This document shows, piece after piece, positions 1 to 64,000 of a DNA stretch of 64,000 nt; positions within the stretch are counted from its first letter, which is position 1, and every line of letters begins with the position of its first letter. The DNA is from Dehalococcoidia bacterium. GTDB taxonomy: Bacteria > Chloroflexota > Dehalococcoidia > Lucifugimonadales > JAGWBF01. The stretch spans positions 77,692 through 141,691 of the forward strand of contig CBDBNM010000002.1 of assembly GCA_965207935.1 (NCBI GenBank). Reading direction: 5' to 3'. A program made the translations under genes and the position numbers. The notes beneath the pieces were generated by a model. That model had not been told where the DNA came from. It ran no database searches and worked only from the letters and a program-made list of their open reading frames with translations.

Positions 1-181
1 GGCAAACTATATCAGGAACTAGTTCAAGGAGTCTAGTCCAATTACAACATTACATTATCGATATTAAGTTTCATTAAGTCGTTATGCGACCCACCCAAGA
101 GGCCATTCCGGCAAGTTGCGAAAGCAATGAACCGCCTGCAAAAACGACGGCTACTTTAAGCCCAAAGCCCCGACTTCATCG

Positions 182-448
182 ATGAATTTGTGTTGGGCAA
201 TTAAGGCAACGATTGAAGGCCGATGGCTGGGCGAAGGACCAGATCGTGCGATCTTACCCACTTATGCATGGCTCCAGTTCGAGATGCGCGAAGGGGAAGA
301 TGGGGCGACCTGGCTGGACCAGACGGCTGTCTTCGCCCCCAGGGGCCTGATGGGACTCCTGTACTGGTATGCCCTCTACCCGGTCCATGCCTGGATATTC
401 GGCGGGATGATCAAGACCATAGCCCGCCGCGCCCAGAAGGGCGTGTAG
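182..448 (+). pseudogene. DUF2867-like C-terminal fragment (probable truncated remnant)
   Basis: The tail ...GLMGLLYWYALYPVHAWIFGGMIKTIARRA resembles the C-terminus of DUF2867-family proteins. Only 88 codons are present, and the preceding 180 nt are AT-rich with no continuing frame. Confidence 0.35.
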
Positions 449-531
449 GGCGCATACTTGTGCGCGTGTAGGCTAAGCGGTTGCAGCACCGGTGGGGCTT
501 GCTGGATGCTTCTAAGGGACGCGCTGGGTCG

Positions 532-1779
532 CTAGTTCCCGTAAGCCACCGTATCAAGCTCCTCGATGCGTTCGTCCGATGTGAAGCGCCAGGTCCCAAT
601 GTGACCCCGGCGCAGGTCGCCGTTTTCGTCCCAGTCCAGTGTGCTGGCAGCGCCATCGAAGTCGATTTCTTGACCTTGAACCAGCAGGGACAGGCCCTCG
701 GCGACTCCCGTGGGAGTGCCGAGAACAGACCGGCCCGGCGGTCCTGCAACGACCCGCAGGTGGTCGCGAATCGCGGCGCCGTCGAGACTGCCTGCAGCTT
801 GGGCTGCGAGAGCGAGGGCGACTGTGGCATCGTAGGTCTCTTTAACGTAGGCGAGAACAGGAAGCTCGCCGTACGCCTCGATGAAGGCTGCTTCCCAGTC
901 GGCGGTCGCCGCGTTGTCGGGAGCGGACGCCCCCGCGGTCCCGTACGTGCCTCCCAACTTCTCTCCGCCGATCTCCTTGACTAGACTCACGCGCTTGGAC
1001 GCATCGCCGAATACGAATTGCCTGTAGATGCCCTTATCAAGCGCCTCGCGCACAATAGCCAGGGCATGGCCCTCGAACGCGATGATGACCAAAGCCTCCG
1101 CCCCGGAGCTGGCGCTCTGTTTCAGCTCGGGGAGGTAGCTGGTCTGGTCCACATCGATGGAGACGGATTGCAGCGTACCGCCCCAAGCCTCTTGGAAGGC
1201 ATCGGCCAACCCCCGACCATAGGCATCGTCCTGATAGACGAGCCCGACGTTAGTGAAACCGCGTTCCCAGGTCACGCGTGCCAGAACCGGACCCTGGGCG
1301 GCATCGGAGAGGGCTGTCCGGAAGAAGTAGCCGTTGTCCTGGACGTCGGTGAGCTGGGGAGAGGTGGCGGAAGGGCTGATGGTGGGAACGACAAGGGCCC
1401 CGGATACACTCTGCGCAACGGGCAAGGCAGCCGAGCTGGCGTTGGGGCCGACTATCCCATGGACGCCTTCCACCTCCACAAGACGCCGCGCCTCTTCCGT
1501 GGCAACCGACGGATCTCCGGTAGCATCCGCGATGACACTCTGAACCGGCATACCGAGCACACCTCCGCCCGCATTGAGGTGGCGTATAGCGAGATCGAAG
1601 GCCCGATGTCTGTCGGCGGACGCCTCGGGGGAGCCGGTGAAGTTGAGCAGCAGGCCGAGCTTCAGCGACGTCGTGTCCGGCTGCTCCGTTGAGTCAGCAT
1701 GGCACCCTGCGCCAATGACGAGCATAAAGATGGCGGCCAGCAGAACAAAAACACGTGACCCGACCAGGATATTCTTCAC
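532..1779 (-). CDS. ABC transporter substrate-binding protein, branched-chain amino acid (LivK/type I periplasmic binding) family; lipoprotein-like signal peptide
   Basis: 415 aa. The N-terminal hydrophobic signal ends in GAGC. The body (LKLGLLLNFTG..., IVGPNASSAALPVAQ, VYQDDAYGRGLADAF) is typical of Leu/Ile/Val-binding proteins. Confidence 0.8.
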   Translation of the reverse strand: MKNILVGSRVFVLLAAIFMLVIGAGCHADSTEQPDTTSLKLGLLLNFTGSPEASADRHRAFDLAIRHLNAGGGVLGMPVQSVIADATGDPSVATEEARRLVEVEGVHGIVGPNASSAALPVAQSVSGALVVPTISPSATSPQLTDVQDNGYFFRTALSDAAQGPVLARVTWERGFTNVGLVYQDDAYGRGLADAFQEAWGGTLQSVSIDVDQTSYLPELKQSASSGAEALVIIAFEGHALAIVREALDKGIYRQFVFGDASKRVSLVKEIGGEKLGGTYGTAGASAPDNAATADWEAAFIEAYGELPVLAYVKETYDATVALALAAQAAGSLDGAAIRDHLRVVAGPPGRSVLGTPTGVAEGLSLLVQGQEIDFDGAASTLDWDENGDLRRGHIGTWRFTSDERIEELDTVAYGN

Positions 1780-2105
1780 GTGGGAATTCCCTTCAGCACT
1801 GGGGCATGGTGGCTATGCATAATAGTCCCCTATTGAGCAGGACGTGATTCAGACTTCAGCAGGATTTGGACGCCAGGTCAACCGGCGGTGCGCCGGACTT
1901 CCGGCATGTGGAGGAAGCGTAGGCGTGACGGCTGGTACAGCCCAGGCCGGAGATGGAGCTTCCCGGGCGACGCGAGAGGACTGTCCTCTACCCGGTCTAC
2001 GCCCGAACATCCTGCAGGATGTTCAGGGCCATCGCCCGCGGGGTGGAGGGGGGCGAGTAGGGTGCGGTGGCCTAGCCGATTCTCATAGGTGCGGGCATTC
2101 CTATC

Positions 2106-2780
2106 TCAGGAAGGAAGCCGAGTCTCAGCCTCATCGTCCGTACCTTCCGTAGTGTCTAGCTCACTGACCTCTTCGGCAGTGATGGAGATGTCACCCCCGT
2201 TGGCTATTTCCCACAAGCCGGTCAACCTTCCAGCGATCTCCTCGTTTTCCAACAAGTGAGACGGGAAGGTTATGGCAGCAGTATTTTGTCCAATGATGGT
2301 AACTCGTTCGAGGCCGGCCTTGGGGCGTTCATTTCTTACCTTCTCCAAAATGTGAGCGAGATAGGCGTAGACAATTCGCGCCTGCCTTGGCCAATCGGAT
2401 ACTGGGCCCAGCGCTAAGTTTGCGACTACCGCTGTCTGAAGGGCATAATCCGAGATTAGATCGAACGAGTTTTCGGTTGACGAAGTGACCGTCAACACGT
2501 GTATGTTCGGCGCTTTGTCATCGTGTTGTAGCTCGTACGCCACCCGCCAGACAGCTCGCAGTAGTGCCTGCCAGTGTCGCAGAATAGTGCTGAGCTCTCC
2601 GACAGTCATCTTGCCATATTCAAGGTGCAATCTAATGGGTGTGTTGATTGCAGCATACCTGGTTGATTTCATTGCAATTCCACTCCTCTGGCCTCTGTTT
2701 TCCACTTCACGCTTTCGCCGATCTGGTTTGGATTCGCCTCTGACACTTGGTTCACCACCGAATCGGGGCATGGCCGTCAT
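2106..2780 (-). CDS. hypothetical protein (acidic C-terminus), co-directional with the upstream PIN-like gene
   Basis: 224-aa ORF in an AT-richer patch with no recognisable motif. The real start may be the internal Met (MKSTRY...). Confidence 0.35.
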   Translation of the reverse strand: MTAMPRFGGEPSVRGESKPDRRKREVENRGQRSGIAMKSTRYAAINTPIRLHLEYGKMTVGELSTILRHWQALLRAVWRVAYELQHDDKAPNIHVLTVTSSTENSFDLISDYALQTAVVANLALGPVSDWPRQARIVYAYLAHILEKVRNERPKAGLERVTIIGQNTAAITFPSHLLENEEIAGRLTGLWEIANGGDISITAEEVSELDTTEGTDDEAETRLPS

Positions 2781-2966
2781 TGTCCCCAGTTAAGCGATGA
2801 ACCGGCGATTTGAGGGACTCTCGATTTGCCACAATTCCCCAATCGCAATGGGACAAGGAATCTGTTGCGAGAATCGAGAGGCAAGCGAAAGGATCTTTCG
2901 GAAAGGATAGGTACATCGGCGTATCTGCACAACTAGCCGGCTGGACCCCTATTAGCCTGGTGCCGT

Positions 2967-3650
2967 TCATGACAGAATGCCCGTCCAAGGGCGAATGTAG
3001 TCCATAAACTCAACGGGTCGCATTACTTGCAGTCCGAGTCGTCCCACCTCTACCCGATAACGCCAGAGGGTTCTATAGTCCATGGTAAGGAATATGTCGC
3101 ACCCATACTCCAACGCATCAATTACCAGTTGTCGGTCGTTTTCGTCGGGTAGGTTCGTCAATACGCTAGACAGATAAAGCCGTTGAATGAATGTAAAGGG
3201 AGTTAGCTCTCTGTAGAGTGACTCAGTGGTCCCCTCTAGGCACTGGTCAAACCTTGACATGAAGTAGTCAGCAAGTTCACCACCCCAGCGGACAAGTTCT
3301 ACCCGCTTGTCAAGTCGTGTCGTAGCCTCCAATTCTCTCAGAGTCCTGGATGAAACGGCGAGGGGCCAACCGGCACGTTGCCCTAGGCGGATGAATTCAC
3401 CTAAGGCATGAACGTCTTCGGCAATGCGCGGACCCGCTGTTGACAGCTTGGTATCCATCGCCCGTTCGAGGGCGTTGTCGTAAATGAATTCCCCGAAAGT
3501 ATGCAGATTTTGGACGATGTTCGTGTCCAGGAAAATCAGCCGGGGATATTTGGGAACTGACCGTCCTCTTTGGGGGTTTCTGGCGTTATGAGTTCTCATT
3601 TGTCGGTCTTGTAGGGCTAGGATATTCGCAGAACCCGGCTCGGCAGACAC
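2967..3650 (-). CDS. PIN-like domain protein
   Basis: LIFLDTNIV near the N-terminus and DENDRQLVIDALEYGCDIFLTMDYR near the C-terminus match the first and last acidic motifs of PIN-fold nucleases. Confidence 0.5.
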   Translation of the reverse strand: MSAEPGSANILALQDRQMRTHNARNPQRGRSVPKYPRLIFLDTNIVQNLHTFGEFIYDNALERAMDTKLSTAGPRIAEDVHALGEFIRLGQRAGWPLAVSSRTLRELEATTRLDKRVELVRWGGELADYFMSRFDQCLEGTTESLYRELTPFTFIQRLYLSSVLTNLPDENDRQLVIDALEYGCDIFLTMDYRTLWRYRVEVGRLGLQVMRPVEFMDYIRPWTGILS

Positions 3651-3995
3651 ACATGTCCATCCACATCGCGAGGACGGTGTTGTTTACCATGCACGTTAGT
3701 GGTCCGCAGATAACTCTAGCCTCTGCCCACTTCGCGTGTAAAGCAGGTGTTTCAACTAGCTGAATTAGTCTCCCACCACCAATTCCATACGGCCCGTCAA
3801 GGTCCTCACGACAACTGAGCAAGATCTGATGGCGCGACCCACCAGGCATACGTCGCCTGTAGCTATGAAGCGGTGAACTACGCCGAATAATCTACTCTCC
3901 TAGCCAGTACGGCCTTTGTTTCCTCAAATTCAGTGTAGGCTGTTGAAGTGGCGTCCTTTGCCGACACAGTGTTGATAGAAACAGGCCGGGGGCGT

Positions 3996-5056
3996 TTAAG
4001 GGTTGGAAATTGGCTCCGCAAGGAACTCAGATTCGGTCATTTCACCATCATAAGGTACTTCCGAGGCTGAGAGAGGTGTTCGAAGTGCGAGAATATCGCC
4101 AACCGTAAGGTACGTGTAGACAACGTAACGGTCGGCTTCTTCTTTACTCACAGTTGCGTGGGAGCCCTTTTGTGAGGCCTTAAATAGCGCATCGAGCCTG
4201 TTGCCGATGTACTCTAACTCGGACCCTACCAATTCATTAAATCTCTGCGACTCTGAAGCATCTTCAATCCACGCAATCAGTCTATTGATATATTGATCAT
4301 TTCCAAGCTTAATTGGCTTGGTCTCGCCATCGACCTCCACATATCGGGGTTCAACTTGGGCAGGAAATAAGGAGTCAGCAAGGTCCTGAAGGACTCTTCT
4401 GCACCCATGCACCGCATTGGCCCAGTCCTCTGGATTATCAGACTTAAGATTGTCGTAGATGGCGGTGAACTTCCTTATGGATTCCGGAATCACTTTGCCG
4501 ATGAGCGAATCAACAGACAAGCGGATTCTACCGAAAGCGTCATCGGCAACGCCACCAAAGGTGAGTTCGTAATACTTCCGCGAAGCATAGCTATATATGA
4601 AGGTACGTCGAGAGGCTAGCCGCGCACTTGTTGTCGAAATACCGGATCTCAGTCGCGTCCTTTCTGTCGGGTTATCCGCTGCCTGAAGGCCAACCCCTCC
4701 AATTTCCCTATCGTTCTCCAACTCTTCTATAGAATTCGTGTACATCCGTTTCGTTCCCTCTTCATCTGATGGCTTACGACTAAAGAAGACGCGGTCAGCT
4801 TTTTCGGCAGTTGACCAGACTCGGGAGTCACCCCCTTTGCTGTCCTTGGATACCCACCGCTCTCCCATTCAAAGATCTGCTGGGCTTCGAAGTCGTTCGT
4901 TATTCGCGCTAGGCGTAGTGTCTTTAGTGCAACCAGCGAAAGAGGAATTTGGCTCAACTCGATATCCCTTAGAATATCGCCTGCCAAGGCTTGTGCTTCC
5001 AAGAGTGCCTGAGGTGACGGCGGAACCGCCATATTCTCTTGAGATGGCTGCGTCAA
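3996..5056 (-). pseudogene. AbiTii-like abortive-infection gene split into two overlapping frames (4727..5056 and 3996..4868)
   Basis: The N-terminal ORF (...LSLVALKTLRLARITNDFEAQQIFEWESGGY) looks like an AbiTii N-terminal domain. The 290-aa ORF continues in another frame. The overlap contains a C5/G5 run at 4831-4835, where a 1-nt change would fuse the frames. Confidence 0.5.
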
Positions 5057-5331
5057 CAGACCTCCTCGGTTAACACATGAGCAACAGCTATTGTACTTAC
5101 TGCCCTGCCTTAGGTCTAATTTTTCGCGACAACATGGAGTTTTCGGCCCCCTACACCTCGTTTAGAGATATAGAAACTCCGATATTCTCGAGTCAGAATT
5201 TGGTCACTCATGAAGTCCGCCTATCTCGCTGTCAATGCTAAGTTAGATTTGACCCTTTTCCGCTAAGTTAGAACTGACCCACCTTGTCGTTAAGTCGCCT
5301 CCTTTCTGGCAAGCAAGAGTGCCTGTTGGAT

Positions 5332-6135
5332 TTAGACGTCGCCGGAGCTAGCGGCTTCAGGCGATGTCGATAGCAGTTGATGGGAGGCGAAGAGTCCGGC
5401 CTGCCTCTTGCCTTTAAGCCGGTAGCTCTCGCCTCGGATGTTGAGGACGTGGCTGTGGTGCAGCAGCCGGTCCAGGATGGCCGAGGCGATGACGGTATCG
5501 CCCAGAAGCTCACCCCACTCGGCGAAGCCCTTGTTGGAGGTGAGGATGATGCTGCCCCGCTCATAGCGAGCCGACACCAGGGTGAAGAAGGCGGTGGAGG
5601 CGTCCCGGTCGTAAGGCCAGATGCCGAACTCGTCCACGATGAGTAGCTTGGGCGACAGGTAGACCCGCATGCGCCGTTGGAGGTTGTTCTCCACCCTGGC
5701 CTTCCTCAGGTCCTCCATCAGGTCGTAGGCTCGGACGAAGTAGGCCCCCTGGCTCTTCTCGATGGCCTTGAGCGCTAGGGCCACCGCCAGATGGGTCTTG
5801 CCCACACCTGGCGGTCCCAGGAGCAGCAGGTTGGTGGCTTCAGCGACGAAGGACAGGCCGGCCAGTTCCCGCACCTGTCGCTCGTCGATGGAGGGCTGGA
5901 ACGAGAAGTCGAACTGCTCCAAGGTCCGGTGGAAGGGGAGGTGAGCCAGCTTCGTCCTGGTGGACATGTACCGCTCCTTCCGGGCGGCCACTTCCACGCC
6001 GAGTAGCTCTGCCAGCATCTCGGGGTAGGTCAGTTTCTTGGTGGCCGCAGCGTCCAAGGAGTTGTCCAGGGCTTCGACGGCCTGCTTGAGGCCCAGCGTC
6101 TCCAGGTGCTGGCGAGCCTGTTCCAGCGCGATCAT
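5332..6135 (-). CDS. istB: IS21-family helper ATPase IstB
   Basis: 267 aa with Walker A GPPGVGKTHLA, Walker B LLIVDEFG and SIILTSNKGFAEWGELLGD. Confidence 0.9.
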   Translation of the reverse strand: MIALEQARQHLETLGLKQAVEALDNSLDAAATKKLTYPEMLAELLGVEVAARKERYMSTRTKLAHLPFHRTLEQFDFSFQPSIDERQVRELAGLSFVAEATNLLLLGPPGVGKTHLAVALALKAIEKSQGAYFVRAYDLMEDLRKARVENNLQRRMRVYLSPKLLIVDEFGIWPYDRDASTAFFTLVSARYERGSIILTSNKGFAEWGELLGDTVIASAILDRLLHHSHVLNIRGESYRLKGKRQAGLFASHQLLSTSPEAASSGDV

Positions 6136-7367
6136 CGCCCACCTCCCACCGCTGCCAACTCGTACACCTCCAGGGAGCGGCGCTCCACCTGGCCCACAGG
6201 GATCTGCACCGCCACGGCTTCCTTACGAGGACGATCATCGCCGCCGGGCAGTCCGTCCCACTGGCCCGGCAGTGTGAGGCGCTGACCGGTCCGCTGGGCT
6301 TGGGGATGCACCGCCAGCCGCACGTCGCCCGACCAGACCTCCACCGTACCGGCCCGCACACCCACCTGGACCGTCGAACCCGCCCAGCTCCAGGGCACGC
6401 CGTAGCGAGACCTCTCCCAGTGGACGTAGCCGTCCCTGGCCACCTTCCGCTCCTCCCGCATGTAGGGCGCAAGGCCCGAACGCGGCGGCAGGCTGCCCAG
6501 GTGGGCGAGCTCCTCAGCCAGCATCTCTCGGGGGACCCGGTGCGTCGTCCCATGGACTCGCCGATTGGCCACCGCATCGCACCACTCCAGGGCCTGGCGG
6601 TTCATGTCTGCGTCGTCGGTGAAGCGGACACCGGGCCACAGGTTGCCCCGGACGTACTTCACGCCGCTCTCCACCTTGCCCTTCGTCTGCGCTCGGTAGG
6701 GTCGGCACAGACGGAGGTCGAAGCCCATTCGCAGTGAGAAGTCCAGCATCCGGCTGTTCCACTCCGGCCTGCCCTCCCTGTCACGCCCCAGGACCACCAC
6801 CTTGGCGTTGTCGTACAGGCAGCGGCGGGGAACACCACCGAAGTACTCGAAGGCGTTCAGATGGCACCTGATGAAGGTCGCCACGTCGGCGCGCCGGACG
6901 AACTCCACGTAGATGGTCCGAGACCAGCTCAGCACCATCACGAAGGCCCAGACCCGGTGCTTGCGCCCGTCCTCTCCGACATAGGCGAAGCTGCCCCAGT
7001 CCACCTGTGCCTGCTCGCCTGGCGCCGTCTCGAACCGCACCGTCGCACGGGGCTGACGCGGCCGACGCCGAGGCCGCACGTAGTTGGTCAGCGTCGGATA
7101 GCTGCCGTCGTAGCCCAACTCCCGGATCTCCCGCAGCAGCACCACGCAGTTGTCCACTCCCGCCGACAGCCGACCATCTATGTGACCCTTGTATGGGTCC
7201 AGCTTCGACCCCTGCTTCTCTCGCCGCTTGGCCTTGGGCACCTCGTCGGAGCGCACGTACTTGCGCACGGTGTTCCGGGAAATCCCCAACTCCCTCGATA
7301 TCCCTCGGATCGAGCTTCCATCGCCCTTCAACTCGTATAACTCTCTCACTAACCCACCTCCTATCAT
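6132..7367 (-). CDS. istA: IS21-family transposase IstA
   Basis: 411 aa with an N-terminal HTH (ISRNTVRKYV) and a DDE integrase core (QVDWG..., WSR..., YRAQTKGKVE). There is a 4-nt ATGA overlap with istB. Confidence 0.9.
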   Translation of the reverse strand: MIGGGLVRELYELKGDGSSIRGISRELGISRNTVRKYVRSDEVPKAKRREKQGSKLDPYKGHIDGRLSAGVDNCVVLLREIRELGYDGSYPTLTNYVRPRRRPRQPRATVRFETAPGEQAQVDWGSFAYVGEDGRKHRVWAFVMVLSWSRTIYVEFVRRADVATFIRCHLNAFEYFGGVPRRCLYDNAKVVVLGRDREGRPEWNSRMLDFSLRMGFDLRLCRPYRAQTKGKVESGVKYVRGNLWPGVRFTDDADMNRQALEWCDAVANRRVHGTTHRVPREMLAEELAHLGSLPPRSGLAPYMREERKVARDGYVHWERSRYGVPWSWAGSTVQVGVRAGTVEVWSGDVRLAVHPQAQRTGQRLTLPGQWDGLPGGDDRPRKEAVAVQIPVGQVERRSLEVYELAAVGGGR

Positions 7368-7487
7368 TTGACTTGCTGCACCTCCTAATCGGTTTCCCGA
7401 CGAAGATGCGTCCGCTATCGGGGTGGGTCAATTCCAAATTAGCGCTACTGGGTCAGTTTAGAGTTAGCACTAACATCGCCAAGCAGC

Positions 7488-7550
7488 GGTGTCGTCAAGA
7501 GGAATTGAACCTCTGGCCCCCTGCGTGTAAAGCAGGTGCTCTAGCAACCC
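7488..7550 (-). pseudogene. 3' fragment of tRNA-Val(UAC) lacking the 5' acceptor and D-stem
   Basis: The minus strand reads ...TAGAGCACCTGCTTTACACGCAGGGGGCCAGAGGTTCAATTCCTCTTGACGACACC. That covers the anticodon arm (loop TTTACAC), the variable loop, the T-arm and the 3' acceptor strand. No complementary 5' acceptor strand or D-stem lies upstream. Confidence 0.55.
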
Positions 7551-7686
7551 ACCTTGCGCCTCGCCTGCGGCCTCGGACTGTTTTCAGGAAATCGCGGCTC
7601 CTGACGGCGAACGGGATGTATAATCGGGCCATACTCGGAGAGAGAACACACCAACCATAACCGATGCTGAAACCGGAGGCTGTACG

Positions 7687-7887
7687 ATGCCTGACACTGG
7701 CGAGACTTCAATGGAGGAGTTCAAGCTCATGGCCGACCGGGCCGGGTTGGGGATGATTCAGGAAGAGCTGGATGACCTCAAGCCGATTTACGAGCTCTAC
7801 GCCGCCTACGCCCAACAGCTGCACACTCTGAACTTCGGGGCCGAGGAGATGGTCGTGGAGTTCCACCCGGACTGGCCGGAGGCATGA
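7687..7887 (+). CDS. small AtzG/GatC-like protein (DUF4089-like) preceding the amidase
   Basis: 66 aa, positioned immediately upstream of an amidase-signature enzyme. Size and pattern (...GLGMIQEELDDLKPIYELYAAYAQQL...) recall AtzG-type amidase partners. Confidence 0.4.
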   Translation: MPDTGETSMEEFKLMADRAGLGMIQEELDDLKPIYELYAAYAQQLHTLNFGAEEMVVEFHPDWPEA

Positions 7888-7933
7888 CAGGGGTCTGCCA
7901 AGCAATCCTAGACCTACCAAGGAAGGAGGCGAT

Positions 7934-9340
7934 ATGTCCACTTCCGACACACCACTCCATTACCTGACCATTCGTCAGGCTGGGGAGTTGATTCGGACAA
8001 GACAATTTTCCCCAGTGGAATTGACCCGGGCCTGCCTGGACCGCATCGAAGCCACCGACGACAGGCTGCACTCGTTCATCCTGCTGCTGGCCGACGAAGC
8101 GCTGGAGCAGGCGCGAACGGCCGAGGCACAGGTGCTAAGTGGTGATTACAAGGGGCCAATGCACGGCATACCCTTTGCCCTGAAGGACCTGTACGATACC
8201 GCTGGAGTCCGCACCACCTCCGGTTCCCAAGTGGACATCAACCGGGTACCCACCGAAGACGCCACCACTACCGCCAGGCTCAAGGAAGCCGGGGGCATCC
8301 TCCTGGGCAAGCTGGCGATGCACGAGTTCGCCCTGGGCGGTCCGGACTGGACGACGCCTTTCGAACCGGCCCGCAACCCTTGGAACCTCGACCATATCAC
8401 CGGGGGCTCCAGCAGCGGCTCCGGCTCGGCGGTAGCATCGGGCCAGGCTCCCGGGGCGTTGGGTTCCTGTACCGGCGGTTCCATCCGTGGCCCGGCCTCG
8501 CTGTGCGGTATCGTGGGCCTGAAACCGACCTATGGGCGAGTGAGTCGCTTCGGCGTGGTTACCTTGAGCTGGTCCCAGGATCACGCTGGGCCGATGACGC
8601 GCACCGTAGAAGACACTGCCTTCATGCTCCAGGCCATCGCCGGCCACGACCCCAGGGACCCGACATCCAGTCGCGCCCCGGTGCCGGACTATTCCCTGTC
8701 CCTGCGGGAGGACATTCGTGGGGTCAGGCTGGGCCTTCCCAGGCATTACTTCTTTGACAATGATCCCAGGGTCAATCCCGAGGTGGTGGCCAAAGTGGAG
8801 GAGGCAGTGGCCGCGCTCGAAGGTCTGGGCGCGCACGTGGAGGAAGTGACCCTGCCCAGCCTCGATTATGTGCGCGCCGCCAATTCGGTGATAATGGTCA
8901 GCGAGGCGTTCGCCTACCACGAGCCTAACTTGAAGACCCGCCCCCAGGAGTTCGGGGAAATAGTCCGCGGCAGGTTCCGGATCGGCGGACTGCTGAACGC
9001 ATCGGACTACCTCCAGGCCCAGAGGGTGCGGACATGGGCGAGGCGGGAGTTCGCCGATGTCATGAAGAGAGTGGACTTCCTGGTAACCCCGACCATGTCC
9101 CAACCGGCGGCCGCCTTCGAGGGATACGACCCACTCTCGACGGCTCGCGGGAAGAGCTTCACCGCACCCTTCAACGTCACCGGTCTTCCGGCAATTTCGG
9201 TACCCTGCGGTTTCACTGAAAGCGGCCTGCCCATCGGTATGCAGATTGCCGGCAAGCCCTTCGACGAGCCCGGCGTTATCCAGGCTGCTTACACTTACCA
9301 GCAGCACGCCGGCTGGCACGAGTTGAAGCCCACAATATGA
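7934..9340 (+). CDS. amidase (amidase-signature family, GatA/AtzE-like)
   Basis: 468 aa with the GGSSSGSGSAVASG signature, a Ser-cisSer-Lys context (KDLYDTAG) and a typical C-terminus (GLPIGMQIAGKPFDE). Confidence 0.9.
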   Translation: MSTSDTPLHYLTIRQAGELIRTRQFSPVELTRACLDRIEATDDRLHSFILLLADEALEQARTAEAQVLSGDYKGPMHGIPFALKDLYDTAGVRTTSGSQVDINRVPTEDATTTARLKEAGGILLGKLAMHEFALGGPDWTTPFEPARNPWNLDHITGGSSSGSGSAVASGQAPGALGSCTGGSIRGPASLCGIVGLKPTYGRVSRFGVVTLSWSQDHAGPMTRTVEDTAFMLQAIAGHDPRDPTSSRAPVPDYSLSLREDIRGVRLGLPRHYFFDNDPRVNPEVVAKVEEAVAALEGLGAHVEEVTLPSLDYVRAANSVIMVSEAFAYHEPNLKTRPQEFGEIVRGRFRIGGLLNASDYLQAQRVRTWARREFADVMKRVDFLVTPTMSQPAAAFEGYDPLSTARGKSFTAPFNVTGLPAISVPCGFTESGLPIGMQIAGKPFDEPGVIQAAYTYQQHAGWHELKPTI

Positions 9341-9404
9341 CCCCCTGTGCCCAGCGTGGAAAGCCAGAGCAAACTGGCTGAAAGAGTAGGGATCTGGGAA
9401 GACC

Positions 9405-9438
9405 AACGGGGAATTTGATCTGGGAGTGATTCCCCGTT
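9405..9438 (+). terminator. possible hairpin terminator after the amidase
   Basis: AACGGGGAAT-N14-ATTCCCCGTT followed by TTCCCTATT. The T-tract is weak. Confidence 0.3.
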
Positions 9439-10051
9439 TCCCTATTGCCAACGGTCTACGCCCATGGCCGCCATCGCCTAGTTCGTCAAGTCTTTGACTA
9501 GACTCTACTAGCCATTGATTACAATTTTGGGTAAAGCCAGTTCTGAAAGTGCCGGGGCTGACAATTTGGAGCGGTGGTTCCGACCTTGTTTTGATAGCCT
9601 GCAGTTGAAATCCTCTCCGCCGTACCCTCCCACGACGACCACGAGCGCGCTTAGGGTGCAAATCCCGAGGAGGGGTGGCCGGACGGCCGCGGTCTGATTT
9701 CACCATTTGTTCTATCGCTCCAGGTTCAGGGGCTTGCATCGTTGCGGAGCCAGTAACTACCGGTTAGCTTGGCTGCGCCCTTGGTTACCCTGCTTGCGCA
9801 CCATAGAACGCTTAGCAAACTCACCCTCTACAAGAAGATGATCACGGGGGACACCACCCGGGTAACCCAATGGTGGATTGCGGGGACCGGCAGGGCCCCA
9901 AGAACGAGCCGCGGCGGCGAGCATCTAGCCTGCGACGCGATCCGGCGCATCACTCGTGCACGTAGATAGGAATGTAGGTCTCCCAGCGGGCTCGGTTGTG
10001 TCCTCGGGAGGCGTCCGAATGCTGGGCTGGACGGAGAGAAGTAGGGCGACA

Positions 10052-13000
10052 CTACCGCCGTGCTACGCCCCGGCGCCTTCGTGAGATGAGCACCGCCAAT
10101 CTGATCAACATCGCGATGACCACGATGAGCACGATGAGGACCCAAAGAGGCAACAGCCATCCGGACAGCCAGTCCGGCGCTTCGAGCGCCGGCGACGGCG
10201 CCGAGGATGTCGGCGTGGGTGAGGGTGCGGCCGTGGGATCCTGCGCCGGATCCTGCGTCGGAGTCGGTGTAGGCCTGGGCGTTGGCGTGACCGCCGGAGT
10301 CGCAGTCGGTGTGACCGTCGGAGTCGGTGTACGCCTGGGTGCCGGCGTGGGCGTCGTCGAGGGCGTCTCGCGCGGAATCTCGTTCCCCACTATGAGCCCG
10401 CGGTTGGCTGCCGACACGACGATGTCGAACGTGTCGGCGACCGAGAGGTCGCCGTCACTGGCGGTCAACCTGACGGACAGCGTGCCCACATTGGCGGCCT
10501 GGGGGGTTCCCGAGAAGTTGTGGGTCGCTGCCGTGAAGGTCAACCAGGTGGGCAGGCCTAAGCCGTCCGCCAGGTCGGCCGTGCAGGTCAGGGTGTCGCC
10601 GTCGGGGTCGCTGAACGTATTCGCCGGAATCGCATAGCTGAACGGGGTGCCCACTGTGGCCGTCTGATCCGGGATCGCGTTGGCCACAGTGGGCGCGCTG
10701 TTGGATGCGGCGCCGTTAGTGGTGCCCGAGGCTGGAGTCGACCAGTCGCCGTCGCCCTCGGCGTTGGTGGCCCGCACCCGGACCTGGTAGGCGGTGTTTC
10801 CCGAGAGACGGGTGATTACGGCTGTGGTGCCGGTGACGTCCCGGGGACCGTTGGTCCAAGCGCCGCTGGAGCCCCTTCGGTACTGGATGTCGTAGCTCGT
10901 GATCGCAGGCTTGCCGGTGTTGGACGGCGCGGTCCACGACACCGACAGTCTCGACGATGCACCCGCCACCGCGTTCACCGCCGGGGCGTCGGGTGCCGAC
11001 GGCGGCTCGTCGGTGTCGGTCACCGTGATCGTCACGGTCAGCGTGTCGGTGCCGCCGCTGCCGTCGTTGGCGGTGATGGTCACCGAGTACGTGGAATTGG
11101 ACTCGTGGTCCAGGGTGTCACCCGTCGCCACGGTCAGCTGTCGCGTGGCAGTGTTGAAATCGAACAACGCAGCGTCGATTCCGCCCAGCGAATAAGTAAG
11201 AGAGTCGCGGTCGGCGTCGGTGGCTTGCGGCAGCGCAGCCCCCACGGCAGTGCCCGCAGCCGAGTTCTCCGCCACCGACCGCGACGCTGTGTTCGGCGAG
11301 AACACCGGATCCGAGTTCGCCAACGTGCGCAGTCTGTTGGTAGTGCCCGAGGTGGGTGTGGACCAGTCGCTGTCACCCTCGGCATTGGTGGCCCGAACCC
11401 GGACCTGGTATGACCTGTTCGCCGAGAGACGCGTGATCGTGGCGGTGGTACCGGTGATGTCCTGGGGACCGTTGGTCCAAGCGCCGCTGGAGCCCCTGCG
11501 GTACTGGATGTCGTAGCTCGTGATCGCAGGCTTATCCATGTTGGCGGGTGCGGTCCACGACACCGACAGTCTCGACGACGAACGCGCCACCGCCTTCACC
11601 GTCGGTGCGCTGGGCGCGTCAGGTGGTTCGTCCTCGTCGGTGACCGTGATCGTCACGGTCAGCGTTCCGGTGCCGCCGTTGGGGTCGTTGGCGGTGATGG
11701 TCACCGAATGGCTGGGCTTGGCCTCGTGGTCCAGGGTGTCACCCGTCGCCACGGTCAGCTGTCGCGTGGCGGTGTTTAAATCGAACAACGCAGCGTCGGT
11801 ACCCTCCAGCAAGTAGGTCAGCGTGTCCCCAGTATCCGCATCGGTCGCCGCCGGCAGCACAGCCCCCACGGCAGTGCCCCCAGCTGAGTTCTCCGCCACT
11901 GAGCGCGACGCTGTGTTCGGCGTGAACACCGGGGCAGAGTTCGAAGTCGTGCCAGAGGTAGGTGTGGACCAGTCGCTGTCACCCTCGGCGTTGGTGGCCC
12001 GCACCCGGACCTGGTAGGAGGTGTTCGCCAAGAGACTGGTGATGGTGGCGGTGGTGCCGGTGACGTTCTGGGGGCCGTTGGTGTAGGTGCCGGTCGCACC
12101 CTGGCGGTACTGCACATCGTAGCTGGTGATCGCAGGCCTGCCCATGTTGGACGGCGCGGTCCACGACACCGACAGGCTGGTCGTCGAACCCGGCGCCGCG
12201 TTCACCATTGGCGCGTCGGGTGCCGACGGTGGCTCGTCCTCGTCGGTGATGGTAACGGTCACGGCCAGCGTGTCGGCGCCTCCGTTGCCATCGTCGACGG
12301 TGATGGTCACCGAGTAAGTCGAATTGGACTCGAAATCGAGGTCGGCGGATGTGCTTACGGTGAGCTGACGAGACATCGTATCAAGCGCGAACGACGAAGC
12401 GTCGATTCCCCCCAGCAAATAGGTGAGAGAGTCGCCGTCGGCGTCTGTGGCTTGCGGCAGCACAGCCCCCACGGCAGTGCCCGCAGCTGAGTTCTCCGCC
12501 ACTGAGCGCGCCGCTGTGTTCGGCGTGAACACCGGAGCAGAGTTCGAAGTGGTGCCCGAGGTAGGTGTGGACCAGTCGCTGTCACCCTCGGCGTTGGTGG
12601 CCCGCACCCGGACCTCGTAAGAGGTGTTCGCAGTCAGGCTGGTGATGACCGCTGTGGTGCCGGTGACGCCCTGGGGGCCGCTCAGGTAGGTGCCGGTCGC
12701 ACCTTGGCGGTACTGCACATCGTAGCTCGTGATCGCAGGCTTGCCCATGTTGGACGGCGCGGTCCACGTCACCGACAGGCTGGTCGTCGAACCCGGCGCC
12801 GCGTTCACCATTGGCGCGTCGGGTGCCGACGGTGGCTCGTCCTCGTCGGTGATGGTAACGGTCACGGCCAGCGTGTCGGCGCCTCCGTTGCCATCGTCGA
12901 CGGTGATGGTCACCGAGTAAGTCGAATTGGACTCGAAATCGAGGTCGGCGGATGTGCTTACGGTGAGCTGACGAGACATCGTATCAAGCGCGAACGACGC

Positions 13001-16000
13001 AGCGTCTGTTCCGCCCAGCAAATAAGTGAGAGAGTCGCCGTCGGCGTCGGTCGCCGCCGGCAGCACCGCGCCGACATTGGTCCCCGCAGCTGAGTTCTCC
13101 GCCACCATCCGGGTCGCTGTGTTCGGCGAGAACACCGGTGCAGAGTTCGGAGTAGTGCCCGAGGTAGGTGTGGACCAGTCGCTGTCACCCTCGGCGTTGG
13201 TGGCCCGCACCCGGACCTCGTAAGAGGTGTTTGCAGTCAGGCTGGTGATGGTGGCGCTGGTCGTCGTGACATCCTGGGGACCGTTGGTGTAGGTGCCGGT
13301 CGCACCCTGGCGGTACTGCACATCGTAGCTGGTGATCGCAGGCCTGCCCATGTTGGACGGCGCGGTCCACGACACCGACAGGCTGGTAGTCGACCCCACA
13401 ACCACGTTCACCGTCGGCGCGCTGGGCGCGTCAGGTGGCTCGTCCTGGTCGATGATGGTGACGGTCACGGTCAGCGTGTCGGCGCCTCCGTTGCCGTCGT
13501 TGACGGTGATGGTCACCGAGTACGTGGAATTGGACTCGAAATCGAGGTCGGCGGATGTGCTTACGGTGAGCTGACGAGACATCGTATCAAGCGCGAACGA
13601 CGAAGCGTCGATTCCCCCCAGCAAATAGGTGAGAGAGTCGCCGTCGGCGTCTGTGGCTTGCGGCAGCACAGCCCCCACGGCAGTGCCCGCAGCTGAGTTC
13701 TCTGCCACTGAGCGCGCCGCTGTGTTCGGCGTGAACACCGGTGCAGAGTTCGAAGTCGTGCCCGAGGTAGGTGTGGACCAGTCGCTGTCTCCATCGGCGT
13801 TGGTGGCCCGCACCCGGACCTCGTAAGAGGTGTTTGCCAAGAGACTGGTGATGGTGGCGGTGGTGCCGGTGACGTTCTGGGGGCCGTTGGTGTAGGTGCC
13901 GGTCGCGCCCTGGCGGTACTGCACATCATAGCTGGTGATCGGGGGCTTGCCCGTGTTGGCGGGTGCGGTCCACGACACCGACAGGCTGGTCGTCGACCCC
14001 ACAACCACGTTCACCGTCGGCGCGCTGGGCGCGTCAGGTGGCTCGTCCTGGTCGATGATGGTGACGGTCACGGTCAGTGTTCCGGTGCCGCCGTTGCCGT
14101 CGTCGGCGGTGATGGTCACCGAGTACGTGGAATTGGACTCGTGGTCCAGGGTGTCACCCGTCGCCACGGTCAGCTGTCGCGTGGCGGTGTTGAAATCGAA
14201 CAACCCAGCGTCGGTTCCGCCCAGCGAATAGGTGAGAGAATCGCCGTCGGCGTCGGTGGCCGCCGGCAGCGCCGCGCCGACGTTGGTTCTCGCAGCCGAG
14301 TTCTCCGCCACTGAGCGCGACGCTGTGTTAGGCGTGAACACTGGTGCCGAGTTTGCGGCTGATACGACAATGTCGAACGCGTCAGAGACCGAGAGGCTGC
14401 CGTCGTTGGCGGTCACCCGTACCGTCAGCGTGCCCACGTTGGCAGCCTGGGGGGTTCCCGCGAAGCTGCGCGTCGCCGCGGTGAAGATCAGCCAGGTGGG
14501 CAGGTCTGCGCCGCTGGACTGGTCAGCCTCGTAGTTCAGGGTGTCTCCGTCAGCGTCGCTGAACGTGTTCGACGGGAACGCATAGCTGAACGCGGTGCCC
14601 GCCGTCGCCGTCTGGTCCGGGATCGCGTTCGCCACCGTCGGTGCGCGGTTGGCCGCCGACACCACGATGTTGAAGGTGTCGGGAACCGAGCCGCCCTTGC
14701 CGTCGCTGGCGGTCACCCGGACTGAGAGGGTCCCTACGTCCGCGGACTGGGGGGTGCCCGAGAACGTACGTGTGTTGGCCGTGAAGGTCAGCCAGGTGGG
14801 CAGGTCTGAGCGATCCGGCAGGTCGGCCTCGTAAGTCAAAGTGTCTCCGTCGGCGTCGCTGAAGGTGTTCGCCGGGAAGGTGTAGCTGAACGCAGTGCCC
14901 TCCGTAGCCGCCTGGTCCGGGATCGCGTTCGCCACCGTGGGTGCCCTCTTGCCGGTGCTGAACGAGATGTCATGCAGCGTGTATCCCGCCTCGGACGGCT
15001 GGGCACCCCGATTGGACAGCACCAGCCGGATCTGGGTTATGCCGGACTGATCGAAAACGAACGTTGCGTTCGCTTCATTGCTTCCCAACCCCGAAACGGC
15101 CGTGCCCTGCACCGCGTTGTCGCCGATCTGCTCATTGTCAACACCCGTCACAATCTGCGTCGGGTCCACCGAGACGCCCGAAGCGGTCGCGGTTACCTCC
15201 AGGCGCTCCAAAGCCAGCACCGCTATCCCGTCCACATCGAAAACATCGAATCTCACGTCGCTGACCCCGTCCACATGCGCGAAATCGATCGTCAACGTGG
15301 TCGACGGGCCTTGAGCCTGTAGCTGCTTCAGGATCAGCAGACCTGTCTCCTGAAGACCCAGACCGCCGGTGTGGAAGTTCGTCGTCGACGGCGACACCGC
15401 ATGCGACGCCGGGACGTTCGCGAACCCGATAATGTTCCCGGAGATGGCGAACGACACCTCCGCGCCGCCCACGGTGTAGGACTCGGACAGATTCAGCGAC
15501 CCTCCCTCGGTGCGCGACCAATCCACTTCATCCCAATCCAGCACGAACACGTCCAACACGGAGATATCGAACGTAACGGCAGTGCTGGCGCCATTGGCGT
15601 CCGTCACCGAGTAGGTGGCCTCCAGCGGCCCGTCCGTTGACGCCGACGGAGTGCCCCAGATCCTGCGGCAGCCGAGATGATTCGGCGGATCGACTTCACG
15701 CTGGTTGCACTGCAAGCCCATCGGCAACGGCGACACCTCATAGCGATACGGCGCCAAGCCCCCCGTCGCATCCGGCAAGTTCACCCTGTCGATCCTCGTC
15801 CCATTCACGAACTCCAGATCGCCCGGCCCCGCCAACGTCAACGACTCGGCAGCGGTCACGGCCGGCAACGCCCCGCCCACGTTGGTTCCCAACGCGGAGC
15901 TCTCCCCCACCGAGCGCGTGGTCGTGGCCGGCGCGGTCTGGTCAGGGATCTGGTTGGCGACGGTGGGCGCGCTGTTGGTGGTTGTAGTGAATGACATGTC

Positions 16001-16351
16001 GTGCAGCCCGAACCCCGTCCCATAGACGTTCCGCGCGTCAACGGAGGCGGGCAGGAAGGCGAACGTCAGCAGGCCCGCTGCCAGCAGCAGCGGCAGGAAG
16101 TGGCGCAGCCGAACGCTGAGCCTCTCTAGCTTGTGGGCGGGGCTATCGGGTCGTCGCCCGTCACGACTTTGTGGGGCTAGGAGAGGGCAAGAAGCATGTA
16201 CGACTGCCCGTAGTAGACTACGCCAGGATTGATTTGCGGTGGGACGGCCAGTCCAGCGGCCTGCAGTCGACTGCAGGCAACTCCTGCCAAGTCGGCTCTT
16301 CCTCTTCATAGTTGTTGGCCCGGTAGCCGCCTCTGCCGGGTGCCGGCTCAA
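10052..16351 (-). CDS. giant cell-surface protein with dystroglycan-type cadherin-like domains, six cadherin+FN3 units, a Pro/Thr linker and a C-terminal membrane anchor
   Basis: 2099-aa ORF. PTVANAIPDQTAT...FSDADGDTLTY units are CADG-like. SAPVF..VAENSAAGT..DADGDSLTY...DEPP units are cadherin-like. Alternating ...SLSVSWTAP...ITSYDVQYR...YEVRVRATN...WS units are FN3-like. The C-terminus is a PT-rich stretch followed by WLLPLWVLIVLIVVIAMLIRLAVLISRRRR. The signal-like segment (HFLPLLLAAGLLTFAFLPASVDA) lies ~80 codons after the first ATG, so the true start is uncertain. Confidence 0.85.
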   Translation of the reverse strand: MSRHPAEAATGPTTMKRKSRLGRSCLQSTAGRWTGRPTANQSWRSLLRAVVHASCPLLAPQSRDGRRPDSPAHKLERLSVRLRHFLPLLLAAGLLTFAFLPASVDARNVYGTGFGLHDMSFTTTTNSAPTVANQIPDQTAPATTTRSVGESSALGTNVGGALPAVTAAESLTLAGPGDLEFVNGTRIDRVNLPDATGGLAPYRYEVSPLPMGLQCNQREVDPPNHLGCRRIWGTPSASTDGPLEATYSVTDANGASTAVTFDISVLDVFVLDWDEVDWSRTEGGSLNLSESYTVGGAEVSFAISGNIIGFANVPASHAVSPSTTNFHTGGLGLQETGLLILKQLQAQGPSTTLTIDFAHVDGVSDVRFDVFDVDGIAVLALERLEVTATASGVSVDPTQIVTGVDNEQIGDNAVQGTAVSGLGSNEANATFVFDQSGITQIRLVLSNRGAQPSEAGYTLHDISFSTGKRAPTVANAIPDQAATEGTAFSYTFPANTFSDADGDTLTYEADLPDRSDLPTWLTFTANTRTFSGTPQSADVGTLSVRVTASDGKGGSVPDTFNIVVSAANRAPTVANAIPDQTATAGTAFSYAFPSNTFSDADGDTLNYEADQSSGADLPTWLIFTAATRSFAGTPQAANVGTLTVRVTANDGSLSVSDAFDIVVSAANSAPVFTPNTASRSVAENSAARTNVGAALPAATDADGDSLTYSLGGTDAGLFDFNTATRQLTVATGDTLDHESNSTYSVTITADDGNGGTGTLTVTVTIIDQDEPPDAPSAPTVNVVVGSTTSLSVSWTAPANTGKPPITSYDVQYRQGATGTYTNGPQNVTGTTATITSLLANTSYEVRVRATNADGDSDWSTPTSGTTSNSAPVFTPNTAARSVAENSAAGTAVGAVLPQATDADGDSLTYLLGGIDASSFALDTMSRQLTVSTSADLDFESNSTYSVTITVNDGNGGADTLTVTVTIIDQDEPPDAPSAPTVNVVVGSTTSLSVSWTAPSNMGRPAITSYDVQYRQGATGTYTNGPQDVTTTSATITSLTANTSYEVRVRATNAEGDSDWSTPTSGTTPNSAPVFSPNTATRMVAENSAAGTNVGAVLPAATDADGDSLTYLLGGTDAASFALDTMSRQLTVSTSADLDFESNSTYSVTITVDDGNGGADTLAVTVTITDEDEPPSAPDAPMVNAAPGSTTSLSVTWTAPSNMGKPAITSYDVQYRQGATGTYLSGPQGVTGTTAVITSLTANTSYEVRVRATNAEGDSDWSTPTSGTTSNSAPVFTPNTAARSVAENSAAGTAVGAVLPQATDADGDSLTYLLGGIDASSFALDTMSRQLTVSTSADLDFESNSTYSVTITVDDGNGGADTLAVTVTITDEDEPPSAPDAPMVNAAPGSTTSLSVSWTAPSNMGRPAITSYDVQYRQGATGTYTNGPQNVTGTTATITSLLANTSYQVRVRATNAEGDSDWSTPTSGTTSNSAPVFTPNTASRSVAENSAGGTAVGAVLPAATDADTGDTLTYLLEGTDAALFDLNTATRQLTVATGDTLDHEAKPSHSVTITANDPNGGTGTLTVTITVTDEDEPPDAPSAPTVKAVARSSSRLSVSWTAPANMDKPAITSYDIQYRRGSSGAWTNGPQDITGTTATITRLSANRSYQVRVRATNAEGDSDWSTPTSGTTNRLRTLANSDPVFSPNTASRSVAENSAAGTAVGAALPQATDADRDSLTYSLGGIDAALFDFNTATRQLTVATGDTLDHESNSTYSVTITANDGSGGTDTLTVTITVTDTDEPPSAPDAPAVNAVAGASSRLSVSWTAPSNTGKPAITSYDIQYRRGSSGAWTNGPRDVTGTTAVITRLSGNTAYQVRVRATNAEGDGDWSTPASGTTNGAASNSAPTVANAIPDQTATVGTPFSYAIPANTFSDPDGDTLTCTADLADGLGLPTWLTFTAATHNFSGTPQAANVGTLSVRLTASDGDLSVADTFDIVVSAANRGLIVGNEIPRETPSTTPTPAPRRTPTPTVTPTATPAVTPTPRPTPTPTQDPAQDPTAAPSPTPTSSAPSPALEAPDWLSGWLLPLWVLIVLIVVIAMLIRLAVLISRRRRGVARR
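10715..14355 (-). repeat. six tandem ~603-621-bp coding repeats (one cadherin plus one FN3 domain each)
   Basis: Antisense mini-ORFs recur at 10899, 11520, 12126, 12729, 13332 and 13935. The peptide units align nearly residue for residue, and units 2-4 share long identical blocks. Confidence 0.85.
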
Positions 16352-16754
16352 TGGTGATTAGGCTACCCAAACATTGTAGTAAATATTGTGTGACAAACAC
16401 GTGACAAAACGACAATTTGTGTACCAATTGTGTGTCAATCTGGCGACCATAGCCGTTGTACAGCGTCTGAGGCTCGTGCCGGTCGGGGGGACAGGATGTG
16501 CTTGGCCCTTCACGGGCGCAGGGGATGTGTGCCCACTTTACGCGGCCGGGGAAAGTGTGCTGTTCATCAATGGGAACTTGGCGGGCCAAGGCATGCCGAT
16601 TTGCAAACTTCTCGGTGGGAGGTTCGAATATAGGATCGTGGTAGACTGAGCTGCTAGCAGGTGGTACAAAGTCCGGGCAGGTCATTTGGCCAGCGGGGGT
16701 ACGCCACCGTCACAAGATAGAATGGGCCAAATGAGTATGGAAAAGGAGGCACTT

Positions 16755-17330
16755 GTGTCTGAACCGGATAGTGGTGGGGGGTCCAAAACGATGGTAAAGC
16801 CCCATAGCGCGCGAAAAGGTCTGGTCATCGTGAATACCGGTGAGGGCAAGGGAAAGACGACAGCTGCCCTTGGCGTGATCTTTCGCGCTTGGGGCAGCGA
16901 CCTCAGAGTCAGGATGTTTCAGTTCATTAAGCACACATCCGCGAGGTTCGGTGAGCATAAGGCAGCTGAAAAACTGGACATCCAAATAGAGGCCTTGGGT
17001 GATGGTTGTACCAGGAATTCGAGCGATTTGGAAAAATCAATCTTACTGGCCAAAGAGCAGTGGATCCGCTGCAAGCACAATATACTTAACGGCAACGAAG
17101 AGATCGTCGTTCTGGACGAGTTCACTTACCCGATGCATTATGGGTGGGTCTCTGTCGCGGATGTCGTCGATACCCTAAGACGACGACCCGAAACGATGCA
17201 CGTCATCATCACGGGTCGATATGCTCCCCAGGAGTTGATTGACTGCGCAGACCTCGTTACTGAGATGAGGTCGATTAAGCATCCCTACCATGACCAGGGC
17301 ATCAAGGCTCAACTGGGAATAGAGCTTTAG
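16755..17330 (+). CDS. cobO: cob(I)yrinic acid a,c-diamide adenosyltransferase (CobO/BtuR family)
   Basis: Motifs GLVIVNTGEGKGKTTAALG, VVLDEFTY and a C-terminus KHPYHDQGIKAQLGIEL typical of BtuR/CobO. Start chosen at GTG 16755, 5 nt after AAGGAGG. The ORF track begins at 16686. Confidence 0.8.
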   Translation: MSEPDSGGGSKTMVKPHSARKGLVIVNTGEGKGKTTAALGVIFRAWGSDLRVRMFQFIKHTSARFGEHKAAEKLDIQIEALGDGCTRNSSDLEKSILLAKEQWIRCKHNILNGNEEIVVLDEFTYPMHYGWVSVADVVDTLRRRPETMHVIITGRYAPQELIDCADLVTEMRSIKHPYHDQGIKAQLGIEL

Positions 17331-18935
17331 TGGTGTCGCGGAGGGCCATCGGGGTAATCCAGTTGGTGGGCCGGACTGGACGAAATCAAGAACCGAGGCC
17401 GATTCCCTGGTCACGCCGTCGTTGGGCATGGGCACCGTGTACGTCAGCGTCGCCTCGTCTCCCTCCACCTCGATGGCCTCAACGAAGTTCCGGACGAGCG
17501 CCTTCTTCTCCGGTATCGTCCCCTTCTTCAGAAAGTCCCGGAAGTCCGCCACGTACCGCGCTATCTCCTTGGTGTCAGGAATGGAAACCCTGCGCTGCTC
17601 TAGCTGGGCCTCGGCGTCCTCCCTAGCAGCCTCAAGCTGCTCCTCACGGTGCCTCAGGGACATGATGCGGGGCGACAGGACCTCAAGGGTCAGGTCGCTG
17701 GTCTCAATGGCCTCGTAGAGCTTCCCCAGACGCTTCCTCACGTCACCAAGCTCCGCCTCCACAACCTCCAGCCTGCCGGACAGCTCTCCCGCCATGGCGT
17801 CGATCTCCTCCGCCACAAGCTGCACCAACTCGGTGATGGTCTCCTCGGTCAGTATCCTCTCCCTGATCTTCTCCACCACGAAGGTCTCCAGCTTCGGGGC
17901 GTTCAGGTAGCGGGCGCTGCACGTCCCCGCTCCTTCCCTGAACAACGTCCCGCAGATGTAGTAGGCGAACTGGCCGCTCTTGGCTCCCTGGGCCGAATAC
18001 GGCCTGCCGCACACCCCACACTTGAGCAGCCCGCTCAACAGATACGGGCTTCCCACCCTCGCGGGCCTCTGCACCTTGGGGGCGCGCTCGCTCATCGCCT
18101 GCTGCACGGCGTCGTAAAGCTCCTTCGACACCAGCGCGGGCCACGCTCCCTCCACCCTCACCGGGTCCTGGGCCTTCTCGTTCTTGCCCTTGACTCCCCA
18201 CACGGCGGTTCCGGTGTACGCCTCGTTGCGCAGCACGTAGTGGAGTCCGCCCTTGTACCACCGCTTGCCCCTGTTGGTGACTCCCCTCTCGTTCAACTCT
18301 TTGCACAGTTCTTTGAGGCCGTAGCCCTGTAGCGACTTCTCGAATATCTCCTTCACCACGGAAGCCGTGGCCGGGTCTACCTCCAGCGAGGGACGCTCCT
18401 TGGGTCCGTCCTGCACCTTGATCTTCCGGTAGCCGAAGGGGGCCTTGGAGCCCAGGAAGAAACCTCTCGAAGCGGCCTCCCGCATCCCCCGGACGACCTC
18501 TTGGGCCAAATTCTCGCTGTAATATTCGTCCACGCTCTCGATGATTCCCTCAAGCAGCCTGCCGGTGGCGCTGTCCTCGGCCTGCTCGGTGATGGACACC
18601 ACGCGGATGCCCTTGCGCCGCAGCTGGGCCTTGAAGGCCACGGCGTGCTCCCGCTTGCGGGTGAACCTACTGAATTTCCAGACTAAGATGACCTCAAAGG
18701 GCGCCTGGGGCTTGGAGCCCTCCTCGATCATCTTCCTGAACTGGGGCCGGTCGGCGACGCGGCCGCTCTCGGCCTCGTCGATGTACTCGCGGGCCACCGA
18801 GTAGCCGTTGGCCTTCGCGTACTCCTTGAGCGCCCTTAGCTGGGCCGCCACGGACAGGTCCACGTCCTGGCGGTCGCTGGACACCCTGGCGTAGAGGGCT
18901 GCCGGCGTCAGGGGCTGCAGGTGCTTCTTCTTCAT
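17175..18935 (-). CDS. large serine recombinase (resolvase/invertase N-domain, recombinase domain, zinc ribbon, coiled coil)
   Basis: 586 aa. Motifs: ALYARVSSDRQ catalytic Ser, RPQFRKMIEE, CGVCGRPY...YYICG zinc ribbon, and a long coiled-coil region. The last ~52 codons are antisense to the cobO 3' end and are probably not native. Confidence 0.9.
   Translation of the reverse strand: MKKKHLQPLTPAALYARVSSDRQDVDLSVAAQLRALKEYAKANGYSVAREYIDEAESGRVADRPQFRKMIEEGSKPQAPFEVILVWKFSRFTRKREHAVAFKAQLRRKGIRVVSITEQAEDSATGRLLEGIIESVDEYYSENLAQEVVRGMREAASRGFFLGSKAPFGYRKIKVQDGPKERPSLEVDPATASVVKEIFEKSLQGYGLKELCKELNERGVTNRGKRWYKGGLHYVLRNEAYTGTAVWGVKGKNEKAQDPVRVEGAWPALVSKELYDAVQQAMSERAPKVQRPARVGSPYLLSGLLKCGVCGRPYSAQGAKSGQFAYYICGTLFREGAGTCSARYLNAPKLETFVVEKIRERILTEETITELVQLVAEEIDAMAGELSGRLEVVEAELGDVRKRLGKLYEAIETSDLTLEVLSPRIMSLRHREEQLEAAREDAEAQLEQRRVSIPDTKEIARYVADFRDFLKKGTIPEKKALVRNFVEAIEVEGDEATLTYTVPMPNDGVTRESASVLDFVQSGPPTGLPRWPSATPLKLYSQLSLDALVMVGMLNRPHLSNEVCAVNQLLGSISTRDDDVHRFGSSS
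17363..17394. repeat. left junction (attL-like): tRNA-Ile 3'-end-like core TTGGTGGGCCGGA, 7 nt, then AAATCAAGAACC
   Basis: Direct sequence comparison with 35115-35148. Confidence 0.5.
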
Positions 18936-19147
18936 GCTGTCCTCCTTAGATGTTACCGAGTCTTACTCAGTATCATGACTCACCAAAGGGGTCATTGTCA
19001 AGAAACGGCTGTCGGTCGCTTTTCTATATCACTCCACCGAAACCGCAAGATACCGAAAGCTGCCGTAGGACTTCCCTGGGAAGCTGGAATACTCCTGCCA
19101 GCGAAGACGATAAGACCCTCGTATCTCTATCGGTGACTCTCGGCCCT

Positions 19148-19711
19148 TCACAGTTCCCGGCCTGGCGTTGGCGGCCCACGCCAATGCTCCCGAGACTTCT
19201 CGTCCCTCGTGTATGCGAAGTCGGCGTCCACCAGGTCTCTGTGTGTGGGAGCCTTCCAGTATGACGAGTCGTTGGTCAGCAACACCGCGTATCCAGCCTT
19301 GCACTGCTCCAGCTTGAAGCGCATGCGCTCAAGTCTCTGAATGTCCCGGAGGAAGTCATACCGCCCTTGGTCTTGTGCGCTTTGGTTGCGAAGGACAAAG
19401 GATTCGTCGTCTTGCTCCAGTTCCAATCCCCGAGTCTTGTACTTCAACTCGATGGCGATCCCTTCCAACGGAAGCCAGATGTCGAGGAATCTCCTCTGGT
19501 GCTCTACCTGCATGACATCGACCTCTAATCTGACCTGACTTTCCGGCATGGCCTGGTGAATATGCCATGCCAGAGCGTGCTGGAAGTCTGCTTCAGAATG
19601 AAACAGCTTCCGCGTACTTGCCAAGCTGGTCAGAAGATCGTTAACACCGAACATTGCCTTACTCATTTCCAGCCTGCGACAAAAGCCCCTCTCATCAGTT
19701 CCCCATTGCAA
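19148..19711 (-). CDS. PD-(D/E)xK nuclease-fold protein (uncharacterised)
   Basis: SEADFQHAL...FLDIWLP...IAIELKYK gives an E...D...ExK arrangement. The likely start is the internal MSKAMF. Confidence 0.45.
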   Translation of the reverse strand: MQWGTDERGFCRRLEMSKAMFGVNDLLTSLASTRKLFHSEADFQHALAWHIHQAMPESQVRLEVDVMQVEHQRRFLDIWLPLEGIAIELKYKTRGLELEQDDESFVLRNQSAQDQGRYDFLRDIQRLERMRFKLEQCKAGYAVLLTNDSSYWKAPTHRDLVDADFAYTRDEKSREHWRGPPTPGREL

Positions 19712-19723
19712 CCCCGGTCGTTC

Positions 19724-20710
19724 CTACAGCTGGCGTGGTTCATTTCTTGAATGCTCCCACGTCTCGATGGGGGCCACATGTGGGGGAAGATAACGGTTGG
19801 CTATATCAAGCACCATACCGTAGCGGTGTTTCACCTCGTCTGTCCGATTGTCTGTGCCAAAACCGACGACGGCCCTCAGGCCTCCTGAAAGGCTAGCGAT
19901 ACCGGCTGGCGTCAGCCCGACGCTCAGTCGAGCGTCAACCAATTCCTGGAGATCAACCCTCAGTTCTTCTAAGGCACAGTGCCACTCCCAAACATACTGC
20001 AATAGCTGAAAGGGCGCGTAGAATACCTTGTAATCGTTGGTCTGGGCGTCCTTCAGCTCGATTAGAACCAGGCGCCCCTTCGGATCAACTGCAATCTGAT
20101 CTACCTTCCTAGCTTTGGCACCTATCTCTGGCTCTTTCCATCCCTGCTGCCTAGCCGTTGCCTGTATAGATTTGAGTGCTGCTTTCACCTCAAGGAACTT
20201 CTTGGTCTCTTCTCGATGCTTCGCGGATTCATAGTTAAGGACAGCCTCACGGTCGAAAGGGACCCACTGTTCCGACACTCTTGACCATCGCGATTGGACT
20301 TCGCCCTCTCCCTCTGTGAAACTCGGATTGACGTCCACGACGCTCAGATAAGCCTTAAGCGCCTCGATGAACCCACCGTCGCCAATCCTCCATCGACCAA
20401 AGAGTCCCGTTCCCTTTGCACGTGGCTGGCCCATGTACTTCGGGTCGGCGTAGGCTTTCAGGTATCTTGCAGGTCGTCGTAGCGTTTGGACTGTGAGAAT
20501 AGTCGTCAGCCCGCAGTACACCTGTATCTTGTCATTGACCCGGAAGTGTACGTCCAACTCTGTGCCCTTGAACTCAACCCGGTTCAGGGCCATCACCGGC
20601 GCGAGGAACTCCCCCGGCTTCAGGAGTCCCCGCAACTGCTCGGAAGGAGCACGCGGGTATTTGATTATCGGGGTCGCCATAGCGATCCTCCTAAAGACGG
20701 TATCGAGCAC
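19724..20710 (-). CDS. uncharacterised protein with a C-terminal PD-(D/E)xK-like motif
   Basis: 328 aa with VDQIAVDPKGRLVLIELKD (D...ExK). The N-terminal ~170 aa are unrecognised. There is a 20-nt overlap with the upstream gene. Confidence 0.4.
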   Translation of the reverse strand: MLDTVFRRIAMATPIIKYPRAPSEQLRGLLKPGEFLAPVMALNRVEFKGTELDVHFRVNDKIQVYCGLTTILTVQTLRRPARYLKAYADPKYMGQPRAKGTGLFGRWRIGDGGFIEALKAYLSVVDVNPSFTEGEGEVQSRWSRVSEQWVPFDREAVLNYESAKHREETKKFLEVKAALKSIQATARQQGWKEPEIGAKARKVDQIAVDPKGRLVLIELKDAQTNDYKVFYAPFQLLQYVWEWHCALEELRVDLQELVDARLSVGLTPAGIASLSGGLRAVVGFGTDNRTDEVKHRYGMVLDIANRYLPPHVAPIETWEHSRNEPRQL

Positions 20711-21647
20711 GCATGTAAGCCGCCCAGTCTCTCAATCCTTCAGCCTCGCCGGCGCGGACGACTTCCGATGCAGGAAGAAACGGGGCCATGGCCGTGTCGG
20801 GGAGAAGATGCTTCCAGGCATCCCAATGCTCGGCAATGTCAGTGTTGGCGTCGTGAGCGCATAGTGCGAACCATGCCCGTTCAACCATGTCCTCCTGTTC
20901 AAGGCCACGGGCTATGGCAAGGTTTCGCATAGGCTGTTGCATGTCGTAGGCGAAGGGGCATGGCCCATCCAGGTCGGCATGGGGGAATGCGTTTCTGACG
21001 GAGCCGTGACTCTTGGCGAATATCTCCCAATAGCGTCTGTCCCTACTCTTCCTCCAAGGTCTTCTGAGGTAACAGGCGTCGGGGTCATTCAAGAAGAGTA
21101 CCGCAGAGTTGCAGACATCCTTACGGCGGTTTCCCCGGCTCCGTCGTCCACCGCAATGCGTGAAGCTGCCCTCGCTGAGCTTGACCTCCATCAAGACGAC
21201 AGCGCGGCGGCCATTCTCCAGCCACCCCCATAACGCCACATCTACTCCCGTGGCAGGCTCGTTTTCAGCAGGCCACTCGCCGTCCAGTTCTCCGAGCAAT
21301 CTCCCAGGGGGAATCCACTCGAAACTCAGCCTATCAATGATTAGTTGAGCGCCAACCAGCTCGCTTAGTTGTTCGGACAAGACCTCCCTGAGTCCTTCTC
21401 GGAACGGCAGAAAGAGGTTGAACGCGAATGCCTGTGAGCTGAGTATGTGGGCGACGTGCTCATGCAGCCTGATGGAGTCGGCGCGGGCCGTCGCCTTCGC
21501 TGAATCGCGGTAGGAGTCGTATATTCCGTCCGTCCACCTGGCCCATGCCGGAGGACGTCTGCCGCCGTAGTCGCACCACTCTTCCATGTGCGCTCTAAGG
21601 GATTCAGCAAAGGGTGTTGGTCGGTAGCCGGTCCTATCGTTACTCAT
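20691..21647 (-). CDS. restriction-endonuclease-like (PD-(D/E)xK) protein
   Basis: 318 aa. LSSQAFAFNLFLPF followed by GVDVALWGW...AVVLMEVKLSE gives D...ExK. Confidence 0.45.
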   Translation of the reverse strand: MSNDRTGYRPTPFAESLRAHMEEWCDYGGRRPPAWARWTDGIYDSYRDSAKATARADSIRLHEHVAHILSSQAFAFNLFLPFREGLREVLSEQLSELVGAQLIIDRLSFEWIPPGRLLGELDGEWPAENEPATGVDVALWGWLENGRRAVVLMEVKLSEGSFTHCGGRRSRGNRRKDVCNSAVLFLNDPDACYLRRPWRKSRDRRYWEIFAKSHGSVRNAFPHADLDGPCPFAYDMQQPMRNLAIARGLEQEDMVERAWFALCAHDANTDIAEHWDAWKHLLPDTAMAPFLPASEVVRAGEAEGLRDWAAYMRARYRL

Positions 21648-21698
21648 GGGCTTCTAACGGCAATGTCCAGTAGATTCAACGTCAGTCATTGGACCGTG

Positions 21699-22583
21699 CT
21701 ATACGGCCCTGGTGTCTCCAGTTGGCTGATACCGATATCCGGTGGGAAGCTCGGCGGTTCGCAAGGCCAAATCCATTGCGTTGCGGTCAGCTGCATATAG
21801 CTCTGTAGAACCTTCTATCATCATCCTGTTCAGCGTGTTGACGAACTCCTCACCGCCCTCTTGAGGTGATGGTGCTTGACATCGTAGCAACTGCGCCTCG
21901 GGAGACTTTTCAAAGCTAATCCGGCCGGATTGGCGATCCACTTCTACGACGGGACCCAGAATCTGTCCCGCGTGGCCGTCTGACACAAGGCACAGCCCTG
22001 TGGATGGCGATAGAGGAAACCAAACAAAGGTCTCCCGCTGTGCAGATTCAGCCGTGCTGGCGCACATTATCTTGTCCGATGTGAAGAAGGACTGGGGCTT
22101 ACTCAACACGAGGGGGCACAGCAGATAGTGTGTCAATGTACGCGAGACGCTGTTCACTAGGTCTCGGAAGACCCCGACGTCCTGGTGCGACGTCAGACGG
22201 TTCATCTCCCCTTCGGCTTGTTGTTGGGTGAGCCCTGAAGTTTGACGGCACTTGTCAACAACGTGTTTGATCTGGAGACGACAGGCTTGGGAACGTACGT
22301 AGTGCATGGCGATGAAGTCATAGATGTCACGGCCAACATCCGCCTTTGCGAAATCTCCGTGACTGAATCGGTAGAGGGTGTCTTTGAACCCGTTTTCGAG
22401 GTCCGTTATGTAATCGTCAACACCCTTCGAGCAATCTACTTCGAAAATCCCGACACCTCTGATGGATCGTTCCGTTGGTCGATAACTGGACGTGTTCAGG
22501 TACCAGGTTTCCCAAGAATTGGGCTGGCGGCCCACAAATGAGAAGTTCCGGAGTAGCTGTCGCTGAATCCTGTGCTGCCCCAT
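21699..22583 (-). CDS. DUF4238-like protein
   Basis: The N-terminal QHRIQRQLLRNFSF resembles the H-x-[IV]-P/Q-x-x-x-L-x-x-F opening motif of DUF4238. 294 aa. Confidence 0.4.
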   Translation of the reverse strand: MGQHRIQRQLLRNFSFVGRQPNSWETWYLNTSSYRPTERSIRGVGIFEVDCSKGVDDYITDLENGFKDTLYRFSHGDFAKADVGRDIYDFIAMHYVRSQACRLQIKHVVDKCRQTSGLTQQQAEGEMNRLTSHQDVGVFRDLVNSVSRTLTHYLLCPLVLSKPQSFFTSDKIMCASTAESAQRETFVWFPLSPSTGLCLVSDGHAGQILGPVVEVDRQSGRISFEKSPEAQLLRCQAPSPQEGGEEFVNTLNRMMIEGSTELYAADRNAMDLALRTAELPTGYRYQPTGDTRAV

Positions 22584-22585
22584 GG

Positions 22586-23014
22586 CTACTGGCTTGCCTC
22601 TGTTCGACGTGTCTCGACCTCCACTGACAAGAATCTTGGGGCGTTGAGGATTTTCGCACCCTGATGTTCCTGGAGGGGCAACAGATGCCGCCGATCACCG
22701 GTCACGAGGTAGTCGGCGGAAGCCTCCACAGCGCACTCCAGGATGCGGTTGTCCGCATGGCATCCCTCAATCACCTCCGGTAGCCGACGGGGGTAGATTA
22801 CTGTCCCGGCGTTCCCCAGCGCTCTGAGCACCTGGGACGAGCGTTACTCATCCCAACCGAACTTACGCCCTAGCACCCCGGCAGCTTCCTCCAAGATGAA
22901 GGTGGACAGGTAAAGCTCGAACCGACCCCTGAGTGCCAGTTCAAGCACAAGGCGTTCATTGCCAGGGAAGTTCAGGCCGGAGACGATGACGTTGGTGTCG
23001 AGGACGACCCTCAT
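22586..23014 (-). pseudogene. PIN-domain toxin (PIN_3-like) interrupted by an in-frame TAA
   Basis: The ATG at 23014 overlaps the antitoxin stop (ATGA). Translation gives MRVVLDTNVIVSGL...GRKFGWDE, then TAA at 22844-22846, then the same frame continues ...ILECAVEASADYLVTGDRRHLLPL. Confidence 0.7.
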
Positions 23015-23268
23015 GCACGGGCCGAGCCGATCTCGGCCCGGTACTCTTCCACCAGAGCGGCCACGTCTTCAGGCCCGATGCCCTTCGCCCTGGCCCGCTC
23101 CTCTCCGTACCGGAGAAGCTGTCTCCACTCCAACTCCTCGATGTAGCGCAGCAGCGCCTCACGAAGAAACTCGCTCCGGGACCGTCCCTGCTGCTTCATC
23201 ACCGCGTCCACCCGGTCGGCCATGTCCGGCGGCAGGGAGAAGGTAATGGTCTTGGTGGTTCGCGACAT
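23011..23268 (-). CDS. ribbon-helix-helix (CopG/MetJ-type) antitoxin
   Basis: 85 aa. KTITFSLPPDMADRVDAVMKQQGRSRSEFLREALLRYI is a typical RHH. It has a 4-nt overlap with the PIN gene. Confidence 0.75.
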   Translation of the reverse strand: MSRTTKTITFSLPPDMADRVDAVMKQQGRSRSEFLREALLRYIEELEWRQLLRYGEERARAKGIGPEDVAALVEEYRAEIGSARA

Positions 23269-23439
23269 GAATCACCTCTTGTTAGTCAGTCTTACCCAGA
23301 GTATGGCGCTATCTGCGGCTCACTGTCAATCGGTTCACGCACCAGACCGGCTTCCTGCGCAGACCCGCCTCACAGGGCGCGAGATTCGCAGGGTTGTCGA
23401 GGGGGTTGTACCCGTGTACAACAATCATGAGAAAGTAGA

Positions 23440-26400
23440 CGAGAAGCAGTCGGAGGGTATCGTAGCTGAAATCGGGGTGAATGGGGCATCCTGCTAAATC
23501 GCAGCGAGCAATCCGGTTCCGGGGTTCGCTCCACGGTCATGGGGCAGCCGCAGCTAGGAGATGGGGCAAGTGGAACATGGCGTTTGCGGAAGTTATGGGG
23601 CAGCGCCAGCTACGGAATGGGTCAAGTGGAACATTGATGCCGAAGAGAAGCAGAAGTCGTGGTCCTGAGCCGTTCAGTCCGCGTTCTCGCGCTTCGCAGG
23701 CGGCCTGGGGGCAGGCAGAGATTGAGACGCCTGATGCCGAAGGTGGGCGCGGGCGATCATTCGGGCCGGGATGCGCAGGCCGCGCCGCACCGTCTCCTGC
23801 TGCTCGACGGCGCACGCCTCAGCCCGGCGATCTGTCGATTGACTTCTCTCGTTGGCGCTTCTCATATTGCTCATCCCGCCGGCGTTTCATGGGCCGGGTG
23901 TGCGTTCCAGTCTGAGCGGTCGAGACGCCGGGCGTAACTGCCTGTACGACTAGTCACATGAGCGCCCATGTAGGGCCTCGGGCCAGCGAGCACTTCCGCG
24001 ATGCCGGTGGGCGGTACAGGGGATGGAAGTTGGTTGGAAAAATCCAAGTCGGGTCATTTCGTAGCTGATGCAGGGGCGAATCCGCCTCTACAGGCCGTAA
24101 CCAGTGAACAGTTCGACTTGCGGGTACGTTCCGGTCTGGAGTTGGATGCGCCGTAGCTAAGAGTTGCGTTTATGCAAGTGGCTGAGGTCGGGTCTGAGTT
24201 GGAAGGGCCATAGCTGGAAGTTGGAATTATGCGCGGCGAGGGAAAGGCCGCCGTCGGGATCGGTAAGCAGGCGAAGAAGGCTGCGGCGGGCGTCGTCCGG
24301 GATGTGGGGATGGTCGCCAGGCTGACACATGGGACGGTCGCACAGCCTGAATGTGTGGCCTACGGTTCCCGATTATTCGCTCGTGGCCTCGCACGTCGGG
24401 CTGGACGAGATAAGCGATGACAAGTCGTTCCTGCCCGTCACATCGAGCGGTGCGTGATGGACGCGCCAATGAAAGGGCGGATGGCGGAAACGTCGATAAC
24501 GGGGCCGGAGGGTTGTACAGAGAATCGGTCATTCGGACGGAGATGCGGAATGTACGCTGAGCGCGGTGGTGTAGGCGTTCGCACCACAACCTGGTCAATC
24601 GGAGGAAGCGATTGGTATGAAAGGGCCGGTCGCAGGGCCGTGTGCAGGCGCTGTAGCTGAGATGTGCATCGGTCGATGGCGGAGCGGTCATGGTCGTGCG
24701 CATTCTCCGTAGCTGGGATGTGCATGTTCTCGTGGAAGTCGAGCAGAATCCGGCGTTCGGGTTAGATACGAGGGCGAAGATGGCGGGCTGGCCGATTTGG
24801 GTGGCCTCATTGTGATACGTCAGCCCGTCGATATCGTCGAAGAGGTCGTCGAGGACATGGGCGACGAGGTCTCCGGGTTAATCAGCGGTCCCGCCGGTTT
24901 TGCAACGAAATGCACTTTTGGGAGCTGTTGGGGGCTGACACGGTAAGTGAGGGGAATGCCCTTTCGTCCCCTACAGGAAGTCCTGGGAACGGCTTCTGCG
25001 ACAATTTGGCAGCAAGTTGCGAGGGCTTCGTGTCGTCCGTTGGGTGACGATTCTGGGCAGGGCTGCGTAGCTATGAGTCGTAGCTGGTGGAGAGGGGGAC
25101 GAGAAAGCGTGCTGACAACCCCTGACCGGTGGGCTCTGCAACGGATTGTACTCGGATGGGCGGAATGGGAGATACGTGACCGATCGCGTCTGCAAGTTGT
25201 CCCAGCAAAGCTGCTGGGAGAGGCCCTATTGGAAGTGTCCGGAACGGAAAAGGCGGCCATGGTTGTACCTGATGCATCAGGGCCAGGGGCCTTCTGTCGA
25301 GGGCAGTGTGGCGGTAGCATCCATGCGTCACCCATGACGCCATGTTCGGCAGGAGCATCGACGTTGGTGGTGATGATGGGCACGTCGCCCTCCCCGTCGG
25401 CGATGTCGAGGAAGGCGGTCTCGCTGGCGGGAGACTCGAAGACGAATAGCACGTGGGGCAGATGTCCCTTCGTTGTCCCGTTAAGTGTAGGCGCTGCTTG
25501 ATGGTCATAACCCCTCGCATGGCGCTGTCACATGTGTCACCCGTTATGGCGTGCGGGGTTCTGGGGATCGCCGACGGTGCCGAACCCGTGTACAGAGATT
25601 TGGAGTTGGTGGTCAAAGTGTCATCGGGTCGTGGGCAAGCTGATTGGGAGGAGAAGGCCGCCTACAGGATCATTGCGGGAAGCACTTTGATTCCGGAGTT
25701 CCTTCCACGGTCATGGGGCAGTCGCAGCTAGGGAATGGGGAAAGTGGAACATGGCGGTTGGCCGGGATTGTGGGGCATTGCCAGCTACGAAATGGGGAAA
25801 CTGGAACATGGACGCGAAGACGGCTCGGAACGAGCAACGGACACGGGACACGAGGGTGTCGGTGGTGATGCGTAGAACGCGGCGACGGCGTCCTGGTTAT
25901 TCACGATCATCAGCCTGAGCACGCGATGCGGGACGCTGTGCGTGATCTCGCGGGCCACGTGTTGGGAGAGGCCGAGCGTCAAGGACGGCAGGACGGCGTC
26001 AGGCTCATCTACGACGTGAGAGCGTGACCGGGCGGACGCCAGGGACGACATCGTGGAGAAAGCTGGCGTTCACGACGCCGGCGGTGCCCCCGTGATGAAC
26101 ATGGCGGGAGCAAGCGATGGGGAGTCGAGCCCAGGGGCAACGTCTCTAGCCAGAAATTCACCGTGCCGTCGATCATGGGCTGATGCGTCAGACTACAATC
26201 GCCCAGGGGCGGTCTTCGGCCTGGGAGGGCTGTAAGGGGGATCGGAGTTAGTCGCAGAATACAATCTGGGTGATATTCGTAGCTGAATGAAGGGGAATCG
26301 GGGCGAAGCGAAGGGAATCCAGCGAGCAGTTTTACTGCGGCTCTATCGCAACTATATTGCACTGATTGTATTGTAGGAATTGTACTTTCTGAGGCATGAC

Positions 26401-26730
26401 GACCCAAGCGGTGGGCCATGATGAGCCTGTCGATGGACGAAGCGGCGGGTTTCCGGCGACGGCGTGAAGCCCCCTATTGGACAGCCCCTACCGGACCCTG
26501 GCGGACGCTCTGGTGGATGATTGAGGCAAGGTGTCTGCTGCTGCCGAGGCTCTGATGGGGTGAACTACCGTACGATCGCCGCAAGCTGTGAAACCGGGCG
26601 GGAGACGCGCCGGACGATGAAGGGGGTTTGGGGCAAAGAGAGTGCTGTAGAGGACTGATATTCGGCTGGTAGCTTCAGTGCGAGATGGTGAGATGGCCGC
26701 CTTCCCCGTGGGAGCCATCGGCATGTTCTT
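23440..26730. repeat. ORF-poor tract of about 5-6 degenerate tandem modules (~0.5-0.65 kb) carrying a recurring GTAGCTG / CAGCTA(G/C)G..ATGGGG..GTGGAACAT motif set
   Basis: TAGCT/AGCTA-centred motifs occur at 23463, 23552, 23608, 24062, 24154, 24211, 24654, 24710, 25068, 25081, 25726, 25783, 26280 and 26670. Four motif pairs are spaced 56-57 nt apart. Segments 23526-23640 and 25700-25815 align over ~110 nt. Confidence 0.6.
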
Positions 26731-29700
26731 CTAGCTACGCGCCAACCCATCTGGCCCCACTACGAGTTCCCAGGCCACCAGTTCCAAGTCCTCGACCGAT
26801 GGTTTCCTGGTCTCAGGTCGTGCGATAGGGCGGTCAAGTCCTTCGGCTTGGACAGCCCCTCGGAGCGCAGTCAGCGCCTGAACCACTTGCCCTTGTTCTG
26901 CACGAGTTGGCGCAAGCCGGTTTATGACTCTCACCGGGTCTCGCATTACCACGCGCCTGGTCGCGTCCGATGGTAACGGCATTTCAACCCACTCGTTGAA
27001 GAAGCTGAATAGGTCGGGGTGAGATTGCAATAGGTCGTCACGATTGAGGAACTGTCTAATGCGTCTCGTGAAACTGTCGGATGTAACTGCGGATATGGCG
27101 TCCAAGTATGCTTGGCCGATCTGGTCCACGGCGGCTTTCAGAGGCTCCTTTAGGTGTTTGAATGGGTTTTCGTTAGGCGGTATCTCGAAGCGGTGCTCAT
27201 CTCTGCCGGCCTCCACAATGGATAGGACATCACTTGGCGATGTCAGGGGTTGCGCCACGTTGCCCAGTGGATAGAAGCGCCAGAACACTTCGCCCGACGC
27301 CTCTTCGGGCATTTTCAGCATGACGTAGACACCGTTCGCCATGCCCTTCTTCACACTGTAAACCCCGTTGGGAATGTCCCGTACGTCCTCGGTAGCGAAC
27401 TCCTTCATCATGTCCAGATACCTGTTCAGCAACTCCGCGCCCGCGTCCAGTCCCTGGCTTCGCTCGCCCTCTCGGTACACGTGGTCCGCCTGGACTCCGC
27501 CGGCTCGCAGCTGCATCACCTTGTCCAGTTCCTTCGCCTCAATCTGCTCACCGAGCACCGAGGCGTCCAAAGCGACCGCCTCCTCTATGGTCTCAATCTT
27601 CCTTGTCAGGTTCTGAACCAGATTCAGTAGGTCTTCTAGGCCGTGCTCAGGCATCAGGTTGTAGATGTACACCTTGTCGTGGGGAGAAAACAGGCGGTCG
27701 ATGCGACCAGCCCGTTGGATCATCCTCACCGGGTTCCAGGGCAGGTCGTAGTTGACCAGGAACTGGGCATCCTGGAGGTTCTGGCCCTCCGAGAGTACGT
27801 CTGTGGCTATCAACAATTCGATGCCCTGCGCTCTCAGAGGCTCTATCTTCCTAAGAAGGGCGGGATCATCCAGAGGTTCGGTCTCGCGATGTGCTGCCAA
27901 GGGCGCGAACCGCTCAAGCACCGAACGCCTCCGATTCCGGTCATCTCCGCCGGTTAGCAGGGACATCCACCGTGCATCCTTCAGATTGCTCTGAACGCGG
28001 ACAGTGCTCTTCAATGAGTCCACATCTCCGCCGAACTGCTTAAACAGGTGTTGGGCGGTGTCCTTGTAGGTCGTAAACAGGGCTACCTTGGTGGGTTGCC
28101 CTTGGTCATCCTCTTTTGGCAGTCCTTCGAGCAGCTTGCGCACAGCCTGGGCCTTGGGGTCGCCCTGCTCGGCCAGCATCTCCTCCAGCCACTGAAGCCG
28201 AGTGAGAAGCGTCTGAAGCCTGTCCCGGTCGAACTCCACATCTGCCTGCAACCGCCCTCGAAGGTCCACGTCCTCCGGCGCAACAAGTTCCTGTTGCAAT
28301 GCCGCCACTGCCTTGGGGTCCATGTCCTCTAGGTCCTGGTCGTGGTCGGGCAACGAACCCCCCAGCACACCCCGCAGCTTGTATGCCTGCTTGGGGGTCA
28401 GGACATGTCCCTGATCCAGCCTCGCAAGGAAAAGGTTGAGATAGTCTACTAGACTTCTCACCGTGGACGTGAGCGCGGCCAGGGAACTCTCCATGCGCTT
28501 CAAGAGGATGGTGCGCATGATGCCGACGAAGTTGGCGTTGCGTTGCTTCAGTTGTGCGCTGGTCTCCTTCTCACCAGTCTCAACGCCGTACTCGTCCAGG
28601 CGGTAGACGGCGAAGTTGAGGTGCTCAATGGCGTCGATGATGTCGTGGTAGATGTTTCCATACAGGCCTTGCAGACTGTAGTCCACCGCCTTCGGTATCT
28701 CGTGTTCCGGGAAGCGCAGCGGCTGCCCATTGACCTCCATCGTCTCTCCTGCATCCTGCATGGACCGGATGTCGTGACGGGTTCGGCGTACGAGGGACAG
28801 CATCATAGTGTCCAGTAGGCCGGAGTCGGACTCCCCCTTCTCAATGGCCTGGAACGCCGTTTTGAGGTTGGGTATTGGCCCTCGCCCTGCGTACCAGGTG
28901 TCGTCTCCCCTCGTGATGAGCATGAGCTGGTGATACATATCCCAGACGGAGTTGTTGATGGGCGTGGCTGTCATCAGCACCACCCTGGTGTCCGGTTTGC
29001 CCCCTCGGATGATCTCCATAAGGGCGCGGTAGCGCTTCGTCCTTGGGTTGCGGAAGTTGTGGGACTCGTCCACCAGGATGACGTCGTACTGGTCCTGGTA
29101 ACGCTTCAACTCGGCCCGGAGCCGCTGCCGTTGAACGGGTGACGGCTCCTCGTCGATGTCCACGAGGCTGGGAAGCGACTCCATTGTGACCGTGGTGGCG
29201 ATGATTCCCCACTCTGCGAACCTGTCGGTGCTCCAGTTGTCCTGAAGCTGGGCGGGGCAGACGATCAACGCCCGCGTGGAGGTTCTCGCTCGCTGCGGGT
29301 CATCGCTCCGCTGGTTGGCGAATTCCCTCAGGATGCCCAAGCCTTCGTAGGTCTTGCCTAAGCCCACCGAGTCGCACAGCATGGCCCCCCAGTGGCGTCT
29401 CAGCAATGCTACGCAGCGTTGGACGGCCTGCTGCTGGAATCCGGCCAGCCTCCCCATGACTTCTTCCGACAGCCCCATCTCCAGGAACCGGCCGTAGGCG
29501 GCATGTAGTGACTTGAGCATGACCTGCCACGGGGTGTAGCGCCTCCCGAACAGGACACACTCTTCTAGGCGCTGGACGAACTGTGCCTTGCAGTCCTGGC
29601 CAAGCTCCCACTTCTCGTCGAACCAGCCTTCCAATTGCACCGTCAGGTCATGGTCGTAAGAGGTCAGGTTCAACTCGGAGTTCTCGGATAGGCCGCTCTT

Positions 29701-30303
29701 GGTTAGGTTGCTGGAGCCGACGGCGGCATATCGTCCCATCTCGCCGGAGAACAGGTACGCCTTGGCGTGAAGTCGATTCCTCGGCGAGCGGTGGTCCAGC
29801 ACCTGTTCGGGCAGCACCTTTCCTCTATCGGACCCGAGGAATCGCCTGACCTCCACCCCGTCCTTTCTCAGGAAGTCGGCCAGCGTAGTGACCCGCTCCC
29901 ATGCGGACAGGTCGAAGGCTGCCGCCTCCGGCGTCACTCCGCGTGCCAGAAGCTCCCGCCGTTCCTCGTGAGTCAGCAGCAGCCACGGGTAGCCGCCTTC
30001 GAGGAAGGTGTACCAGTCCACGGACTCCTCTGGGCCTCGAAGCTCGTCGCGGTCGCCGGGTTGGGACAGTACGTCTCCCGGCCCACGCCGATTCATGAAG
30101 GGCCGTTCTCCCAGCAACAGCCGCACTCTGGCGGCTCCCTCCATGCCATGCTTCAGGTCTAGGAATCCATCGGGTGTCAGGTATGCCGTTGCGATGCGAA
30201 TGTCCTGAGGGATGACGCGAGCCAGCGCACCGAATAGATGCTCCCGCATGAAGCCTGTTGTCGGCTCGTTGGCAACTGGAAGGACGTCTGTCTCATTGGT
30301 CAT
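26731..30303 (-). CDS. PLD-family (HKD) nuclease domain fused to an SNF2-family helicase
   Basis: 1190 aa. N-terminal motifs: IRIATAYLTPDGF...RLHAKAYLF...VGSSNLTKSG (HxK...GSxN). Then SNF2 motifs: DSVGLGKTYEG, ILVDESHNFRN, LMTATPINNS, ATDVLSEGQNLQD and WNPVRMIQRAGRIDR. Confidence 0.9.
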   Translation of the reverse strand: MTNETDVLPVANEPTTGFMREHLFGALARVIPQDIRIATAYLTPDGFLDLKHGMEGAARVRLLLGERPFMNRRGPGDVLSQPGDRDELRGPEESVDWYTFLEGGYPWLLLTHEERRELLARGVTPEAAAFDLSAWERVTTLADFLRKDGVEVRRFLGSDRGKVLPEQVLDHRSPRNRLHAKAYLFSGEMGRYAAVGSSNLTKSGLSENSELNLTSYDHDLTVQLEGWFDEKWELGQDCKAQFVQRLEECVLFGRRYTPWQVMLKSLHAAYGRFLEMGLSEEVMGRLAGFQQQAVQRCVALLRRHWGAMLCDSVGLGKTYEGLGILREFANQRSDDPQRARTSTRALIVCPAQLQDNWSTDRFAEWGIIATTVTMESLPSLVDIDEEPSPVQRQRLRAELKRYQDQYDVILVDESHNFRNPRTKRYRALMEIIRGGKPDTRVVLMTATPINNSVWDMYHQLMLITRGDDTWYAGRGPIPNLKTAFQAIEKGESDSGLLDTMMLSLVRRTRHDIRSMQDAGETMEVNGQPLRFPEHEIPKAVDYSLQGLYGNIYHDIIDAIEHLNFAVYRLDEYGVETGEKETSAQLKQRNANFVGIMRTILLKRMESSLAALTSTVRSLVDYLNLFLARLDQGHVLTPKQAYKLRGVLGGSLPDHDQDLEDMDPKAVAALQQELVAPEDVDLRGRLQADVEFDRDRLQTLLTRLQWLEEMLAEQGDPKAQAVRKLLEGLPKEDDQGQPTKVALFTTYKDTAQHLFKQFGGDVDSLKSTVRVQSNLKDARWMSLLTGGDDRNRRRSVLERFAPLAAHRETEPLDDPALLRKIEPLRAQGIELLIATDVLSEGQNLQDAQFLVNYDLPWNPVRMIQRAGRIDRLFSPHDKVYIYNLMPEHGLEDLLNLVQNLTRKIETIEEAVALDASVLGEQIEAKELDKVMQLRAGGVQADHVYREGERSQGLDAGAELLNRYLDMMKEFATEDVRDIPNGVYSVKKGMANGVYVMLKMPEEASGEVFWRFYPLGNVAQPLTSPSDVLSIVEAGRDEHRFEIPPNENPFKHLKEPLKAAVDQIGQAYLDAISAVTSDSFTRRIRQFLNRDDLLQSHPDLFSFFNEWVEMPLPSDATRRVVMRDPVRVINRLAPTRAEQGQVVQALTALRGAVQAEGLDRPIARPETRKPSVEDLELVAWELVVGPDGLARS

Positions 30304-30331
30304 AGTGGAGGAGTCTATGTTTACCTCGGAG

Positions 30332-30724
30332 CTACACTGAAACGATGCTCAGCCCCCGCATCCGCTCGAAATGCTGCGTGTTGTTGGTGAGCAGCGTCAG
30401 GTTGTTGCTTATCGCTGTGGCGCCTATCAGGATGTCCATATCTCCTATGAGATTCCCTTCTTCTCGCAGCCTGGCCCTTTCCGCGCCGAAGACCCGGCAG
30501 GCTTCATCGTCCAGCGGAACCACATTCACCGCTTCCAGGAACAGGCGCAGCGCCTCGGAGTCGGAATAAGGATTTCGGGATCGGGCCAGACCCTCGTAGA
30601 GTTCGGCCAAGGAAATTATGCTCATGCCGACTCCATCGGGCAGGAGTGCCTCCAACCGCCTGGCCGTTCTATCGGCCCTGTGCAGGTAGTCGATTGCCCA
30701 GTCTGTGTCCACGAGATACTCCAT
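30332..30724 (-). CDS. vapC: VapC-type PIN-domain toxin, with no separate antitoxin gene upstream
   Basis: 130 aa with YLVDTDWAIDYL, SLAELYEG, IGDMDILIGATAISNNLTLLTNN and HFERM. It starts 11 nt after the methyltransferase stop codon. Confidence 0.85.
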   Translation of the reverse strand: MEYLVDTDWAIDYLHRADRTARRLEALLPDGVGMSIISLAELYEGLARSRNPYSDSEALRLFLEAVNVVPLDDEACRVFGAERARLREEGNLIGDMDILIGATAISNNLTLLTNNTQHFERMRGLSIVSV

Positions 30725-30735
30725 GACGTTGGTTG

Positions 30736-33700
30736 CTAGAGCCTTGGTACGGGCCGCGTGCGGATGTCTCGGCTGGCGCGGATGTCTCTAATCAGTTCAT
30801 CCCCGTCAACACTCCATTTCCATGCACCGGCGGAGGCTTTCAAGGTGTTTAGTTTCCTCCAGTCCGACGGCATATCGGCACCCAACGCCTCGCGGCGTTC
30901 CCCAAGCCAATCGAGCATCAGTTTCCGTTCAGAAGCAGACAAGTCATACACATGAAAAACGATGGAGTCAATCTCCCGTTCGATACCCTCCAATTCTTCA
31001 GGCGAATTCTCAAAGCCAACTATTTCGTTTCCAAGCCGCTCGAGTTCAGCTTGGGCTTCGGTGCCGGGGGTTACGATAGGAGTTGGCTCGATGTAGCCAA
31101 TCTTGAACTCCTGAAACGAACCCCCGCGTGCAACCGTCAGCTTTGGGTAAAGGAAGTTGAGCACCGAAGAATTCATCATTGGCAACAGCCAACGCACTGG
31201 CTCAACTAGGAAGTTGGCAGGAGCGGAAATATACGCTTGGGATGTGTCTCTGGCAAATTTACTCTCTACTGCGAGGTTCCCCCACACAACTTTGGGGTGT
31301 TCGAACTCATGATAGAGACCCTCCTGCGGCTGTTGAAGCTCGTACCACGGGTGTAAATGTGCCGTAGCCCGCTCCTCAAGGTCGCTGCGAAACCACCTCA
31401 GATGGTCTCTGATGGCAGGATACTGATCTACGTCTACCCCACGACTCGTGAAGATGATGTAGAGTCCCGGTGAATGTGCCTTCCACCGCTTGATGTCCCG
31501 TCCGCGTAGCCACGGCTTGATGAGCTCCGCGCTTCGCGGGTCGTCCTCAATCAGTTCGTCACGCTTGTCCTGGTCTATGACGAACGCCTCGTTCAGACCT
31601 GTCTTGACGCCGTAGTACATGCGCCTATTGACGAACTCACCCAACGGAGTGCCCAGATTCATCAGCCGCTCGAAGAGGCGTATCAGGGCAGGATCTTCCA
31701 GAATCCAGCCATCCTTCTTCAGCATGACTTGGGGGAAATCGCCAATTGCGACCCTTGCGAGCAGCCCATCCAAGTCCTCCAACATGCCTCGCACCCTCTC
31801 GGTGTTGATTCTAAAGTCAGCTTCGGAGAGTTCCTTCCTAACGGGGGCGGATAGGTCGGCGACGGTCAGTGCGTGTCCCGCCATGTCATCTGCCCGGCGA
31901 CCCACTAACACAGCCGGGTACGCCGCGATAGCTTTGCCATTAGCTTCGAACAGAGGTAGATCGCCGAAATCGATTACGCTCTTTATGCGTAGTGAATTGG
32001 GCAAGTGTCCGCGGGTCCCCGCTCCATAGCCAGCCCGCATGTATTTGTTGCTGGTAATGAAGGCCAGCCAACCGCCGGGTCGAAGTAGTTGTAAGGCACG
32101 CGCGTAGAAGTAAACGAGGAGGTCCGCCCGTGAAGCGGCCACCTCCGGGAATGCCTCTCCATAGAAGAGTTCGTCCTCGTTGTCGATTCTCTCCATACGC
32201 ACATAGGGCGGGTTGGCAAGAACGATGTCGAAACCTGCCTCGGGATCGCCCTGTTGCAGGACATTGGGGAAGGCAACCGGCCACAGGAAGGGCTTCTGCA
32301 CTAGCGCGAAGTCCGTTGACTCCACTCCATCTCGAAGGGAGCGAATGCGCTCCATGAATCGGTCGGCTCTCCTCAGCGCGGCCTTACTGGGCTTCTCGGC
32401 TTTTCGTAGAGCCGCCCGCTTCTCCTCGGCCTTCCCCAGCGCATCTGTTAGGTGCAGAAGGATTATCTCCCGCTGGTCGCGGGCGATCAGGTCTCGCAAT
32501 TCACGGAGACGGGTCGGGTTTCTGTGTGTCCTCTCGAACTCCCTCCGCCGTTGGTCGATGTTGCGCTCCAATCTCTGGAGGCGGCTCTGGAGTTCCATGT
32601 CCAGTTGTATGCTTTTGGGCGCGGGCCAAGACTCCTTGAAGGTCACGCCCGCCACCCCGTCTACCAGCGAGTCGCCAGCCAGAATCTGAAAGTCCAGGTT
32701 GGGCAGTGCCCAATCGGAGTTCGGTTCAGGCGGCTCATCCATGTCCAACACCATAGAGAGCCAGAGGCGCAAGCGGCATATCTCAACGGCCTCAGGATTG
32801 ATGTCCACTCCGTAGAGGCTGCTCTCTATGATGCGCCGCTTCCATTCGCTCACTGTCCGGTAGAACTCGTTAGGCTCGACGTGGTTGCGCTGAGAGAAGA
32901 GAATCCCGCGACGCAGGGTCACCATCTCTTGGATGGTTCCTAGTAGGAACGCCCCTGAGCCGACGGCCGGATCGCAAACTCGCACCGTTTCCATCGCGTC
33001 GATGAGCGCATTAGCTGGGAAGTCTGGCAGAGGCTGATGCTCGTCCCTGGAACCAACGGCCTCTTGGCGCAGGGCCTCCAGGGTAGAATTTTCAACGCCG
33101 GTGGCATCACGCAAGTATCCGTCCAGGGCCTCCCGACACATGAAGTGGACAATCTCACGAGGGGTGTAGTAAGTGCCGGTGTCGTGACGCTCATCCCCCT
33201 GGTAGAGGTTCTCAAAGACCCGGCCTAGTAGCTCAGGATCTGGGTCAACGGATTGGTCGTCCGGCGTTGACTCTCTGGTGGTGAACCGATAGCGAGAAAG
33301 CAGGCCGAGGAGGGTTCGCTGCTGGCCTTCTTCACTATCGGCATCGGGGTCGAACACTTCGTCCGGCAGGGACACCTGCCCCGCGTCGTCGATGCGATCC
33401 TCCAGCGCGTTCCGACGGAACAGGCCACCATTTAGGTAGGGGACGTATCCCAGGACTGGGTGTTCGCTCCTACTGCTGCTCCCCGTCGCCATCGCATCGA
33501 AGAACATCGGGGTCAGGATGCCGCGATAGTATTCGCCCTCTTGCGTCTCTGCCCGTTTGTCCCAAAGATTCAGCAAGTAAGTCGGCGAACCCATCCCTCC
33601 GGGTGCTCCCAGCCAACGCTTGGCCTGAAGGAACCAGAGAAAGAGCACCCGGCCCATCTGTCGGGTGGCCCAGGCGCGGGCCTCCTCCTCGCCGAGAGAA

Positions 33701-34374
33701 GTGATTACGGGATGCTCCGGGTTGTGGGCTAGGAGCGCCTTGGCTATACGGTCCCGGACGGCGGCATACTCCTGGTAGAACCTGGTGGTTACGCGCTCAA
33801 CGCTGAATTGTTCTTGCCACAGTCTCGACACTTCCAAGAGGCTCGCCTCGTGCGGGATGCGCAAACCGCGCAGCAGATCTCGATGGAACCGAGTCGGCTT
33901 GTCCAAGTCGAGGTGGGCACGGACGCTGGTCACAGACCCGTTGGAAGCCCTAATCTGCGTGCGGGGAAAGACCAACTCAGCCTCGCGTCGCGAGTCGTTG
34001 GATGGAGGAACCAACAAGGCTAAGGCCCGCCTGTCAGGTACATGTTCTACCAGAGCGCGGGTGATGCGCCTTCGCGACCGATCCCTATCTGACGATTTGT
34101 AACCCCAGTCCGAGAGTACGCCGATCCACAGTCCAGCTTCCGCCGGTTCTGCCTTGCAACTCCCTACCCGATAGAGTTCGCTTACCCCGAAGCCTCCGTC
34201 GCCTCGGCCACGCAGAAACTGTTTGAGTCCGCCAGAAAGAGCACCAGCCAATCGGTCCTCTGGGCTCGGGACTGGGTCGAAACCCAAGAACGCGGCCAAG
34301 CTCCCCGCCCTCTGGGGATCGCCGCCGAAGTCCTGAAGGATACTGGCTACGTTACCGTCAGCGCCTAAAGTCAT
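30736..34374 (-). CDS. large N6-adenine DNA methyltransferase (Eco57I / type IIG / BREX PglX-like gamma class) with extra N- and C-terminal regions
   Basis: 1212 aa. Motif I is VCDPAVGSGAFLLG and motif IV is VLANPPYVRME. A TaqI-C-like region follows. The usual family C-terminus (VYDLSASERKLM) is followed by ~50 additional residues. Confidence 0.9.
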   Translation of the reverse strand: MTLGADGNVASILQDFGGDPQRAGSLAAFLGFDPVPSPEDRLAGALSGGLKQFLRGRGDGGFGVSELYRVGSCKAEPAEAGLWIGVLSDWGYKSSDRDRSRRRITRALVEHVPDRRALALLVPPSNDSRREAELVFPRTQIRASNGSVTSVRAHLDLDKPTRFHRDLLRGLRIPHEASLLEVSRLWQEQFSVERVTTRFYQEYAAVRDRIAKALLAHNPEHPVITSLGEEEARAWATRQMGRVLFLWFLQAKRWLGAPGGMGSPTYLLNLWDKRAETQEGEYYRGILTPMFFDAMATGSSSRSEHPVLGYVPYLNGGLFRRNALEDRIDDAGQVSLPDEVFDPDADSEEGQQRTLLGLLSRYRFTTRESTPDDQSVDPDPELLGRVFENLYQGDERHDTGTYYTPREIVHFMCREALDGYLRDATGVENSTLEALRQEAVGSRDEHQPLPDFPANALIDAMETVRVCDPAVGSGAFLLGTIQEMVTLRRGILFSQRNHVEPNEFYRTVSEWKRRIIESSLYGVDINPEAVEICRLRLWLSMVLDMDEPPEPNSDWALPNLDFQILAGDSLVDGVAGVTFKESWPAPKSIQLDMELQSRLQRLERNIDQRRREFERTHRNPTRLRELRDLIARDQREIILLHLTDALGKAEEKRAALRKAEKPSKAALRRADRFMERIRSLRDGVESTDFALVQKPFLWPVAFPNVLQQGDPEAGFDIVLANPPYVRMERIDNEDELFYGEAFPEVAASRADLLVYFYARALQLLRPGGWLAFITSNKYMRAGYGAGTRGHLPNSLRIKSVIDFGDLPLFEANGKAIAAYPAVLVGRRADDMAGHALTVADLSAPVRKELSEADFRINTERVRGMLEDLDGLLARVAIGDFPQVMLKKDGWILEDPALIRLFERLMNLGTPLGEFVNRRMYYGVKTGLNEAFVIDQDKRDELIEDDPRSAELIKPWLRGRDIKRWKAHSPGLYIIFTSRGVDVDQYPAIRDHLRWFRSDLEERATAHLHPWYELQQPQEGLYHEFEHPKVVWGNLAVESKFARDTSQAYISAPANFLVEPVRWLLPMMNSSVLNFLYPKLTVARGGSFQEFKIGYIEPTPIVTPGTEAQAELERLGNEIVGFENSPEELEGIEREIDSIVFHVYDLSASERKLMLDWLGERREALGADMPSDWRKLNTLKASAGAWKWSVDGDELIRDIRASRDIRTRPVPRL

Positions 34375-34877
34375 GACGCAGACTCCACACCGTCAATGAT
34401 CTTAACTGTGGCGTGCTCGAAATCCATCCCGAACTTCGCACAGTCAAACGGATCGGGATAGACGATGGCCCTGTCAGGTTCCTTCGGAAACTTCACGGGC
34501 AGCCACCGCTCCACCTGCACGTTCTCCTCCCTAAACTGCTGCAGGACCGCCAGCACTCTCTTGGCCTCGTTCACCGCCCTGTCGTAAGTGGGATGCTCAG
34601 ACTGATAGTCGGGGAACGGTAGACCTAAACCCCACCCCATGAACCCAACCCTGTACCTAATCATCTCATTCGCGAGTCGCTTCATCTCAGCGTCAGTCAA
34701 CTCGTAATGCTCCCTGATAGCCTCGGCACTGATGCGGTACTCGCGGGCGGCACCCTTTACCCGTACCTTGGACGCCTCAAGCCGTCCATCTACGATTCGC
34801 TGGCGGACAGCCTGGGGCGTGATCCCAAAGAATTGGGCCACTTCAGGCACGGTGTACATTCTCTCTTTGGTCATCAC
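34371..34877 (-). CDS. excisionase/MerR-type HTH DNA-binding protein with an unknown C-terminal domain
   Basis: MYTVPEVAQFFGITPQAVRQRIVDGRLEA is an Xis-family HTH. It has a 4-nt ATGA overlap with the methyltransferase start and lies ~240 bp from the right junction. Confidence 0.65.
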   Translation of the reverse strand: MMTKERMYTVPEVAQFFGITPQAVRQRIVDGRLEASKVRVKGAAREYRISAEAIREHYELTDAEMKRLANEMIRYRVGFMGWGLGLPFPDYQSEHPTYDRAVNEAKRVLAVLQQFREENVQVERWLPVKFPKEPDRAIVYPDPFDCAKFGMDFEHATVKIIDGVESAS

Positions 34878-35114
34878 GCCTAACTCACGCCTTCCATCGA
34901 GTCGAGTAGCGAAGCAATTCTAGCAAAGCACCGCAATCGACACAACCTAGCAAAGGCGAGAAAGAAATGGGAAATTGGGGACTGGTTGGGTTTGCGCGCA
35001 CCTCTGCGGATGAGGACCGCAGGGGTGCGGAGGAATCTCAGTCTCGTGGACCCACCACCCAAGCCGTCAATGTAGAGTCCCTGACTACACCTCCAGCTTG
35101 AAGGTCAAGGCGAA

Positions 35115-35148
35115 GGTTCTTGATTTTATCAAGCTTGGTGGGCCCGGA
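35115..35148. repeat. right junction (attR-like): GGTTCTTGATTT, 8 nt, then TTGGTGGGCCCGGA (the 3' end of tRNA-Ile)
   Basis: GGTTCTTGATTT is the exact reverse complement of 17383-17394. The core overlaps the tRNA acceptor/CCA end. Confidence 0.5.
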
Positions 35149-35212
35149 TAGACTCGAACTATCGACCTCGGTCTTATCAGGACCGCGCTCTAACCACCTG
35201 AGCTACGGGCCC
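35136..35212 (-). tRNA. tRNA-Ile (anticodon GAU), CCA encoded
   Basis: The minus strand folds as GGGCCCG TA GCTC AGGTGGTTA GAGC G CGGTC CTGATAA GACCG AGGTC GATAG TTCGAGT CTATC CGGGCCC A CCA. Confidence 0.9.
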
Positions 35213-35332
35213 ATCCTGAAGAAGGCCATTTTAGCAACGCAGCAGCCTTCAGCGCAAGCCTGAACCCCGCCTACGGGGTGCTATAATCGCGTGGTCATCA
35301 GCCATCAACATCCCCCCAAACGGAGCTAGACC

Positions 35333-35620
35333 ATGATCGGCGTTCTCACCCACCACTGGGCTAAGGAGGACCGGGTCGAAGCCGCCCGGACGCTCCTGGA
35401 TGGCAACGGCCTCGCCCAAAGCAAAGCCCCCGGCTTCGGCGGCCGACAGACACTGTACTCCCATACCGATCCCTACAAGATCACCACCCTGGTGCTCTGG
35501 GACAGCAGCGAGATCTACGACCAGTGGCGGGCCAGCCCCGAGCGGGCGGCAGCCATGGCAGGCGCCGAGGAGCTGTGGTCCTCGCCTCCCCAGTCCGAGC
35601 GCTTCGAAGTGGCCGGCTAG
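35333..35620 (+). CDS. small ABM (antibiotic-biosynthesis-monooxygenase-like, dimeric alpha/beta barrel) protein
   Basis: 95 aa. The pattern ...TLLDGNGLAQSKAPGFGGRQTLYS...ITTLVLWDSSEIYDQW fits the ABM fold. Confidence 0.45.
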   Translation: MIGVLTHHWAKEDRVEAARTLLDGNGLAQSKAPGFGGRQTLYSHTDPYKITTLVLWDSSEIYDQWRASPERAAAMAGAEELWSSPPQSERFEVAG

Positions 35621-35649
35621 GCAGGGGATCCTTGGCCACCTCAGACCAG

Positions 35650-36105
35650 GTGCACATCAGGAAAGCCACCCCGGACGACATAGAGGTCCTGGTAAGCTTC
35701 AATGCCTCCATGGCTATGGAGACCGAGGGGAGGTCTCTGGACACAGTCACCCTCAGACAGGGCTCCCAGGCTGTCTTCGCTTCGCCCCAGAAGGGCTACT
35801 ACCTGGTGGCTGAAGCCAATGGCGAGGTGGTGGGAAGCCTTCTGTGCATGGAGGAGTGGAGCGACTGGCGTAGTGGCACCTTCTGGTGGATACAAAGCGT
35901 GTACGTTCGCCCAGACTGGCGGCGCAGGGGCATCTACCGCCGACTCCACAACTGGCTGCACGATGCTGCCAGGGACGCCGATGGTGTGTGCGGTGTGCGC
36001 CTCTATGTGGACAAGGACAACCACATCGCCCAGGAGACCTACGCCAGCCTGGGGATGTCCAGGACCAACTACGACCTGTACGAGATCGACTTTGCACCCC
36101 CCTAG
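35650..36105 (+). CDS. GNAT-family N-acetyltransferase
   Basis: IRKATPDDIEVL..., then WWIQSVYVRPDWRRRGIYRRL (acetyl-CoA motif A). Start placed at GTG 35650. The upstream part of ORF 35524 is Arg/Gly-rich and non-protein-like. Confidence 0.75.
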   Translation: MHIRKATPDDIEVLVSFNASMAMETEGRSLDTVTLRQGSQAVFASPQKGYYLVAEANGEVVGSLLCMEEWSDWRSGTFWWIQSVYVRPDWRRRGIYRRLHNWLHDAARDADGVCGVRLYVDKDNHIAQETYASLGMSRTNYDLYEIDFAPP

Positions 36106-36808
36106 GCGCACCCTTTCCTACTCCCGCATTATCCACCTTTCCCACATCATTGACCCCGACATTCCGGCTTGGCCCGGCGACCCTCCCGTAGAGATGGAGC
36201 AGGTCGCCGACATTGCCACCGACAGTTTCTTCCTCAGGCGCATCTCCATCGGGGAGCACTCGGCAACCCACATGAATGCCCCCGTTGGCTTCCATGAAGG
36301 CGGGGCAGGCATCGAAAGCTACGAGGCCGGCTCCCTTATGGCTCCCGCCATCGTGATCCACCTGGCCGACCTTTCTGGGAGGGCGGAACAGGATGATCTT
36401 TCCGTGAGGGACGTCGCCGCGTGGGAGGCAGTCCATGGGCCCGTCCCAGAAGGCAGCTTGACGCTGGTGAACACCGGCTGGAGCGAGCGCTGGCGGGACC
36501 GGGACGCCTACATGAACGTCGACGCCTTGGGATTGCCACGATATCCGGGCATTGACGTAGAAGCTGCCCGGATTCTCCTAGAGGAACGGGGAGCCGCCGG
36601 ACTAGGGATAGACAGCCCCGGCATCGATTCCCACCGGGACGGGAACTACGCCACCAACCGCCTGGCATTGGCCCAGGGGCGCATCGTGCTGGAAAACCTG
36701 ACCAACCTGGAGGAACTTCAGCCCACCGGGGCGACCATTTTCATAGGCGCCCTACGGCTCAGGGGAGGGTCCGGCAGCCCGGCGGCGGTGCTGGCCTTGC
36801 TGCCCTGA
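36092..36808 (+). CDS. putative cyclase / kynurenine formamidase-like protein
   Basis: IIHLSHIIDPDIPAWPGDPP...IGEHSATHMNAPVGF...GIDSPGIDS matches the cyclase family (HxGTHxDxPxH-like). There is no ATG, so TTG at 36092 is proposed. The N-terminal 130 aa of ORF 35702 overlap the GNAT gene and are rejected. Confidence 0.7.
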   Translation: MHPPRRTLSYSRIIHLSHIIDPDIPAWPGDPPVEMEQVADIATDSFFLRRISIGEHSATHMNAPVGFHEGGAGIESYEAGSLMAPAIVIHLADLSGRAEQDDLSVRDVAAWEAVHGPVPEGSLTLVNTGWSERWRDRDAYMNVDALGLPRYPGIDVEAARILLEERGAAGLGIDSPGIDSHRDGNYATNRLALAQGRIVLENLTNLEELQPTGATIFIGALRLRGGSGSPAAVLALLP

Positions 36809-36817
36809 GGCCGTGAG

Positions 36818-37507
36818 CTACAGCACCACCGGGATCTGCTCAGTGATCGCAACCTCCGAGGTGCTCACCCTGCACCTGAAGGCGTAGGCTTCCACCCCCT
36901 GCTCCACGGCCTCACGCAGGGCCTCGCCAAAGTCGGGGTCCGACTCGTCGTTGGGCGACACGGAACCGGCATCCTCTCTCTGCACTACGAACACCACCGC
37001 TCCCCGGTAGCTTTCCTTCACCTTTTCGGCGAGGGTCAGCACATGCTTGCGCCCCCGAGTGGTGGGCGCATCCGGGAAGATGCCCGAGCCGTCCACAACG
37101 AGGGTGACCGACTTCACCTCCACCAGGCAGGTACCACCCTCCCCCGACAGGGCCATATCCAGGCGGCTGTCGCCATAGGTCGCCTCCAGCCTGATGCCGT
37201 CATACCCAGCAAAGCAGTCCAGCCTGCCCTGGACCTGGGCTTCGTGCACCAGCTTGTTGGGCAGCCTGGCGTCGGCGGACGCCAGAGTGTGCCCCAGGTC
37301 CACGAGGGCAAGGTCGAAGGCGGTCTTCCGGTGCTCCCCCGCAGCCCGGGCCACGTAAACCCGCCGGCCCTCCACCAGGAGCTCCTTCTTGCGCCCTGAA
37401 TTGGCGACGTGGACAAGGGTTTCTTGCCCATTTATGTCAACGTGGGCAGCAAAGCGGTTCAGCCGTCGAATGAACCGGGCTTCGACTAGCCTGCCAAGCT
37501 TGACCAT
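36818..37507 (-). CDS. sfsA: sugar fermentation stimulation protein SfsA (nuclease-fold DNA-binding protein)
   Basis: 229 aa with FIRRLNRFAAHVDING..., LVEVKSVTL, FPDAPTTRGRKHV and VFVVQR. Confidence 0.85.
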   Translation of the reverse strand: MVKLGRLVEARFIRRLNRFAAHVDINGQETLVHVANSGRKKELLVEGRRVYVARAAGEHRKTAFDLALVDLGHTLASADARLPNKLVHEAQVQGRLDCFAGYDGIRLEATYGDSRLDMALSGEGGTCLVEVKSVTLVVDGSGIFPDAPTTRGRKHVLTLAEKVKESYRGAVVFVVQREDAGSVSPNDESDPDFGEALREAVEQGVEAYAFRCRVSTSEVAITEQIPVVL

Positions 37508-37679
37508 ACCACCGGCTCCTTGGTGCGGGTATGAGAACTACCTTGGTGTGAGTGAGGCTGTGCCCATCTTACCAACGGCCTCAATGACCCGGCAACCGGT
37601 CACGACGCAATGGCTTAAGGGCGGGTGGGCAGATATAATTGCCAGCAAATCATTGGGGTGGTGGAACTTGGCATCGTTC

Positions 37680-38504
37680 ATGGAGAAGCTGGAGTCCGCA
37701 AGCCTGGCAAACCGCAGCCTTCTGTGCGTGGGACTGGACCCGGACCCCCGACATATGCCCGTGCCCGACCTGTTCGAGTTCAACCGCGCCATCATCGACG
37801 CCACCCTTGATTTGGTCTGCGCCTACAAGCCTAACTTGTCCTTCTACGAGGCCCGAGGCATCCCTGGACTGGAAGCCCTCAAGCGCACCGTCGAGTACAT
37901 TCACAGCGCGGCCGGCGAAGTCCCCGTTATCGGCGATGCCAAGCGGGGGGACCTGGGACCCTCTTGCGAAAGCTACGCCAAAGCCATGTTCGATGTTTGG
38001 GAGTTCGATGCCATAACCACCAGTGCATGGGGTGGGCGGGAGTCCATCCAGCCCTTCCTTGACCGCACAGATAGGGGCGTGTTTGTGTGGTGCCGAAGCT
38101 CCAACAGCTCCGCCGGCGACATCCAGGACCTGCCCGTAACCACCAACGGAGGGCAGCGCCCCGTCTTCGAGCTGCTTGCCGATTTGGCTCAGAGATGGAA
38201 TGAAAACGGAAACGTGGGCTTGGTGGTGGGAGCTACCTACCCCGAGGACCTAAAGACGTTGAGGGCAGGTTGTCCCGACATGCCCTTTCTGATTCCTGGT
38301 GTGGGGGCCCAGGGGGGCGCCCTGGAAGAGTCGGTGCGTTGGGGCACGAACTCCGCCGGGCGGATGGCTGTCGTCAACTCGTCCCGGGGCATACTGTACG
38401 CCTCGACGGGCGCGGACTATCCTCTGGCAGCCCGGCAAGCCGCCCTGGAGCTAAGGGACCAGATGAACGCTGTGCTGGAGCAGGAAGGCAAGGGATGGTA
38501 CTAG
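37680..38504 (+). CDS. pyrF: orotidine-5'-phosphate decarboxylase (type 2)
   Basis: LCVGLDPD, CAYKPNLSFYE, VIGDAKRGDLG and FLIPGVGAQGG. Start placed at ATG 37680. The upstream part of ORF 37389 overlaps sfsA. Confidence 0.85.
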   Translation: MEKLESASLANRSLLCVGLDPDPRHMPVPDLFEFNRAIIDATLDLVCAYKPNLSFYEARGIPGLEALKRTVEYIHSAAGEVPVIGDAKRGDLGPSCESYAKAMFDVWEFDAITTSAWGGRESIQPFLDRTDRGVFVWCRSSNSSAGDIQDLPVTTNGGQRPVFELLADLAQRWNENGNVGLVVGATYPEDLKTLRAGCPDMPFLIPGVGAQGGALEESVRWGTNSAGRMAVVNSSRGILYASTGADYPLAARQAALELRDQMNAVLEQEGKGWY

Positions 38505-38680
38505 AGCTGCGCATCGGCGATGTCCTGCGCCTGAAGAAGACTCACCCCTGCGGCAGCAGTATGTGGCAGGTAGTTCGCTTGGGCGCCGACATAGGCATTC
38601 GCTGCCAAGGCTGCGCCCGGCAGGTGATGCTGCAGCGCTCATACCTGGAGCGGCGGGTCAGGGAAGTCCTGCCCCGCTGA
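38495..38680 (+). CDS. DUF951-family small protein
   Basis: 61 aa: MVLELRIGDVLRLKKTHPCGSSMWQVVRLGADIGIRCQGCARQVML. It overlaps the pyrF stop. Confidence 0.6.
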   Translation: MVLELRIGDVLRLKKTHPCGSSMWQVVRLGADIGIRCQGCARQVMLQRSYLERRVREVLPR

Positions 38681-38699
38681 TGCGAAGCGCCCGCCCAGC

Positions 38700-39956
38700 A
38701 TGAGGATGTCCTACCGGCTGCCCACCCTCACGCGCACCCACCGGGGAGTGGTGGTGCTGTGCATCGCCATATTCTTCAGCCTCATGTCCCAGGGGATCAT
38801 CACGCCGGTGCTGCCCCTGTTCGCCGAGGACTTCAACGACAACACCTTCCTGATCGGCCTCGCCGTTGGCATATTCGGCCTCGGCCGGGTCGCCATGGGC
38901 ATACCCTCGGGCATGCTGGCCCAACGCCATGGCCGGCGCATAGTCCTGGTAGGTGGGACGGGCTTGGCCGCCCTTGGATCCATCCTGGTGCCCTTTTCCG
39001 GAAGCCTCAACGAGCTGATGATCTATCGAGGGATAGCGGGCCTTGGCGGGGGCGCATACATGGTGGGGGCAGCCATCTACCTCCGTGATGTTTCCACACC
39101 AGAGACCAGGGCGCGGTTCCAAAGCCTTCAGGAGATCAGCGTGGTCGCCGGGGTCATAGTCGGCCCGATCATCGGCGGATACCTGGCCGAATGGCTGGGC
39201 ATCATAGCGCCCCTGTATGCTCAGGCGGCGGCTGTTGGGGTGGGGGTGCTGGTGGTGCAATTGTGGCTGCCAGAAACCCAGCCCAGAAGGCGGGCATCGA
39301 ACCGGACAGACAGCCCGCCTTCGGGCACTGCGGGAGGGGCAACACCGCAGATGAACACCCTGCAGGGTCTGAACATCCTGCTGCGCCACCCGGGTTTCGT
39401 CTCGGCATGCCTGTTCAATCTTGCCATCGTCGCCAACAGGCAGGGGGGCCGTTTTGCCATAATGCCTCTGCTCGGGAGCGCCAAGGGATTCGGATTCGGG
39501 CAGCTGGGGGTATTCCTGACGGTGACTCACATATTCCAGCTAGTGTTTCTGCCCTTCACCGCATTCATATCCGACCGGGTCGGCAGGGTCTTCACGGTCC
39601 TTCCGGCGGCAGCTTCCATCATCCTTGGGATAGCCATATTCATATATGCGGACAACATCTACTTCCTTCTTCTTTCGGCGGTGTTCCTAGGCATGGGGGA
39701 AGGGCTGGCGGGCCCGCCCCCAACAGCCTACGTTGCTGATGCGGCGCCTACAGGGATCGAGGGCATCACACTGGGCTTGTTCAGGACCATCGGAGGAGCC
39801 GGTTTCCTTGGAGGCGCGCTGCTTTTGGGCGGGCTCTCCAACCTGTTCGGCATCCGCTGGGCGCTGTGGATCGACAGCATGATCGTAGCGGCCGCATCGG
39901 TGAACTTCGTCATCGTTGCCGGCAGAAGCATCAGGAGGAGCAAGTCTGTCCCTTAG
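38700..39956 (+). CDS. MFS transporter
   Basis: 418 aa with about 12 hydrophobic segments and a GRVAMGIPSGMLAQRHGRR loop motif. Confidence 0.8.
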   Translation: MRMSYRLPTLTRTHRGVVVLCIAIFFSLMSQGIITPVLPLFAEDFNDNTFLIGLAVGIFGLGRVAMGIPSGMLAQRHGRRIVLVGGTGLAALGSILVPFSGSLNELMIYRGIAGLGGGAYMVGAAIYLRDVSTPETRARFQSLQEISVVAGVIVGPIIGGYLAEWLGIIAPLYAQAAAVGVGVLVVQLWLPETQPRRRASNRTDSPPSGTAGGATPQMNTLQGLNILLRHPGFVSACLFNLAIVANRQGGRFAIMPLLGSAKGFGFGQLGVFLTVTHIFQLVFLPFTAFISDRVGRVFTVLPAAASIILGIAIFIYADNIYFLLLSAVFLGMGEGLAGPPPTAYVADAAPTGIEGITLGLFRTIGGAGFLGGALLLGGLSNLFGIRWALWIDSMIVAAASVNFVIVAGRSIRRSKSVP

Positions 39957-40057
39957 AGGGCATCAAGGCTTGGGCAGGTTTGACCTTCAACGGCGCCCGT
40001 TGCTAGACTTTCAGGAAGCTGAGAGTTCAATCTGGGTAACCAGCAAGAGGTACGGCT

Positions 40058-41722
40058 TTGGTTGAACAGAATGACATGGAAGCCATGAGGCAAGCGGGGG
40101 CCGCCTGGGCGAGCAGCGCCGCCGGCGCTCCCCAGACCAAGGCTGAGTTCAAGACGCCCTCCCAGATTCCCGTCGAGGCTGCCTACTCACCCCTGGACTT
40201 GGAGGACGCAGGAAATCCCGACGACATCGGATACCCCGGTGAGTTCCCCTTCCTGCGGGGAGTCCACCCCACGGGTTACCGGGGCCGGCTCTGGACCATG
40301 CGCATGTTTGCGGGCTACGGCACCGCTGAAGAGACCAACCAGCGGTTCAAGTACCTACTGGAGAACGGGCAGACCGGCCTGAGCGTCGCCTTCGACATGC
40401 CCACCCTCTACGGCTACGACACCGACGCGCCCCAGGCCGCCGGCGAGTTTGGCAAATGCGGTGTTGCCGTCTCCTCCCTGGCAGACATGGAGGTGCTTTT
40501 CGACGAAATCCCCCTGCAGGGGATAACCACTTCCATGACCATCAACAGCCCCGCAGCCATCATCTGGGCGATGTACATCGCCGTGGCCGAAAAGAAGGGC
40601 TTGGCCATCGACACCATGGGGGGAACCCTCCAGAACGATATCCTGAAAGAGTACATCGCCCAGAACGAGTACATCTTCCCCCCCGAGCCCTCCATGCGCC
40701 TCGTGGTGGACACCATCGAGTTCGCTTCCCGGCATATGCCCCGCTGGAACCCCATCAGCATCAGCGGCTATCACATCAGGGAAGCCGGCGCCACCGCAGT
40801 GCAGGAGCTGGCCTTCACCCTGGAGGATGGGCGGGAGTACGTTCGCTGGGGCTTGGACCGGGGACTGGACATCGATGACTTTGCTCCCCGCCTCAGCTTC
40901 TTCTTCAACGTCGACAACTACTTCTTCGAGGAGATAGCCAAGCTGCGGGCTGCCCGCAAGATATGGGCCCAGGAGATGCGGGACACCTTCCACGCCAAGG
41001 ACCCCCGCTCATGGTGGATGCGCACCCATGCCCAGACAGCAGGCTGGACGCTGACAGCCCAGCAGCCCGAGAACAACGCCATCCGGGTGGGCATCCAGGC
41101 GCTGGCGGCGGTGCTGGGGGGCGCCCAGTCCCTGCACACTAACTCAACGGACGAAGCATGGGCATTGCCCTCCCAGGAGGCGGTGCTCCTGGCCCTCCGC
41201 ACCCAGCAGATCATTGCCCATGAGAGCGGCGTTGCCAACACCGTGGACCCACTCGGTGGCAGCTACTACCTGGAGTCCCTCACCCGGCAGGTCGAAGCCC
41301 ATGCTTACGACTACTTCCAGCGCATCGAAAAGCTGGGCGGTGTGCTGCCGTCCATCGAGATGGGCTACTTCCAGCAGGAGATCGCCGGCGCCTCGTACAG
41401 GTACCAACAAGAGGTTGACCGAGGCGAGCGGGTCACCGTCGGTGTGAACAAGTACGTTACCGGCGAAGCCCCCGAAATACCTCTCCTTCGGATGGATGAG
41501 GAGGGTGAGGCCCTCCACTTGGAGCGCCTCGATGATGTCCGGAGAAGGCGGGACAGCAGGCTGGTGCGCACCAAGCTGGAGGAGCTAGGCCAAGCGGCCC
41601 GGGGCAGCGAGAACCTCATGCTCCCCCTGATCGAGGCTGTGAAGGCCTACGCCACCTTGGGCGAGATGATGGATGCGCTCCGGGAAGTGTTCGGCGAGTA
41701 CCAGCCCACCTGGGGGTACTAG
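40058..41722 (+). CDS. methylmalonyl-CoA mutase family, large (catalytic TIM-barrel) subunit without a fused B12-binding domain
   Basis: 554 aa with [45 protein letters not shown] and [13 protein letters not shown]. It ends before any DxHxxG B12 domain. Confidence 0.9.
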
Positions 41723-41919
41723 AAGGCCGAGGCCCCCCCACCACAGTTTCGTTGACACGCTTTCTGGGCCTCTGCTACACTGCCCATGTGTTGACCTTCC
41801 CTCATTGATACCCCCAGACAACGTCGGTGCAGCCCCTTGCACCCGGGGAAATGCTATTGTCTCCAACACGACGACCGCAAAGCATGTTGGCAAAGCACCA
41901 CCAAATCTAAGGAGCAGCC

Positions 41920-43092
41920 ATGAAGCTAACTTTGTCAATTCTCAAGGCAGATGTGGGTTCTATCGGCGGCCATACCAAGCCAAATGACAAGATGATGGAT
42001 GCCGTCCGCCAAGATACGGACGCGGCCATCAAGTCGGGGCTGTTAATCGATGGGTGGGTGTCCCACACTGGCGACGATATCGCCATACTAATGTCTCACA
42101 CCAAGGGTCCCGACAACACAGACATTCACCAGTTCGCCTGGAATGCCTTTATCAAGGCCACCGGAATTGCCTCCAGTTTCGGCCTTTACGGCGCCGGGCA
42201 GGACTTGCTGGTGGACGCCCCCTCGGGCAACATCCGAGGCGCAGGTCCCGCCGTCGCAGAGCTGGAGTTCGACCATGAGCCGGGTAAGGGAAACCGGGTA
42301 AGGCCCGCCGAGTCTTTCATGATGCTGGCCGCCGACAAGTGCGGTCCCGGCGCCTACAACCTGCCCATCTTCCTGGGCTTTGCCGACCCGATGTACTGCG
42401 GTGGGCTGATGCTCCCCAACATGATCCAGGGCTTCACCTTCCACATCATCGATATGGACAACACCGACGGGGACAGCATCATCGAGCTAAACGCCCCAGA
42501 AGATTACTATCGCATCTCTGCCCTCCTGCGAGACAACGAGCGCTTCGGAATTGACCGCATCTACTCCCGCACCCACGGCCAGCAGGCTGCGGCGATTTCG
42601 GCCCAGCGACTGCACAGCATCGCGGGCACTTACACGGGCAAGGACGATCCCGTTGCTCTCGTGCGCAACCAGGGCATATTTCCGGCGCCCGAGGAGCTGA
42701 CCTCGCCCTTTGCCAAGGCCCACTACGTCGGAGGCGACGCCCGGGGGTCCCACGTAATGCCCCTTATGCCGGTGCCCATCAACACACCGGTTACGGGCAT
42801 ATACTGCCTGCCCCTGGTGTCCTGCACCGGCTTCTCGGTAGGTCCCGACGGCCACTTCTCCGACTCCTTCGTCGACTTCTTCGACAACCCCGCCTGGGAT
42901 GTCGTAAGGACCAGGGCCCAGGAGAAGGGCATGGAGATGCGCAGCCAGGGCTGGTCGGGCGCTGCTATGCTGCCCTACACCGAGCTGGAGTATGGCGGCT
43001 TTAGGACGACGGTTACCGGCTTGGTGGACCGCTTCGTGTTCCGAAACGGAAAGGTTGAGGACATCCCTGCGGAGAAAGCCACCGCGGACTAA
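41920..43092 (+). CDS. fbp: bifunctional fructose-1,6-bisphosphate aldolase/phosphatase (class V FBPase)
   Basis: MKLTLSILKADVGSIGGHTKP... is the hallmark N-terminus. 390 aa, with AAGGAG upstream. Confidence 0.9.
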   Translation: MKLTLSILKADVGSIGGHTKPNDKMMDAVRQDTDAAIKSGLLIDGWVSHTGDDIAILMSHTKGPDNTDIHQFAWNAFIKATGIASSFGLYGAGQDLLVDAPSGNIRGAGPAVAELEFDHEPGKGNRVRPAESFMMLAADKCGPGAYNLPIFLGFADPMYCGGLMLPNMIQGFTFHIIDMDNTDGDSIIELNAPEDYYRISALLRDNERFGIDRIYSRTHGQQAAAISAQRLHSIAGTYTGKDDPVALVRNQGIFPAPEELTSPFAKAHYVGGDARGSHVMPLMPVPINTPVTGIYCLPLVSCTGFSVGPDGHFSDSFVDFFDNPAWDVVRTRAQEKGMEMRSQGWSGAAMLPYTELEYGGFRTTVTGLVDRFVFRNGKVEDIPAEKATAD

Positions 43093-43315
43093 GGGGCGCC
43101 CAGAGCCAATCGCCCTGTTCGATGTAGTCGTTTGTCAGGTACCCTGAAGTGAAGTGTGGTCACTGAGAATTCTGACCATCTTCCCTGCTATTCTTTCATT
43201 CTGCCTGTCAAACGAATTGTGATCTGTTTCCTCGGCAAGCTTGGCATCCCCGCATTTCCTCGTTATCACGCTACGTCATGCTACAATTGTATTGGCGAGG
43301 TGCGGGGGCAAAGCC

Positions 43316-43972
43316 ATGAAACGCGCCACGCTGAATGCACTCCAGGCCTCGGCATCCAGGAGGAATCCGGTAGAAAAGCTGGTAGTGGCCACGCGTAACC
43401 AGGGCAAGGTGCGGGAGTTCGAGCGCCTATTGCTGGACATCCCCTTTCAGCTTATCTCCCTGGATGATGCGGGAGTGCCCCCGGACATGGAAGTGGAGGA
43501 GACAGGCAATACCTTTGAGGACAACGCCTGCATCAAGGCCAAGGCTTACGCAATGGCCAGCGGCCTGTTGACCTTGGCAGAAGACTCGGGGCTGGAGGTG
43601 GATGCGCTGGGGGGTGATCCCGGGGTGAGGTCGGCCAGGTACGGCGGCCCCGGCTACGATGATGCCGGGCGGGTCCAGCTGCTCTTAAGCAACATGAAGA
43701 ATATACCTTGGGGAAAACGGGCGGGAAGGTTCCGCAGTACCATCGCCATCTCCACCCCGGATGGTATGGTCAGCACCGTAGAGGGGTCGGTGGAGGGCAT
43801 GGTAATCTTCGAACCCCGGGGTGACGGCGGATTTGGCTATGACCCGATCTTCTACGTGCCCTCCCTGGGAAAGACCACGTCTGAGATGAGCATGGAGGAG
43901 AAGAACACCATCAGCCACCGGGCCAGAGCAACCCAGAAGGCCCTGGAATTGCTGAGGGACTGGCCCAAGTAA
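43316..43972 (+). CDS. rdgB: non-canonical purine NTP pyrophosphatase (RdgB/HAM1)
   Basis: LVVATRNQGKVREF, ETGNTFEDNA, EDSGLEVDALGGDPGV, GFGYDPIF and NTISHRA. Confidence 0.85.
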   Translation: MKRATLNALQASASRRNPVEKLVVATRNQGKVREFERLLLDIPFQLISLDDAGVPPDMEVEETGNTFEDNACIKAKAYAMASGLLTLAEDSGLEVDALGGDPGVRSARYGGPGYDDAGRVQLLLSNMKNIPWGKRAGRFRSTIAISTPDGMVSTVEGSVEGMVIFEPRGDGGFGYDPIFYVPSLGKTTSEMSMEEKNTISHRARATQKALELLRDWPK

Positions 43973-43976
43973 CGCC

Positions 43977-45005
43977 ATGCAGACAGGACTACTGCAGACG
44001 ACACCTGACGCCTTTGGGCGGCCGCTGCGGGACCTGCGGGTCTCCGTAACCGACCGGTGCAATTTCCGCTGCCCCTACTGCATGCCGGCCGAGGTGTATG
44101 GCGAGCGGTACAAGTTCCTTCCCAAGAAGGAGATACTCACCTTCGAGGAGATCGCCCGGGTGAGCGGACTGCTGGTGCAGCTGGGCGTTACCAAGATCAG
44201 GCTGACCGGGGGCGAGCCGCTGGTGCGCTCCGGCGTCCCCAATCTGGTGTCCCAGCTCTCCGCCACCCCAAACCTGCAGGACCTGACCCTGACCACCAAC
44301 GGCTATCTGCTGTCCCAGCACGCCCAAGCCCTGAGAGACGCCGGCCTGCGACGGATTACCATCAGCCTAGACTCCCTGGATGAAGAGGTGTTCAAGGCGA
44401 TGAACGGTCGGGGCTTCTCCCCCGACCGGGTGTTGGAAGCGGTCCAGGTGGCCCAGGACATTGGCTTCCATCCTGTGAAGATCAACTGCGTGGTCCAGAA
44501 GGGTGTGAACGACCACACCATCGTGGACCTCGCCCGGCGCTTCAAGGGAAGTGGATGCATAGTCCGCTTCATCGAGTACATGGATGTGGGCAATCTGAAT
44601 GGCTGGAAGCTGGACGAAGTTGTACCTGCCCAGGACATCTTCGAGATGATAAACAGGAGCATGCCCCTGGAGGCGCTGGAACCCAACTACGGGGGAGAGG
44701 TGGCCCTGCGCTATCGGTACCTGGACGGCGAGGGTGAGATCGGGATCATCGCCTCGGTGACCCGGCCCTTCTGTGGCGCATGCACGAGGCTGCGTCTCTC
44801 CACTGACGGGAAGCTGTTCACCTGCCTTTTCTCCGGCCAGGGCACCGACCTTCGCGGTCCGATGCGCTCAGGGGCCAGCGATGAGGACCTGGTGGATATA
44901 GTGAGGAGCGTCTGGAGCGTGCGGGAAGACCGATACTCCGAGCTTCGCGCGCGGGCCACCGCCAGTCCCGGCCGCAAGATCGAGATGTACCAGATCGGAG
45001 GCTAG
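43977..45005 (+). CDS. moaA: GTP 3',8-cyclase MoaA (radical SAM)
   Basis: [25 protein letters not shown] and a C-terminal [15 protein letters not shown] cluster. Confidence 0.9.
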
Positions 45006-45015
45006 AGGCCCAGCT

Positions 45016-45525
45016 ATGCCGGATAGCCAGGACAAACAGACAAACGATCCTGCCCTCACCCACCTGGACGAGGAGGGCAAGGCGTCCATGGTGGATGTGG
45101 GCTGGAAGCCCGAGACCCGCCGGGAAGCCGTAGCCCGGGGGTTCGTATCCATGCGGCCCCAGACCCTCCAGCTTATCGTGGACGGCTCCTTCGAAAAGGG
45201 AGATGTGCTGGCCACAGCGCGGCTGGCGGGAATCATGGGCGCAAAGTCCACCTCCCAGCTAATTCCCCTGTGCCACCCCATACCCATAGACCAGGTGGCG
45301 GTGGACCTGGAGGTGGACCGCGAAAGCGTAGGAATTCGCGTAACGGCAACCGCTCGCACGTCGGCCAAGACGGGTGTGGAGATGGAGGCGATGACGGCGG
45401 TCTCAGTGGCCGCCTTGACCATCTACGACATGTGCAAGGCTGTGGACCGGGGCATCCGACTGGAGGGCATCCGGCTCGTGAAGAAGACCGGGGGCAAGAG
45501 CGGGGACATCATCCTGGAAGAGTAA
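45016..45525 (+). CDS. moaC: cyclic pyranopterin monophosphate synthase MoaC
   Basis: [47 protein letters not shown]. Confidence 0.9.
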
Positions 45526-45546
45526 CCAAGGCGTCGTTTGCTTTGC

Positions 45547-45813
45547 TCAGCGAGAGCTTTTTGCTTTCCCCAGGGCCTGGATCTGGCTAATCCCACAGCT
45601 TGGGCACTTGAACCGGTTGTTGAAGTAGATCCAGGCGGGGACAACCAGGAGCAGGGACAGCAGCACCATCTTCTTTATGGACAGGTCCTGCAGCGGCTTG
45701 AACCTCGTGTTGCAGGTTTCGCAGTTGACCTGCAGATTGCGGTCCAGCCTGTTTCCGCCCTTCCTTACCCTACCGCTGCGGTGTCGTCTTCTTTCGCGCC
45801 GGGCCATAGCCAC
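45547..45813 (-). CDS. small zinc-ribbon membrane protein (hypothetical)
   Basis: 88 aa with two CxxC pairs (CETC, CPSC) flanking one hydrophobic segment and a basic N-terminus. Confidence 0.35.
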   Translation of the reverse strand: MAMARRERRRHRSGRVRKGGNRLDRNLQVNCETCNTRFKPLQDLSIKKMVLLSLLLVVPAWIYFNNRFKCPSCGISQIQALGKAKSSR

Positions 45814-45833
45814 CCCCTGTCAACCGGTTTGGG

Positions 45834-46427
45834 CTAGAGTCCCCGCCCCTTCTCGTACTCTGTGATCTTGTCTTGATGCTGGAGGGTCAGGCCGATGTCA
45901 TCCAGGCCGTTCAACAGCGCGTGCTTGCGGAAGGCGTCTATCTCGAACCCGTAGGACACCTCTTCATCGGCATCCCACACCCGCTGGGCCTCCAGGTCGA
46001 TGTTGATCTGGTAGCCCGGGCTTGCCAGGGCCTTGTCCAGGATGCGCCGCACCGCCTCCTCGGGCAGGATCACCGGGAGAAGGCCGTTCTGGAAGCAGTT
46101 GTTGTAGAAGATGTCAGCGAAGCTGGGTGCGATGACGCAGCGGATACCATACCCGTCCAGGGCCCACGGCGCATGCTCCCTGGACGACCCACAACCGAAG
46201 TTGCGCCCCGCGACCAGCACCCTGGCATCCCGGTAACCCTCCTGGTTCAGGACAAAGTCCTGCTTGGGAGTGCCGTCCTCGTTGAACCGCCACCGGGCGA
46301 AGAGGAACTCGCCATAGCCCGTGCGCTCGATCCGCTTGAGATAAACCGCAGGTATGATCTGGTCCGTATCGACGCTTACCCTGTCCAGGGGTGCAACGTT
46401 GCCCGTCAGCTTCACAAAGGGTTCCAT
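45834..46427 (-). CDS. leuD: 3-isopropylmalate dehydratase small subunit
   Basis: 197 aa with [26 protein letters not shown] and FADIFYNN. Confidence 0.9.
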
Positions 46428-46478
46428 ATCTTCCTCTTCTTCTAGTTCGTTGGCATCAGCAAAGCTAGCTTGGGCACG

Positions 46479-47876
46479 CTACCAGTCGCGTATGTCCACG
46501 AAATGTCCCGCTATGGCAGCCGCAGCGGCCATGGCTGGGCTGACGAGGTGGGTGCGCCCGCCCTTGCCTTGACGACCTTCGAAGTTGCGGTTGGAGGTGG
46601 AGGCGCACCGCTGGCCCGGGTCCAGCACATCGGGGTTCATCCCCAGGCACATGGAGCATCCCGCCTCCCGCCAATCGAAGCCTGCATCCCTGAAGACCGA
46701 GTCCAGTCCCTCAGCTTCGGCCTGCCGTTTGATGGCATTCGAGCCGGGCACCACCATGGCATACACCTTGGCGTTGACCTGCCGGCCCTTGACCACATCG
46801 GCGGCAGCTCGCAGGTCTTCTAGTCGGCCGTTGGTGCACGACCCGAGGAAGACCCGGTCTATGGCGATGTCTTCGATGCGCATGTTGGGCTCCAGCCCCA
46901 GGTAGGTCAGCGCCCGTTCGGCGGCTTCCCGGTCAGCCGCCTCGGCAAAGGACGCAGGGTCGGGCACACGGCTGGTGACCGGCGCCACCATTCCCGGGTT
47001 GGTCCCCCAAGTTACGTAGGGTTCCAGGTCCTTTGCGCTGATCTCGACGACCTTGTCGTAGGAGGCGCCAGGGTCTGAGGGGAGCTGTCGCCAGGTCTCG
47101 ATCGCTTCGTCGAAAGCACTGCCCTGGGGCACCTGTGCCCTTCCCTTCATATAATCGAAAGTGATGTCATCGGGGGCTACCATTCCTGCCCGGGCGCCCG
47201 CTTCGATGCTCATGTTGCAGACCGTCATCCGGCCTTCCATGGACAAGGAACGCACCGCTTCGCCGGTGTATTCGATGGCATGGCCCACGCCTCCGTTGAT
47301 GCCGATGCGGCCTATTGTGCCCAGGATCATGTCCTTGGCGGTAACACCCATGGGAAGCTGGCCGTCTACCCTCACTTCCATGTTCTTTGGCTTGGCTTGG
47401 CGCAGGGTCTGGGTTGCCAGCACATGCTCTACCTCGGAGGTCCCGATCCCGAAGGCCAGCGCCCCATAGGCGCCATGGGTCGCGGTGTGGCTGTCCCCGC
47501 AGACGATAGTCTTGCCCGGCTGGGTGTAGCCCTGCTCCGGGCCAATAATGTGGACTATGCCCTGCAGAGGACTGAACCGGTCGTACAGGGTGATGCCGAA
47601 CTCTTCGCAGTTGGCTGTTAGGGCCTCGAGCTGCCTCTTGGATATCTCGTCGGTCACGGGCAGGGACAGGTCCCACGTCGGCGTGTTGTGGTCGGCGGTG
47701 GCTACGGTCAGATTGGGCTGGCGCACCTTTCGCCCGGCCAAGCGCAGGCCTTCGAAGGCCTGCGGGGAAGTCACCTCGTGCACCAAGTGGAGGTCTATGT
47801 ATAGGAGGGCAGGTTGTCCCTCTTCCTGGTGAACGACATGGGCATCCCATATCTTGTCCAGCATGGTCTTGGCCAT
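46479..47876 (-). CDS. leuC: 3-isopropylmalate dehydratase large subunit
   Basis: [29 protein letters not shown] and the Cxx[10 protein letters not shown] aconitase motifs. Start placed at ATG 47876, preceded by GGAGGG. Confidence 0.9.
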
Positions 47877-47957
47877 GGACGACCCTCCTCGGAGCACGAT
47901 AGTACCCGTGATAACGCCGGCAAAGTAGGGCCGGGAAAACCTGTGAGGATGCTCGCT

Positions 47958-49517
47958 TTAGTCGGGTGTGGTAAGGGGCGCCGCCGTCGCTCCCAAGCCC
48001 TCCTGGGCGATCATGCGGTTGACGGCGCTCAGGTAGGCCTTGGCGCTGGCGACGATTATGTCTGTCGATGCTCCCCTGCCCACGTACATCTCGCCGTTCT
48101 GCTGGACGCGCACCACCACTTCGCCGATGGAGTCCTTGCCCTCCGTGACTGCCTGCACGTTGAAGTCGGCCAGCCTGGCTTGCACCCCCGTTGCCCTTTC
48201 GATAGCCCTGCAGACCGCATCCACCGGCCCGTTGCCCGTGGCTGCGTCGCTGTAGGTCTTTTCGCCGGGCCCGGTTACCCGCACCGTGGCTGTGGCGATG
48301 TCATGGTCGCCTCCGGAGAACTGCACTTGGTCCAGCAGGTAGGTGGAGGGCTCAATCGCTACCCGCTTCTCCTCGGCCATCAGGGACTCAAGGTCCCGGT
48401 CGGTGACTTCGCTCTTGCGGTCAGCGAGAAGCTTGAAAGCCTCGAACACCCGGTCCAGGTCTTCGCGGGAGAGATGATAGCCCAGGGCCTCGAGGCGGGA
48501 ACGCAGCCCGGCACGTCCGCTGAGCTTGCCCAGCACCAGGGCGTTGCCCGGCCAGCCGACGGTCACTGGGTCCATCACCTCGAAAGTGGTGCGCTCCTTG
48601 AGGACACCGTCCTGGTGAATGCCGGAGGCATGCCGGAAGGCGTTTTCGCCAATGACCGACTTGTTGGGCTGGATGGGCATACCGGTAATGCGGCTCACCA
48701 TTCGGCTGGTGGGATATATCTGGGTGGTGTCGATGTTGGTGGCGACGTTCAGGATATCCCGGCGGGTGTGCAACGCCATGATTATCTCTTCCAGCGCCGC
48801 GTTGCCCGCCCGTTCACCGATGCCGTTGATGCAGCCCTCCACCTGGCGTGCGCCTGCCTGGATGGCGGCAACGCTGTTGGAGACGGCGAATCCCAGGTCG
48901 TTGTGGCAGTGGACGCTGAGCACTGCTTTGTGCATGTTGGGCACGTTTGCCTGTATGTCCTTCAGCAGGTTGGTGAAGTGGGAAGGAATAGCATAGCCAA
49001 CGGTGTCGGCTATGTTGACCGTCGTGGCGCCTGCATCGATCACCGCTTCGAGGAGGTGGTACAGGTATTCAGGCGTGGTTCGGGTGGCATCCATGGGCGA
49101 AAACTCGACGTCGTCGCAGTACTTCTTCGCCCTTGCCACCATCTCCACCGCCATTTCCATGACCTCTTCCCGGTTCTTGCGGAGCTGGTGAAGTATCTGG
49201 ATGTCGGAGCTGGACAGGAAAACGTGAATCCTGGGGGATTCGGCCCCCTGTAGAGCTTCCCAAGCCTTGTCAACATCATCGGGATGGGCGCGGGCGAGGG
49301 AAGCGATGGTCGGGCCCTTGACCTCGCGAGCGATGGTCTTTACCGCCTCGAAATCCCCCGGCGAGCTCGCTGCGAAGCCCGCTTCTATAACGTCAACTCG
49401 CAGGCGTGCAAGCTGTTGCGCTATGGCCAGCTTCTCTTCACCGGTCATGCCTATGCCCGCCGATTGCTCACCATCCCGGAGGGTGGTGTCGAATATTCTT
49501 ACTACATCTTCCGCCAT
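47958..49517 (-). CDS. leuA: 2-isopropylmalate synthase
   Basis: IFDTTLRDGEQS, HCHNDLGFAVSNS and a C-terminal LeuA dimerisation/regulatory domain. Confidence 0.9.
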   Translation of the reverse strand: MAEDVVRIFDTTLRDGEQSAGIGMTGEEKLAIAQQLARLRVDVIEAGFAASSPGDFEAVKTIAREVKGPTIASLARAHPDDVDKAWEALQGAESPRIHVFLSSSDIQILHQLRKNREEVMEMAVEMVARAKKYCDDVEFSPMDATRTTPEYLYHLLEAVIDAGATTVNIADTVGYAIPSHFTNLLKDIQANVPNMHKAVLSVHCHNDLGFAVSNSVAAIQAGARQVEGCINGIGERAGNAALEEIIMALHTRRDILNVATNIDTTQIYPTSRMVSRITGMPIQPNKSVIGENAFRHASGIHQDGVLKERTTFEVMDPVTVGWPGNALVLGKLSGRAGLRSRLEALGYHLSREDLDRVFEAFKLLADRKSEVTDRDLESLMAEEKRVAIEPSTYLLDQVQFSGGDHDIATATVRVTGPGEKTYSDAATGNGPVDAVCRAIERATGVQARLADFNVQAVTEGKDSIGEVVVRVQQNGEMYVGRGASTDIIVASAKAYLSAVNRMIAQEGLGATAAPLTTPD

Positions 49518-49714
49518 GATATTTTTCTCCCTTCTGACTCTTCAGTTAGGCCCTGAGGCCATTCGCCAGTATCTGTCGGGCTTCGGATTCAGAAGGGCTC
49601 ACAGGATAACGCAGTCCGCTGCCCCATCGCCCTCGCGGCGCTGTGGGGTGTAGCGGACTACGCTATTCATGTCCTCCGTCATGGCATTTATCCCGAACAT
49701 GTTGTCCCCCGTGT

Positions 49715-50713
49715 TTATTCGACAGGGTTCATCCAGGGCATCATGCGCCGGAGCTCCCTGCCGACCTCCTCGATCTGGTGCTCGGTCCCGTCCTCCCGAA
49801 GCTGGAGGAAGCGCTTCCGGCCTTCGTCGTTCTCCGCCATCCACTCCCGGGCGAAGCTGCCATCCTGTATGTCCTTCAGTATCCTGCGCATATTGTCCCG
49901 GACATGGTCGTCGATGACCCTGGGTCCCCGGGTGTAGTCGCCGTACTCAGCGGTGTCGCTCACCGAGTAGCGCATGTACTTGAACCCGCCCTGGAAGATC
50001 AGGTCCACGATCAGCTTCATCTCGTGGAGGCACTCGAAGTAAGCCAGCTCTGGCTCATACCCGGCCTCCACCAGGGTCTCGAAGGCGGTCTTTATGAGGG
50101 CGGTTATGCCTCCGCAAAGGACGTTCTGCTCGCCGAACAGGTCGGTCTCCGTCTCGTCCTTGAAGGTAGTCTCAAGGACTCCGGCCCCGGTGCAGCCGAT
50201 CCCCTTGGCATAGGCCAAGGTGATGTCTTTGGCATCGCCTGTGGCATCCTGCTCGATGGCCAGCAGAGCGGGAACACCGATGCCATCCACGAACATCTCC
50301 CGCATGCGGTGACCCGGCGCCTTGGGCGCAACCATGGTCACGTTCACGTTGTTGGGAGGCACGATCTGCTTGTAGTGGATGTTGAACCCGTGCCCAAACA
50401 TCAAGGTGCTATTGGGGGCTAGGTGGGGCTCTATGGACTCCCTGTACACCCGACCCTGGATATGGTCCGGGATGAGCACCATCACCACCTGGCTGTCCTT
50501 GGTGACCTGCTCCACATCATCCACCTCCAGCCCACCATCTTGGGCCTTGGCCCGGCTGGCGCTGGTGGATGGGAGGCCCACCTTGACCTTCTGCCCGTTA
50601 TCCTTCAGGCTGAGGGCGTGGGCATGTCCCTGGCTCCCATAGCCGATGATTCCTATGGTCTTGCCCTGGAGCAGCTCCAGGTTGGCGTCCTTGTCGTAAT
50701 AGACGTTGGGCAT
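49715..50713 (-). CDS. ilvC: ketol-acid reductoisomerase
   Basis: [30 protein letters not shown] and EQNVLCGG. Confidence 0.95.
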
Positions 50714-50725
50714 GCTAGTAGCACC

Positions 50726-51307
50726 TCATCCGAATGGCACCTGGCTCTGCTCGTGCTCGGCGCCGTTTCTCATTGGAGTGGGCATATCGCCCCTGGGTCG
50801 TTCGGCCCTGGTTTCCCCTGCGCTGCGGGCCATCGCGATGCGCCCGGTACGCATCACTTCCCGGATCCCGAAGGGGCGCAGGAGATTGTACATAGCATCA
50901 ATCTTGTCTTCACCGCTGGTGATCTCGATGATGAGGGAATTGGGCCCGACATCGACGATGTTGGCCCGGAAGATGTTCACAAGCTGGATGATCTCGCTGC
51001 GGGTTGCCGGAGTGGCCCTAACCTTAATCAGCGCCACTTCCCGGGCGACGATCTCTTCCTCCACCAGCTCCGACACCTTTACTACCTCAATGAGCTTGTT
51101 GAGCTGCTTGGTGACCTGCTCCATGGTGGCGATGTCGCCCTCGACCACGAAGGTCATGCGGGACAGGTTGGGCTGCTCGCTCTGGCCGACCGCGAGGCTG
51201 GCGATGTTGAATCCCCGCCGGCGGAAAAGGCTGGACACCCGGTTCAGGACGCCGGGCTGGTCCTGCACCAGCGCAACTATGGTATGGCGTTCCGTTGCAC
51301 CGCTCAT
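50726..51307 (-). CDS. ilvN: acetolactate synthase small (regulatory, ACT) subunit
   Basis: HTIVALVQDQPGVLNRVSSLFRRRGFNIASLAVG. It has a 4-nt overlap with ilvB. Confidence 0.9.
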   Translation of the reverse strand: MSGATERHTIVALVQDQPGVLNRVSSLFRRRGFNIASLAVGQSEQPNLSRMTFVVEGDIATMEQVTKQLNKLIEVVKVSELVEEEIVAREVALIKVRATPATRSEIIQLVNIFRANIVDVGPNSLIIEITSGEDKIDAMYNLLRPFGIREVMRTGRIAMARSAGETRAERPRGDMPTPMRNGAEHEQSQVPFG

Positions 51308-53025
51308 GTTGCTATCCCTTCGTTGCTGGCTTGGAAGGCATGTTGCTGGCCCGGCTCCTCCAGCATCTCGGCCAAGCTCTCTCCCGCCGGGATCATGGGG
51401 AACACGTTCTCTTCAGGCTCGACCAAAAAGTCCACTACGACCGGCCCCGGCTCCATCATCGCCTGCCGTATGGACGACTCCACCTGGGACTTGTCGGTTA
51501 CCCGGATTCCGGGGATCCCGTAGGCCTCGGCCAGCTTCACAAAGTCCGGGTTGGCGGAGTAGCTGGTGGCTGTATATACCTTGTCGTAGAAGAAGTCCTG
51601 CCACTGGCGCACCATGCCCAGGTAGCCGTTGTTCATGATGGCGAACTTGACGTCGATGTTGTTCTCCACGCAGGTTGCCAAGTCGCACAGGGTCATCTGG
51701 AACCCGCCGTCCCCGGCGATTGACCAGACCACCTTGTCCGGGGCACCCACCTTTGCGCCCATGGCCGCCGGCACCTCGAACCCCATTGCGCCCAAGCCGC
51801 CGGAGGTTATCAGGCTGTTGGGGTTCTTGAAACGGCAGTGCTGGGCCGCCCACATCTGGTGCTGGCCCACGCCCGTTACCACCAGGGCGCTGCCGTCGGT
51901 CACCTCGGACAGGGTGCGCAGGATGTACTGGGGGAGCATCTGGTCCGTCTCCCGTATCTTGTGGGAGGGATGCTCCGCCCGCATATCTTCGACTTGCTGG
52001 ACCCACTCGGGGTGCACCGTTGCCTGAACATGGGGAAGCAGGGCCTGCAGCACCCGCTTCAAGTCGCCCACGATGGGAACCGTGGCCTTCACGTTCTTGC
52101 TGATCTCCGACGGATCGACGTCGATGTGGACGACTTTGGCGTTCGGGGCGAAGTCGGACAGCCGGCCCGTCACCCTGTCGTCAAAGCGCATACCCAGGGA
52201 GATGAGCAGGTCTGCCTCGTTTATGGCCATGCTGGCGTATGCCATCCCGTGCATCCCGGGCATTCCCACGTTCAGGAAGTGGTCCGAGGGGAAGGAGCTT
52301 ATGCCAAGCAGGGTCGTAACCACCGGAATCTGGGCCCTTTCCGCCAACTCCTGAACTTCTTCGTAGGCCCGGGAGATGATGATGCCGTGCCCTGCCAGTA
52401 TCAGCGGGCGTTTGGCCTCGGCGATGAGCTGGGCAGCCTTCTGTATCTGCGAGGGGTGCCCGTCCATAGTCGGCTTGTAACCCGGCAGGTCCACGTCGTC
52501 GGGATAGGAGAACTCGGCCTGCTCGTTGAGCAGGACATCCTTGGGGATATCGATGAGCACGGGGCCGGGCCTGCCGGTGCTGGCAATGTAGAAGGCATTC
52601 TTGATCGCCTGGGGTATCTCCGCCGCCGACATGACCAGGTAGTTGTGCTTGGTGACCGGGAGGGTGATGCCCGTCATGTCCGTTTCCTGGAAGGCGTCCT
52701 TGCCGATGGCGGCCCTGGGCACCTGGCCCGTGATGGCTACGATGGGGATTGAGTCCATCTGGGCAGAGGCGATGCCCGTAACCAGGTTGGTCGCCCCGGG
52801 GCCTGAGGTGGCCATGCACACGCCCACCTTGCCCGTAACCCTGGCGTAGCCGTCGGCTGCCATGGCGGCCGCCTGTTCATGGCGTACCAGTATGTGGCGC
52901 AGCTGGGGGTATTCGGGCATGGCCCCGTACAAGGGCAGGATCGCCCCGCCGGGTATGCCGAAAGCCACCTCTACGTTCTCCCGGAGGAGACTCTCGCAGA
53001 CTATCTGGGCACCTGTCAGCTTCAT
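51304..53025 (-). CDS. ilvB: acetolactate synthase large (catalytic, ThDP) subunit
   Basis: MKLTGAQIVCESL..., GPGATNLVTG and GLGAMGFEVPAAMGA...GDGGFQM. Start placed at ATG 53025. The 24 upstream codons of the tracked ORF overlie the T-box terminator. Confidence 0.9.
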   Translation of the reverse strand: MKLTGAQIVCESLLRENVEVAFGIPGGAILPLYGAMPEYPQLRHILVRHEQAAAMAADGYARVTGKVGVCMATSGPGATNLVTGIASAQMDSIPIVAITGQVPRAAIGKDAFQETDMTGITLPVTKHNYLVMSAAEIPQAIKNAFYIASTGRPGPVLIDIPKDVLLNEQAEFSYPDDVDLPGYKPTMDGHPSQIQKAAQLIAEAKRPLILAGHGIIISRAYEEVQELAERAQIPVVTTLLGISSFPSDHFLNVGMPGMHGMAYASMAINEADLLISLGMRFDDRVTGRLSDFAPNAKVVHIDVDPSEISKNVKATVPIVGDLKRVLQALLPHVQATVHPEWVQQVEDMRAEHPSHKIRETDQMLPQYILRTLSEVTDGSALVVTGVGQHQMWAAQHCRFKNPNSLITSGGLGAMGFEVPAAMGAKVGAPDKVVWSIAGDGGFQMTLCDLATCVENNIDVKFAIMNNGYLGMVRQWQDFFYDKVYTATSYSANPDFVKLAEAYGIPGIRVTDKSQVESSIRQAMMEPGPVVVDFLVEPEENVFPMIPAGESLAEMLEEPGQQHAFQASNEGIAT

Positions 53026-53039
53026 TATGTAACCTCGCT

Positions 53040-53305
53040 GCGCCTGATAAAAAACGACCCGTCCTACAAAGGGACGGGTCGTCTCCCGCGGTACCACCCT
53101 TATTCTCGGTGATGTAAATCACCAGAGCACCTCTGTGACATTAACGGCGTCGACCGCCCTTCCCTACGCTGTAGCCGGAATCCCGGTACGTTCAGGAGGG
53201 CCGCTCCGGGGCGAGTTGGGGATTTCGCTGCCGCCGGCCTTCCACCTGTGGCCGGCTCTCTGGGGGCGCTATATCCCTACTACTCCCCTTCAGGCGCGGT
53301 ACTAT
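53040..53305 (-). promoter_or_regulatory. T-box riboswitch leader of the ilvBNC-leuACD operon
   Basis: The minus strand contains AGGGTGGTACCGCGGGAGAC (the conserved T-box sequence, 53081-53100). It overlaps the 5' arm of a strong terminator, GACGACCCGTCCC-TTTGTA-GGGACGGGTCGTTTTTTAT. Upstream are an AGAGA box and a GGTGGAA distal motif. Candidate specifier codons are CUC (Leu) or AUC (Ile) within GCGAAATCCCCAACTCGCC. Confidence 0.7.
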
Positions 53306-53418
53306 TGACTTGCTTGTACAATTCTAAGCATCCGACGAAGATTTGTAAAGGGTTACAGGTAGTGATTCATCTGTTCTGGACGCCGGCCGCAGGGCCGGCG
53401 CCCGCAAGTTATCGATAG

Positions 53419-54315
53419 ATGTATTGGATCATGGCTGCCCTGGGCAGCTCAGCGATTTTCGGCTGGATGAACATCGCAGACCGCATCCTGCTCAGCCGTC
53501 ATTTCCCCATAGTGTCCGTCTTCTTCATCTGGGAAGGCACGTTCCTCGCCACCTCGGGGACTACGGTGCTGCTTATCGCAGGCATCCCCGACTCGGGCGA
53601 GGGCATCCTGCTGGGGTACCTGTCGGGCCTTATCTGGGGAGCAGGCCTGATGTGCGTGTTCCTTGGGTTCCGCATCGAGGAGGCCTCCCGGGCTGTGGCC
53701 ATCTACCAGACCTTCCCCGTGTTCGTAGCCATCCTGGCGCTGATCTTCCTTGACGAGGTTCTCAACGCAGGACAGTGGGTGGGCATCCTGGCTGTGGTGG
53801 TGGGGGCGGTTATCATCTCCTTCCGGGGTTCGTTAGGGTCCGGCCTGATAAGGTTCAACCGCGCCCTGCCGGTGCTGTTGGCCTCCAGTTTTCTCATAGC
53901 CCTCGGCTTGCTTATCAGCAAGCCCGCCCTGGACCTGATGCCCGTCTATGACGTTTTCATCTTCCGCGCCCTGGGTATGGCGTCCGTCTTCCTGCTGTTT
54001 TTCCGCCCCCGCCACGTGTCGAGCCTCCGCGACTCCCTCAAGAAGAAGCGGGTCATGGGGCTGTTCGTGATGGCTGAGCTGGTCGGCAGCAACATAGCCC
54101 TGTCCATGGTGCTCATTGCCACCGACCTTGGCCCCGTCTCCCTGGTGTCGTCGCTGATGGCTACCAGACCCCTGTTCGTCTTTGCCTACAGCACCGCCTT
54201 AAGCACACCGAGGCTGAACGTGCTGGACGAGCCGCTGAAGAAAGAGGTGCTCCTGCAGAAGTCCGTCGCCGTCGCCGCCATCATAGGGGGCGTGTGCATG
54301 GTCAGCCTGTGGTAG
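53419..54315 (+). CDS. EamA/DMT-family transporter
   Basis: 298 aa with about 10 TM segments in two EamA-like halves. Confidence 0.7.
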   Translation: MYWIMAALGSSAIFGWMNIADRILLSRHFPIVSVFFIWEGTFLATSGTTVLLIAGIPDSGEGILLGYLSGLIWGAGLMCVFLGFRIEEASRAVAIYQTFPVFVAILALIFLDEVLNAGQWVGILAVVVGAVIISFRGSLGSGLIRFNRALPVLLASSFLIALGLLISKPALDLMPVYDVFIFRALGMASVFLLFFRPRHVSSLRDSLKKKRVMGLFVMAELVGSNIALSMVLIATDLGPVSLVSSLMATRPLFVFAYSTALSTPRLNVLDEPLKKEVLLQKSVAVAAIIGGVCMVSLW

Positions 54316-54319
54316 GTAC

Positions 54320-54420
54320 CCCCTCATCCTAACCTTCTCCCACCAGGGGAGAAGGAACAGATATTCCCCCTCTCCCTTGAGGGAGAGGGCTGGGGTGAGG
54401 GCGAATCCACGCCAAGTCGA
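54320..54420. repeat. REP-like palindromic elements (CCTTCTCCC-N5-GGGAGAAGG; CCCTCTCCC-TTGA-GGGAGAGGG followed by CTGGGGTGAGGG)
   Basis: Hairpins seen directly in the sequence. A related CCCTCACCCTAACCCCTCTCCCC copy lies at 57861-57885. Confidence 0.45.
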
Positions 54421-54529
54421 GGCAGCACCGATGCTGAAAAACGGTCCTTGCAAAACGTTCTCTTTGGTGGTCCACTGGTCCGACCAATTCAGACTCTAGA
54501 ACGCATACCGTATTGGGGCGGGACCGCTG

Positions 54530-55438
54530 ATGGGTGTGGACTATTTGGACGCTGTCATTCAAGGGTACTGTGAAGAAGTTCTTCAGGATGTCCCAGACGA
54601 CACAGTCGATTTAATCATTACCTCTCCTCCCTATGCAGACCAACGCAAGAGCACCTACGGTGGCATCCACCCGAATCAATACGTCGAGTGGTTCATGCCC
54701 AAGGCTGACCAGTTCTATCGAGTTTTGAAACCCACCGGGACCTTTGTGCTCAACATCAAAGAAAGGGTAGTCAACGGTGAGCGCCACACATACGTGATGG
54801 AGTTGGTACTCGAGATGCGAAGGAGGGGCTGGCTCTGGACCGAGGAGTTCATGTGGCACAAGAAGAACTCCTACCCTGGTAAGTGGCCCAATCGTTTCCG
54901 AGATAACTGGGAACGCTTACTCCAGTTCAACAAGCAACGAAAGTTCCAGATGAACCAGGAAGCCGTAATGGTTCCGGTTGGAGACTGGTCAAAAACCAGG
55001 CTTGCCAATCTCAGTGAAACCGACTGTACGAGGGACGAATCTCGAGTCGGAAGTGGGTTCGGAAAGAACGTGTCCCATTGGGTAGGCCGCGATATGGTTT
55101 ATCCCAATAACGTGATTCACATCGCTACCGAGTCTTCCAATAAGCAACACAGTGCCGTATTTCCGGTTGGATTGCCGAGGTGGTTCATTAAGCTATTCAC
55201 TATGCCCGGCGATACGGTGCTTGACCCTTTCGTGGGTTCAGGCAGTACGCTACTCGCCGCAATCGAGCAGGGGAGGCACTACATTGGCATAGATGTGAAC
55301 GCAGACTATGTTCAACTCTGCAATGAGCGCATAAGAGATGCACAAATCCAGCTGCCCGGCGTCTTAGAACGGAAGGCCCGATACGCTACAACAACTACTT
55401 CCGAAGAGGTTGATGACGATGGAACCTCTAGACCTTAA
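54530..55438 (+). CDS. DNA methyltransferase, beta-class N4-cytosine/N6-adenine (motif IV before motif I)
   Basis: DLIITSPPYADQRK (SPPY) is N-terminal and VLDPFVGSGSTLLAA is C-terminal. The gene is visibly more AT-rich than its neighbours. Confidence 0.85.
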   Translation: MGVDYLDAVIQGYCEEVLQDVPDDTVDLIITSPPYADQRKSTYGGIHPNQYVEWFMPKADQFYRVLKPTGTFVLNIKERVVNGERHTYVMELVLEMRRRGWLWTEEFMWHKKNSYPGKWPNRFRDNWERLLQFNKQRKFQMNQEAVMVPVGDWSKTRLANLSETDCTRDESRVGSGFGKNVSHWVGRDMVYPNNVIHIATESSNKQHSAVFPVGLPRWFIKLFTMPGDTVLDPFVGSGSTLLAAIEQGRHYIGIDVNADYVQLCNERIRDAQIQLPGVLERKARYATTTTSEEVDDDGTSRP

Positions 55439-56177
55439 GATAGTTGAAGCATGGGTTAACGAGAACATCGTTAAGTTCCACAATAGGAAGCTGAGGTCAA
55501 TTGAAAGCCTAAGGCTATTCAAACTATTGCAGAAGAACCCTTACCTGTTTAAGGCCAAGAATATCGCAAGAGCTGGCGACCTAGTTGACGGTTTCCTTGA
55601 CGCCTTTCTATCGTCGTCCGAAGAAAAGCTGTTCGGAGATTTCTTGGAGGGCCTCGCCATATTCGTTGCCGAGCGAACTTCCAACGGCCACAAGTCGACC
55701 GCTCCCGGAGTCGATCTGGAATTCTTCAACAACAATGTCCACCATGTCGTGTCGGTAAAGTCAGGAACCAATTGGGGCAACAGCTCCCAGCATAGCAAAT
55801 TGGCCCAGGACTTAAGCACCGCCGTCATTAGAGTTAAGCAATCCAACCAGGCTGTAAAAGTAGAGTCGGTTCTCGGAATCTGTTACGGCAAAACCAAGAC
55901 TGCCTATCACAAATCAGGATATCTGAAGGTCGTTGGGCAGAACTTCTGGCACCTCATCAGCGAGAACAAAGACTTATACATCGACATTATTGAACCCATA
56001 GGATACGAGGCCCAGAAACACAATGATGAGTTCGCCAAGAAGAAGGCGGATGTAGCCAATCTGCTAACTAGGGAATTCACCAACGTGTTCTGTGACAAGA
56101 GCGGGGCGATTGATTGGCCAAAACTAGTGAAATCAAACAGTGGCAATTACGATACCGACAAGTTCTGGCAGAAGTAA
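55410..56177 (+). CDS. putative type II restriction endonuclease (PD-(D/E)xK)
   Basis: It overlaps the methyltransferase 3' end by 29 nt. GVDLEF...VVSVKSGTNWGNSSQ gives D-x-E...S-x-K. AT-rich. The family assignment is not certain. Confidence 0.5.
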   Translation: MMTMEPLDLKIVEAWVNENIVKFHNRKLRSIESLRLFKLLQKNPYLFKAKNIARAGDLVDGFLDAFLSSSEEKLFGDFLEGLAIFVAERTSNGHKSTAPGVDLEFFNNNVHHVVSVKSGTNWGNSSQHSKLAQDLSTAVIRVKQSNQAVKVESVLGICYGKTKTAYHKSGYLKVVGQNFWHLISENKDLYIDIIEPIGYEAQKHNDEFAKKKADVANLLTREFTNVFCDKSGAIDWPKLVKSNSGNYDTDKFWQK

Positions 56178-56198
56178 GCCAGAGAAGAAGGTGCGACG

Positions 56199-57251
56199 AT
56201 GACCTATGAGACGGGGGCGCTGATGTCCGGGCGGGTGGATGCCGACGGCATCGAAGATGCCATGGAGATGTGCTACACCAAGGGCTGGACCGACGGCCTG
56301 CCCGTAGTGCCTCCCACCGAGGAGAAGGTCGCGCGCTTCCTGGAGATGGCCGACCGGCGGGCCTCGGACGTCATCGGCGTCGAGCCTGTCCGCGGGAGGG
56401 TCATCACCGCCGAGAAGGTGGCCATCAATGCCGTGATGGCTGGCTGCCTGCCCGATTATATGCCTGTGGTCATGGCAGCAGTGGAGTGCATGGTGCAGCC
56501 CCAGTACAACCTTCACGGCAGCTCGGCCAGCACCGGAGGCTCCGCTCCCCTGATCGTGGTCAATGGCCCGGTGCGCCACCGCCTTGGATTCGCCAGCAGC
56601 CACAACATCTTCGGCCCCGGACCTGACCGCAGGGCCAACGCCACCGTGGGCCGGGCTGTGCGCCTCCTCCTCATCAACGTGCTGGAGAACCACCCCGGCG
56701 TGCTGGACCGCTCCACCCTGGGGCACCCGGGCAAGTACACCTACTGCATCGCCGAGGATGAGGAGAACAGCCCCTGGGAGCCCCTGCACGTGGAGCGGGG
56801 CTTCGCCCCCGACGCCAGCACCGTAACCCTGTTCACATCCCTGGGGCCGACCCAGCTTGAGTCCCGGCCCGCAGGCACCGCCGAGGCGATGCTGACAGGG
56901 GCCATCGACAGCATGATGGGCTTCGGGCATGGACACAATGAGCTGCTGATGATGGTGTCCCAGGAGCACGGAGGCTTCTTCAGAGCGGCCGGCTGGGACA
57001 AGGCCCAGGTGCGTGAGTTCGTGCACCAGCGAGCAAGACGCACGGCCACCGACTGGGCCGGTGTCTATAAGGGCGAGGTGCCCCCGGCAGGCTCGGAGGA
57101 TGTTATGGTGCCCGTGCTGCTGCGCCCCGAGTCCCTGGTGCTCCTGGCGGGAGGCGGGCCGGGCGGGCCCTGGTCATGCCTGGTACCCCGGTGGTCCAAG
57201 GGGGTCGGCTCCTACTCAGTAAGCCAGGAAATCGATATGCGGAACCTGTAG
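56199..57251 (+). CDS. conserved hypothetical protein upstream of the UGSC selenoprotein
   Basis: 350 aa with protein-like composition (MCYTKGWTDGLPVVPPTEEKV..., NLHGSSASTGGSAPLIVVNGP). No family was recognised. Confidence 0.5.
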   Translation: MTYETGALMSGRVDADGIEDAMEMCYTKGWTDGLPVVPPTEEKVARFLEMADRRASDVIGVEPVRGRVITAEKVAINAVMAGCLPDYMPVVMAAVECMVQPQYNLHGSSASTGGSAPLIVVNGPVRHRLGFASSHNIFGPGPDRRANATVGRAVRLLLINVLENHPGVLDRSTLGHPGKYTYCIAEDEENSPWEPLHVERGFAPDASTVTLFTSLGPTQLESRPAGTAEAMLTGAIDSMMGFGHGHNELLMMVSQEHGGFFRAAGWDKAQVREFVHQRARRTATDWAGVYKGEVPPAGSEDVMVPVLLRPESLVLLAGGGPGGPWSCLVPRWSKGVGSYSVSQEIDMRNL

Positions 57252-57316
57252 CAAATAACCCATCCCGGGGGTGTCTCCGGTGGTATAATGACGCCAACTT
57301 GATAGGAGAGTGCCGC

Positions 57317-57859
57317 ATGGTCACCGAAGCAACGGAGTTAACGTTCCTGGACCCAACAGTGGAAGCCATGCCCGACCGCACCAACATGGCTCCCCGCCCC
57401 GCCAACCTGGACGGCGCCATGGTCGGCCTCCTGGCCAATGGCAAGCGCAACGCCGATAAGCTGCTGGAGGCGGTGTACACCCTGCTGGATGAGCGCTACG
57501 AGCTGAAGGGCGCCGTCCGGGTTAACAAGGGGGATGCCTCCCGACCCGCCCCAGATCCGGTGGTGGAAGAGCTTCTCCGGAAGTGCGACCTGGTGATTAC
57601 CGCGACAGGTGATTGAGGGTCCTGCAGCTCGTGCAGTGTGCACGACGCAATCACAGTTGAGAAGGCTGGCAAGCCGGCGGCGGCCATATGCACCGAGCCC
57701 TTCGTCCCCACGGGGCGTTCCATCGCCAAGATACGTGGAATCGACGGCTATCCCTTCGCCGTAGTGACCCATCCGGTGGGAAGCGTGGAGGATGCGGTGG
57801 TGATGGAGCGGGCGCACCAAGCCCTGCCACGGGTGCTGGAAATACTGCTGGCTAAGTAG
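57317..57859 (+). CDS. UGSC-family selenoprotein (in-frame UGA at 57614-57616 read as selenocysteine)
   Basis: ORFs 57176..57616 and 57638..57859 are in the same frame, separated only by TGA. The joined sequence reads ...LVITATGD-U-GSCSSCSVHDAITVEKAGKPAAAICTEPF..., that is, a U-G-S-C motif. The start ATG at 57317 is preceded by GGAGAG. Confidence 0.65.
57629..57645 (+). promoter_or_regulatory. SECIS-like hairpin 13 nt downstream of the UGA
   Basis: UCGUGCA-GUG-UGCACGA forms a 7-bp stem with a G/U-containing triloop. Its position is comparable to bacterial SECIS elements. Confidence 0.4.
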
Positions 57860-58380
57860 GCCCTCACCCTAACCCCTCTCCCCGCTTCAACTGCTTCACT
57901 CTCGTTTTCGCGGGAGTCCACGCCCCAGAGCCTGTTCTGTCCGTTCCCCTTCGATTTCCCTCAGGGCGAACGGACGGAGGGGAATGACAAGAGGCTAACC
58001 GTCATTGCAGCGGATGCCGCAATCCAGGAAACTCCGAGACTGCTGCAGGCTGACCACTGCGGCGCCTCTTAGTTGATGGAGCCATCCCGAAAGCCGGCAA
58101 TGCTCCGTCCTAGATTGCGGCCTTCGCCGCAATGACGATTGTCCTTGTAATCACGAAATGCGCGGCCGCCTTGCGGTGCCCCTAGTTTGTGGGTTCGTCC
58201 TGAGGGAAATCGAAGGACGAACCGACAAGGAGGACGCCGGTCCAGGGCCTCAGGAAGGCGGGCCATGAAGGAACCTTGCCCGTCATTGCGGTCTACGCAC
58301 CGCCCGCCCTGGCGCACTCCCCGTTCGCCCTGGGGGAAATCGAAGGGGAACGGACAGCTATTGCTGCGCCGAGGAGGGAG
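57860..58380. repeat. cluster of REP-like intergenic repeats
   Basis: Three copies of the unit CGTTCGCCCTGAGGGAAATCGAAGGGGAACGG: one inverted near 57941-57975 and two direct near 58194-58226 and 58321-58354. Three copies of the CGTCATTGC(A/G)GCGG..GCCGCAATCC-type unit lie near 57999-58030, 58105-58135 and 58279-58300. Confidence 0.5.
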
Positions 58381-60315
58381 CTAGACGTCCAGTTCCTTGA
58401 CGCTGCGGGCGTGGGTGTTGATGAACTCCTTGCGAGGGGCCACCTCATCACCCATCAGGTCGGTGAAGGTGTCATCGGCTTCCATGGCATCGTCGATAGA
58501 CACCTGGAGCATGGTGCGGGTCTCGGGATTCATGGTGGTCTCCCAGAGCTGGTCCGGGTTCATCTCACCCAAACCCTTGTACCTCTGCACCATAACGCTG
58601 CGCTTGCCGTTCATGGAAGCGACCAGCTTCTCCTTGTGGGCATCGCTGAAGGCGTAGTTGGCGTTTTTGCCGGACTGGACACGATAGAGGGGCGGCTGGG
58701 CAATGAAGAGGTGCCCACTCTTGATCAACTCCTCCATGCGTCGGAAGAAGAAGGTGAGGAGCAGAGTGCGGATGTGGGAGCCGTCCACGTCGGCGTCGGT
58801 CATTATGATAACCTTGTGGTAACGCAGCTTCTCCAGGTTGAACTCCTCGCCCTCGCCCGCTCCAAGGGCGGCGATAAGGGCGCGGATCTCCTCGTGGCCC
58901 AGTATCTTGTCGGGCTGACGCAGCACCCGCTCCACGTTCAGGATCTTGCCCTTCAGGGGCAAGATGGCCTGGAAACGCCGGTCCCGGCCCATCTTGGCTG
59001 AGCCGCCGGCGGACTCGCCCTCCACTACATATATCTCGGAAAGCTCGGGGTTGCGCTCGGAGCAGTCGGCCAGCTTTCCGGGCAGGGAGGAGCCGTCCAG
59101 GGCGTTCTTGCGTATGACCAGCTCCCGGGCCTTCTTGGCCGCTTCCCTAGCCTTCTGGGCTGTGACGCAGTTGTCGATGATCCTCTTGCCCTCGGCGAGA
59201 TGCTCTTCCAGGTACTGGGACAGGGCCTCGCCGACCAGGGTCTCGACGATGCTCTTCACCTCGGCGTTCCCCAACTTGGTCTTGGTCTGTCCCTCGAACT
59301 GGGGATCGGTCAGCTTGAGGCTGATGACGGCGGTGAGGCCCTCGCGGACATCTTCTCCCGCCAGGTTCGCTTGGTCGTCCTTGAGGAGTTTCTGCTTGCG
59401 GGCATAGTCGTTGATCACCCGGGTGACGGCCGCGCGGAAGCCGGTAAGGTGGGTGCCCCCTTCCTCGGTGGGGATGCAGTTAGCGAAGGACAAGACGTGT
59501 TCACTGTAGCCGTCGTTGTACTGGATGGCCGCCTCGACGATGGTGTCCTCCACGGCTTTCTGCATGTAGAAGGGCTTGTCCTGGAGAACCTTGCGATGGC
59601 TGTTAATGCTTCGGACGAGGCTGGCGAGCCCGCCGTCGAAGTAGTAGCTGCGTTCTATGTCGCCGTCCCGCTCGTCCTCGTGCCAGTAGCTGGTGAAGTG
59701 CACTTCGAGGCCCTTGTTCAGGTAGGCGATCTCCTTGAAGTGGGCCGTCAGCACATCGAAGTCGTATTGGACATCGGTGAAAATCTCCGCGTCGGGCAGG
59801 AAGCGGATGGATGTGCCGGAAGATGCAGGGTTGTCGGAGGAATGTTTTTCCTTGCTCATGTTCCCCATGGATTCCCCGCGGCTGTACTTCTGGGTGGCCA
59901 CTACTCCATCCCGGCGCACTTCCACTTCCATTTGAGCAGACAGGGCGTTGACAACCGAAGCCCCCACACCATGAAGACCGCCTGACACCTTGTATGCCCC
60001 CCCTCCGAACTTGGCTCCGGCGTGGAGGGTCGTCATGACAGTTTCCAGGGCCGTGAGCCCGGTGGTGGGATGGATGTCTATGGGTATGCCGCGCCCATCA
60101 TCGAAGACGTGGACGATGCCGTCCTTCTGGATGGTTATGTCAACACCGGAACAGTGCCCGGCCATGGCTTCATCAACGCTGTTGTCCACGATCTCGTAGA
60201 TCAGGTGATGAAGGCCCCTCTGGTCGGTGCTTCCGATGTACATGCCAGGCCTTCGGCGGACGGCCTCCAAGCCTTGAAGGACCTGGATGTCTTTGGCAGT
60301 GTACTTTACCGTCAT
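58381..60315 (-). CDS. gyrB: DNA gyrase subunit B
   Basis: 644 aa with LEAVRRRPGMYIGS, HHLIYEIVDNSVDEA, GGLHGVGASVVNALS, the EGESAGGSAK TOPRIM motif and IMTDADVDGSHI. Confidence 0.95.
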   Translation of the reverse strand: MTVKYTAKDIQVLQGLEAVRRRPGMYIGSTDQRGLHHLIYEIVDNSVDEAMAGHCSGVDITIQKDGIVHVFDDGRGIPIDIHPTTGLTALETVMTTLHAGAKFGGGAYKVSGGLHGVGASVVNALSAQMEVEVRRDGVVATQKYSRGESMGNMSKEKHSSDNPASSGTSIRFLPDAEIFTDVQYDFDVLTAHFKEIAYLNKGLEVHFTSYWHEDERDGDIERSYYFDGGLASLVRSINSHRKVLQDKPFYMQKAVEDTIVEAAIQYNDGYSEHVLSFANCIPTEEGGTHLTGFRAAVTRVINDYARKQKLLKDDQANLAGEDVREGLTAVISLKLTDPQFEGQTKTKLGNAEVKSIVETLVGEALSQYLEEHLAEGKRIIDNCVTAQKAREAAKKARELVIRKNALDGSSLPGKLADCSERNPELSEIYVVEGESAGGSAKMGRDRRFQAILPLKGKILNVERVLRQPDKILGHEEIRALIAALGAGEGEEFNLEKLRYHKVIIMTDADVDGSHIRTLLLTFFFRRMEELIKSGHLFIAQPPLYRVQSGKNANYAFSDAHKEKLVASMNGKRSVMVQRYKGLGEMNPDQLWETTMNPETRTMLQVSIDDAMEADDTFTDLMGDEVAPRKEFINTHARSVKELDV

Positions 60316-60613
60316 CTTCCCCCACTTCCCTACATCGACTCTATCCCGCCGTCGGATCTTGCCCTGCTAATTCGAAGGCACCGAACTATGCGGGCATATT
60401 GGCGGAACGTTTGTTGGCGCATGTTCCAATGCAACCTGAGGTACACATAAATTATACCATCTTGGTATAGATTATGTCGTATCTAAACAGCTTGGATTTT
60501 CCGTGATTTTCGGCCACAAATCAACCGATTCAGGGGAGATACTGCACCTGAGTGTATAATCATGCCCTGTACCCGCCTGGAAACCCCTCTCATTCAGAAA
60601 GAATTGACCGCTC

Positions 60614-61918
60614 TTGAATCCCCGCGCTTGGATACCCGGATCAGGCACAAAGAACATCTACTACGGCTGGAAGGTGGTAGCCGCATCCTGCTTCATGATG
60701 TTCTTTGCCAGCGGCATCTTCTTCAGGGGCTTCTCCGTATTCTTCGTTCCCCTGAGGGACTCTCTCCACCTCACCAACTTTCAGACTTCCCTGGTCTTCT
60801 CAATATCCCGGGCTGAAGGGGGCCTCGAGGGCCCGGCGGCAGGATACCTGATTGACAAGTTCGGGAACCGCATACTAGCGGTGCTGGGCATCATAATTGC
60901 GGGCATCGGATACCTGGTGTTCGCCCGGGCGGACAATTTCATCACCTTCGCCCTTGTGTACCTTGGCATGATCTCCCTGGGCGCCAGCGTGTCGTTCCAG
61001 CATGCCATATTCGCGGGGCTGAATATGTGGTTTATCCGGAACCGGGCGCTGGCTCTGTCCATACTTGCCTCCTCGGCCGCCCTGGGCGGCGTTGTGCTGA
61101 TCCCGCTGCTAACTATCTTGATCTCCCGCGCAAGCTGGGAATGGGCAGCTTTCATTTCGGGGCTGATATTTCTTGTGCTGGTGCTCCCTTTCACCCTTGT
61201 CCTCAAGACCTCTCCTGAAAGTATGGGACTGCTTCCCGACGGGGATGCCCCCGCCTCCGGCCCTCGGCCTGCTAGAGAGCAGGGGGCCTCCACGGGGCGC
61301 ACCGCCATCGACCCCAGGGACTTCAGCATCTCGGAGGCGCTACGAACCAGCGCCTATTGGCTGCTCCTTTTGGGAATGGTCCTGCGCCAGCTTGCCATTA
61401 TGGGCATCCTGGTTAATCTCCAGCCCCTGCTCATCTGGAAGGGGGCCAGCCTGGAGACCGCCGGCTATCTGATCTCCCTGATGCTGGCCACCAACGTGGT
61501 GGCCAGGGTTGCCATCGGCTGGGCCGCGGACCGCTGGCCCAAGCCCCCAATAATGACTCTGTGCTCGGCCGCGGGCTCCCTGGCCTGCGTGCTGATCATC
61601 GTGGGGTCATGGGATACCTCTCCCTGGGCTGTGGTGCTGTACCTCATATTGACCGGCATCGGGGAGAGCGTGGGCATCATCGGCTGGGCGGCCCTGGGCG
61701 ACTATTACGGGAGGCGCAAGTTCGCGACTCTTCGGGGCATAATCACCTTCTCCCAGAGCGGAGTGCTGGTGGGGTCTCCCATGTTCGTCGGCTGGTGGGC
61801 AGACCACACCGGAGGCGACTACACCTTCCCCTTATTGTTGTGCCTGGTGTTTCTGGGAACCACGGCCCTTTGCTTTGCCCTTATGAAGAAACCCAGCAGG
61901 AGACCCGCAGCCGGGTAA
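60614..61918 (+). CDS. MFS transporter (oxalate/formate antiporter-like)
   Basis: 434 aa with 12 predicted hydrophobic segments and an N-terminal YYGWKVVAASCFMMFFASG. The exact start is uncertain. Confidence 0.7.
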   Translation: MNPRAWIPGSGTKNIYYGWKVVAASCFMMFFASGIFFRGFSVFFVPLRDSLHLTNFQTSLVFSISRAEGGLEGPAAGYLIDKFGNRILAVLGIIIAGIGYLVFARADNFITFALVYLGMISLGASVSFQHAIFAGLNMWFIRNRALALSILASSAALGGVVLIPLLTILISRASWEWAAFISGLIFLVLVLPFTLVLKTSPESMGLLPDGDAPASGPRPAREQGASTGRTAIDPRDFSISEALRTSAYWLLLLGMVLRQLAIMGILVNLQPLLIWKGASLETAGYLISLMLATNVVARVAIGWAADRWPKPPIMTLCSAAGSLACVLIIVGSWDTSPWAVVLYLILTGIGESVGIIGWAALGDYYGRRKFATLRGIITFSQSGVLVGSPMFVGWWADHTGGDYTFPLLLCLVFLGTTALCFALMKKPSRRPAAG

Positions 61919-61945
61919 GGGTTTCGCACGATTGGAAAGAGCTGG

Positions 61946-63130
61946 CTAGAGGCCGAACTTGCGGGCCGTCTGGCGGAACCCCTCCAGGGAGCCTTCGAGC
62001 ACCCGGTCCTCGACGCAGTAGGAGATGCGGAAGAATCCGGGGGAGCCGAAGGTGCGGCCCGGCACGGCAAGGACGTTCCAGGACTGCAGCTCGTCTATGA
62101 AGGCATCATCGTCCTCCACGGGAGACTCGGGGAACAGGTAGAAGGCGCCCTGGGGCTTGAAGCAGGTGTAGCCCATGCCAACCAGCTCTACGTAGATGAA
62201 GTCCCGCTTGCGCTGGTAGTCGGCCACATCCACGCTTACCCCCTGCAGGTCGCGGACAGCGTGCTGCATCAGGGCAGGGGCGTTGACGAAGCCCAGGATG
62301 CGGTTGCAGAAGGTGAGCCCGTCCACCAGGTCTCGCCGGTCGTCGTAGGACGGGTTAACGGCGATGTGACCGATCCTCTCACCGGGGAGGGCCAGGTCCT
62401 TGGCGTGGGAGTGGACCGCTATGGATGGGCCGTAGTGGGGGAATACATGGGGGTAGCTCAGCCCATCGTACAGGAGCTGCCTGTAGGGTTCGTCGCTGAC
62501 AAGAAAAATCTCGGTGCCGAAGGCACTGCTCTTGTCCCGCAGCAGACCGCAGAGGGCGCCTATCCGTTCGGCTGAGTACACAGCCCCCGAGGGATTGTTG
62601 GGCGAGTTTATAAGCACCGCCCTAGTCCTGGGCGTTATCAAGGAATCAAGGGTGCCCAAGTCGGGCTGGAAGCAGTCGTCGGTGGGGGCCACCACGGCGA
62701 CCCCGCCATGGTTGTCGACGTAGTACCGGTACTCAACGAAATAGGGCGCGAAGAAGATTATCTCATCGCCGGGGTCGATCAGGGCTTTGAGCACGACGTT
62801 CAGTGCCGCAGCCGCCCCGCAGGTCATGATCACATCCTGCATCTCGAAAGGAAGGCCTGTCTCTGCCTTCAGCCCCTCGGCCACTGCCCTGCGGGTTTCG
62901 GGGTAGCCCGCGTTGGGCATGTAGCGATGCATCCCGGGACGTGGCTCCTGGGCCAGCCCTTGAAGCACCTGCCGAAACTCGCCCGGCGGCTCAGCCACCG
63001 GGTTCCCCAGGGAAAGGTCGAACACTTTGTCTTCGCCGTGCTGGGCCTTGAGAGCAATGCCCGCCTCGAACATCTTGCGGATCGCGCTCCCCTCTTCTGC
63101 CAGCCCTCGTATCTTGGATGAAATTGCCAT
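61946..63130 (-). CDS. PLP-dependent aminotransferase, class I/II (aspartate/alanine aminotransferase-like)
   Basis: 394 aa with LSLGNP, NSPNNPSGAVY, and HSHAKDLALPGERIG (the PLP lysine context). Confidence 0.85.
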   Translation of the reverse strand: MAISSKIRGLAEEGSAIRKMFEAGIALKAQHGEDKVFDLSLGNPVAEPPGEFRQVLQGLAQEPRPGMHRYMPNAGYPETRRAVAEGLKAETGLPFEMQDVIMTCGAAAALNVVLKALIDPGDEIIFFAPYFVEYRYYVDNHGGVAVVAPTDDCFQPDLGTLDSLITPRTRAVLINSPNNPSGAVYSAERIGALCGLLRDKSSAFGTEIFLVSDEPYRQLLYDGLSYPHVFPHYGPSIAVHSHAKDLALPGERIGHIAVNPSYDDRRDLVDGLTFCNRILGFVNAPALMQHAVRDLQGVSVDVADYQRKRDFIYVELVGMGYTCFKPQGAFYLFPESPVEDDDAFIDELQSWNVLAVPGRTFGSPGFFRISYCVEDRVLEGSLEGFRQTARKFGL

Positions 63131-63142
63131 ACGTCCCTCTGG

Positions 63143-63733
63143 TTACGGGGATTCTCCGCCCACGCTCATCAGCAGGTAATTTCGGGTTTCGACGGACACA
63201 GGGTGCACCAAGCTTCCCTGCTGGAACAGGGCGGTCAGCTCCCGGCTAAGGAAGTCCAGAACCGCTCCATCAAGGCTGCTTTCCGCCAGCTCCGCCAGCT
63301 GCGGCAGGTAAGGGTAGCGGTCTATCTTCCTGGGGTCCAGCTTGTCGGACAGGAAGACCACCTTCCCTGCGTCATCCAAGCCGGGATGGGCGGTGCTGTG
63401 CCAATAGACGGCTTCATGGATCGTATCGTCGTCCAGTCCCTCCTGTTGCCTGAGCAGCTCCGCTGCCACAGGGCCGTGGAGCAGGATAGGCACCTGCTCT
63501 TCCAGCGCATGGACGGGCACCTTTAGCTTCCTGGCCATCTTGAGCAGGTCTTCGCCCTTCATTGCCCGGGCCAAGTCGTGGGCCAAGGCTCCCAGCTTAG
63601 TCGTCTCTTCATCGATTCCGTGGTGCCGGGACAGGTGTTCAGCCACGGACACCACGCGGGATATGTGCTGCTGCAGTCCCCTGGGCAAAAGGCTGACCTT
63701 CTGCTCCAGTAGCTCCTGTAGGCCGGCCGTCAA
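63143..63733 (-). CDS. yqeK: HD-domain hydrolase, YqeK family
   Basis: HISRVVSVAEHL...GALAHDLARA...LLHGPVAA...AVYWHSTA. Confidence 0.7.
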   Translation of the reverse strand: MTAGLQELLEQKVSLLPRGLQQHISRVVSVAEHLSRHHGIDEETTKLGALAHDLARAMKGEDLLKMARKLKVPVHALEEQVPILLHGPVAAELLRQQEGLDDDTIHEAVYWHSTAHPGLDDAGKVVFLSDKLDPRKIDRYPYLPQLAELAESSLDGAVLDFLSRELTALFQQGSLVHPVSVETRNYLLMSVGGESP

Positions 63734-64000
63734 CTCCGGTTGTTGCCCAAGGGGAGAAGTGGTTCGCCGCCGAGGAGGTGAACATGGGTGTGGTCAACCG
63801 TCTGGCCTGAGTCGGACCCTTGGTTGATCACCAGCCGGTAGCCGCTGACGGTAACTTCCTCCCGGCGCGCCATCTCTTCCGCCACCAGGAATATGTGTCC
63901 CATCATCTGCTCCTGGCCAGGGCCGACGTAGGCCAGGGAGGCCATGTGGTGCAGGGGGAGAATGAGCAGGTGCACCGGGGCTTGGGGCTGGATGTCCCTG
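63730..64000 (-). CDS. HIT-family (histidine triad) protein, 5' end outside the window
   Basis: YRLVINQGSDSGQTVDHTHVHLLGG (HxHxHxx). The frame stays open to the window edge (…DIQPQAPVHLLILP). Confidence 0.75.
   Translation of the reverse strand, partial: RDIQPQAPVHLLILPLHHMASLAYVGPGQEQMMGHIFLVAEEMARREEVTVSGYRLVINQGSDSGQTVDHTHVHLLGGEPLLPLGNNRS

Follow-up and report, generated by a model that had tools for sequence, protein, structure and literature searches.

The dsiB gene of the Dehalococcoides ssrA islands, described by McMurdie et al. in 2011 (BMC Genomics 12:287, PMC3146451), has a layout identical to that of the integrase gene reported here. According to that description, DsiB is a large serine recombinase of ~540 aa from the class Dehalococcoidia, as is our protein; the 3′ end of its gene always overlaps att with the stop codon outside the island, which is also what we found in our window (the whole 64,000-nt stretch of DNA analyzed); its C-termini diverge in alignments and the islands stack in tandem (PMC3146451). 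The same work suggested that full function of the gene may be restricted to the circle or to copies beside a neighboring island that supplies the 3′ fragment, i.e., both the split layout and the hypothesis of function on the circle were published for dsiB in 2011, and the window is a further case (PMC3146451). Our comparison is with the layout as described there, and the conserved tail of the circular form is what the present analysis adds. There are also differences: DsiB targets the 3′ end of ssrA (tmRNA gene), whereas the target in the window is a tRNA-Ile gene (PMC3146451); dsiB adjoins ssrA and is convergent with it, whereas the window integrase lies at the island end away from the RNA gene and shares its strand; and the window island is without the integration module described for DsiB, i.e., the small serine recombinase DsiA, a RecF-like protein, ParB, and Mom with an embedded pseudo-tRNA (PMC3146451). 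Among the genes adjoining the window integrase, the profile search gave nucleases, DUF4238, and proteins of unknown function, and no Resolvase or ParB match; no recombinase was found beside ssrA in the source genome, where ssrA is on another contig.

In Mx8, attP lies within the integrase coding sequence (IntP to IntX; Tojo et al. 1996; Magrini et al. 1999, summarized in PMC6070905), and integration is summarized there as producing a recombinant gene whose 3′ end is new and whose protein reportedly differs in activity. The window integrase is similar in that attP is inside the ORF and the product would be changed on integration, but the Mx8 enzyme is a phage tyrosine recombinase with experimental support, whereas ours is a serine recombinase studied from sequence only. 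The segment swapped in Mx8 is reportedly much longer. The SSV-type (“suicidal”) archaeal tyrosine integrases are described as having the site inside the integrase ORF so that integration disrupts the gene (PMC7253208, PMC8371274); the archaeal gene is divided into two large pieces and inactivated, whereas the window integrase swaps only the last 16 of its 540 codons. A tyrosine recombinase fold is absent from the window integrase, and its likeness to Mx8 and SSV is in the gene layout only. Domain architecture and an attP of ~50 bp with inverted half-sites are shared with phiC31, Bxb1, A118/LI, TP901-1, and SPbeta SprA. For the model phage serine integrases, attP is generally described outside coding sequence and the targets are usually protein-coding genes. 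Broussard et al. are said to have described in 2013 that attP of BPs, Brujita, and Charlie is inside a gene and that integration alters the C-terminus of the protein and thus its behavior; the split gene there is reportedly a repressor, the swapped tail a degradation tag, and the system one of tyrosine integrases. In phiC31, an acidic patch where the enzyme meets the directionality factor comes from the extreme C-terminus. According to a database paper from 2014, no serine integrase was known to use a tRNA gene as its target.

The features of the locus are collected in Table 1. By its domains, Resolvase PF00239 (2.8e-32), Recombinase PF07508 (1.3e-24), and Zn_ribbon_recom PF13408 (4e-15), the protein is a large serine recombinase with the order typical of the integrase type, i.e., N-terminal resolvase catalytic domain, recombinase domain, and zinc-ribbon with a coiled-coil insert, and its N-terminus, MKKKHLQPLTPAALYARVSS, agrees with the family consensus. 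Solved serine-integrase structures match the sequence only to ~residue 437, so nothing is learned from them about the C-terminal region. The promoter-like site upstream is one match to the consensus found vs 0.6 expected.

Table 1. Features of the integrase locus and its island (positions in the 64,000-nt window)
Feature	Position	Strand	Basis
cobO, ATP:corrinoid adenosyltransferase, intact	16686..17330	+	PF02572, residues 44-213 on profile positions 2-171 of 172
Integrase ORF, integrated state, 586 aa	17175..18935	-	ORF list
Read-through tail, 62 codons and stop, in chromosomal flank	17175..17363	-	Without counterpart in homologues
Chromosomal B′ flank, cobO stop to junction	17331..17363	.	Without similarity to element ends
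Conserved integrase body, residues 1-524, last residues SGPP	17364..18935	-	Homologue alignments
Integrated island, ~17.8 kb	17368..35141	.	Junction, family break, synteny
Predicted crossover dinucleotide, CC of GC[CC]ACCA	17368..17369	.	Arm symmetry and family similarity break
P half-site of attP, within the last ~10 conserved codons (SVLDFVQSG)	17370..17394	-	Outer repeat 17383-17394, inverted repeat of 35115-35126
Promoter-like site, TTGACA, 18-nt spacer, CATGAT, 37 nt upstream of integrase start	18972..19001	-	Consensus match only
HTH_17 gene (excisionase-type helix-turn-helix)	34371..34877	-	PF12728, E = 3e-06
16 codons, SLIKSRTFALTFKLEV, completing the integrase in the circle; stop TAG 35085-35087	35088..35135	-	Junction reconstruction
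P′ half-site of attP, GGTTCTTGATTTTATCAAGCT on + strand	35115..35135	.	Inverted-repeat partner of P
tRNA-Ile(GAU), integration target (B arm), intact	35136..35212	-	ARAGORN
attP joint, expected in circular form	…GTCCAGTCCGGCCCACCAAGCTTGATAAAATC…		
attB joint, expected in empty site	…TAATCCAGTTGGTGGGCCCGGATAGAC…		

The sequence TTGGTGGGCC is common to 17363-17372 and 35135-35144 and is followed by GGA on the left vs CGGA on the right; the second copy is the CCA end of the tRNA-Ile(GAU) gene, the only tRNA-Ile gene that ARAGORN finds in the genome. The shared core is 10 nt at this island and 15 nt at a second island of the same genome, at tRNA-Val. When the island ends are joined, they form a site of ~52 bp with perfect 12-nt inverted repeats at 35115-35126 and 17383-17394 (arms 12 nt perfect and 21 nt near-perfect, around a 10-nt center), which is what is expected of the attP of a large serine integrase, i.e., ~50 bp, inverted half-sites, and a short attL/attR core. 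The third codon positions are invariant across the codons of the P half-site, unlike those of the codons upstream (31 loci), and 98 of the 301 genomes of the order contain the motif of the outer P′ arm, against no match of a control pattern. The inverted repeats, this recurrence of the arm, and its presence also beside tRNA-Val put the shared core beyond coincidence. The P′ arm is missing at the syntenic tRNA-Ile of four genomes of the same genus, where similarity to the window stops at CCA, and the tRNA-side boundary of the island is confirmed by this synteny. A strict empty site, i.e., cobO beside tRNA-Ile, was not found, the cobO loci of relatives being without tRNA-Ile; nor was the exact attB pattern found in the genome contigs collection or the exact attP patterns in IMG/VR or JGI metagenome contigs.

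The earlier note on this DNA had placed a 1-nt indel inside the exchanged core. We instead see it as a point at which the element arm (TCCGGCCC) and the tRNA arm (TCCGGGCCC) differ, on the side of the crossover that faces the integrase. RGCCCAC is retained by the integrase in 31 family members and similarity is lost beyond it; we infer that the central dinucleotide is CC, at the center of the 21-nt arms and at the place of this family break, and AC at 17366-17367 may be an alternative. A crossover on the other side would disrupt the acceptor stem of the only tRNA-Ile gene once the site is empty, so the tail of 35 codons, which had been given as the upper end of a range from 16, was rejected; that the excised form ends in a shorter and different tail stands, at 16 codons.

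As had been claimed, the recombinase frame contains the core, with LDFVQSGPP encoded by CTTGATTTCGTCCAGTCCGGCCCACCA on the minus strand (17390..17364), and the ORF passes through the island junction at 17364-17375, which encodes SGPP, to continue with residues 525-586 in the chromosome. The 120 homologues, 84-93% identical and covering ~89% of the query, diverge directly past S[GS]PP, beyond which they continue for 0-344 aa, three of them terminating precisely there, and the annotated lengths of close homologues range from 523 to 868 aa. Among 31 aligned loci the entropy per position is ~0 up to …GGC CCA C and ~1.9 bits from the codon past SGPP. By this comparison, the 62-codon tail is arbitrary read-through and not conserved protein. 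The suggestion that the C-terminus depends on the integration state was to fall if homologues from unrelated contexts kept the full 586-aa C-terminus; all similarity is gone exactly past SGPP, and the suggestion holds on this ground and on the conserved 16-residue tail of the excised form.

Joining the island ends in silico gives an integrase of 540 aa ending in …SGPPSLIKSRTFALTFKLEV. Of 138 unique P′ sites surveyed at the island end next to the tRNA, 115 (83%) encode a tail of 16 residues closed by a stop at a fixed codon; the sites are related by descent and hence are non-independent samples, and the chance of a stop exactly after 16 codons is 1.35% of frames. The stop codons of surveyed tails are TAG (76), TAA (28), and TGA (12). 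Hydrophobic residues alternate with others in the tail, L/I/M/F/V making up a fraction of 0.93, 0.91, 0.88, and 0.86 at tail positions 10, 12, 14, and 16 and 0.13, 0.01, 0.18, and 0.13 at positions 9, 11, 13, and 15. One could read all this as a neutral by-product, in which attP overlaps the gene end by chance, any tail works equally well, and the 16 codons are kept by constraints on DNA, e.g., those of an extended site of recombinase binding or of a promoter driving the first operon. Integrated tails that are arbitrary in sequence and length, the homologues that end at S[GS]PP, and the intact integrated copies of a widespread family would agree with it, and a “trivial explanation” is also listed by McMurdie et al. 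in their account of dsiB (PMC3146451). Tail residues 1-8 (xLIKSRTF) also favor it, being held by the inverted repeat of the P′ DNA site, so selection on protein is argued from the last eight residues and the stop alone. Beyond the inverted repeat, however, the tail DNA varies freely (1-1.9 bits), and yet every other codon keeps T as its second base, 4-6 different codons are used for leucine, the stop keeps its position with all three stop codons, and the DNA directly past it is free of constraint. We consider the neutral account quite improbable; judged by this codon pattern, the 16-residue tail is under selection at the amino acid level. A fixed stop with varied codons indicates that the true C-terminus would be at 35088-35135, 17.8 kb away. 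The tail is probably a β-strand; AlphaFold2, run with an alignment of 30 sequences on a natural circle-type homologue (P0069, 540 aa), gave a mean pLDDT of 40, which is unusable, so the β-strand reading comes from the alternating sequence pattern. The integrase family is too uniform to yield a deep alignment. The 16 residues contain no conserved motif resembling a degron.

The explanation that we consider likely is that of a split gene, i.e., attP lies in the integrase gene and the C-terminal 16 codons are rejoined to it on circularization. The large serine recombinase of the island itself would have inserted the 17.8-kb element at the CCA end of tRNA-Ile; attP sits within the 3′ end of the integrase gene, with the last ~10 conserved codons (SVLDFVQSGP) serving also as the P half-site, the predicted crossover within the GPP codons, and the true last 16 codons beyond the P′ half-site. 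With attP inside the gene and its true end beyond P′, integration would part the gene body (17364-18935) from the 16-codon end (35088-35135) by the entire island, the integrated copy would run 62 arbitrary codons into the chromosome, backwards through cobO, and the complete 540-aa protein would be encoded by the circular form alone. It is possible, although somewhat doubtful, that the tail matters to the enzyme made from the circle, e.g., in integration, stability, or control. Frames that are intact when integrated in a widespread family indicate that it is not indispensable for every step, and since the family is clearly still mobile, excision should be feasible without the tail or in trans.

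An altered or weakened integrated isoform would help to lock the inserted state. We tend to doubt, but consider worth stating, that two isoforms are set by the state of the DNA, a complete 540-aa integration-competent form and chromosomal read-through forms that are weakened or biased, so that insertion downregulates its own enzyme; the read-through forms would possibly rely on the neighboring HTH protein or on a complete copy in trans. The HTH_17 gene is the first gene inward from the tRNA-proximal island end and in the circular form it follows the completed integrase ~207 nt downstream, with both genes on one strand, which makes its protein a candidate directionality factor or regulator. The tail swap as a device of directionality or regulation, as proposed in the earlier note, is offered as a hypothesis, one already raised for dsiB in 2011; if true, it would be the first built-in switch of such kind shown for a serine integrase.

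On the chromosomal side, the ORF overlaps the end of cobO in antisense over 156 nt (17175-17330), as had been noted, although the tail counts 62 codons and not ~65. This convergent overlap, together with a scan of the sequence between integrase and cobO that found no convincing terminator or further signal, might suggest that transcription of the integrase into cobO is an antisense regulator selected for control of the host gene. Such a role seems very improbable to us: the junction flank is different in each family member and is cobO only at the window island, and cobO is intact here with a paralogue elsewhere in the source genome. That the 586-aa protein is a genuine product with the cobO-antisense extension as a functional C-terminal domain is almost certainly wrong, for although the frame is open for 62 codons, 34% of frames taken at random from the source genome contain an open run at least as long, the extension is common to no homologue, and the only similarity of its cobO-antisense segment is to the antisense of a cobO paralogue.

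Genome pipelines give these recombinases arbitrary C-termini and never the true gene end, and locating the last 16 codons at the far island end allows both the gene model and the island limits to be set at single-base precision. The window also adds a large tRNA-targeting family of serine integrases where tRNA targeting was credited to tyrosine integrases. If the tail affects activity or directionality, the locus would offer a natural and readily testable integrase that is changed by its own reaction.

Of the 301 sampled genomes of the order, 116 (~39%) carry the integrase family, in several copies each and with mostly intact frames, and its targets elsewhere are the tRNAs for Val, Met, Lys, Ala, Arg, and Leu. 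The tRNA-Val island of the source genome has the identical outer P′ arm and a 16-aa tail, DLIKSRTFALRFQLAV, with synonymous changes relative to that of the window, e.g., TTG to CTC. The complete gene is rare in chromosomes, with two full-length copies among 12 P-O-P′ joints in the 301 genomes and one at 81 sites in a second collection. The “xxTRT” junction tails of some homologues were considered as antisense tRNA genes and rejected, since ARAGORN finds none and they are T-arm-like half-sites. Tail-to-tail recombinase pairs were likewise rejected as evidence against a non-palindromic crossover, being two element types stacked at one tRNA. Such stacked element types have integrases of opposite polarity.

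The 586-aa integrase ORF at the left end of the island has, judged by its predicted domains, the make-up of a large serine recombinase. It is convergent with cobO and overlaps it by 156 nt, from 17175 to 17330, so that the recombinase frame crosses the island junction and ends antisense in cobO, as an earlier note described; the core repeat lies within this frame as well, the 27-mer quoted there occurring once, at 17364-17390, and coding for LDFVQSGPP on the minus strand.

Features of the island ends, their surroundings and the second island
Feature	Position	Strand	Remarks
cobO	16686..17330	+	PF02572, complete
Integrase ORF	17175..18935	-	586 aa; Resolvase, Recombinase and Zn_ribbon_recom domains
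Outer inverted repeat, integrase end	17383-17394		AAATCAAGAACC
HTH_17 (excisionase-type) gene	34371-34877	-	first gene inside the tRNA-proximal end
Outer inverted repeat, tRNA-proximal end	35115-35126		GGTTCTTGATTT
tRNA-Ile(GAU)	35136-35212	-	CCA end is the second copy of the core
Second island	G000:C2:668962-683000 (this genome, outside the window)		starts directly after the CCA of tRNA-Val(TAC)

The junction is a genuine product of recombination. Both island ends share the core TTGGTGGGCC; the bases after it are GGA at the left end and CGGA at the right end. When the right end is joined to the left end in a junction reconstruction, perfect 12-nt inverted repeats result, the arrangement that an attP of a serine integrase should have. 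Of 301 genomes sampled from the order, 98 contain the island-end arm (a control pattern gave 0 matches), and it lies directly 3' of intact tRNA genes for Ile, Met, Lys, Ala, Arg, and Leu. In four same-genus genomes, tRNA-Ile is syntenic and its upstream flank 81-86% identical, the arm is absent, and similarity to the window stops at the tRNA-Ile CCA. A strict empty site (cobO beside tRNA-Ile) was not found in the relatives' cobO loci or by an attB pattern in the genome contigs, and the DNA downstream of tRNA-Ile is different in every relative. Please note that this holds for each of the four same-genus genomes (loci L222-L225), making the region a variation hotspot, and that this tRNA-Ile, located outside any rRNA operon, is the only one in the genome.

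Similarity among the integrases ends at the same joint. All 120 close homologues retrieved (84-93% identity, about 89% query coverage each, 523-868 aa) align through SASVLDFV[KQ]S[GS]PP and then diverge into tails of 0-344 residues; the full 586-aa C-terminus is therefore not conserved, similarity ending at SGPP. Across 31 aligned loci, the alignment columns have an entropy of about 0 as far as GGC CCA C, rising to about 1.9 bits at the following codon and beyond, which places the break at 17364/17363. Even third positions do not vary within the final ten conserved codons, in contrast to the upstream codons, indicating that the P half-site of attP is inside the ORF. The integrated tail of the window, 62 codons long, has a single match, a cobO paralogue in antisense orientation, and open runs of at least 62 codons occur in 34% of random frames in this genome; having no homologous tail and a length common by chance, it is plain read-through. 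As to cobO itself, the genome has a second paralogue, 73% identical (G000:C2:39910-40467), and the cobO genes of the closest relatives are about equally distant from the window copy, at most 73% identical; the latter sits in a non-syntenic region between a giant surface-protein gene and the island.

In the reconstructed circular form, the integrase is a 540-aa protein ending SGPP-SLIKSRTFALTFKLEV-stop. The earlier note had allowed an excised tail of 16-35 codons, depending on which side of a 1-nt difference between the element arm (TCCGGCCC) and the tRNA arm (TCCGGGCCC) the crossover falls. Seen from the crossover, this difference lies towards the integrase: RGCCCAC stays with the integrase across the family, with the similarity break only after it (31 aligned loci), and the 21-nt arms are symmetrical about the CC of GC[CC]ACCA. 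A crossover on the other side, which the 35-codon tail requires, would leave the empty-site tRNA-Ile, the sole one, with a broken acceptor stem. On these three grounds the 16-codon value holds and the 35-codon value is ruled out.

We collected tRNA-proximal ends of related elements from the 301 genomes and from a second genome collection, giving 138 unique sites that are related by descent, and in 115 of these (83%) the frame reading on from CCA CCA yields a tail of exactly 16 residues, whereas a stop at exactly that distance is expected in 1.35% of frames. The stop codons at these P' tails (P' being the tRNA-side half-site) are TAG (76), TAA (28), and TGA (12). For residues 1-8 (xLIKSRTF), the sequence follows from the P' inverted repeat. 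Beyond them, L/I/M/F/V make up 0.93, 0.91, 0.88, and 0.86 of the residues at positions 10, 12, 14, and 16 and 0.13, 0.01, 0.18, and 0.13 at positions 9, 11, 13, and 15 (138 unique sites); the leucines use up to six different codons, and the DNA right after the stop is without constraint. At the level of sequence comparison, selection on the peptide is evident in the last eight residues and in the stop, and the pattern TFxLxFxLxV suggests a β-strand. A minority of elements (L064, L071, L072, L120, L234, L235, and L243) carry a 13-residue tail, xLTKSRTFIRRTQ-stop, and probably represent a distinct element backbone; a different conserved flank follows their stop (…CGGACACAATAGACACGGAAAACTCAGGTACTCGTGGGCGG…).

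The second island, at tRNA-Val, opens with the same arm, CCCACCA|GACTTGATAAAATCAAGAACC, and its recombinase, Int2, is 93% identical to that of the window over residues 1-524. Its circle-form tail, DLIKSRTFALRFQLAV-stop, has the same length, and the differences between the two tails are partly synonymous, e.g., TTG to CTC.

The complete gene (body plus tail) is rare in chromosomes, with two full-length cases among 12 P-O-P' joints in the 301 genomes and one among 81 sites in the second collection. Short recombinase 3'-end stubs often precede the arm, which is to be expected of arrays. Many arm copies (G000:C2:700400-700479, loci L236-L244, and many of L058-L207) are preceded by such stubs of 30-65 codons (...SKMVLSTVKSGPP) instead of a tRNA, each sharing its reading frame with an intact 16-codon tail; they have the appearance of remnants left in arrays by older elements.

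About half of the homologues (P0001-P0120; loci L029-L057) end in a few recurrent peptides, such as NLTVDRTEPFSAISSASLPGMGLSSGIGIV or THTVDTTIFEMWLGSLSTHQGLSIPVV, which arise by antisense reading through the 3' end of a convergent second serine recombinase from a different subfamily. This implies frequent stacking at tRNA genes of elements whose integrases have opposite polarity: one type carries its integrase on the same strand as the tRNA and far from it, as does the window island, and the other carries it adjoining the tRNA and convergent with it, the arrangement of dsiB (the serine recombinase gene of Dehalococcoides ssrA islands); together they give a tail-to-tail recombinase pair. Int2 and a 59%-identical serine recombinase are convergent in this way, overlapping by about 100 nt at one shared core (loci L002 and L003), and each tail is the antisense of the partner's last codons. 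Tails starting xxTRT were considered as antisense tRNA genes and rejected; there is no tRNA gene at these junctions, and the flank after the core in L034, L035, L037, L039, L047, L052, and L056, GACTCGAACC, about 9 nt from the centre, resembles an inverted tRNA T arm, a mimic that would render the target site nearly palindromic.

The integrase gene thus spans attP, and integration swaps a selected 16-residue C-terminus for arbitrary read-through, in agreement with the earlier proposal that the C-terminus depends on integration state. A regulatory role of this swap is plausible but unproven. The circle is the state in which integration is needed, and the tail-bearing enzyme would be made from it; we tentatively consider it possible, if somewhat short of likely, that the tail aids the activity, stability or control of this form, and the altered chromosomal isoform would favour remaining integrated. 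Integrated copies stay intact, and the family is widespread, with several copies per genome; this speaks against the tail being strictly required, and excision must be possible in its absence or in trans. The extreme C-terminus of phiC31 integrase is part of the interface with its directionality factor, and by analogy a role of the C-terminal residues in directionality is plausible. In the circular form, the completed integrase would lie about 207 nt upstream of the HTH_17 gene on the same strand, a further putative state-dependent link.

McMurdie et al. 2011 (PMC3146451) describe dsiB as always overlapping the att site with its 3' end, its stop codon falling beyond the island; they note divergent C-termini and propose that dsiB is fully functional perhaps only on the circle. 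The window element differs from dsiB, as compared by description, in its target (a tRNA gene rather than ssrA), and also in integrase position and polarity and in being without the DsiA/ParB/Mom module. The Islander paper states that serine integrases were not known to target tRNA genes. Mx8 IntP/IntX (PMC6070905) and the SSV-type integrases (PMC7253208, PMC8371274) are tyrosine-recombinase analogues of the layout of the window integrase.

What the first reader, a model, noticed from the sequence alone, without database searches (positions are those of the whole stretch)
17363..35148. ~17.8-kb one-strand defence island with an att-like DR/IR architecture between cobO and tRNA-Ile
What the sequence shows:
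- TTGGTGGGCCGGA (17363-17375) repeats TTGGTGGGCCCGGA (35135-35148).
- The second copy is the acceptor/CCA end of the intact tRNA-Ile(GAU).
- Seven to eight nt inside each copy lie perfect 12-bp inverted repeats: AAATCAAGAACC (17383-17394) and GGTTCTTGATTT (35115-35126).

Inference:
- Joining the two ends would create a ~53-bp dyad site, GGTTCTTGATTT-N8-core-N7-AAATCAAGAACC. That is about the size and symmetry of a large-serine-recombinase attP.
- The empty site would place the cobO stop ~30 nt from the 3' end of a convergent tRNA-Ile.
- The recombinase gene abuts the left junction.
- All 11 enclosed genes are on the minus strand and are recombination, nuclease, toxin-antitoxin or restriction-type.

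Serine-recombinase elements that use a tRNA 3' end and carry only defence cargo are not a standard described class.
Basis: partly seen in the sequence, partly recalled or inferred. Interest (0 to 1): 0.8.

Follow-up and report, generated by a model that had tools for sequence, protein, structure and literature searches.

The report
Serine-recombinase island inserted in tRNA-Ile
A 17.8-kb mobile island carrying restriction-type defence genes was inserted into the end of a tRNA-Ile gene by a large serine recombinase whose own gene spans the attachment site, a design already noted for Dehalococcoides tmRNA islands but here aimed at ordinary tRNA genes.

Summary
The two repeats and the two 12-bp inverted arms are the junctions of an integrative element driven by a large serine recombinase (LSR, 17175-18935, minus strand). 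In all 80 related loci fetched from Dehalococcoidia genomes, homology ends at the same core, TCCRGCCCACC(A). The opposite end always starts at CCACCA followed by the mirror arm. In five metagenome contigs that arm abuts the CCA end of intact tRNA-Ala or tRNA-Glu genes, as it does at tRNA-Ile here. Joined, the ends give a 52-bp dyad centred on CC (tRNA C71-C72). The arm motif lies 24 nt from the centre in the element and 18 nt in tRNAs, an attP/attB-like offset. The site sits inside the recombinase gene. Integration detaches a conserved 16-codon tail (35085-35135), so the 540-aa protein is encoded only when the ends are joined. No empty site was found. The novelty claim is overstated: Dehalococcoides ssrA islands (McMurdie 2011) use a ~540-aa serine recombinase overlapping attL. 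This is a tRNA-targeting variant of that kind with defence cargo.

The parts
16791..17330 (+). cobO (corrinoid adenosyltransferase), host gene flanking the island on the left
   Evidence: Pfam CobA_CobO_BtuR, E 5e-60. Orthologs at 86-90% identity are 180 aa. Homology to L081 and L083 runs from this gene to window 17373.
17331..17367 (.). Host-side (B') half of the left junction. It is a weak half-site with no GAYTCGAAC motif.
   Evidence: It aligns with the cobO-downstream intergenic DNA of L081 and L083. Sequence.
17363..17375 (.). The predicted crossover dinucleotide is at 17368-17369 (GG on the + strand, CC on the recombinase strand).
   Evidence: In 80 of 80 related loci, homology from the element side ends at TCCRGCCCACC(A). 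Homology from the host side ends at 17373. The dyad centre was computed from the perfect arms of L074.
17376..17394 (-). P arm of attP (19 nt, including the 12-bp inverted repeat 17383-17394). It is coding and specifies SVLDFVQ of the recombinase.
   Evidence: The GTTCTTGA motif lies 24 nt from the dyad centre.
17175..18935 (-). Large serine recombinase ORF in the integrated state (586 aa). Residues 1-524 (18935-17364) are the conserved protein. Residues 525-586 are read-through antisense to cobO.
   Evidence: Pfam Resolvase (aa 12-158), Recombinase (188-284) and Zn_ribbon_recom (299-358). All 120 listed homologs at 76-93% identity (119 of them at 84% or more) diverge right after LDFV(K/Q)S(S/G)PP. 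PDB relatives include TP901-1 integrase and SPbeta SprA/YokA.
19148..19711 (-). 187-aa ORF of unknown function next to the recombinase. It is a candidate accessory protein or directionality factor (inference only).
   Evidence: Homologs at 69-86% aa identity lie just upstream of the LSR in L039, L056, L058 and L072. It is retained in the LSR-deleted derivatives L097 and L098. No family hit.
19724..20710 (-). 328-aa ORF of unknown function (cargo)
   Evidence: No family hit. No homolog in the 80 loci.
20691..21647 (-). PD-(D/E)XK / REase-ARP-type nuclease (cargo)
   Evidence: Pfam REase-ARP, E 7e-21, and PDDEXK_13, E 1e-17.
21699..22583 (-). DUF4238-like protein (cargo)
   Evidence: Pfam DUF4238, E 1e-5, just below the curated cut-off.
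22586..23268 (-). Backbone pair: a small PIN-like ORF (22586-22831) and a ribbon-helix-helix protein (23011-23268)
   Evidence: RHH_1, E 9e-11. PIN_3 C-terminal fragment. RHH homologs are found in 47 of 80 loci at up to 96% identity and the PIN-like ORF in 14. Substitutions show third-position periodicity.
23300..26700 (.). Stretch of ~3.4 kb with no convincing gene. It is homologous among related elements but evolves like non-coding DNA.
   Evidence: No codon periodicity in substitutions. Indels are mostly 1-2 nt. Identity of 70-85% is about the same as LSR third-position identity. No Pfam, NCBIfam, PHROG or Rfam hit. The RNA-structure test was inconclusive.
26731..30303 (-). PLD(HKD)-SNF2 helicase (defence-type cargo)
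   Evidence: Pfam SNF2-rel_dom, Helicase_C and PLDc_2. PADLOC 'HKD+Snf2', E 2e-50, and DrmD-like. It is 93% identical to a gene in L034.
30332..30724 (-). PIN-domain protein (cargo)
   Evidence: Pfam PIN, E 6e-16.
30736..34374 (-). Type IIG restriction-modification enzyme / DrmMI-like methyltransferase, 1212 aa (cargo)
   Evidence: Pfam Eco57I, N6_Mtase, TaqI_C and MmeI_Mtase. PADLOC REase_MTase_IIG, E 7e-97.
34371..34877 (-). HTH_17 (MerR/excisionase-type helix-turn-helix) protein, either a regulator or a possible directionality factor
   Evidence: Pfam HTH_17, E 3e-6. Weak PHROG excisionase hit and weak PADLOC mad1 hit. No homolog in the 80 loci.
35085..35135 (-). Detached 3' end of the recombinase gene: 16 codons (SLIKSRTFALTFKLEV) plus a TAG stop. 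It is in frame with the LSR only when the island ends are joined.
   Evidence: Of 21 distinct far ends, 18 stop at exactly codon 18 while using TAG, TAA or TGA. They share the pattern RTFx[LIV]x[FLV]xLx[VLF]. Database proteins carry this tail.
35115..35134 (.). P' arm of attP (including the 12-bp inverted repeat 35115-35126)
   Evidence: Homology among far ends starts at CCACCA-NNCTTGAYRAAATCAAGAAC.
35135..35148 (.). Right core copy, which is the tRNA-Ile acceptor/CCA end. The predicted crossover is at 35140-35141 (tRNA C72-C71). The terminal ACCA is supplied by the element.
   Evidence: The extra C relative to the left copy lies on the tRNA (B-arm) side of the predicted crossover, as expected.
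35136..35212 (-). Intact tRNA-Ile(GAU), the attB B arm. The T-loop motif GTTCGAGTC (35151-35159) lies 18 nt from the dyad centre.
   Evidence: ARAGORN. Rfam tRNA, 68 bits. tRNA-Ala and tRNA-Glu targets in L088, L091, L092, L094 and L095 have the same geometry.

Best explanation
Window 17370-35139 is an integrative, non-phage genomic island. It was inserted by its own large serine recombinase (LSR) into the 3' end of tRNA-Ile(GAU).

The att sites (inferred from sequence):
- The element's attP is a 52-bp dyad: GGTTCTTGATTTCGTCCAG - TCCGGC[CC]ACCAA - GCTTGATAAAATCAAGAACC.
- The attB is the tRNA T-arm and acceptor end, GTTCGAGTC-N9-[CC]ACCA, plus about 25 nt downstream.
- Strand exchange at the CC dinucleotide (tRNA C71-C72) leaves the tRNA intact, because the element re-supplies ACCA.

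The split gene:
- attP lies within the last ~30 codons of the LSR gene, so integration splits that gene.
- The chromosome-borne copy ends in read-through of whatever flank it lands in. Here that is 62 residues antisense to cobO.
- The native 540-aa protein, with its conserved 16-residue tail, is encoded only on the excised circle or when another element's far end lies downstream.

Shown versus inferred:
- Shown: the boundaries, the dyad geometry, the tRNA targets in relatives and the conservation of the tail.
- Inferred: the exact crossover, current activity and the function of the tail.
- My best guess is that the tail makes recombinase activity or stability depend on integration state.

Cargo: a type IIG restriction-modification enzyme, a PLD-SNF2 helicase, PIN proteins and a PD-(D/E)XK nuclease.
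For: 1. LSR domain set: Resolvase, Recombinase and Zn_ribbon_recom.
2. A scan found 380 relatives in Dehalococcoidia/Chloroflexota genomes.
3. Far ends in nine of those loci and 13 metagenome contigs all begin at CCACCA followed by the mirror arm. In L088 and L095 (tRNA-Ala GGC), L091 and L094 (tRNA-Ala UGC) and L092 (tRNA-Glu CUC) the arm abuts the CCA end of an intact tRNA.
4. L074 has 19-nt arms that match at 18 of 19 positions around a 14-nt spacer, which places the centre on CC. The GTTC motif lies 24 nt from the centre in P arms and 18 nt in tRNA arms and in 13 B' flanks carrying GAYTCGAAC.
5. All 120 listed homologs diverge right after ...SxPP and range from 523 to 868 aa.
6. The tail is conserved: 18 of 21 far ends stop at codon 18, using three different stop codons.
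7. The host synteny break lies inside the left repeat.
8. The symmetric inverted repeat has a chance probability of about 1e-5.
9. The 1-nt difference between the repeat copies lies on the arm side of the predicted crossover.
10. The window holds a single LSR and a single pair of arms, with housekeeping genes on both sides.
11. Precedent: Dehalococcoides ssrA-GIs and DsiB.
Against: - No empty cobO-tRNA-Ile site and no circular junction of this particular element was found. An exact 34-mer search of the metagenome collection found nothing, and the window's own proteins are not in the assembly collection.
- In the nearest relatives, cobO is followed by a transporter gene. In L081, tRNA-Ile lies 5.3 kb away. 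The pre-insertion arrangement is therefore not established, and the site may have had a more complex history.
- The host-side B' half-site in the window matches the consensus poorly.
- No directionality factor is identified.
- An integrated LSR lacking its native tail may be unable to excise.
Confidence: 0.85

Rival explanations
1. The island is a fixed relic. It was integrated by the LSR as described, but it is now immobile because integration removed the recombinase's native C-terminal tail and no directionality factor is present.
For: The integrated ORF carries 62 unrelated residues in place of the conserved tail. No conserved directionality-factor candidate was found. No circle junction was found. 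About 3.4 kb of the interior looks non-coding or decayed.
Against: The LSR ORF, both arms (a perfect 12-bp inverted repeat) and the detached tail exon with its stop codon are all intact. Decay would have eroded them. The family is multi-copy and sits at many different sites, which implies recent activity.
Confidence: 0.3
2. The present arrangement is not a simple attP x attB event at a virgin cobO/tRNA-Ile site. Instead it arose by accretion or replacement at a hot spot. Under this view, an earlier element occupied the tRNA-Ile site, as in relative L081, and was displaced or deleted by recombination between att-type sites, which brought cobO next to the island.
For: L081 has 5.3 kb of other genes between cobO and tRNA-Ile, with a paralog-type arm (GGTTCTGTCTACC...) at the tRNA end. 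L081 and L083 share GTGGGCCG with the window at the cobO-side break. Relatives commonly abut other elements: 27 of 80 meet a convergent paralog LSR and about 20 meet sister-family far arms.
Against: The window contains only one LSR and one pair of arms, with no remnants of a second element. L081 is only about 86% identical in cobO DNA, so it is a distant guide.
Confidence: 0.2
3. The repeats are coincidental, and the region was acquired by another route: a tyrosine integrase, a transposon, a prophage or an ICE. A variant of this rival is that the inverted repeats are inversion sites for a DNA invertase.
For: The direct repeat alone is not significant.
Against: The same core and arms bound the LSR in 80 of 80 loci and abut tRNA CCA ends in independent contigs. 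No tyrosine recombinase, transposase, capsid, terminase, relaxase or T4SS domain was found in the island. The cores are in direct orientation, which gives excision rather than inversion. The inverted repeats are the two half-sites of one dyad.
Confidence: 0.02

Closest known systems
[quoted passage not shown] 2011, PMC3146451)
   Same: - Same bacterial class.
- A serine recombinase of about 540 aa sits at one end of a 10-20-kb island.
- The island integrates at the 3' end of a tRNA-like RNA gene and leaves a short direct repeat.
- The recombinase gene overlaps the att site, so its C-terminus varies with the flank. The authors suggested it is complete only on the circle or next to another island.
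- Tandem accretion of islands occurs, and it is seen here in relatives.
   Different: - The target here is tRNA-Ile, and tRNA-Ala or tRNA-Glu in relatives, not tmRNA.
- The recombinase lies at the end distal to the RNA gene and is co-oriented with it. DsiB is adjacent to ssrA and convergent with it.
- No DsiA-like small serine recombinase, ParB, RecF-like or Mom genes were detected.
- The cargo is restriction/defence-type, not reductive dehalogenases.
- Sequence relatedness to DsiB itself could not be tested.
Canonical large serine integrases (phiC31, Bxb1, A118/LI, TP901-1, SPbeta SprA)
   Same: Same domain architecture. The attP is a dyad of about 50 bp with a non-palindromic central dinucleotide. 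The attB half-sites have the outer motif closer to the centre. The offset here is 6 bp, against about 5 bp reported for LI integrase (from my own knowledge of Rutherford/Van Duyne 2013).
   Different: Those enzymes mostly target protein-coding or intergenic sites, and their attP lies outside the int ORF. Here the target is the conserved T-arm/acceptor/CCA end of tRNAs, and attP lies inside the int ORF.
Classical tRNA/tmRNA-targeting genomic islands with tyrosine integrases (Islander-type)
   Same: Integration at the 3' end of a tRNA gene, regeneration of the tRNA by element sequence, a direct repeat of the tRNA end at the far boundary, and accretion at hot spots.
   Different: The catalyst is a serine recombinase, not a tyrosine recombinase. 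The shared core is only about 6-10 nt, and the site is a short dyad without arm-type sites.
Split or altered integrase genes: SSV1-type archaeal integrases and Myxococcus phage Mx8 intP (from my own knowledge). Also integration-dependent immunity in mycobacteriophages (attP inside the repressor gene).
   Same: attP lies inside a coding sequence, so integration changes the protein's C-terminus. In SSV1 the target is also a tRNA gene.
   Different: All of those use tyrosine recombinases. Here only the last 16 codons are detached, and the enzyme is an LSR.
SCCmec / CcrAB cassettes
   Same: LSR-mobilised, non-conjugative cargo islands that insert at the 3' end of a conserved housekeeping gene.
   Different: SCC uses two recombinases and targets rlmH (orfX), with no tRNA and no split gene.

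Membership tests
Large serine recombinase (serine integrase) | N-terminal resolvase catalytic domain with a serine nucleophile | tested here: met
   Pfam Resolvase, E 3e-32, aa 12-158. The motif YARVSSDRQ is present.
Large serine recombinase (serine integrase) | Recombinase domain plus zinc-ribbon domain C-terminal to the catalytic domain | tested here: met
   Pfam Recombinase, E 1e-24 (aa 188-284), and Zn_ribbon_recom, E 4e-15 (aa 299-358).
Large serine recombinase (serine integrase) | attP of about 50 bp with dyad symmetry around a non-palindromic central dinucleotide | tested here: met
   A 52-bp dyad was reconstructed from the window. L074 has 19-nt arms matching at 18 of 19 positions around a 14-nt spacer centred on CC.
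Large serine recombinase (serine integrase) | attB half-sites with the outer (zinc-domain) motif closer to the centre than in attP | tested here: met
   The GTTC motif lies 24 nt from the centre in P arms. It lies 18 nt from the centre in tRNA B arms and in 13 B' flanks carrying GAYTCGAAC. Assigning the motif to the zinc domain is an inference.
Large serine recombinase (serine integrase) | Catalyses attP x attB recombination | not testable with these tools
   This needs an in vitro or in vivo assay.
Dehalococcoides ssrA-GI / DsiB islands | Recombinase gene overlaps the att site at its 3' end, giving variable C-termini | tested here: met
   Described for dsiB in PMC3146451.
Dehalococcoides ssrA-GI / DsiB islands | Integration at the ssrA (tmRNA) 3' end with a 20-bp direct repeat | tested here: not met
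   The target here is tRNA-Ile. The relative L024 has a flank resembling a tmRNA end, but Rfam found nothing in the 160 nt available.
Dehalococcoides ssrA-GI / DsiB islands | Integration module containing DsiA (a small serine recombinase), RecF-like, ParB-like and Mom-like genes | tested here: not met
   There is no second Resolvase-domain ORF and no ParBc or Mom hit among the island ORFs.
Dehalococcoides ssrA-GI / DsiB islands | Recombinase adjacent to the target RNA gene and convergent with it | tested here: not met
   The LSR lies at the far end and on the same strand as the tRNA. Paralogous LSRs in relatives do have the DsiB-like orientation.
Dehalococcoides ssrA-GI / DsiB islands | Sequence similarity to DsiB | not tested
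Tyrosine-integrase tRNA island | Encodes a tyrosine recombinase | tested here: not met
   No Phage_integrase-type hit in any island ORF.
Prophage / ICE / IME | Capsid or terminase genes, or relaxase and T4SS genes | tested here: not met
   Only weak, sub-threshold hits were found: NikA-like at E 0.003 for the RHH protein, and small terminase or excisionase for the HTH protein.
DISARM (cargo) | DrmA and DrmB (DUF1998) together with DrmC, DrmD and DrmM | tested here: not met
   Only DrmMI-like/type IIG and HKD+SNF2 (DrmD-like) proteins are present, with no DrmA or DrmB. The cargo is better described as a type IIG restriction-modification enzyme plus a PLD-SNF2 helicase.

The most novel reading that the evidence does not exclude
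This LSR family reads the near-universal tRNA T-loop/acceptor/CCA signature (GTTCGAnTC-N9-CCACCA) and can therefore enter many different tRNA genes. Its split gene acts as an integration-state switch. Under this reading, the conserved 16-residue tail is required for integration, for stability or for directionality control. It is present only on the circle or when a neighbouring element donates a tail, which would couple recombinase activity to element topology and to array formation.
Probability: 0.3. Interest if true: 0.7.

Novelty: new variant of a known kind. Interest (0 to 1): 0.5.

Why it matters
- It extends the only described case of serine-recombinase islands at tRNA-like genes (Dehalococcoides ssrA-GIs) to ordinary tRNA genes. 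The family is abundant in uncultured Dehalococcoidia: 380 copies in species-representative genomes, and at least 8 of the 80 fetched loci come from a single genome.
- It supplies a base-resolution model of the sites: a 52-bp attP, a CC crossover at tRNA positions 71-72, and a 6-bp attP/attB motif offset.
- It gives sequence-level evidence of selection on the detached tail. That turns the 2011 speculation, that the recombinase is complete only on the circle, into a directly testable hypothesis.
- Serine integrases are major genome-engineering tools. One whose attB is a conserved tRNA end, and whose activity may be gated by its own C-terminus, would be of practical interest.
- For genome annotation, it explains the many 'recombinase' ORFs of odd length (523-868 aa) in these MAGs.

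Tried and rejected
- Empty site: an exact 34-mer for the predicted cobO/tRNA-Ile junction found nothing in metagenome contigs.
- Own lineage: exact-protein look-ups of the window's cobO and LSR found nothing, so the window's own lineage is not available.
- cobO orthologs: L081, L082 and L083 do not show an empty site, because synteny differs.
- Same element elsewhere: L088 and L095 share only about 77 bp around the att site with the window, so they are different elements.
- tmRNA or tRNA identity of the L024 and L012 flanks: Rfam found nothing.
- Circular contigs: the short C-terminal 'proteins' carrying the native tail turned out to be pieces of frameshifted or deleted LSR genes in low-coverage contigs, not circles.
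- Conserved ncRNA in 23.3-26.7 kb: conservation equals synonymous-site divergence, the structure-conservation index is 0.3-0.7 and there is no Rfam hit. It is not supported.
- ORF 23481-23915 (+): I first took its tblastn hits as evidence for a plus-strand gene. I rejected that reading after the periodicity and indel analysis.
- Structure prediction of the tail: not attempted. Only closely related sequences may be submitted, so the alignment would be too shallow to trust.
- TRF on the giant surface-protein gene found nothing because the period exceeds 500 bp. The repeat finder did find the repeats.

Full report
OBSERVATION

- The direct repeat is TTGGTGGGCCGGA at 17363-17375 and, with one extra C, TTGGTGGGCCCGGA at 35135-35148.
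- The second copy is the acceptor/CCA end of an intact tRNA-Ile(GAU) on the minus strand, 35136-35212 (ARAGORN; Rfam 68 bits).
- AAATCAAGAACC (17383-17394) and its reverse complement (35115-35126) lie 7 and 8 nt inside the two copies. They are the only copies of that 12-mer in the window.

Taken alone, the direct repeat is not significant. Its longest exact run is 10 nt, and 16% of shuffled 500 x 500-nt zones do as well. A perfect inward-facing match of 12 nt or more, placed symmetrically, occurs in only 2 of 200,000 random position pairs of this window.

WHAT THE RECOMBINASE IS

ORF 17175-18935 (minus strand, 586 aa) has the full large-serine-recombinase (LSR) domain set: Resolvase at aa 12-158, Recombinase at 188-284 and Zn_ribbon_recom at 299-358. 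Its closest solved relatives are serine integrases. The ORF does not stop before the left repeat. It reads through it (the repeat is near codon 520) and continues for 62 residues antisense to cobO.

COMPARATIVE MAPPING OF THE ENDS

A protein search gave hundreds of homologs. All but one of the 120 listed are 84-93% identical, they mostly cover only the first ~89-92% of the query, and their lengths vary from 523 to 868 aa. All 120 listed diverge immediately after ...LDFV(K/Q)S(S/G)PP.

A scan of species-representative genomes found 380 relatives, all in Dehalococcoidia, Chloroflexota or SAR202 MAGs. They are often multi-copy: at least 8 of the 80 fetched loci come from a single genome. In all 80 loci, nucleotide homology runs through ...TCGGTTCTTGATTTCGTC(C/A)AG-TCC(A/G)GCCCACC(A) and then breaks.

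The opposite ends were visible in nine of these loci. They all start their homology at CCACCA-GACTTGAYRAAATCAAGAAC, the mirror arm.

Scanning metagenome contigs for that arm gave 13 hits. In five of them the arm abuts the CCA end of an intact tRNA, exactly as at tRNA-Ile in the window:
- tRNA-Ala(GGC) in L088 and L095
- tRNA-Ala(UGC) in L091 and L094
- tRNA-Glu(CUC) in L092

On the host side, the two closest cobO orthologs (L081 and L083, 88-90% aa identity) align with the window from cobO through GTGGGCCG (17366-17373) and diverge immediately after. Element-side and host-side homologies therefore overlap only in the core, as expected for site-specific recombination. The window contains a single LSR and a single pair of arms. 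It is flanked by housekeeping genes.

ANATOMY OF THE SITES

Joined, the window's ends give GGTTCTTGATTTCGTCCAG-TCCGGCCCACCAA-GCTTGATAAAATCAAGAACC, which is 52 bp. In L074 the two 19-nt arms match at 18 of 19 positions around a 14-nt spacer, TCCAGCC|CACCAGA. This places the dyad centre on a CC that corresponds to tRNA positions 71-72.

All tRNA targets share CCACCA. The crossover must therefore lie there, and the element re-supplies ACCA. The single-base difference between the window's two repeat copies lies on the arm side of that crossover, as the model predicts.

The GTTC-containing outer motif lies 24 nt from the centre in both element arms. It lies 18 nt from the centre in the tRNA arms (T-loop GTTCGAnTC) and in 13 of the 80 host-side flanks, which carry GAYTCGAAC at a fixed distance. 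This 6-bp offset resembles the attP/attB half-site difference described for serine integrases. That comparison rests on my own knowledge, and assigning the motif to the zinc-ribbon domain is an inference.

THE SPLIT GENE

attP lies inside the recombinase ORF, so integration detaches the last codons of the gene. At 21 distinct far ends, the LSR frame continues as P(D/S/N)(L/W)(I/T)KSRTFx[LIV]x[FLV]xLx[VLF]. In 18 of them it stops at exactly codon 18, using TAG (13), TAA (3) or TGA (2). In the window this tail exon is 35085-35135. A conserved stop position with interchangeable stop codons, plus an alternating hydrophobic pattern, indicates selection on a frame that is continuous with the LSR only when the ends are joined. 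The predicted full length is 540 aa.

Database proteins carrying the native tail exist. About 20 of the 80 loci lie next to a sister family's far arm, which donates a homologous 17-codon tail (...TVDRTIFEMWLGGL*). That explains most of the recurrent 540-aa forms.

PRECEDENT

McMurdie et al. 2011 (PMC3146451) described Dehalococcoides ssrA genomic islands with these features:
- a ~540-aa serine recombinase, DsiB, next to a 20-bp repeat of the tmRNA 3' end
- tandem island arrays

The window's element shares these traits and differs in four ways:
- The target is ordinary tRNAs.
- The LSR is distal to the RNA gene and co-oriented with it.
- There is no DsiA/ParB/Mom module.
- The cargo is different.

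In a streptococcal survey, serine integrases almost always disrupted protein genes, whereas tyrosine integrases took tRNA ends (PMC5357655). tRNA targeting by an LSR is therefore uncommon, but it is not unprecedented in this bacterial class.

CARGO

Eleven ORFs are confidently coding, and all are on the minus strand:
- the LSR
- a 187-aa ORF conserved next to the LSR in some relatives
- a 328-aa ORF of unknown function
- a REase-ARP/PD-(D/E)XK nuclease
- a DUF4238-like protein
- a small PIN-like ORF and an RHH protein, which form the family backbone (the RHH is in 47 of 80 loci)
- a PLD-SNF2 helicase, 93% identical to a gene in L034
- a PIN protein
- a 1212-aa type IIG restriction-modification enzyme
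- an HTH_17 protein

The cargo is not a complete DISARM system, because DrmA and DrmB are absent. No phage or conjugation genes were found.

The 3.4 kb from 23.3 to 26.7 kb is homologous among relatives. It shows no codon periodicity, and most of its indels are 1-2 nt. Its divergence equals that of synonymous sites, and it has no family or Rfam match. A structure-conservation test was inconclusive.

WHAT IS NOT ESTABLISHED

No empty site or circle junction for this element was found. In L081, cobO and a convergent tRNA-Ile are 5.3 kb apart. Other genes lie between them, and a paralog-type arm sits at the tRNA end. This shows that tRNA-Ile is a used site in the lineage, but it leaves the pre-insertion arrangement open. 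Current mobility, the directionality factor and the role of the tail are inferences.

VERDICT

The novelty claim is reduced: this is a tRNA-targeting variant of the Dehalococcoides serine-recombinase island type, with a well-defined att architecture and a split recombinase gene. Confidence in the main explanation is 0.85, and interest is 0.5.

Noticed in passing
window 23300-26700: About 3.4 kb inside the island has no convincing gene. It is homologous in up to ~25 related elements at 70-85% identity. Substitutions show no codon periodicity, indels are mostly 1-2 nt, GC skew is strongly positive, and there are no Pfam, NCBIfam, PHROG or Rfam hits. Divergence is about that of LSR third codon positions, so constraint is not demonstrated. 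A few 200-nt windows fold better than shuffles on the + strand: 23600-23799 (z -4.2) and 25100-25299 (z -8.3).
   Followed up: partly
L001-L080, recombinase-side junction (position ~11560 in most loci): Related elements commonly abut other recombinase elements. In 27 of 80 loci the LSR meets a convergent, full-length paralogous LSR (roughly 75% identical at the DNA level) tail-to-tail at the shared core. About 20 loci meet a sister family's far arm. L057 looks like an insertion into the centre of another family's palindromic site. This points to accretion or nesting arrays like the Dehalococcoides ssrA region, but the order of events was not worked out.
   Followed up: partly
L023, L032, L034, L042, L043, L050, L052, L053, L058, L064, L067, L068, L077 (first ~30 nt after the junction): Thirteen otherwise unrelated host flanks carry G(A/G)(C/T)T(C/A)GAAC at a fixed distance of ~18 nt from the dyad centre. 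This mirrors the tRNA T-loop motif, yet these flanks are not tRNA genes. They are probably selected half-sites of non-tRNA targets.
   Followed up: partly
L081 15820-15860: In the closest relative's chromosome, tRNA-Ile(GAU) has a paralog-type arm (GGTTCTGTCTACC...) directly against its 3' end but no recombinase gene nearby. The 5.3 kb between it and cobO holds a transporter, an oxidoreductase, a PIN/Phd pair and an ankyrin-repeat protein. It may be a decayed island at the same site.
   Followed up: partly
L097 6446-7773 and L098 65-1391: These are deletion derivatives in which a homolog of the window's 187-aa ORF is fused directly to the last ~85 recombinase codons plus the native tail. They sit next to DDE transposases in low-coverage long-read contigs.
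   Followed up: partly
window 10052-16351 (minus strand): A 2099-aa ORF encodes a giant surface-type protein with fn3, He_PIG, cadherin and Big_9 domains. It is built from six ~603-bp tandem repeats that are 65-93% identical to a reference copy.
   Followed up: partly
window 22586-23010: The PIN-like ORF is only 81 aa and matches only the C-terminal end of the PIN_3 model. Third-position periodicity in the same frame continues upstream towards the RHH gene. The PIN gene may therefore be interrupted or use an unusual start.
   Followed up: no
window 26731-34877; L034 1629-5198: The module HTH_17 - type IIG RM/DrmMI-like methyltransferase - PIN - PLD-SNF2 helicase resembles candidate defence systems (PADLOC 'HKD+Snf2', weak mad1 and mad2 hits) but matches no complete named system. 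The helicase recurs at 93% identity in another element, L034.
   Followed up: partly

What the first reader, a model, noticed from the sequence alone, without database searches (positions are those of the whole stretch)
19148..22583. Three consecutive PD-(D/E)xK-like nuclease genes plus a DUF4238-like gene
Four co-directional genes sit next to the recombinase. One pair overlaps by 20 nt.

Three of them each show an independent D…(E/D)xK arrangement: LDIW…IELK, VDQIAVD…LIELK and VDVALW…LMEVK. Otherwise they are dissimilar to one another. The fourth opens with a DUF4238-like motif, a domain often seen in defence islands.

I do not recognise this combination as a named system. There is no methyltransferase, ATPase or sensor-type gene in the cluster.
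Basis: partly seen in the sequence, partly recalled or inferred. Interest (0 to 1): 0.7.

Follow-up and report, generated by a model that had tools for sequence, protein, structure and literature searches.

The report
Mosaic nuclease cargo on mobile island
The four genes are not one system. They are three unrelated modules in the cargo slot of a 17.8-kb mobile island, and only one of them, a conserved and uncharacterised pair of nucleases that is sometimes fused into one protein, is of real interest.

Summary

- **G3** (20691-21647) is a PD-(D/E)xK nuclease by Pfam (REase-ARP and PDDEXK_13).
- **G2** (19724-20680) founds a family with no Pfam model. It has invariant D..ExK plus QxxxY, a confident AF2 model, and weak structural matches enriched in nucleases.
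- **G1** (19029-19654) has a conserved E..D..ExK. It is a pseudogene here, and independently so in the only other copy of the element.
- **G4** (21699-22583) is a divergent DUF4238 protein.

The four do not form a system. All four occur together only in a 99%-identical copy of the same element.
- G3+G2 are a conserved pair: adjacent in 24 of 40 genome loci, with fusions in both orders.
- G2 otherwise pairs with an MBL-fold hydrolase, a G1-like protein or a SmaI-like R-M system.
- G1 and G4 are stand-alone families found elsewhere without the others.

The genes fill a swappable slot (RHH-PIN-[cargo]-G1-serine recombinase) in a tRNA-Ile-integrated element, 17363-35146. That element also carries a Type IIG-like methyltransferase and a PLD-SNF2 helicase.

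Best reading: a defence-type island, with G3-G2 as a candidate methylase-independent two-nuclease enzyme. Function is untested.

The parts
17363..17374 (+). Left att repeat (TTGGTGGGCCGG), marking one end of the mobile element
   Evidence: There are only two matches in the window, against 0.07 expected by chance. Identity with the second copy of the element (L134) stops at 17364.
17175..18935 (-). Large serine recombinase. Its ORF reads across the element end into the cobO 3' region.
   Evidence: Pfam Resolvase, Recombinase and Zn_ribbon_recom domains. Only residues 1-524 are shared with the L001 copy.
19029..19654 (-). G1: a PD-(D/E)xK-like orphan gene (208 aa in the family) that is part of the element backbone. 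It is a pseudogene here, through a 1-nt deletion at about 19218.
   Evidence: More than 2,193 homologues, mostly 208 aa. Conserved E21, D58, E69 and K71. Frameshift relative to L001, and L001 carries its own nonsense codon. The order RHH-PIN-377aa-G1-SerRec recurs in L046, L050 and L051. The AF2 model has pLDDT 73 and only weak nuclease-like PDB hits.
19724..20680 (-). G2: a new PD-(D/E)xK family (318 aa), with an N-terminal beta-rich domain and a C-terminal MmcB/RecB-like nuclease domain. It is the constant member of the conserved pair.
   Evidence: 226 close homologues, none with a Pfam domain. 665 representatives at 50% clustering. Invariant D194, E208, K210, Q225 and Y229. AF2 pLDDT 94. 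Foldseek hits are weak but enriched in nucleases: SduA, NucS, SfsA, MmcB-like. Sub-threshold Pfam hits to MmcB-like, SduA_C and NucS_C.
20691..21647 (-). G3: a PD-(D/E)xK nuclease of the REase-ARP/PDDEXK_13 type and the usual partner of G2. It has five invariant cysteines.
   Evidence: Pfam REase-ARP 7e-21 and PDDEXK_13 1e-17, both above cut-off. Invariant E110, D136, E154, K156 and C165, C179, C192, C230, C263. Adjacent to G2 in 24 of 40 genome loci, including fusions.
21699..22583 (-). G4: a divergent DUF4238 protein, an independent single-gene module
   Evidence: Pfam DUF4238 at 25.6 bits, cut-off 27. 16 of 32 relatives hit DUF4238 and no other family. Relatives stand alone among transposases or next to a Type ISP enzyme. 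Absent from every G2 locus except the twin element.
22586..23014 (-). PIN_3 toxin gene, inactivated here by a GAA to TAA nonsense codon at 22844-22846
   Evidence: Two PIN_3 half-ORFs. The gene is intact at 142 aa in L001. A single G to T substitution accounts for the difference.
23011..23268 (-). RHH (CopG-type) antitoxin. A promoter-like site lies upstream at 23329-23300.
   Evidence: Pfam RHH_1 9e-11. The promoter scan gave consensus matches only, not above chance.
26731..30303 (-). PLD (HKD) + SNF2 helicase, on the same element
   Evidence: Pfam PLDc_2, SNF2-rel_dom and Helicase_C. PADLOC HKD+Snf2 2e-50 and DrmD-like hits. NCBIfam scores are far below the family cut-offs.
30332..30724 (-). 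Small PIN-domain gene
   Evidence: Pfam PIN 6e-16. Called as a 130-aa gene in L134.
30736..34374 (-). Type IIG-like / DrmMI-like N6-adenine methyltransferase (1212 aa)
   Evidence: Pfam Eco57I, N6_Mtase and TaqI_C. PADLOC REase_MTase_IIG 7e-97 and DrmMI 5e-41.
34371..34877 (-). HTH_17 / excisionase-like DNA-binding protein
   Evidence: Pfam HTH_17. NCBIfam excisionase domain, sub-threshold.
35135..35146 (+). Right att repeat (TTGGTGGGCCCG), which overlaps the 3' end of tRNA-Ile (35136-35212, minus strand)
   Evidence: Identity with L134 ends at 35144. L134 also has GGCCCACCA at both ends.

Best explanation
The region is the cargo slot of a 17.8-kb integrative element (17363-35146). The element is bounded by 12-bp direct repeats, inserted at the 3' end of tRNA-Ile, and mobilised by a large serine recombinase. 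The four genes are three independent modules.

1. G4 is a stand-alone DUF4238 protein. The only tested DUF4238 protein is a single-gene anti-T7 system.
2. G3+G2 are a conserved, translationally coupled pair of PD-(D/E)xK nucleases.
3. G1 is an orphan nuclease-like gene of the element backbone, and it is decaying here.

Inferred mechanism for G3-G2: the two proteins form a hetero-oligomeric DNA endonuclease.
- G2 supplies a beta-rich N-terminal DNA-reading domain and an MmcB/RecB-like active site.
- G3 supplies a second active site, stabilised by a Cys cluster. In other loci an MBL-fold nuclease or a G1-like protein takes this role.
- Together they make or process double-strand breaks.
- No methyltransferase is linked in 38 of 40 loci. 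Discrimination of target DNA is therefore most likely by DNA modification or DNA structure (Type IV-like or Shedu-like), not by host methylation.

Shown: gene content, family membership, conservation of catalytic residues, pairing and fusion, element boundaries, pseudogenes. Inferred: complex formation, DNA cleavage, a defence role.
For: Element:
- 99.1% identity over 17,782 bp with a second genome, with unrelated flanks.
- Flanking repeats occur twice in the window against 0.07 expected, and the second copy also has repeats at both ends.

Cargo slot:
- Homology with sister element L046 covers RHH-PIN (84%) and G1+recombinase (86%) but not G4-G3-G2.
- Sister elements carry a 377-aa gene in the slot instead.

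G3-G2 unit:
- G3 is adjacent to G2 in 24 of 40 genome loci from at least six phyla.
- In-frame fusions exist in both orders: G2::G3 in L012, L027, L035 and P0339; G3::G2 in P0393.
- A PDDEXK_13::G2 fusion occurs in L042.
- The G3 stop overlaps the Shine-Dalgarno sequence of G2.
- Catalytic residues are invariant in both proteins.

Partner swapping: MBL-fold hydrolase in 7 loci, G1-like in L011/L013 (adjacent) and L016 (2 kb away), SmaI-like R-M in 2 loci.

Independence of G1:
- 80 metagenome loci have no G2, G3 or G4 nearby and no conserved neighbour.
- G1 is independently inactivated in both copies of the element.

Independence of G4.

Defence-type setting:
- The element carries a Type IIG-like methyltransferase, a PLD-SNF2 helicase, two PIN genes and a DUF4238 gene.
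- A DUF4238 single-gene system protects against T7 (PMC9122126).
Against: - There are no experimental data for any of these proteins.
- G2 and G1 have no significant structural neighbour: best Foldseek E-values are 0.018 and 0.26.
- Immediate neighbours of the G3-G2 pair in 39 loci are mostly housekeeping genes, with few PADLOC hits. Enrichment in defence islands is therefore not shown.
- A 2.2-kb G1-like+G2 cassette is shared at 84% identity between two taxa. G1-type proteins can therefore be true partners of G2, and the G2-G1 adjacency here may not be pure coincidence.
- The closest folds (MmcB, NucS, SfsA) are repair or housekeeping nucleases.
- Many G2 and G3 copies in MAGs are frameshifted or interrupted. 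This could reflect decay or assembly error.
Confidence: 0.6

Rival explanations
1. One reading: the four genes form one new multi-nuclease defence system, with three nucleases and a DUF4238 protein acting together.
For: - The genes are co-directional and tightly spaced. They may share the promoter-like site upstream of the RHH gene.
- All four are kept in the twin element.
- G1-like proteins are sometimes real neighbours of G2.
Against: - The only co-occurrence of all four is a 99%-identical copy of the same element.
- G4 is absent from the other 40 G2 loci.
- G1 is a pseudogene in both copies, through different mutations.
- Each family occurs on its own elsewhere.
- The homology breakpoints separate G1 from G4-G3-G2.
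Confidence: 0.05
2. G3-G2 is a DNA repair or maintenance nuclease pair, in the manner of MmcB, NucS/EndoMS or SfsA, and not an immune system. Its presence on the island is incidental cargo.
For: - The best fold and profile neighbours include MmcB-like proteins, NucS/EndoMS and SfsA.
- Most chromosomal copies lie among housekeeping genes, without integrases or defence genes next to them.
Against: - Distribution is patchy across at least six phyla.
- Two divergent paralogues occur in one genome, with homology limited to the gene itself.
- Disruption is frequent.
- The partner nuclease is swapped between loci.
- The pair sits in a swappable cargo slot beside toxin-antitoxin and R-M-type genes.

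These are features of accessory or conflict genes, not of core repair.
Confidence: 0.2
3. G3-G2 is a selfish nuclease cassette (homing-like or addiction-like) that spreads and persists for its own benefit.
For: - Compact cassettes have been transferred as units with unrelated flanks (L011/L013 and L012/L035).
- In L042 a PDDEXK_13::G2 gene sits between rplL and rpoB, in frame with rpoB, flanked by diverged duplications of the rpoB 5' end.
Against: - There is only a single such insertion case, from one MAG.
- No conserved target site or terminal repeats were seen around other copies.
- No antitoxin-like or immunity partner was identified.
Confidence: 0.12
4. The nuclease motifs are fortuitous and the proteins are not nucleases.
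For: - The loose D..[ED]xK pattern is present in 55% of large ORFs in the window.
- G1 and G2 have no Pfam hit above threshold and no significant PDB match.
Against: - G3 passes two Pfam nuclease models.
- The motif residues are invariant or nearly invariant across each family, down to about 40-50% identity.
- G2 additionally carries the RecB-type QxxxY motif.
- The weak structural hits are dominated by PD-(D/E)xK enzymes.
Confidence: 0.03

Closest known systems
Rst_DUF4238 (single-gene anti-T7 system from the P2 prophage hotspot; Rousset et al. 2022, PMC9122126)
   Same: G4 is a single DUF4238-type gene sitting in a variable cargo slot of a mobile element. Its relatives also stand alone.
   Different: G4 scores just under the Pfam cut-off (25.6 against 27). 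It matched no PADLOC model. It is found in uncultivated Chloroflexota-type genomes. Its activity is untested.
Hotspots of defence genes in mobile elements (P2/P4 hotspots, integrative islands)
   Same: A conserved backbone (RHH-PIN ... G1-serine recombinase) carries interchangeable cargo between fixed breakpoints.
   Different: The backbone is a serine-recombinase element at tRNA-Ile, not a phage or a satellite. Only two kinds of cargo have been seen so far.
Shedu (SduA) and other stand-alone PD-(D/E)xK defence nucleases
   Same: Methylase-independent PD-(D/E)xK nuclease. SduA was the PDB hit with the highest probability for G2 (0.85).
   Different: The SduA_C domain is not detected: 1 of 30 members at E 0.07. 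G2 works with a second nuclease and has a different N-terminal domain.
NucS/EndoMS, SfsA and MmcB repair nucleases
   Same: A beta-rich N-terminal domain followed by a C-terminal PD-(D/E)xK domain. These are weak fold and profile neighbours.
   Different: There is no significant sequence or structure match. G2 has a patchy, mobile distribution and an obligate-looking nuclease partner.
Heterodimeric Type II restriction enzymes (for example BbvCI; from general knowledge) and Type IV modification-dependent enzymes
   Same: Two different PD-(D/E)xK subunits could each cut one strand. The absence of a cognate methylase resembles Type IV enzymes.
   Different: No methyltransferase is linked in 38 of 40 loci, and no NTPase is present. 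The specificity determinant is unknown. No membership test is possible from sequence alone.
DISARM / Type IIG R-M (applies to the neighbouring genes, not to the finding itself)
   Same: DrmD-like SNF2 helicase and DrmMI/Type IIG-like methyltransferase on the same element.
   Different: NCBIfam scores are far below the equivalog cut-offs (144 against 610 for DrmD). No homologue of the window's methyltransferase, and only weak PLD-SNF2 matches in two loci, lie near G3-G2 in other genomes.

Membership tests
PD-(D/E)xK superfamily - G3 | Match to a curated PD-(D/E)xK family model above its threshold | tested here: met
   REase-ARP 75.5 bits and PDDEXK_13 64.8 bits, both against a cut-off of 27.
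PD-(D/E)xK superfamily - G3 | Conserved E...D...ExK catalytic residues | tested here: met
   E110, D136, E154 and K156 are invariant in 17 orthologues and also in the PDDEXK_13-type L042 protein.
PD-(D/E)xK superfamily - G2 | Conserved D...ExK catalytic residues (plus QxxxY in the RecB-like branch) | tested here: met
   D194, E208, K210, Q225 and Y229 are invariant in 30 sequences at 45-82% identity.
PD-(D/E)xK superfamily - G2 | Match to a curated family model above threshold | tested here: not met
   Only sub-threshold hits: MmcB-like E 0.014-0.06 in 3 of 30 members, SduA_C in 1 of 30, NucS_C in 1 of 30. No PDB sequence match.
PD-(D/E)xK superfamily - G2 | Restriction-endonuclease-like fold | tested here: inconclusive
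   The model has pLDDT 94. The best Foldseek E-values are 0.018 (PDB) and 0.006 (BFVD), none significant. The top hits are dominated by PD-(D/E)xK nucleases.
PD-(D/E)xK superfamily - G1 | Conserved catalytic residues | tested here: met
   E21 and D58 are invariant. E69 is nearly invariant and K71 invariant in 25 sequences.
PD-(D/E)xK superfamily - G1 | Curated model or fold match | tested here: inconclusive
   DpnII-MboI REase at E 0.075 (window) and 0.0098 (L013 homologue), below cut-off. The model has pLDDT 73. Foldseek best E is 0.26, with EcoRI, Hjc, MGME1 and AbaSI among the hits.
Functional gene - G1 in this window | Intact reading frame | tested here: not met
   A 1-nt deletion at about 19218 shifts the frame. 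The twin element has a CAG to TAG nonsense codon instead.
DUF4238 (PF14022) - G4 | Score at or above the Pfam gathering threshold | tested here: inconclusive
   The window protein scores 25.6 bits against a cut-off of 27 (E 1e-5), covering profile positions 94-272 of 281. 16 of 32 relatives hit DUF4238 at E <= 1e-3, and no other family is hit. 14 of the 98 homologues carry a precomputed PF14022 hit.
Rst_DUF4238 defence system | Single-gene unit that works alone and protects against phage | not testable with these tools
   The stand-alone context is met. No PADLOC model was matched. Anti-phage activity needs experiment.
One multigene system (G4+G3+G2+G1) | Co-occurrence of the components across unrelated genomes | tested here: not met
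   All four occur together only in the 99%-identical twin element. Among the 40 genome loci holding G2, G4 is present in none and G1-like genes in three.
Two-gene module (G3+G2) | Conserved adjacency and gene fusion across taxa | tested here: met
   G3 lies next to G2 in 24 of 40 loci, including in-frame G2::G3 fusions in three of them. Separately, the representative search found fused proteins in both orders (P0339 G2::G3, P0393 G3::G2). L042 carries one PDDEXK_13::G2 fusion.
Type II restriction-modification | Cognate methyltransferase linked to the nuclease genes | tested here: not met
   A methyltransferase lies next to G2 only in L029 and L037, with a SmaI-like REase. No homologue of the window's methyltransferase was found in any other G2 locus.
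Integrative mobile element | Same DNA in different genomic contexts, bounded by repeats, with a recombinase | tested here: met

The most novel reading that the evidence does not exclude
G2 defines a new, widespread family: about 665 clusters at 50% identity, with no Pfam model and no PADLOC model. It would be the constant subunit of a modular two-nuclease system. Its partner nuclease is exchangeable (REase-ARP/PDDEXK_13, MBL-fold, G1-like). The system would restrict foreign DNA without any methyltransferase or NTPase, which makes it a previously undescribed type of innate immune nuclease.
Probability: 0.3. Interest if true: 0.6.

Novelty: new variant of a known kind. Interest (0 to 1): 0.4.

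Why it matters
As a four-gene system the finding dissolves. It is a mosaic of cargo genes on a mobile island, which is an ordinary arrangement.

What remains is a conserved nuclease pair that sometimes occurs as a fusion. One member has no family model in Pfam or PADLOC, and the partner nuclease is swapped between lineages.

If the pair is a methylase-free restriction-like enzyme, it adds a new modular architecture to nuclease-based immunity and gives a tractable two-protein target for biochemistry.

The element itself shows a clean cargo-slot organisation in uncultivated Chloroflexota-type bacteria. That slot could be mined for further defence candidates, such as the 377-aa Zn-ribbon protein coupled to G1.

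Tried and rejected
- **Exact-sequence look-up of G3** found nothing. Relatives were reached through G2 instead.
- **Meaning of 'ARP' in Pfam REase-ARP.** Literature searches for REase-ARP, PF22558, PDDEXK_13, and MmcB plus phage defense returned nothing useful. The meaning could not be resolved.
- **Sequence searches against the PDB** gave no relatives for any of the four proteins.
- **NCBIfam** gave nothing for the four proteins. **PADLOC** gave only noise-level hits.
- **Plasmid and phage collections.**
  - G2 is absent from both.
  - G3 has only two distant plasmid hits.
  - G1 is absent from phages. It is present on 15 plasmids as a hypothetical protein or putative nuclease.
- **Idea that G1, G2 and G3 are diverged paralogues.** Rejected: hhalign probabilities are below 1%.
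- **Idea that the methyltransferase and helicase of the element work with G3-G2.** Rejected: they do not accompany the pair elsewhere.
- **Rfam scan of the 3.4-kb gene-poor stretch** found nothing.
- **L045**, labelled Klebsiella, holds only G3/G2 fragments on a contig whose sequence does not look like Klebsiella. It was set aside as probable mis-binning.
- **Technical failures.** One script timed out.

Full report
**1. What is there**

Between 19029 and 22583 the minus strand carries four consecutive genes. I call them G4, G3, G2 and G1 in order of transcription.

| Gene | Coordinates | Length | Notes |
|---|---|---|---|
| G4 | 21699-22583 | 294 aa | |
| G3 | 20691-21647 | 318 aa | |
| G2 | 19724-20680 | 318 aa | Mechanical ORF starts at GTG 20710 |
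| G1 | 19029-19654 | 208 aa in the family | Frameshifted here |

- A 99%-identical homologue of G2 is 318 aa. ATG 20680 is preceded by AGGAGG, which overlaps the G3 stop codon. The reported 20-nt overlap is therefore really a 10-nt coupled junction.
- G1 was given as 19148-19711. The family is 208 aa. The missing C-terminus is encoded in another frame down to 19029.

Upstream lie an RHH antitoxin gene (23011-23268) and a PIN_3 toxin gene (22586-23014). Downstream lies a large serine recombinase (17175-18935).

**2. Are they nucleases?**

*G3.* It passes two Pfam PD-(D/E)xK models: REase-ARP 7e-21 and PDDEXK_13 1e-17. In 17 orthologues E110, D136, E154 and K156 are invariant, and so are five cysteines.

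*G2.*
- It has 226 close homologues, none with a Pfam domain, and 665 representatives at 50% clustering.
- D194, E208, K210, Q225 and Y229 are invariant. This is D..ExK plus the RecB-type QxxxY.
- The AlphaFold model is confident: pLDDT 94, pTM 0.91.
- It has no significant structural neighbour. The best weak hits are nearly all PD-(D/E)xK enzymes: SduA, NucS/EndoMS, SfsA, EcoO109I, Exo5, FokI and MmcB-like proteins.
- Sub-threshold Pfam hits point the same way.
- The N-terminal 150 residues form a separate beta-rich domain with conserved aromatic and acidic residues.

*G1.*
- It belongs to a large family (more than 2,193 hits; at least 553 metagenome loci).
- E21, D58, E69 and K71 are conserved.
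- Profile and fold support is only marginal: DpnII-MboI at E 0.01-0.08, model pLDDT 73, Foldseek E >= 0.26.

*Relationship between the three.* They are unrelated to one another by hhalign.

*Chance.* The bare motif is common by chance, occurring in 23 of 42 large ORFs. The case rests on family conservation, not on the motif.

*G4.* It scores 25.6 bits on DUF4238 against a cut-off of 27. Half of its relatives (16 of 32) hit that family and nothing else.

**3. Do they belong together?**

A scan of one genome per species found 40 loci with a full-length G2. They come from Chloroflexota/Dehalococcoidia, Binatia, Acidobacteriota, Nitrospinota, Myxococcota and Proteobacteria. The gene next to G2 in these loci is as follows.

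| Partner of G2 | Loci |
|---|---|
| G3 of the REase-ARP type | 24 |
| PDDEXK_13 domain, fused (L042) | 1 |
| 415-aa MBL-fold hydrolase | 7 |
| G1-like protein (L011, L013 adjacent; L016 2 kb away) | 3 |
| SmaI-like R-M pair (L029, L037) | 2 |
| No recognisable partner | 3 |

- In L012, L027 and L035, G2 and G3 are one reading frame.
- The representative search also found fusions in both orders: P0339 is G2::G3 and P0393 is G3::G2.
- G4 was found in none of these loci.
- The only place with all four genes is L001/L134, which is the same element at 99% identity.
- G4 relatives sit alone among transposases or beside a Type ISP enzyme.
- Eighty metagenome loci with G1 relatives contain no G2, G3 or G4 and have no recurrent neighbour.
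- Plasmid homologues of G1 are annotated as hypothetical proteins or as a putative nuclease.

**4. The element**

- Window 17364-35144 is 99.1% identical over 17,782 bp to a contig from another assembly, and the flanks are unrelated on both sides.
- The ends carry the direct repeat TTGGTGGGCC(G/C)G at 17363-17374 and 35135-35146. It occurs twice in the window against 0.07 expected.
- The right copy is the 3' end of tRNA-Ile.
- The second copy of the element also has GGCCCACCA at both ends.

Gene content, from the tRNA end:
1. HTH/excisionase-like gene
2. 1212-aa Type IIG/DrmMI-like methyltransferase
3. PIN gene
4. PLD-SNF2 helicase
5. 3.4-kb gene-poor stretch with repeats
6. RHH and PIN_3 genes
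7. G4, G3, G2 and G1
8. Serine recombinase

.

Sister elements L046, L050 and L051 have the order RHH-PIN-377aa-G1-recombinase. DNA homology between the window and L046 covers RHH-PIN (to 22626) and G1+recombinase (from 19641), and nothing in between. G4-G3-G2 is therefore exchanged cargo, and G1 is part of the backbone.

**5. Decay**

- In the window, G1 has lost one T from a TTT run. The twin element has the TTT but carries a CAG to TAG stop earlier in the gene. These are two independent inactivations in elements that differ by 1%.
- The PIN_3 gene of the window has a GAA to TAA substitution, and it is intact in the twin.
- G1 is normally start-stop coupled to the 377-aa protein (7999/8001 in L046). 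Loss of that partner may explain why G1 is decaying; this is inference.

**6. How it most likely works**

The conserved unit is G3+G2. Adjacency, translational coupling and fusion in both orders argue for a physical complex. Invariant active sites in both proteins argue that both cut.

I infer a hetero-oligomeric DNA endonuclease. G2 reads DNA through its N-terminal domain, and the partner nuclease supplies a second catalytic centre. Partner exchange for an MBL-fold or G1-like protein fits an effector-swap pattern.

No methyltransferase accompanies the pair in 38 of 40 loci. Self-protection must therefore come from what the enzyme recognises, such as modified bases, DNA ends or DNA structures.

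Several observations favour a conflict role over core repair, but they do not prove it:
- the setting on a mobile island, beside toxin-antitoxin genes, a DUF4238 gene and R-M-type genes;
- the patchy distribution across phyla;
- paralogous copies in one genome (L012/L035);
- cassette transfer (L011/L013);
- frequent disruption of copies.

Against a conflict role:
- the nearest genes around the pair in 39 loci are mostly housekeeping, with few PADLOC hits;
- the closest folds are repair nucleases.

**7. Comparison with known systems**

- G4 resembles the single-gene DUF4238 system that protects E. coli against T7 (PMC9122126).
- G3-G2 is not Shedu, NucS, MmcB or a Type II R-M system by any tested defining feature.
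- It is absent from PADLOC 2.0.
- It is also absent from the plasmid and phage collections.
- I could not find what 'ARP' in the Pfam name stands for. If it denotes the G2 family, the pair has already been noted by the Pfam curators.

**8. Verdict**

Reading the four genes as one system is not supported.

The result is an ordinary mosaic defence-type island. It contains one interesting component: an undescribed nuclease pair that is sometimes fused into one protein and whose partner is exchangeable.

- Interest: 0.4
- Novelty: new variant of a known kind

Noticed in passing
L042:8867-15499 (Gammaproteobacteria MAG OZ244045.1): A PDDEXK_13::G2 fusion sits between rplL and rpoB, in one 2210-aa reading frame with rpoB. 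Diverged direct repeats of the rpoB 5' end (9893-10018 against 11019-11177, 75-88% identity) flank the G2 part. This could be an in-frame mobile insertion, or it could be an assembly artefact.
   Followed up: partly
window 23300-26730: A 3.4-kb stretch has no convincing genes and a strong G excess on the plus strand (GC skew up to 0.26). It contains two tandem pairs of a roughly 57-nt repeat (23526-23640 and 25700-25815). It is conserved in the twin element. There is no Rfam match.
   Followed up: partly
window 22844-22846: The PIN_3 toxin gene of the RHH-PIN pair is cut by a GAA to TAA nonsense substitution. The gene is intact (142 aa) in the 99%-identical twin element.
   Followed up: yes
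L046:6866-7999 (also L050, L051; shorter variant at L049:6937-7887): A 377-aa protein has a PD..EVVD nuclease-like N-terminus and many CxxC Zn-ribbon motifs. It is start-stop coupled to G1 in the common form of the element backbone. It has no Pfam or PADLOC hit.
   Followed up: partly
window 20691-21647 (G3): Five invariant cysteines (C165, C179, C192, C230, C263) are present in REase-ARP-type G3 orthologues but not in the PDDEXK_13-type L042 protein. They suggest a Zn or Fe-S cluster.
   Followed up: no
window 17175-17364 and 16686-17330: The recombinase ORF runs about 190 nt past the element end and overlaps the 3' end of cobO on the other strand. Recombinase length differs between copies (513-586 aa), in step with the flank.
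   Followed up: partly
window 36818-37507: An SfsA homologue, a genuine PD-(D/E)xK protein, lies just outside the element. It was one of only four ORFs in the window matching the strict motif pattern.
   Followed up: no
window 10052-16351: A 2099-aa ORF (TTG start, minus strand) of near-identical tandem repeat units, apparently an extracellular repeat protein. I ran no domain search on it.
   Followed up: no
window 7490-7548: Rfam reports a weak tRNA match (36.6 bits) that ARAGORN does not call. It may be a tRNA fragment or a pseudo-att site.
   Followed up: no
L045 (CAMASI010000001.1, labelled Klebsiella pneumoniae MAG): The contig holds fragments of G3 and G2 and does not look like Klebsiella DNA. 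It is probably mis-binned.
   Followed up: partly
L012:9980-11899 and L035:9776-11920 (same genome, OZ244723.1): Two paralogous G2::G3 fusion genes lie 130 kb apart and are 77% identical. Homology is confined to the gene itself.
   Followed up: partly
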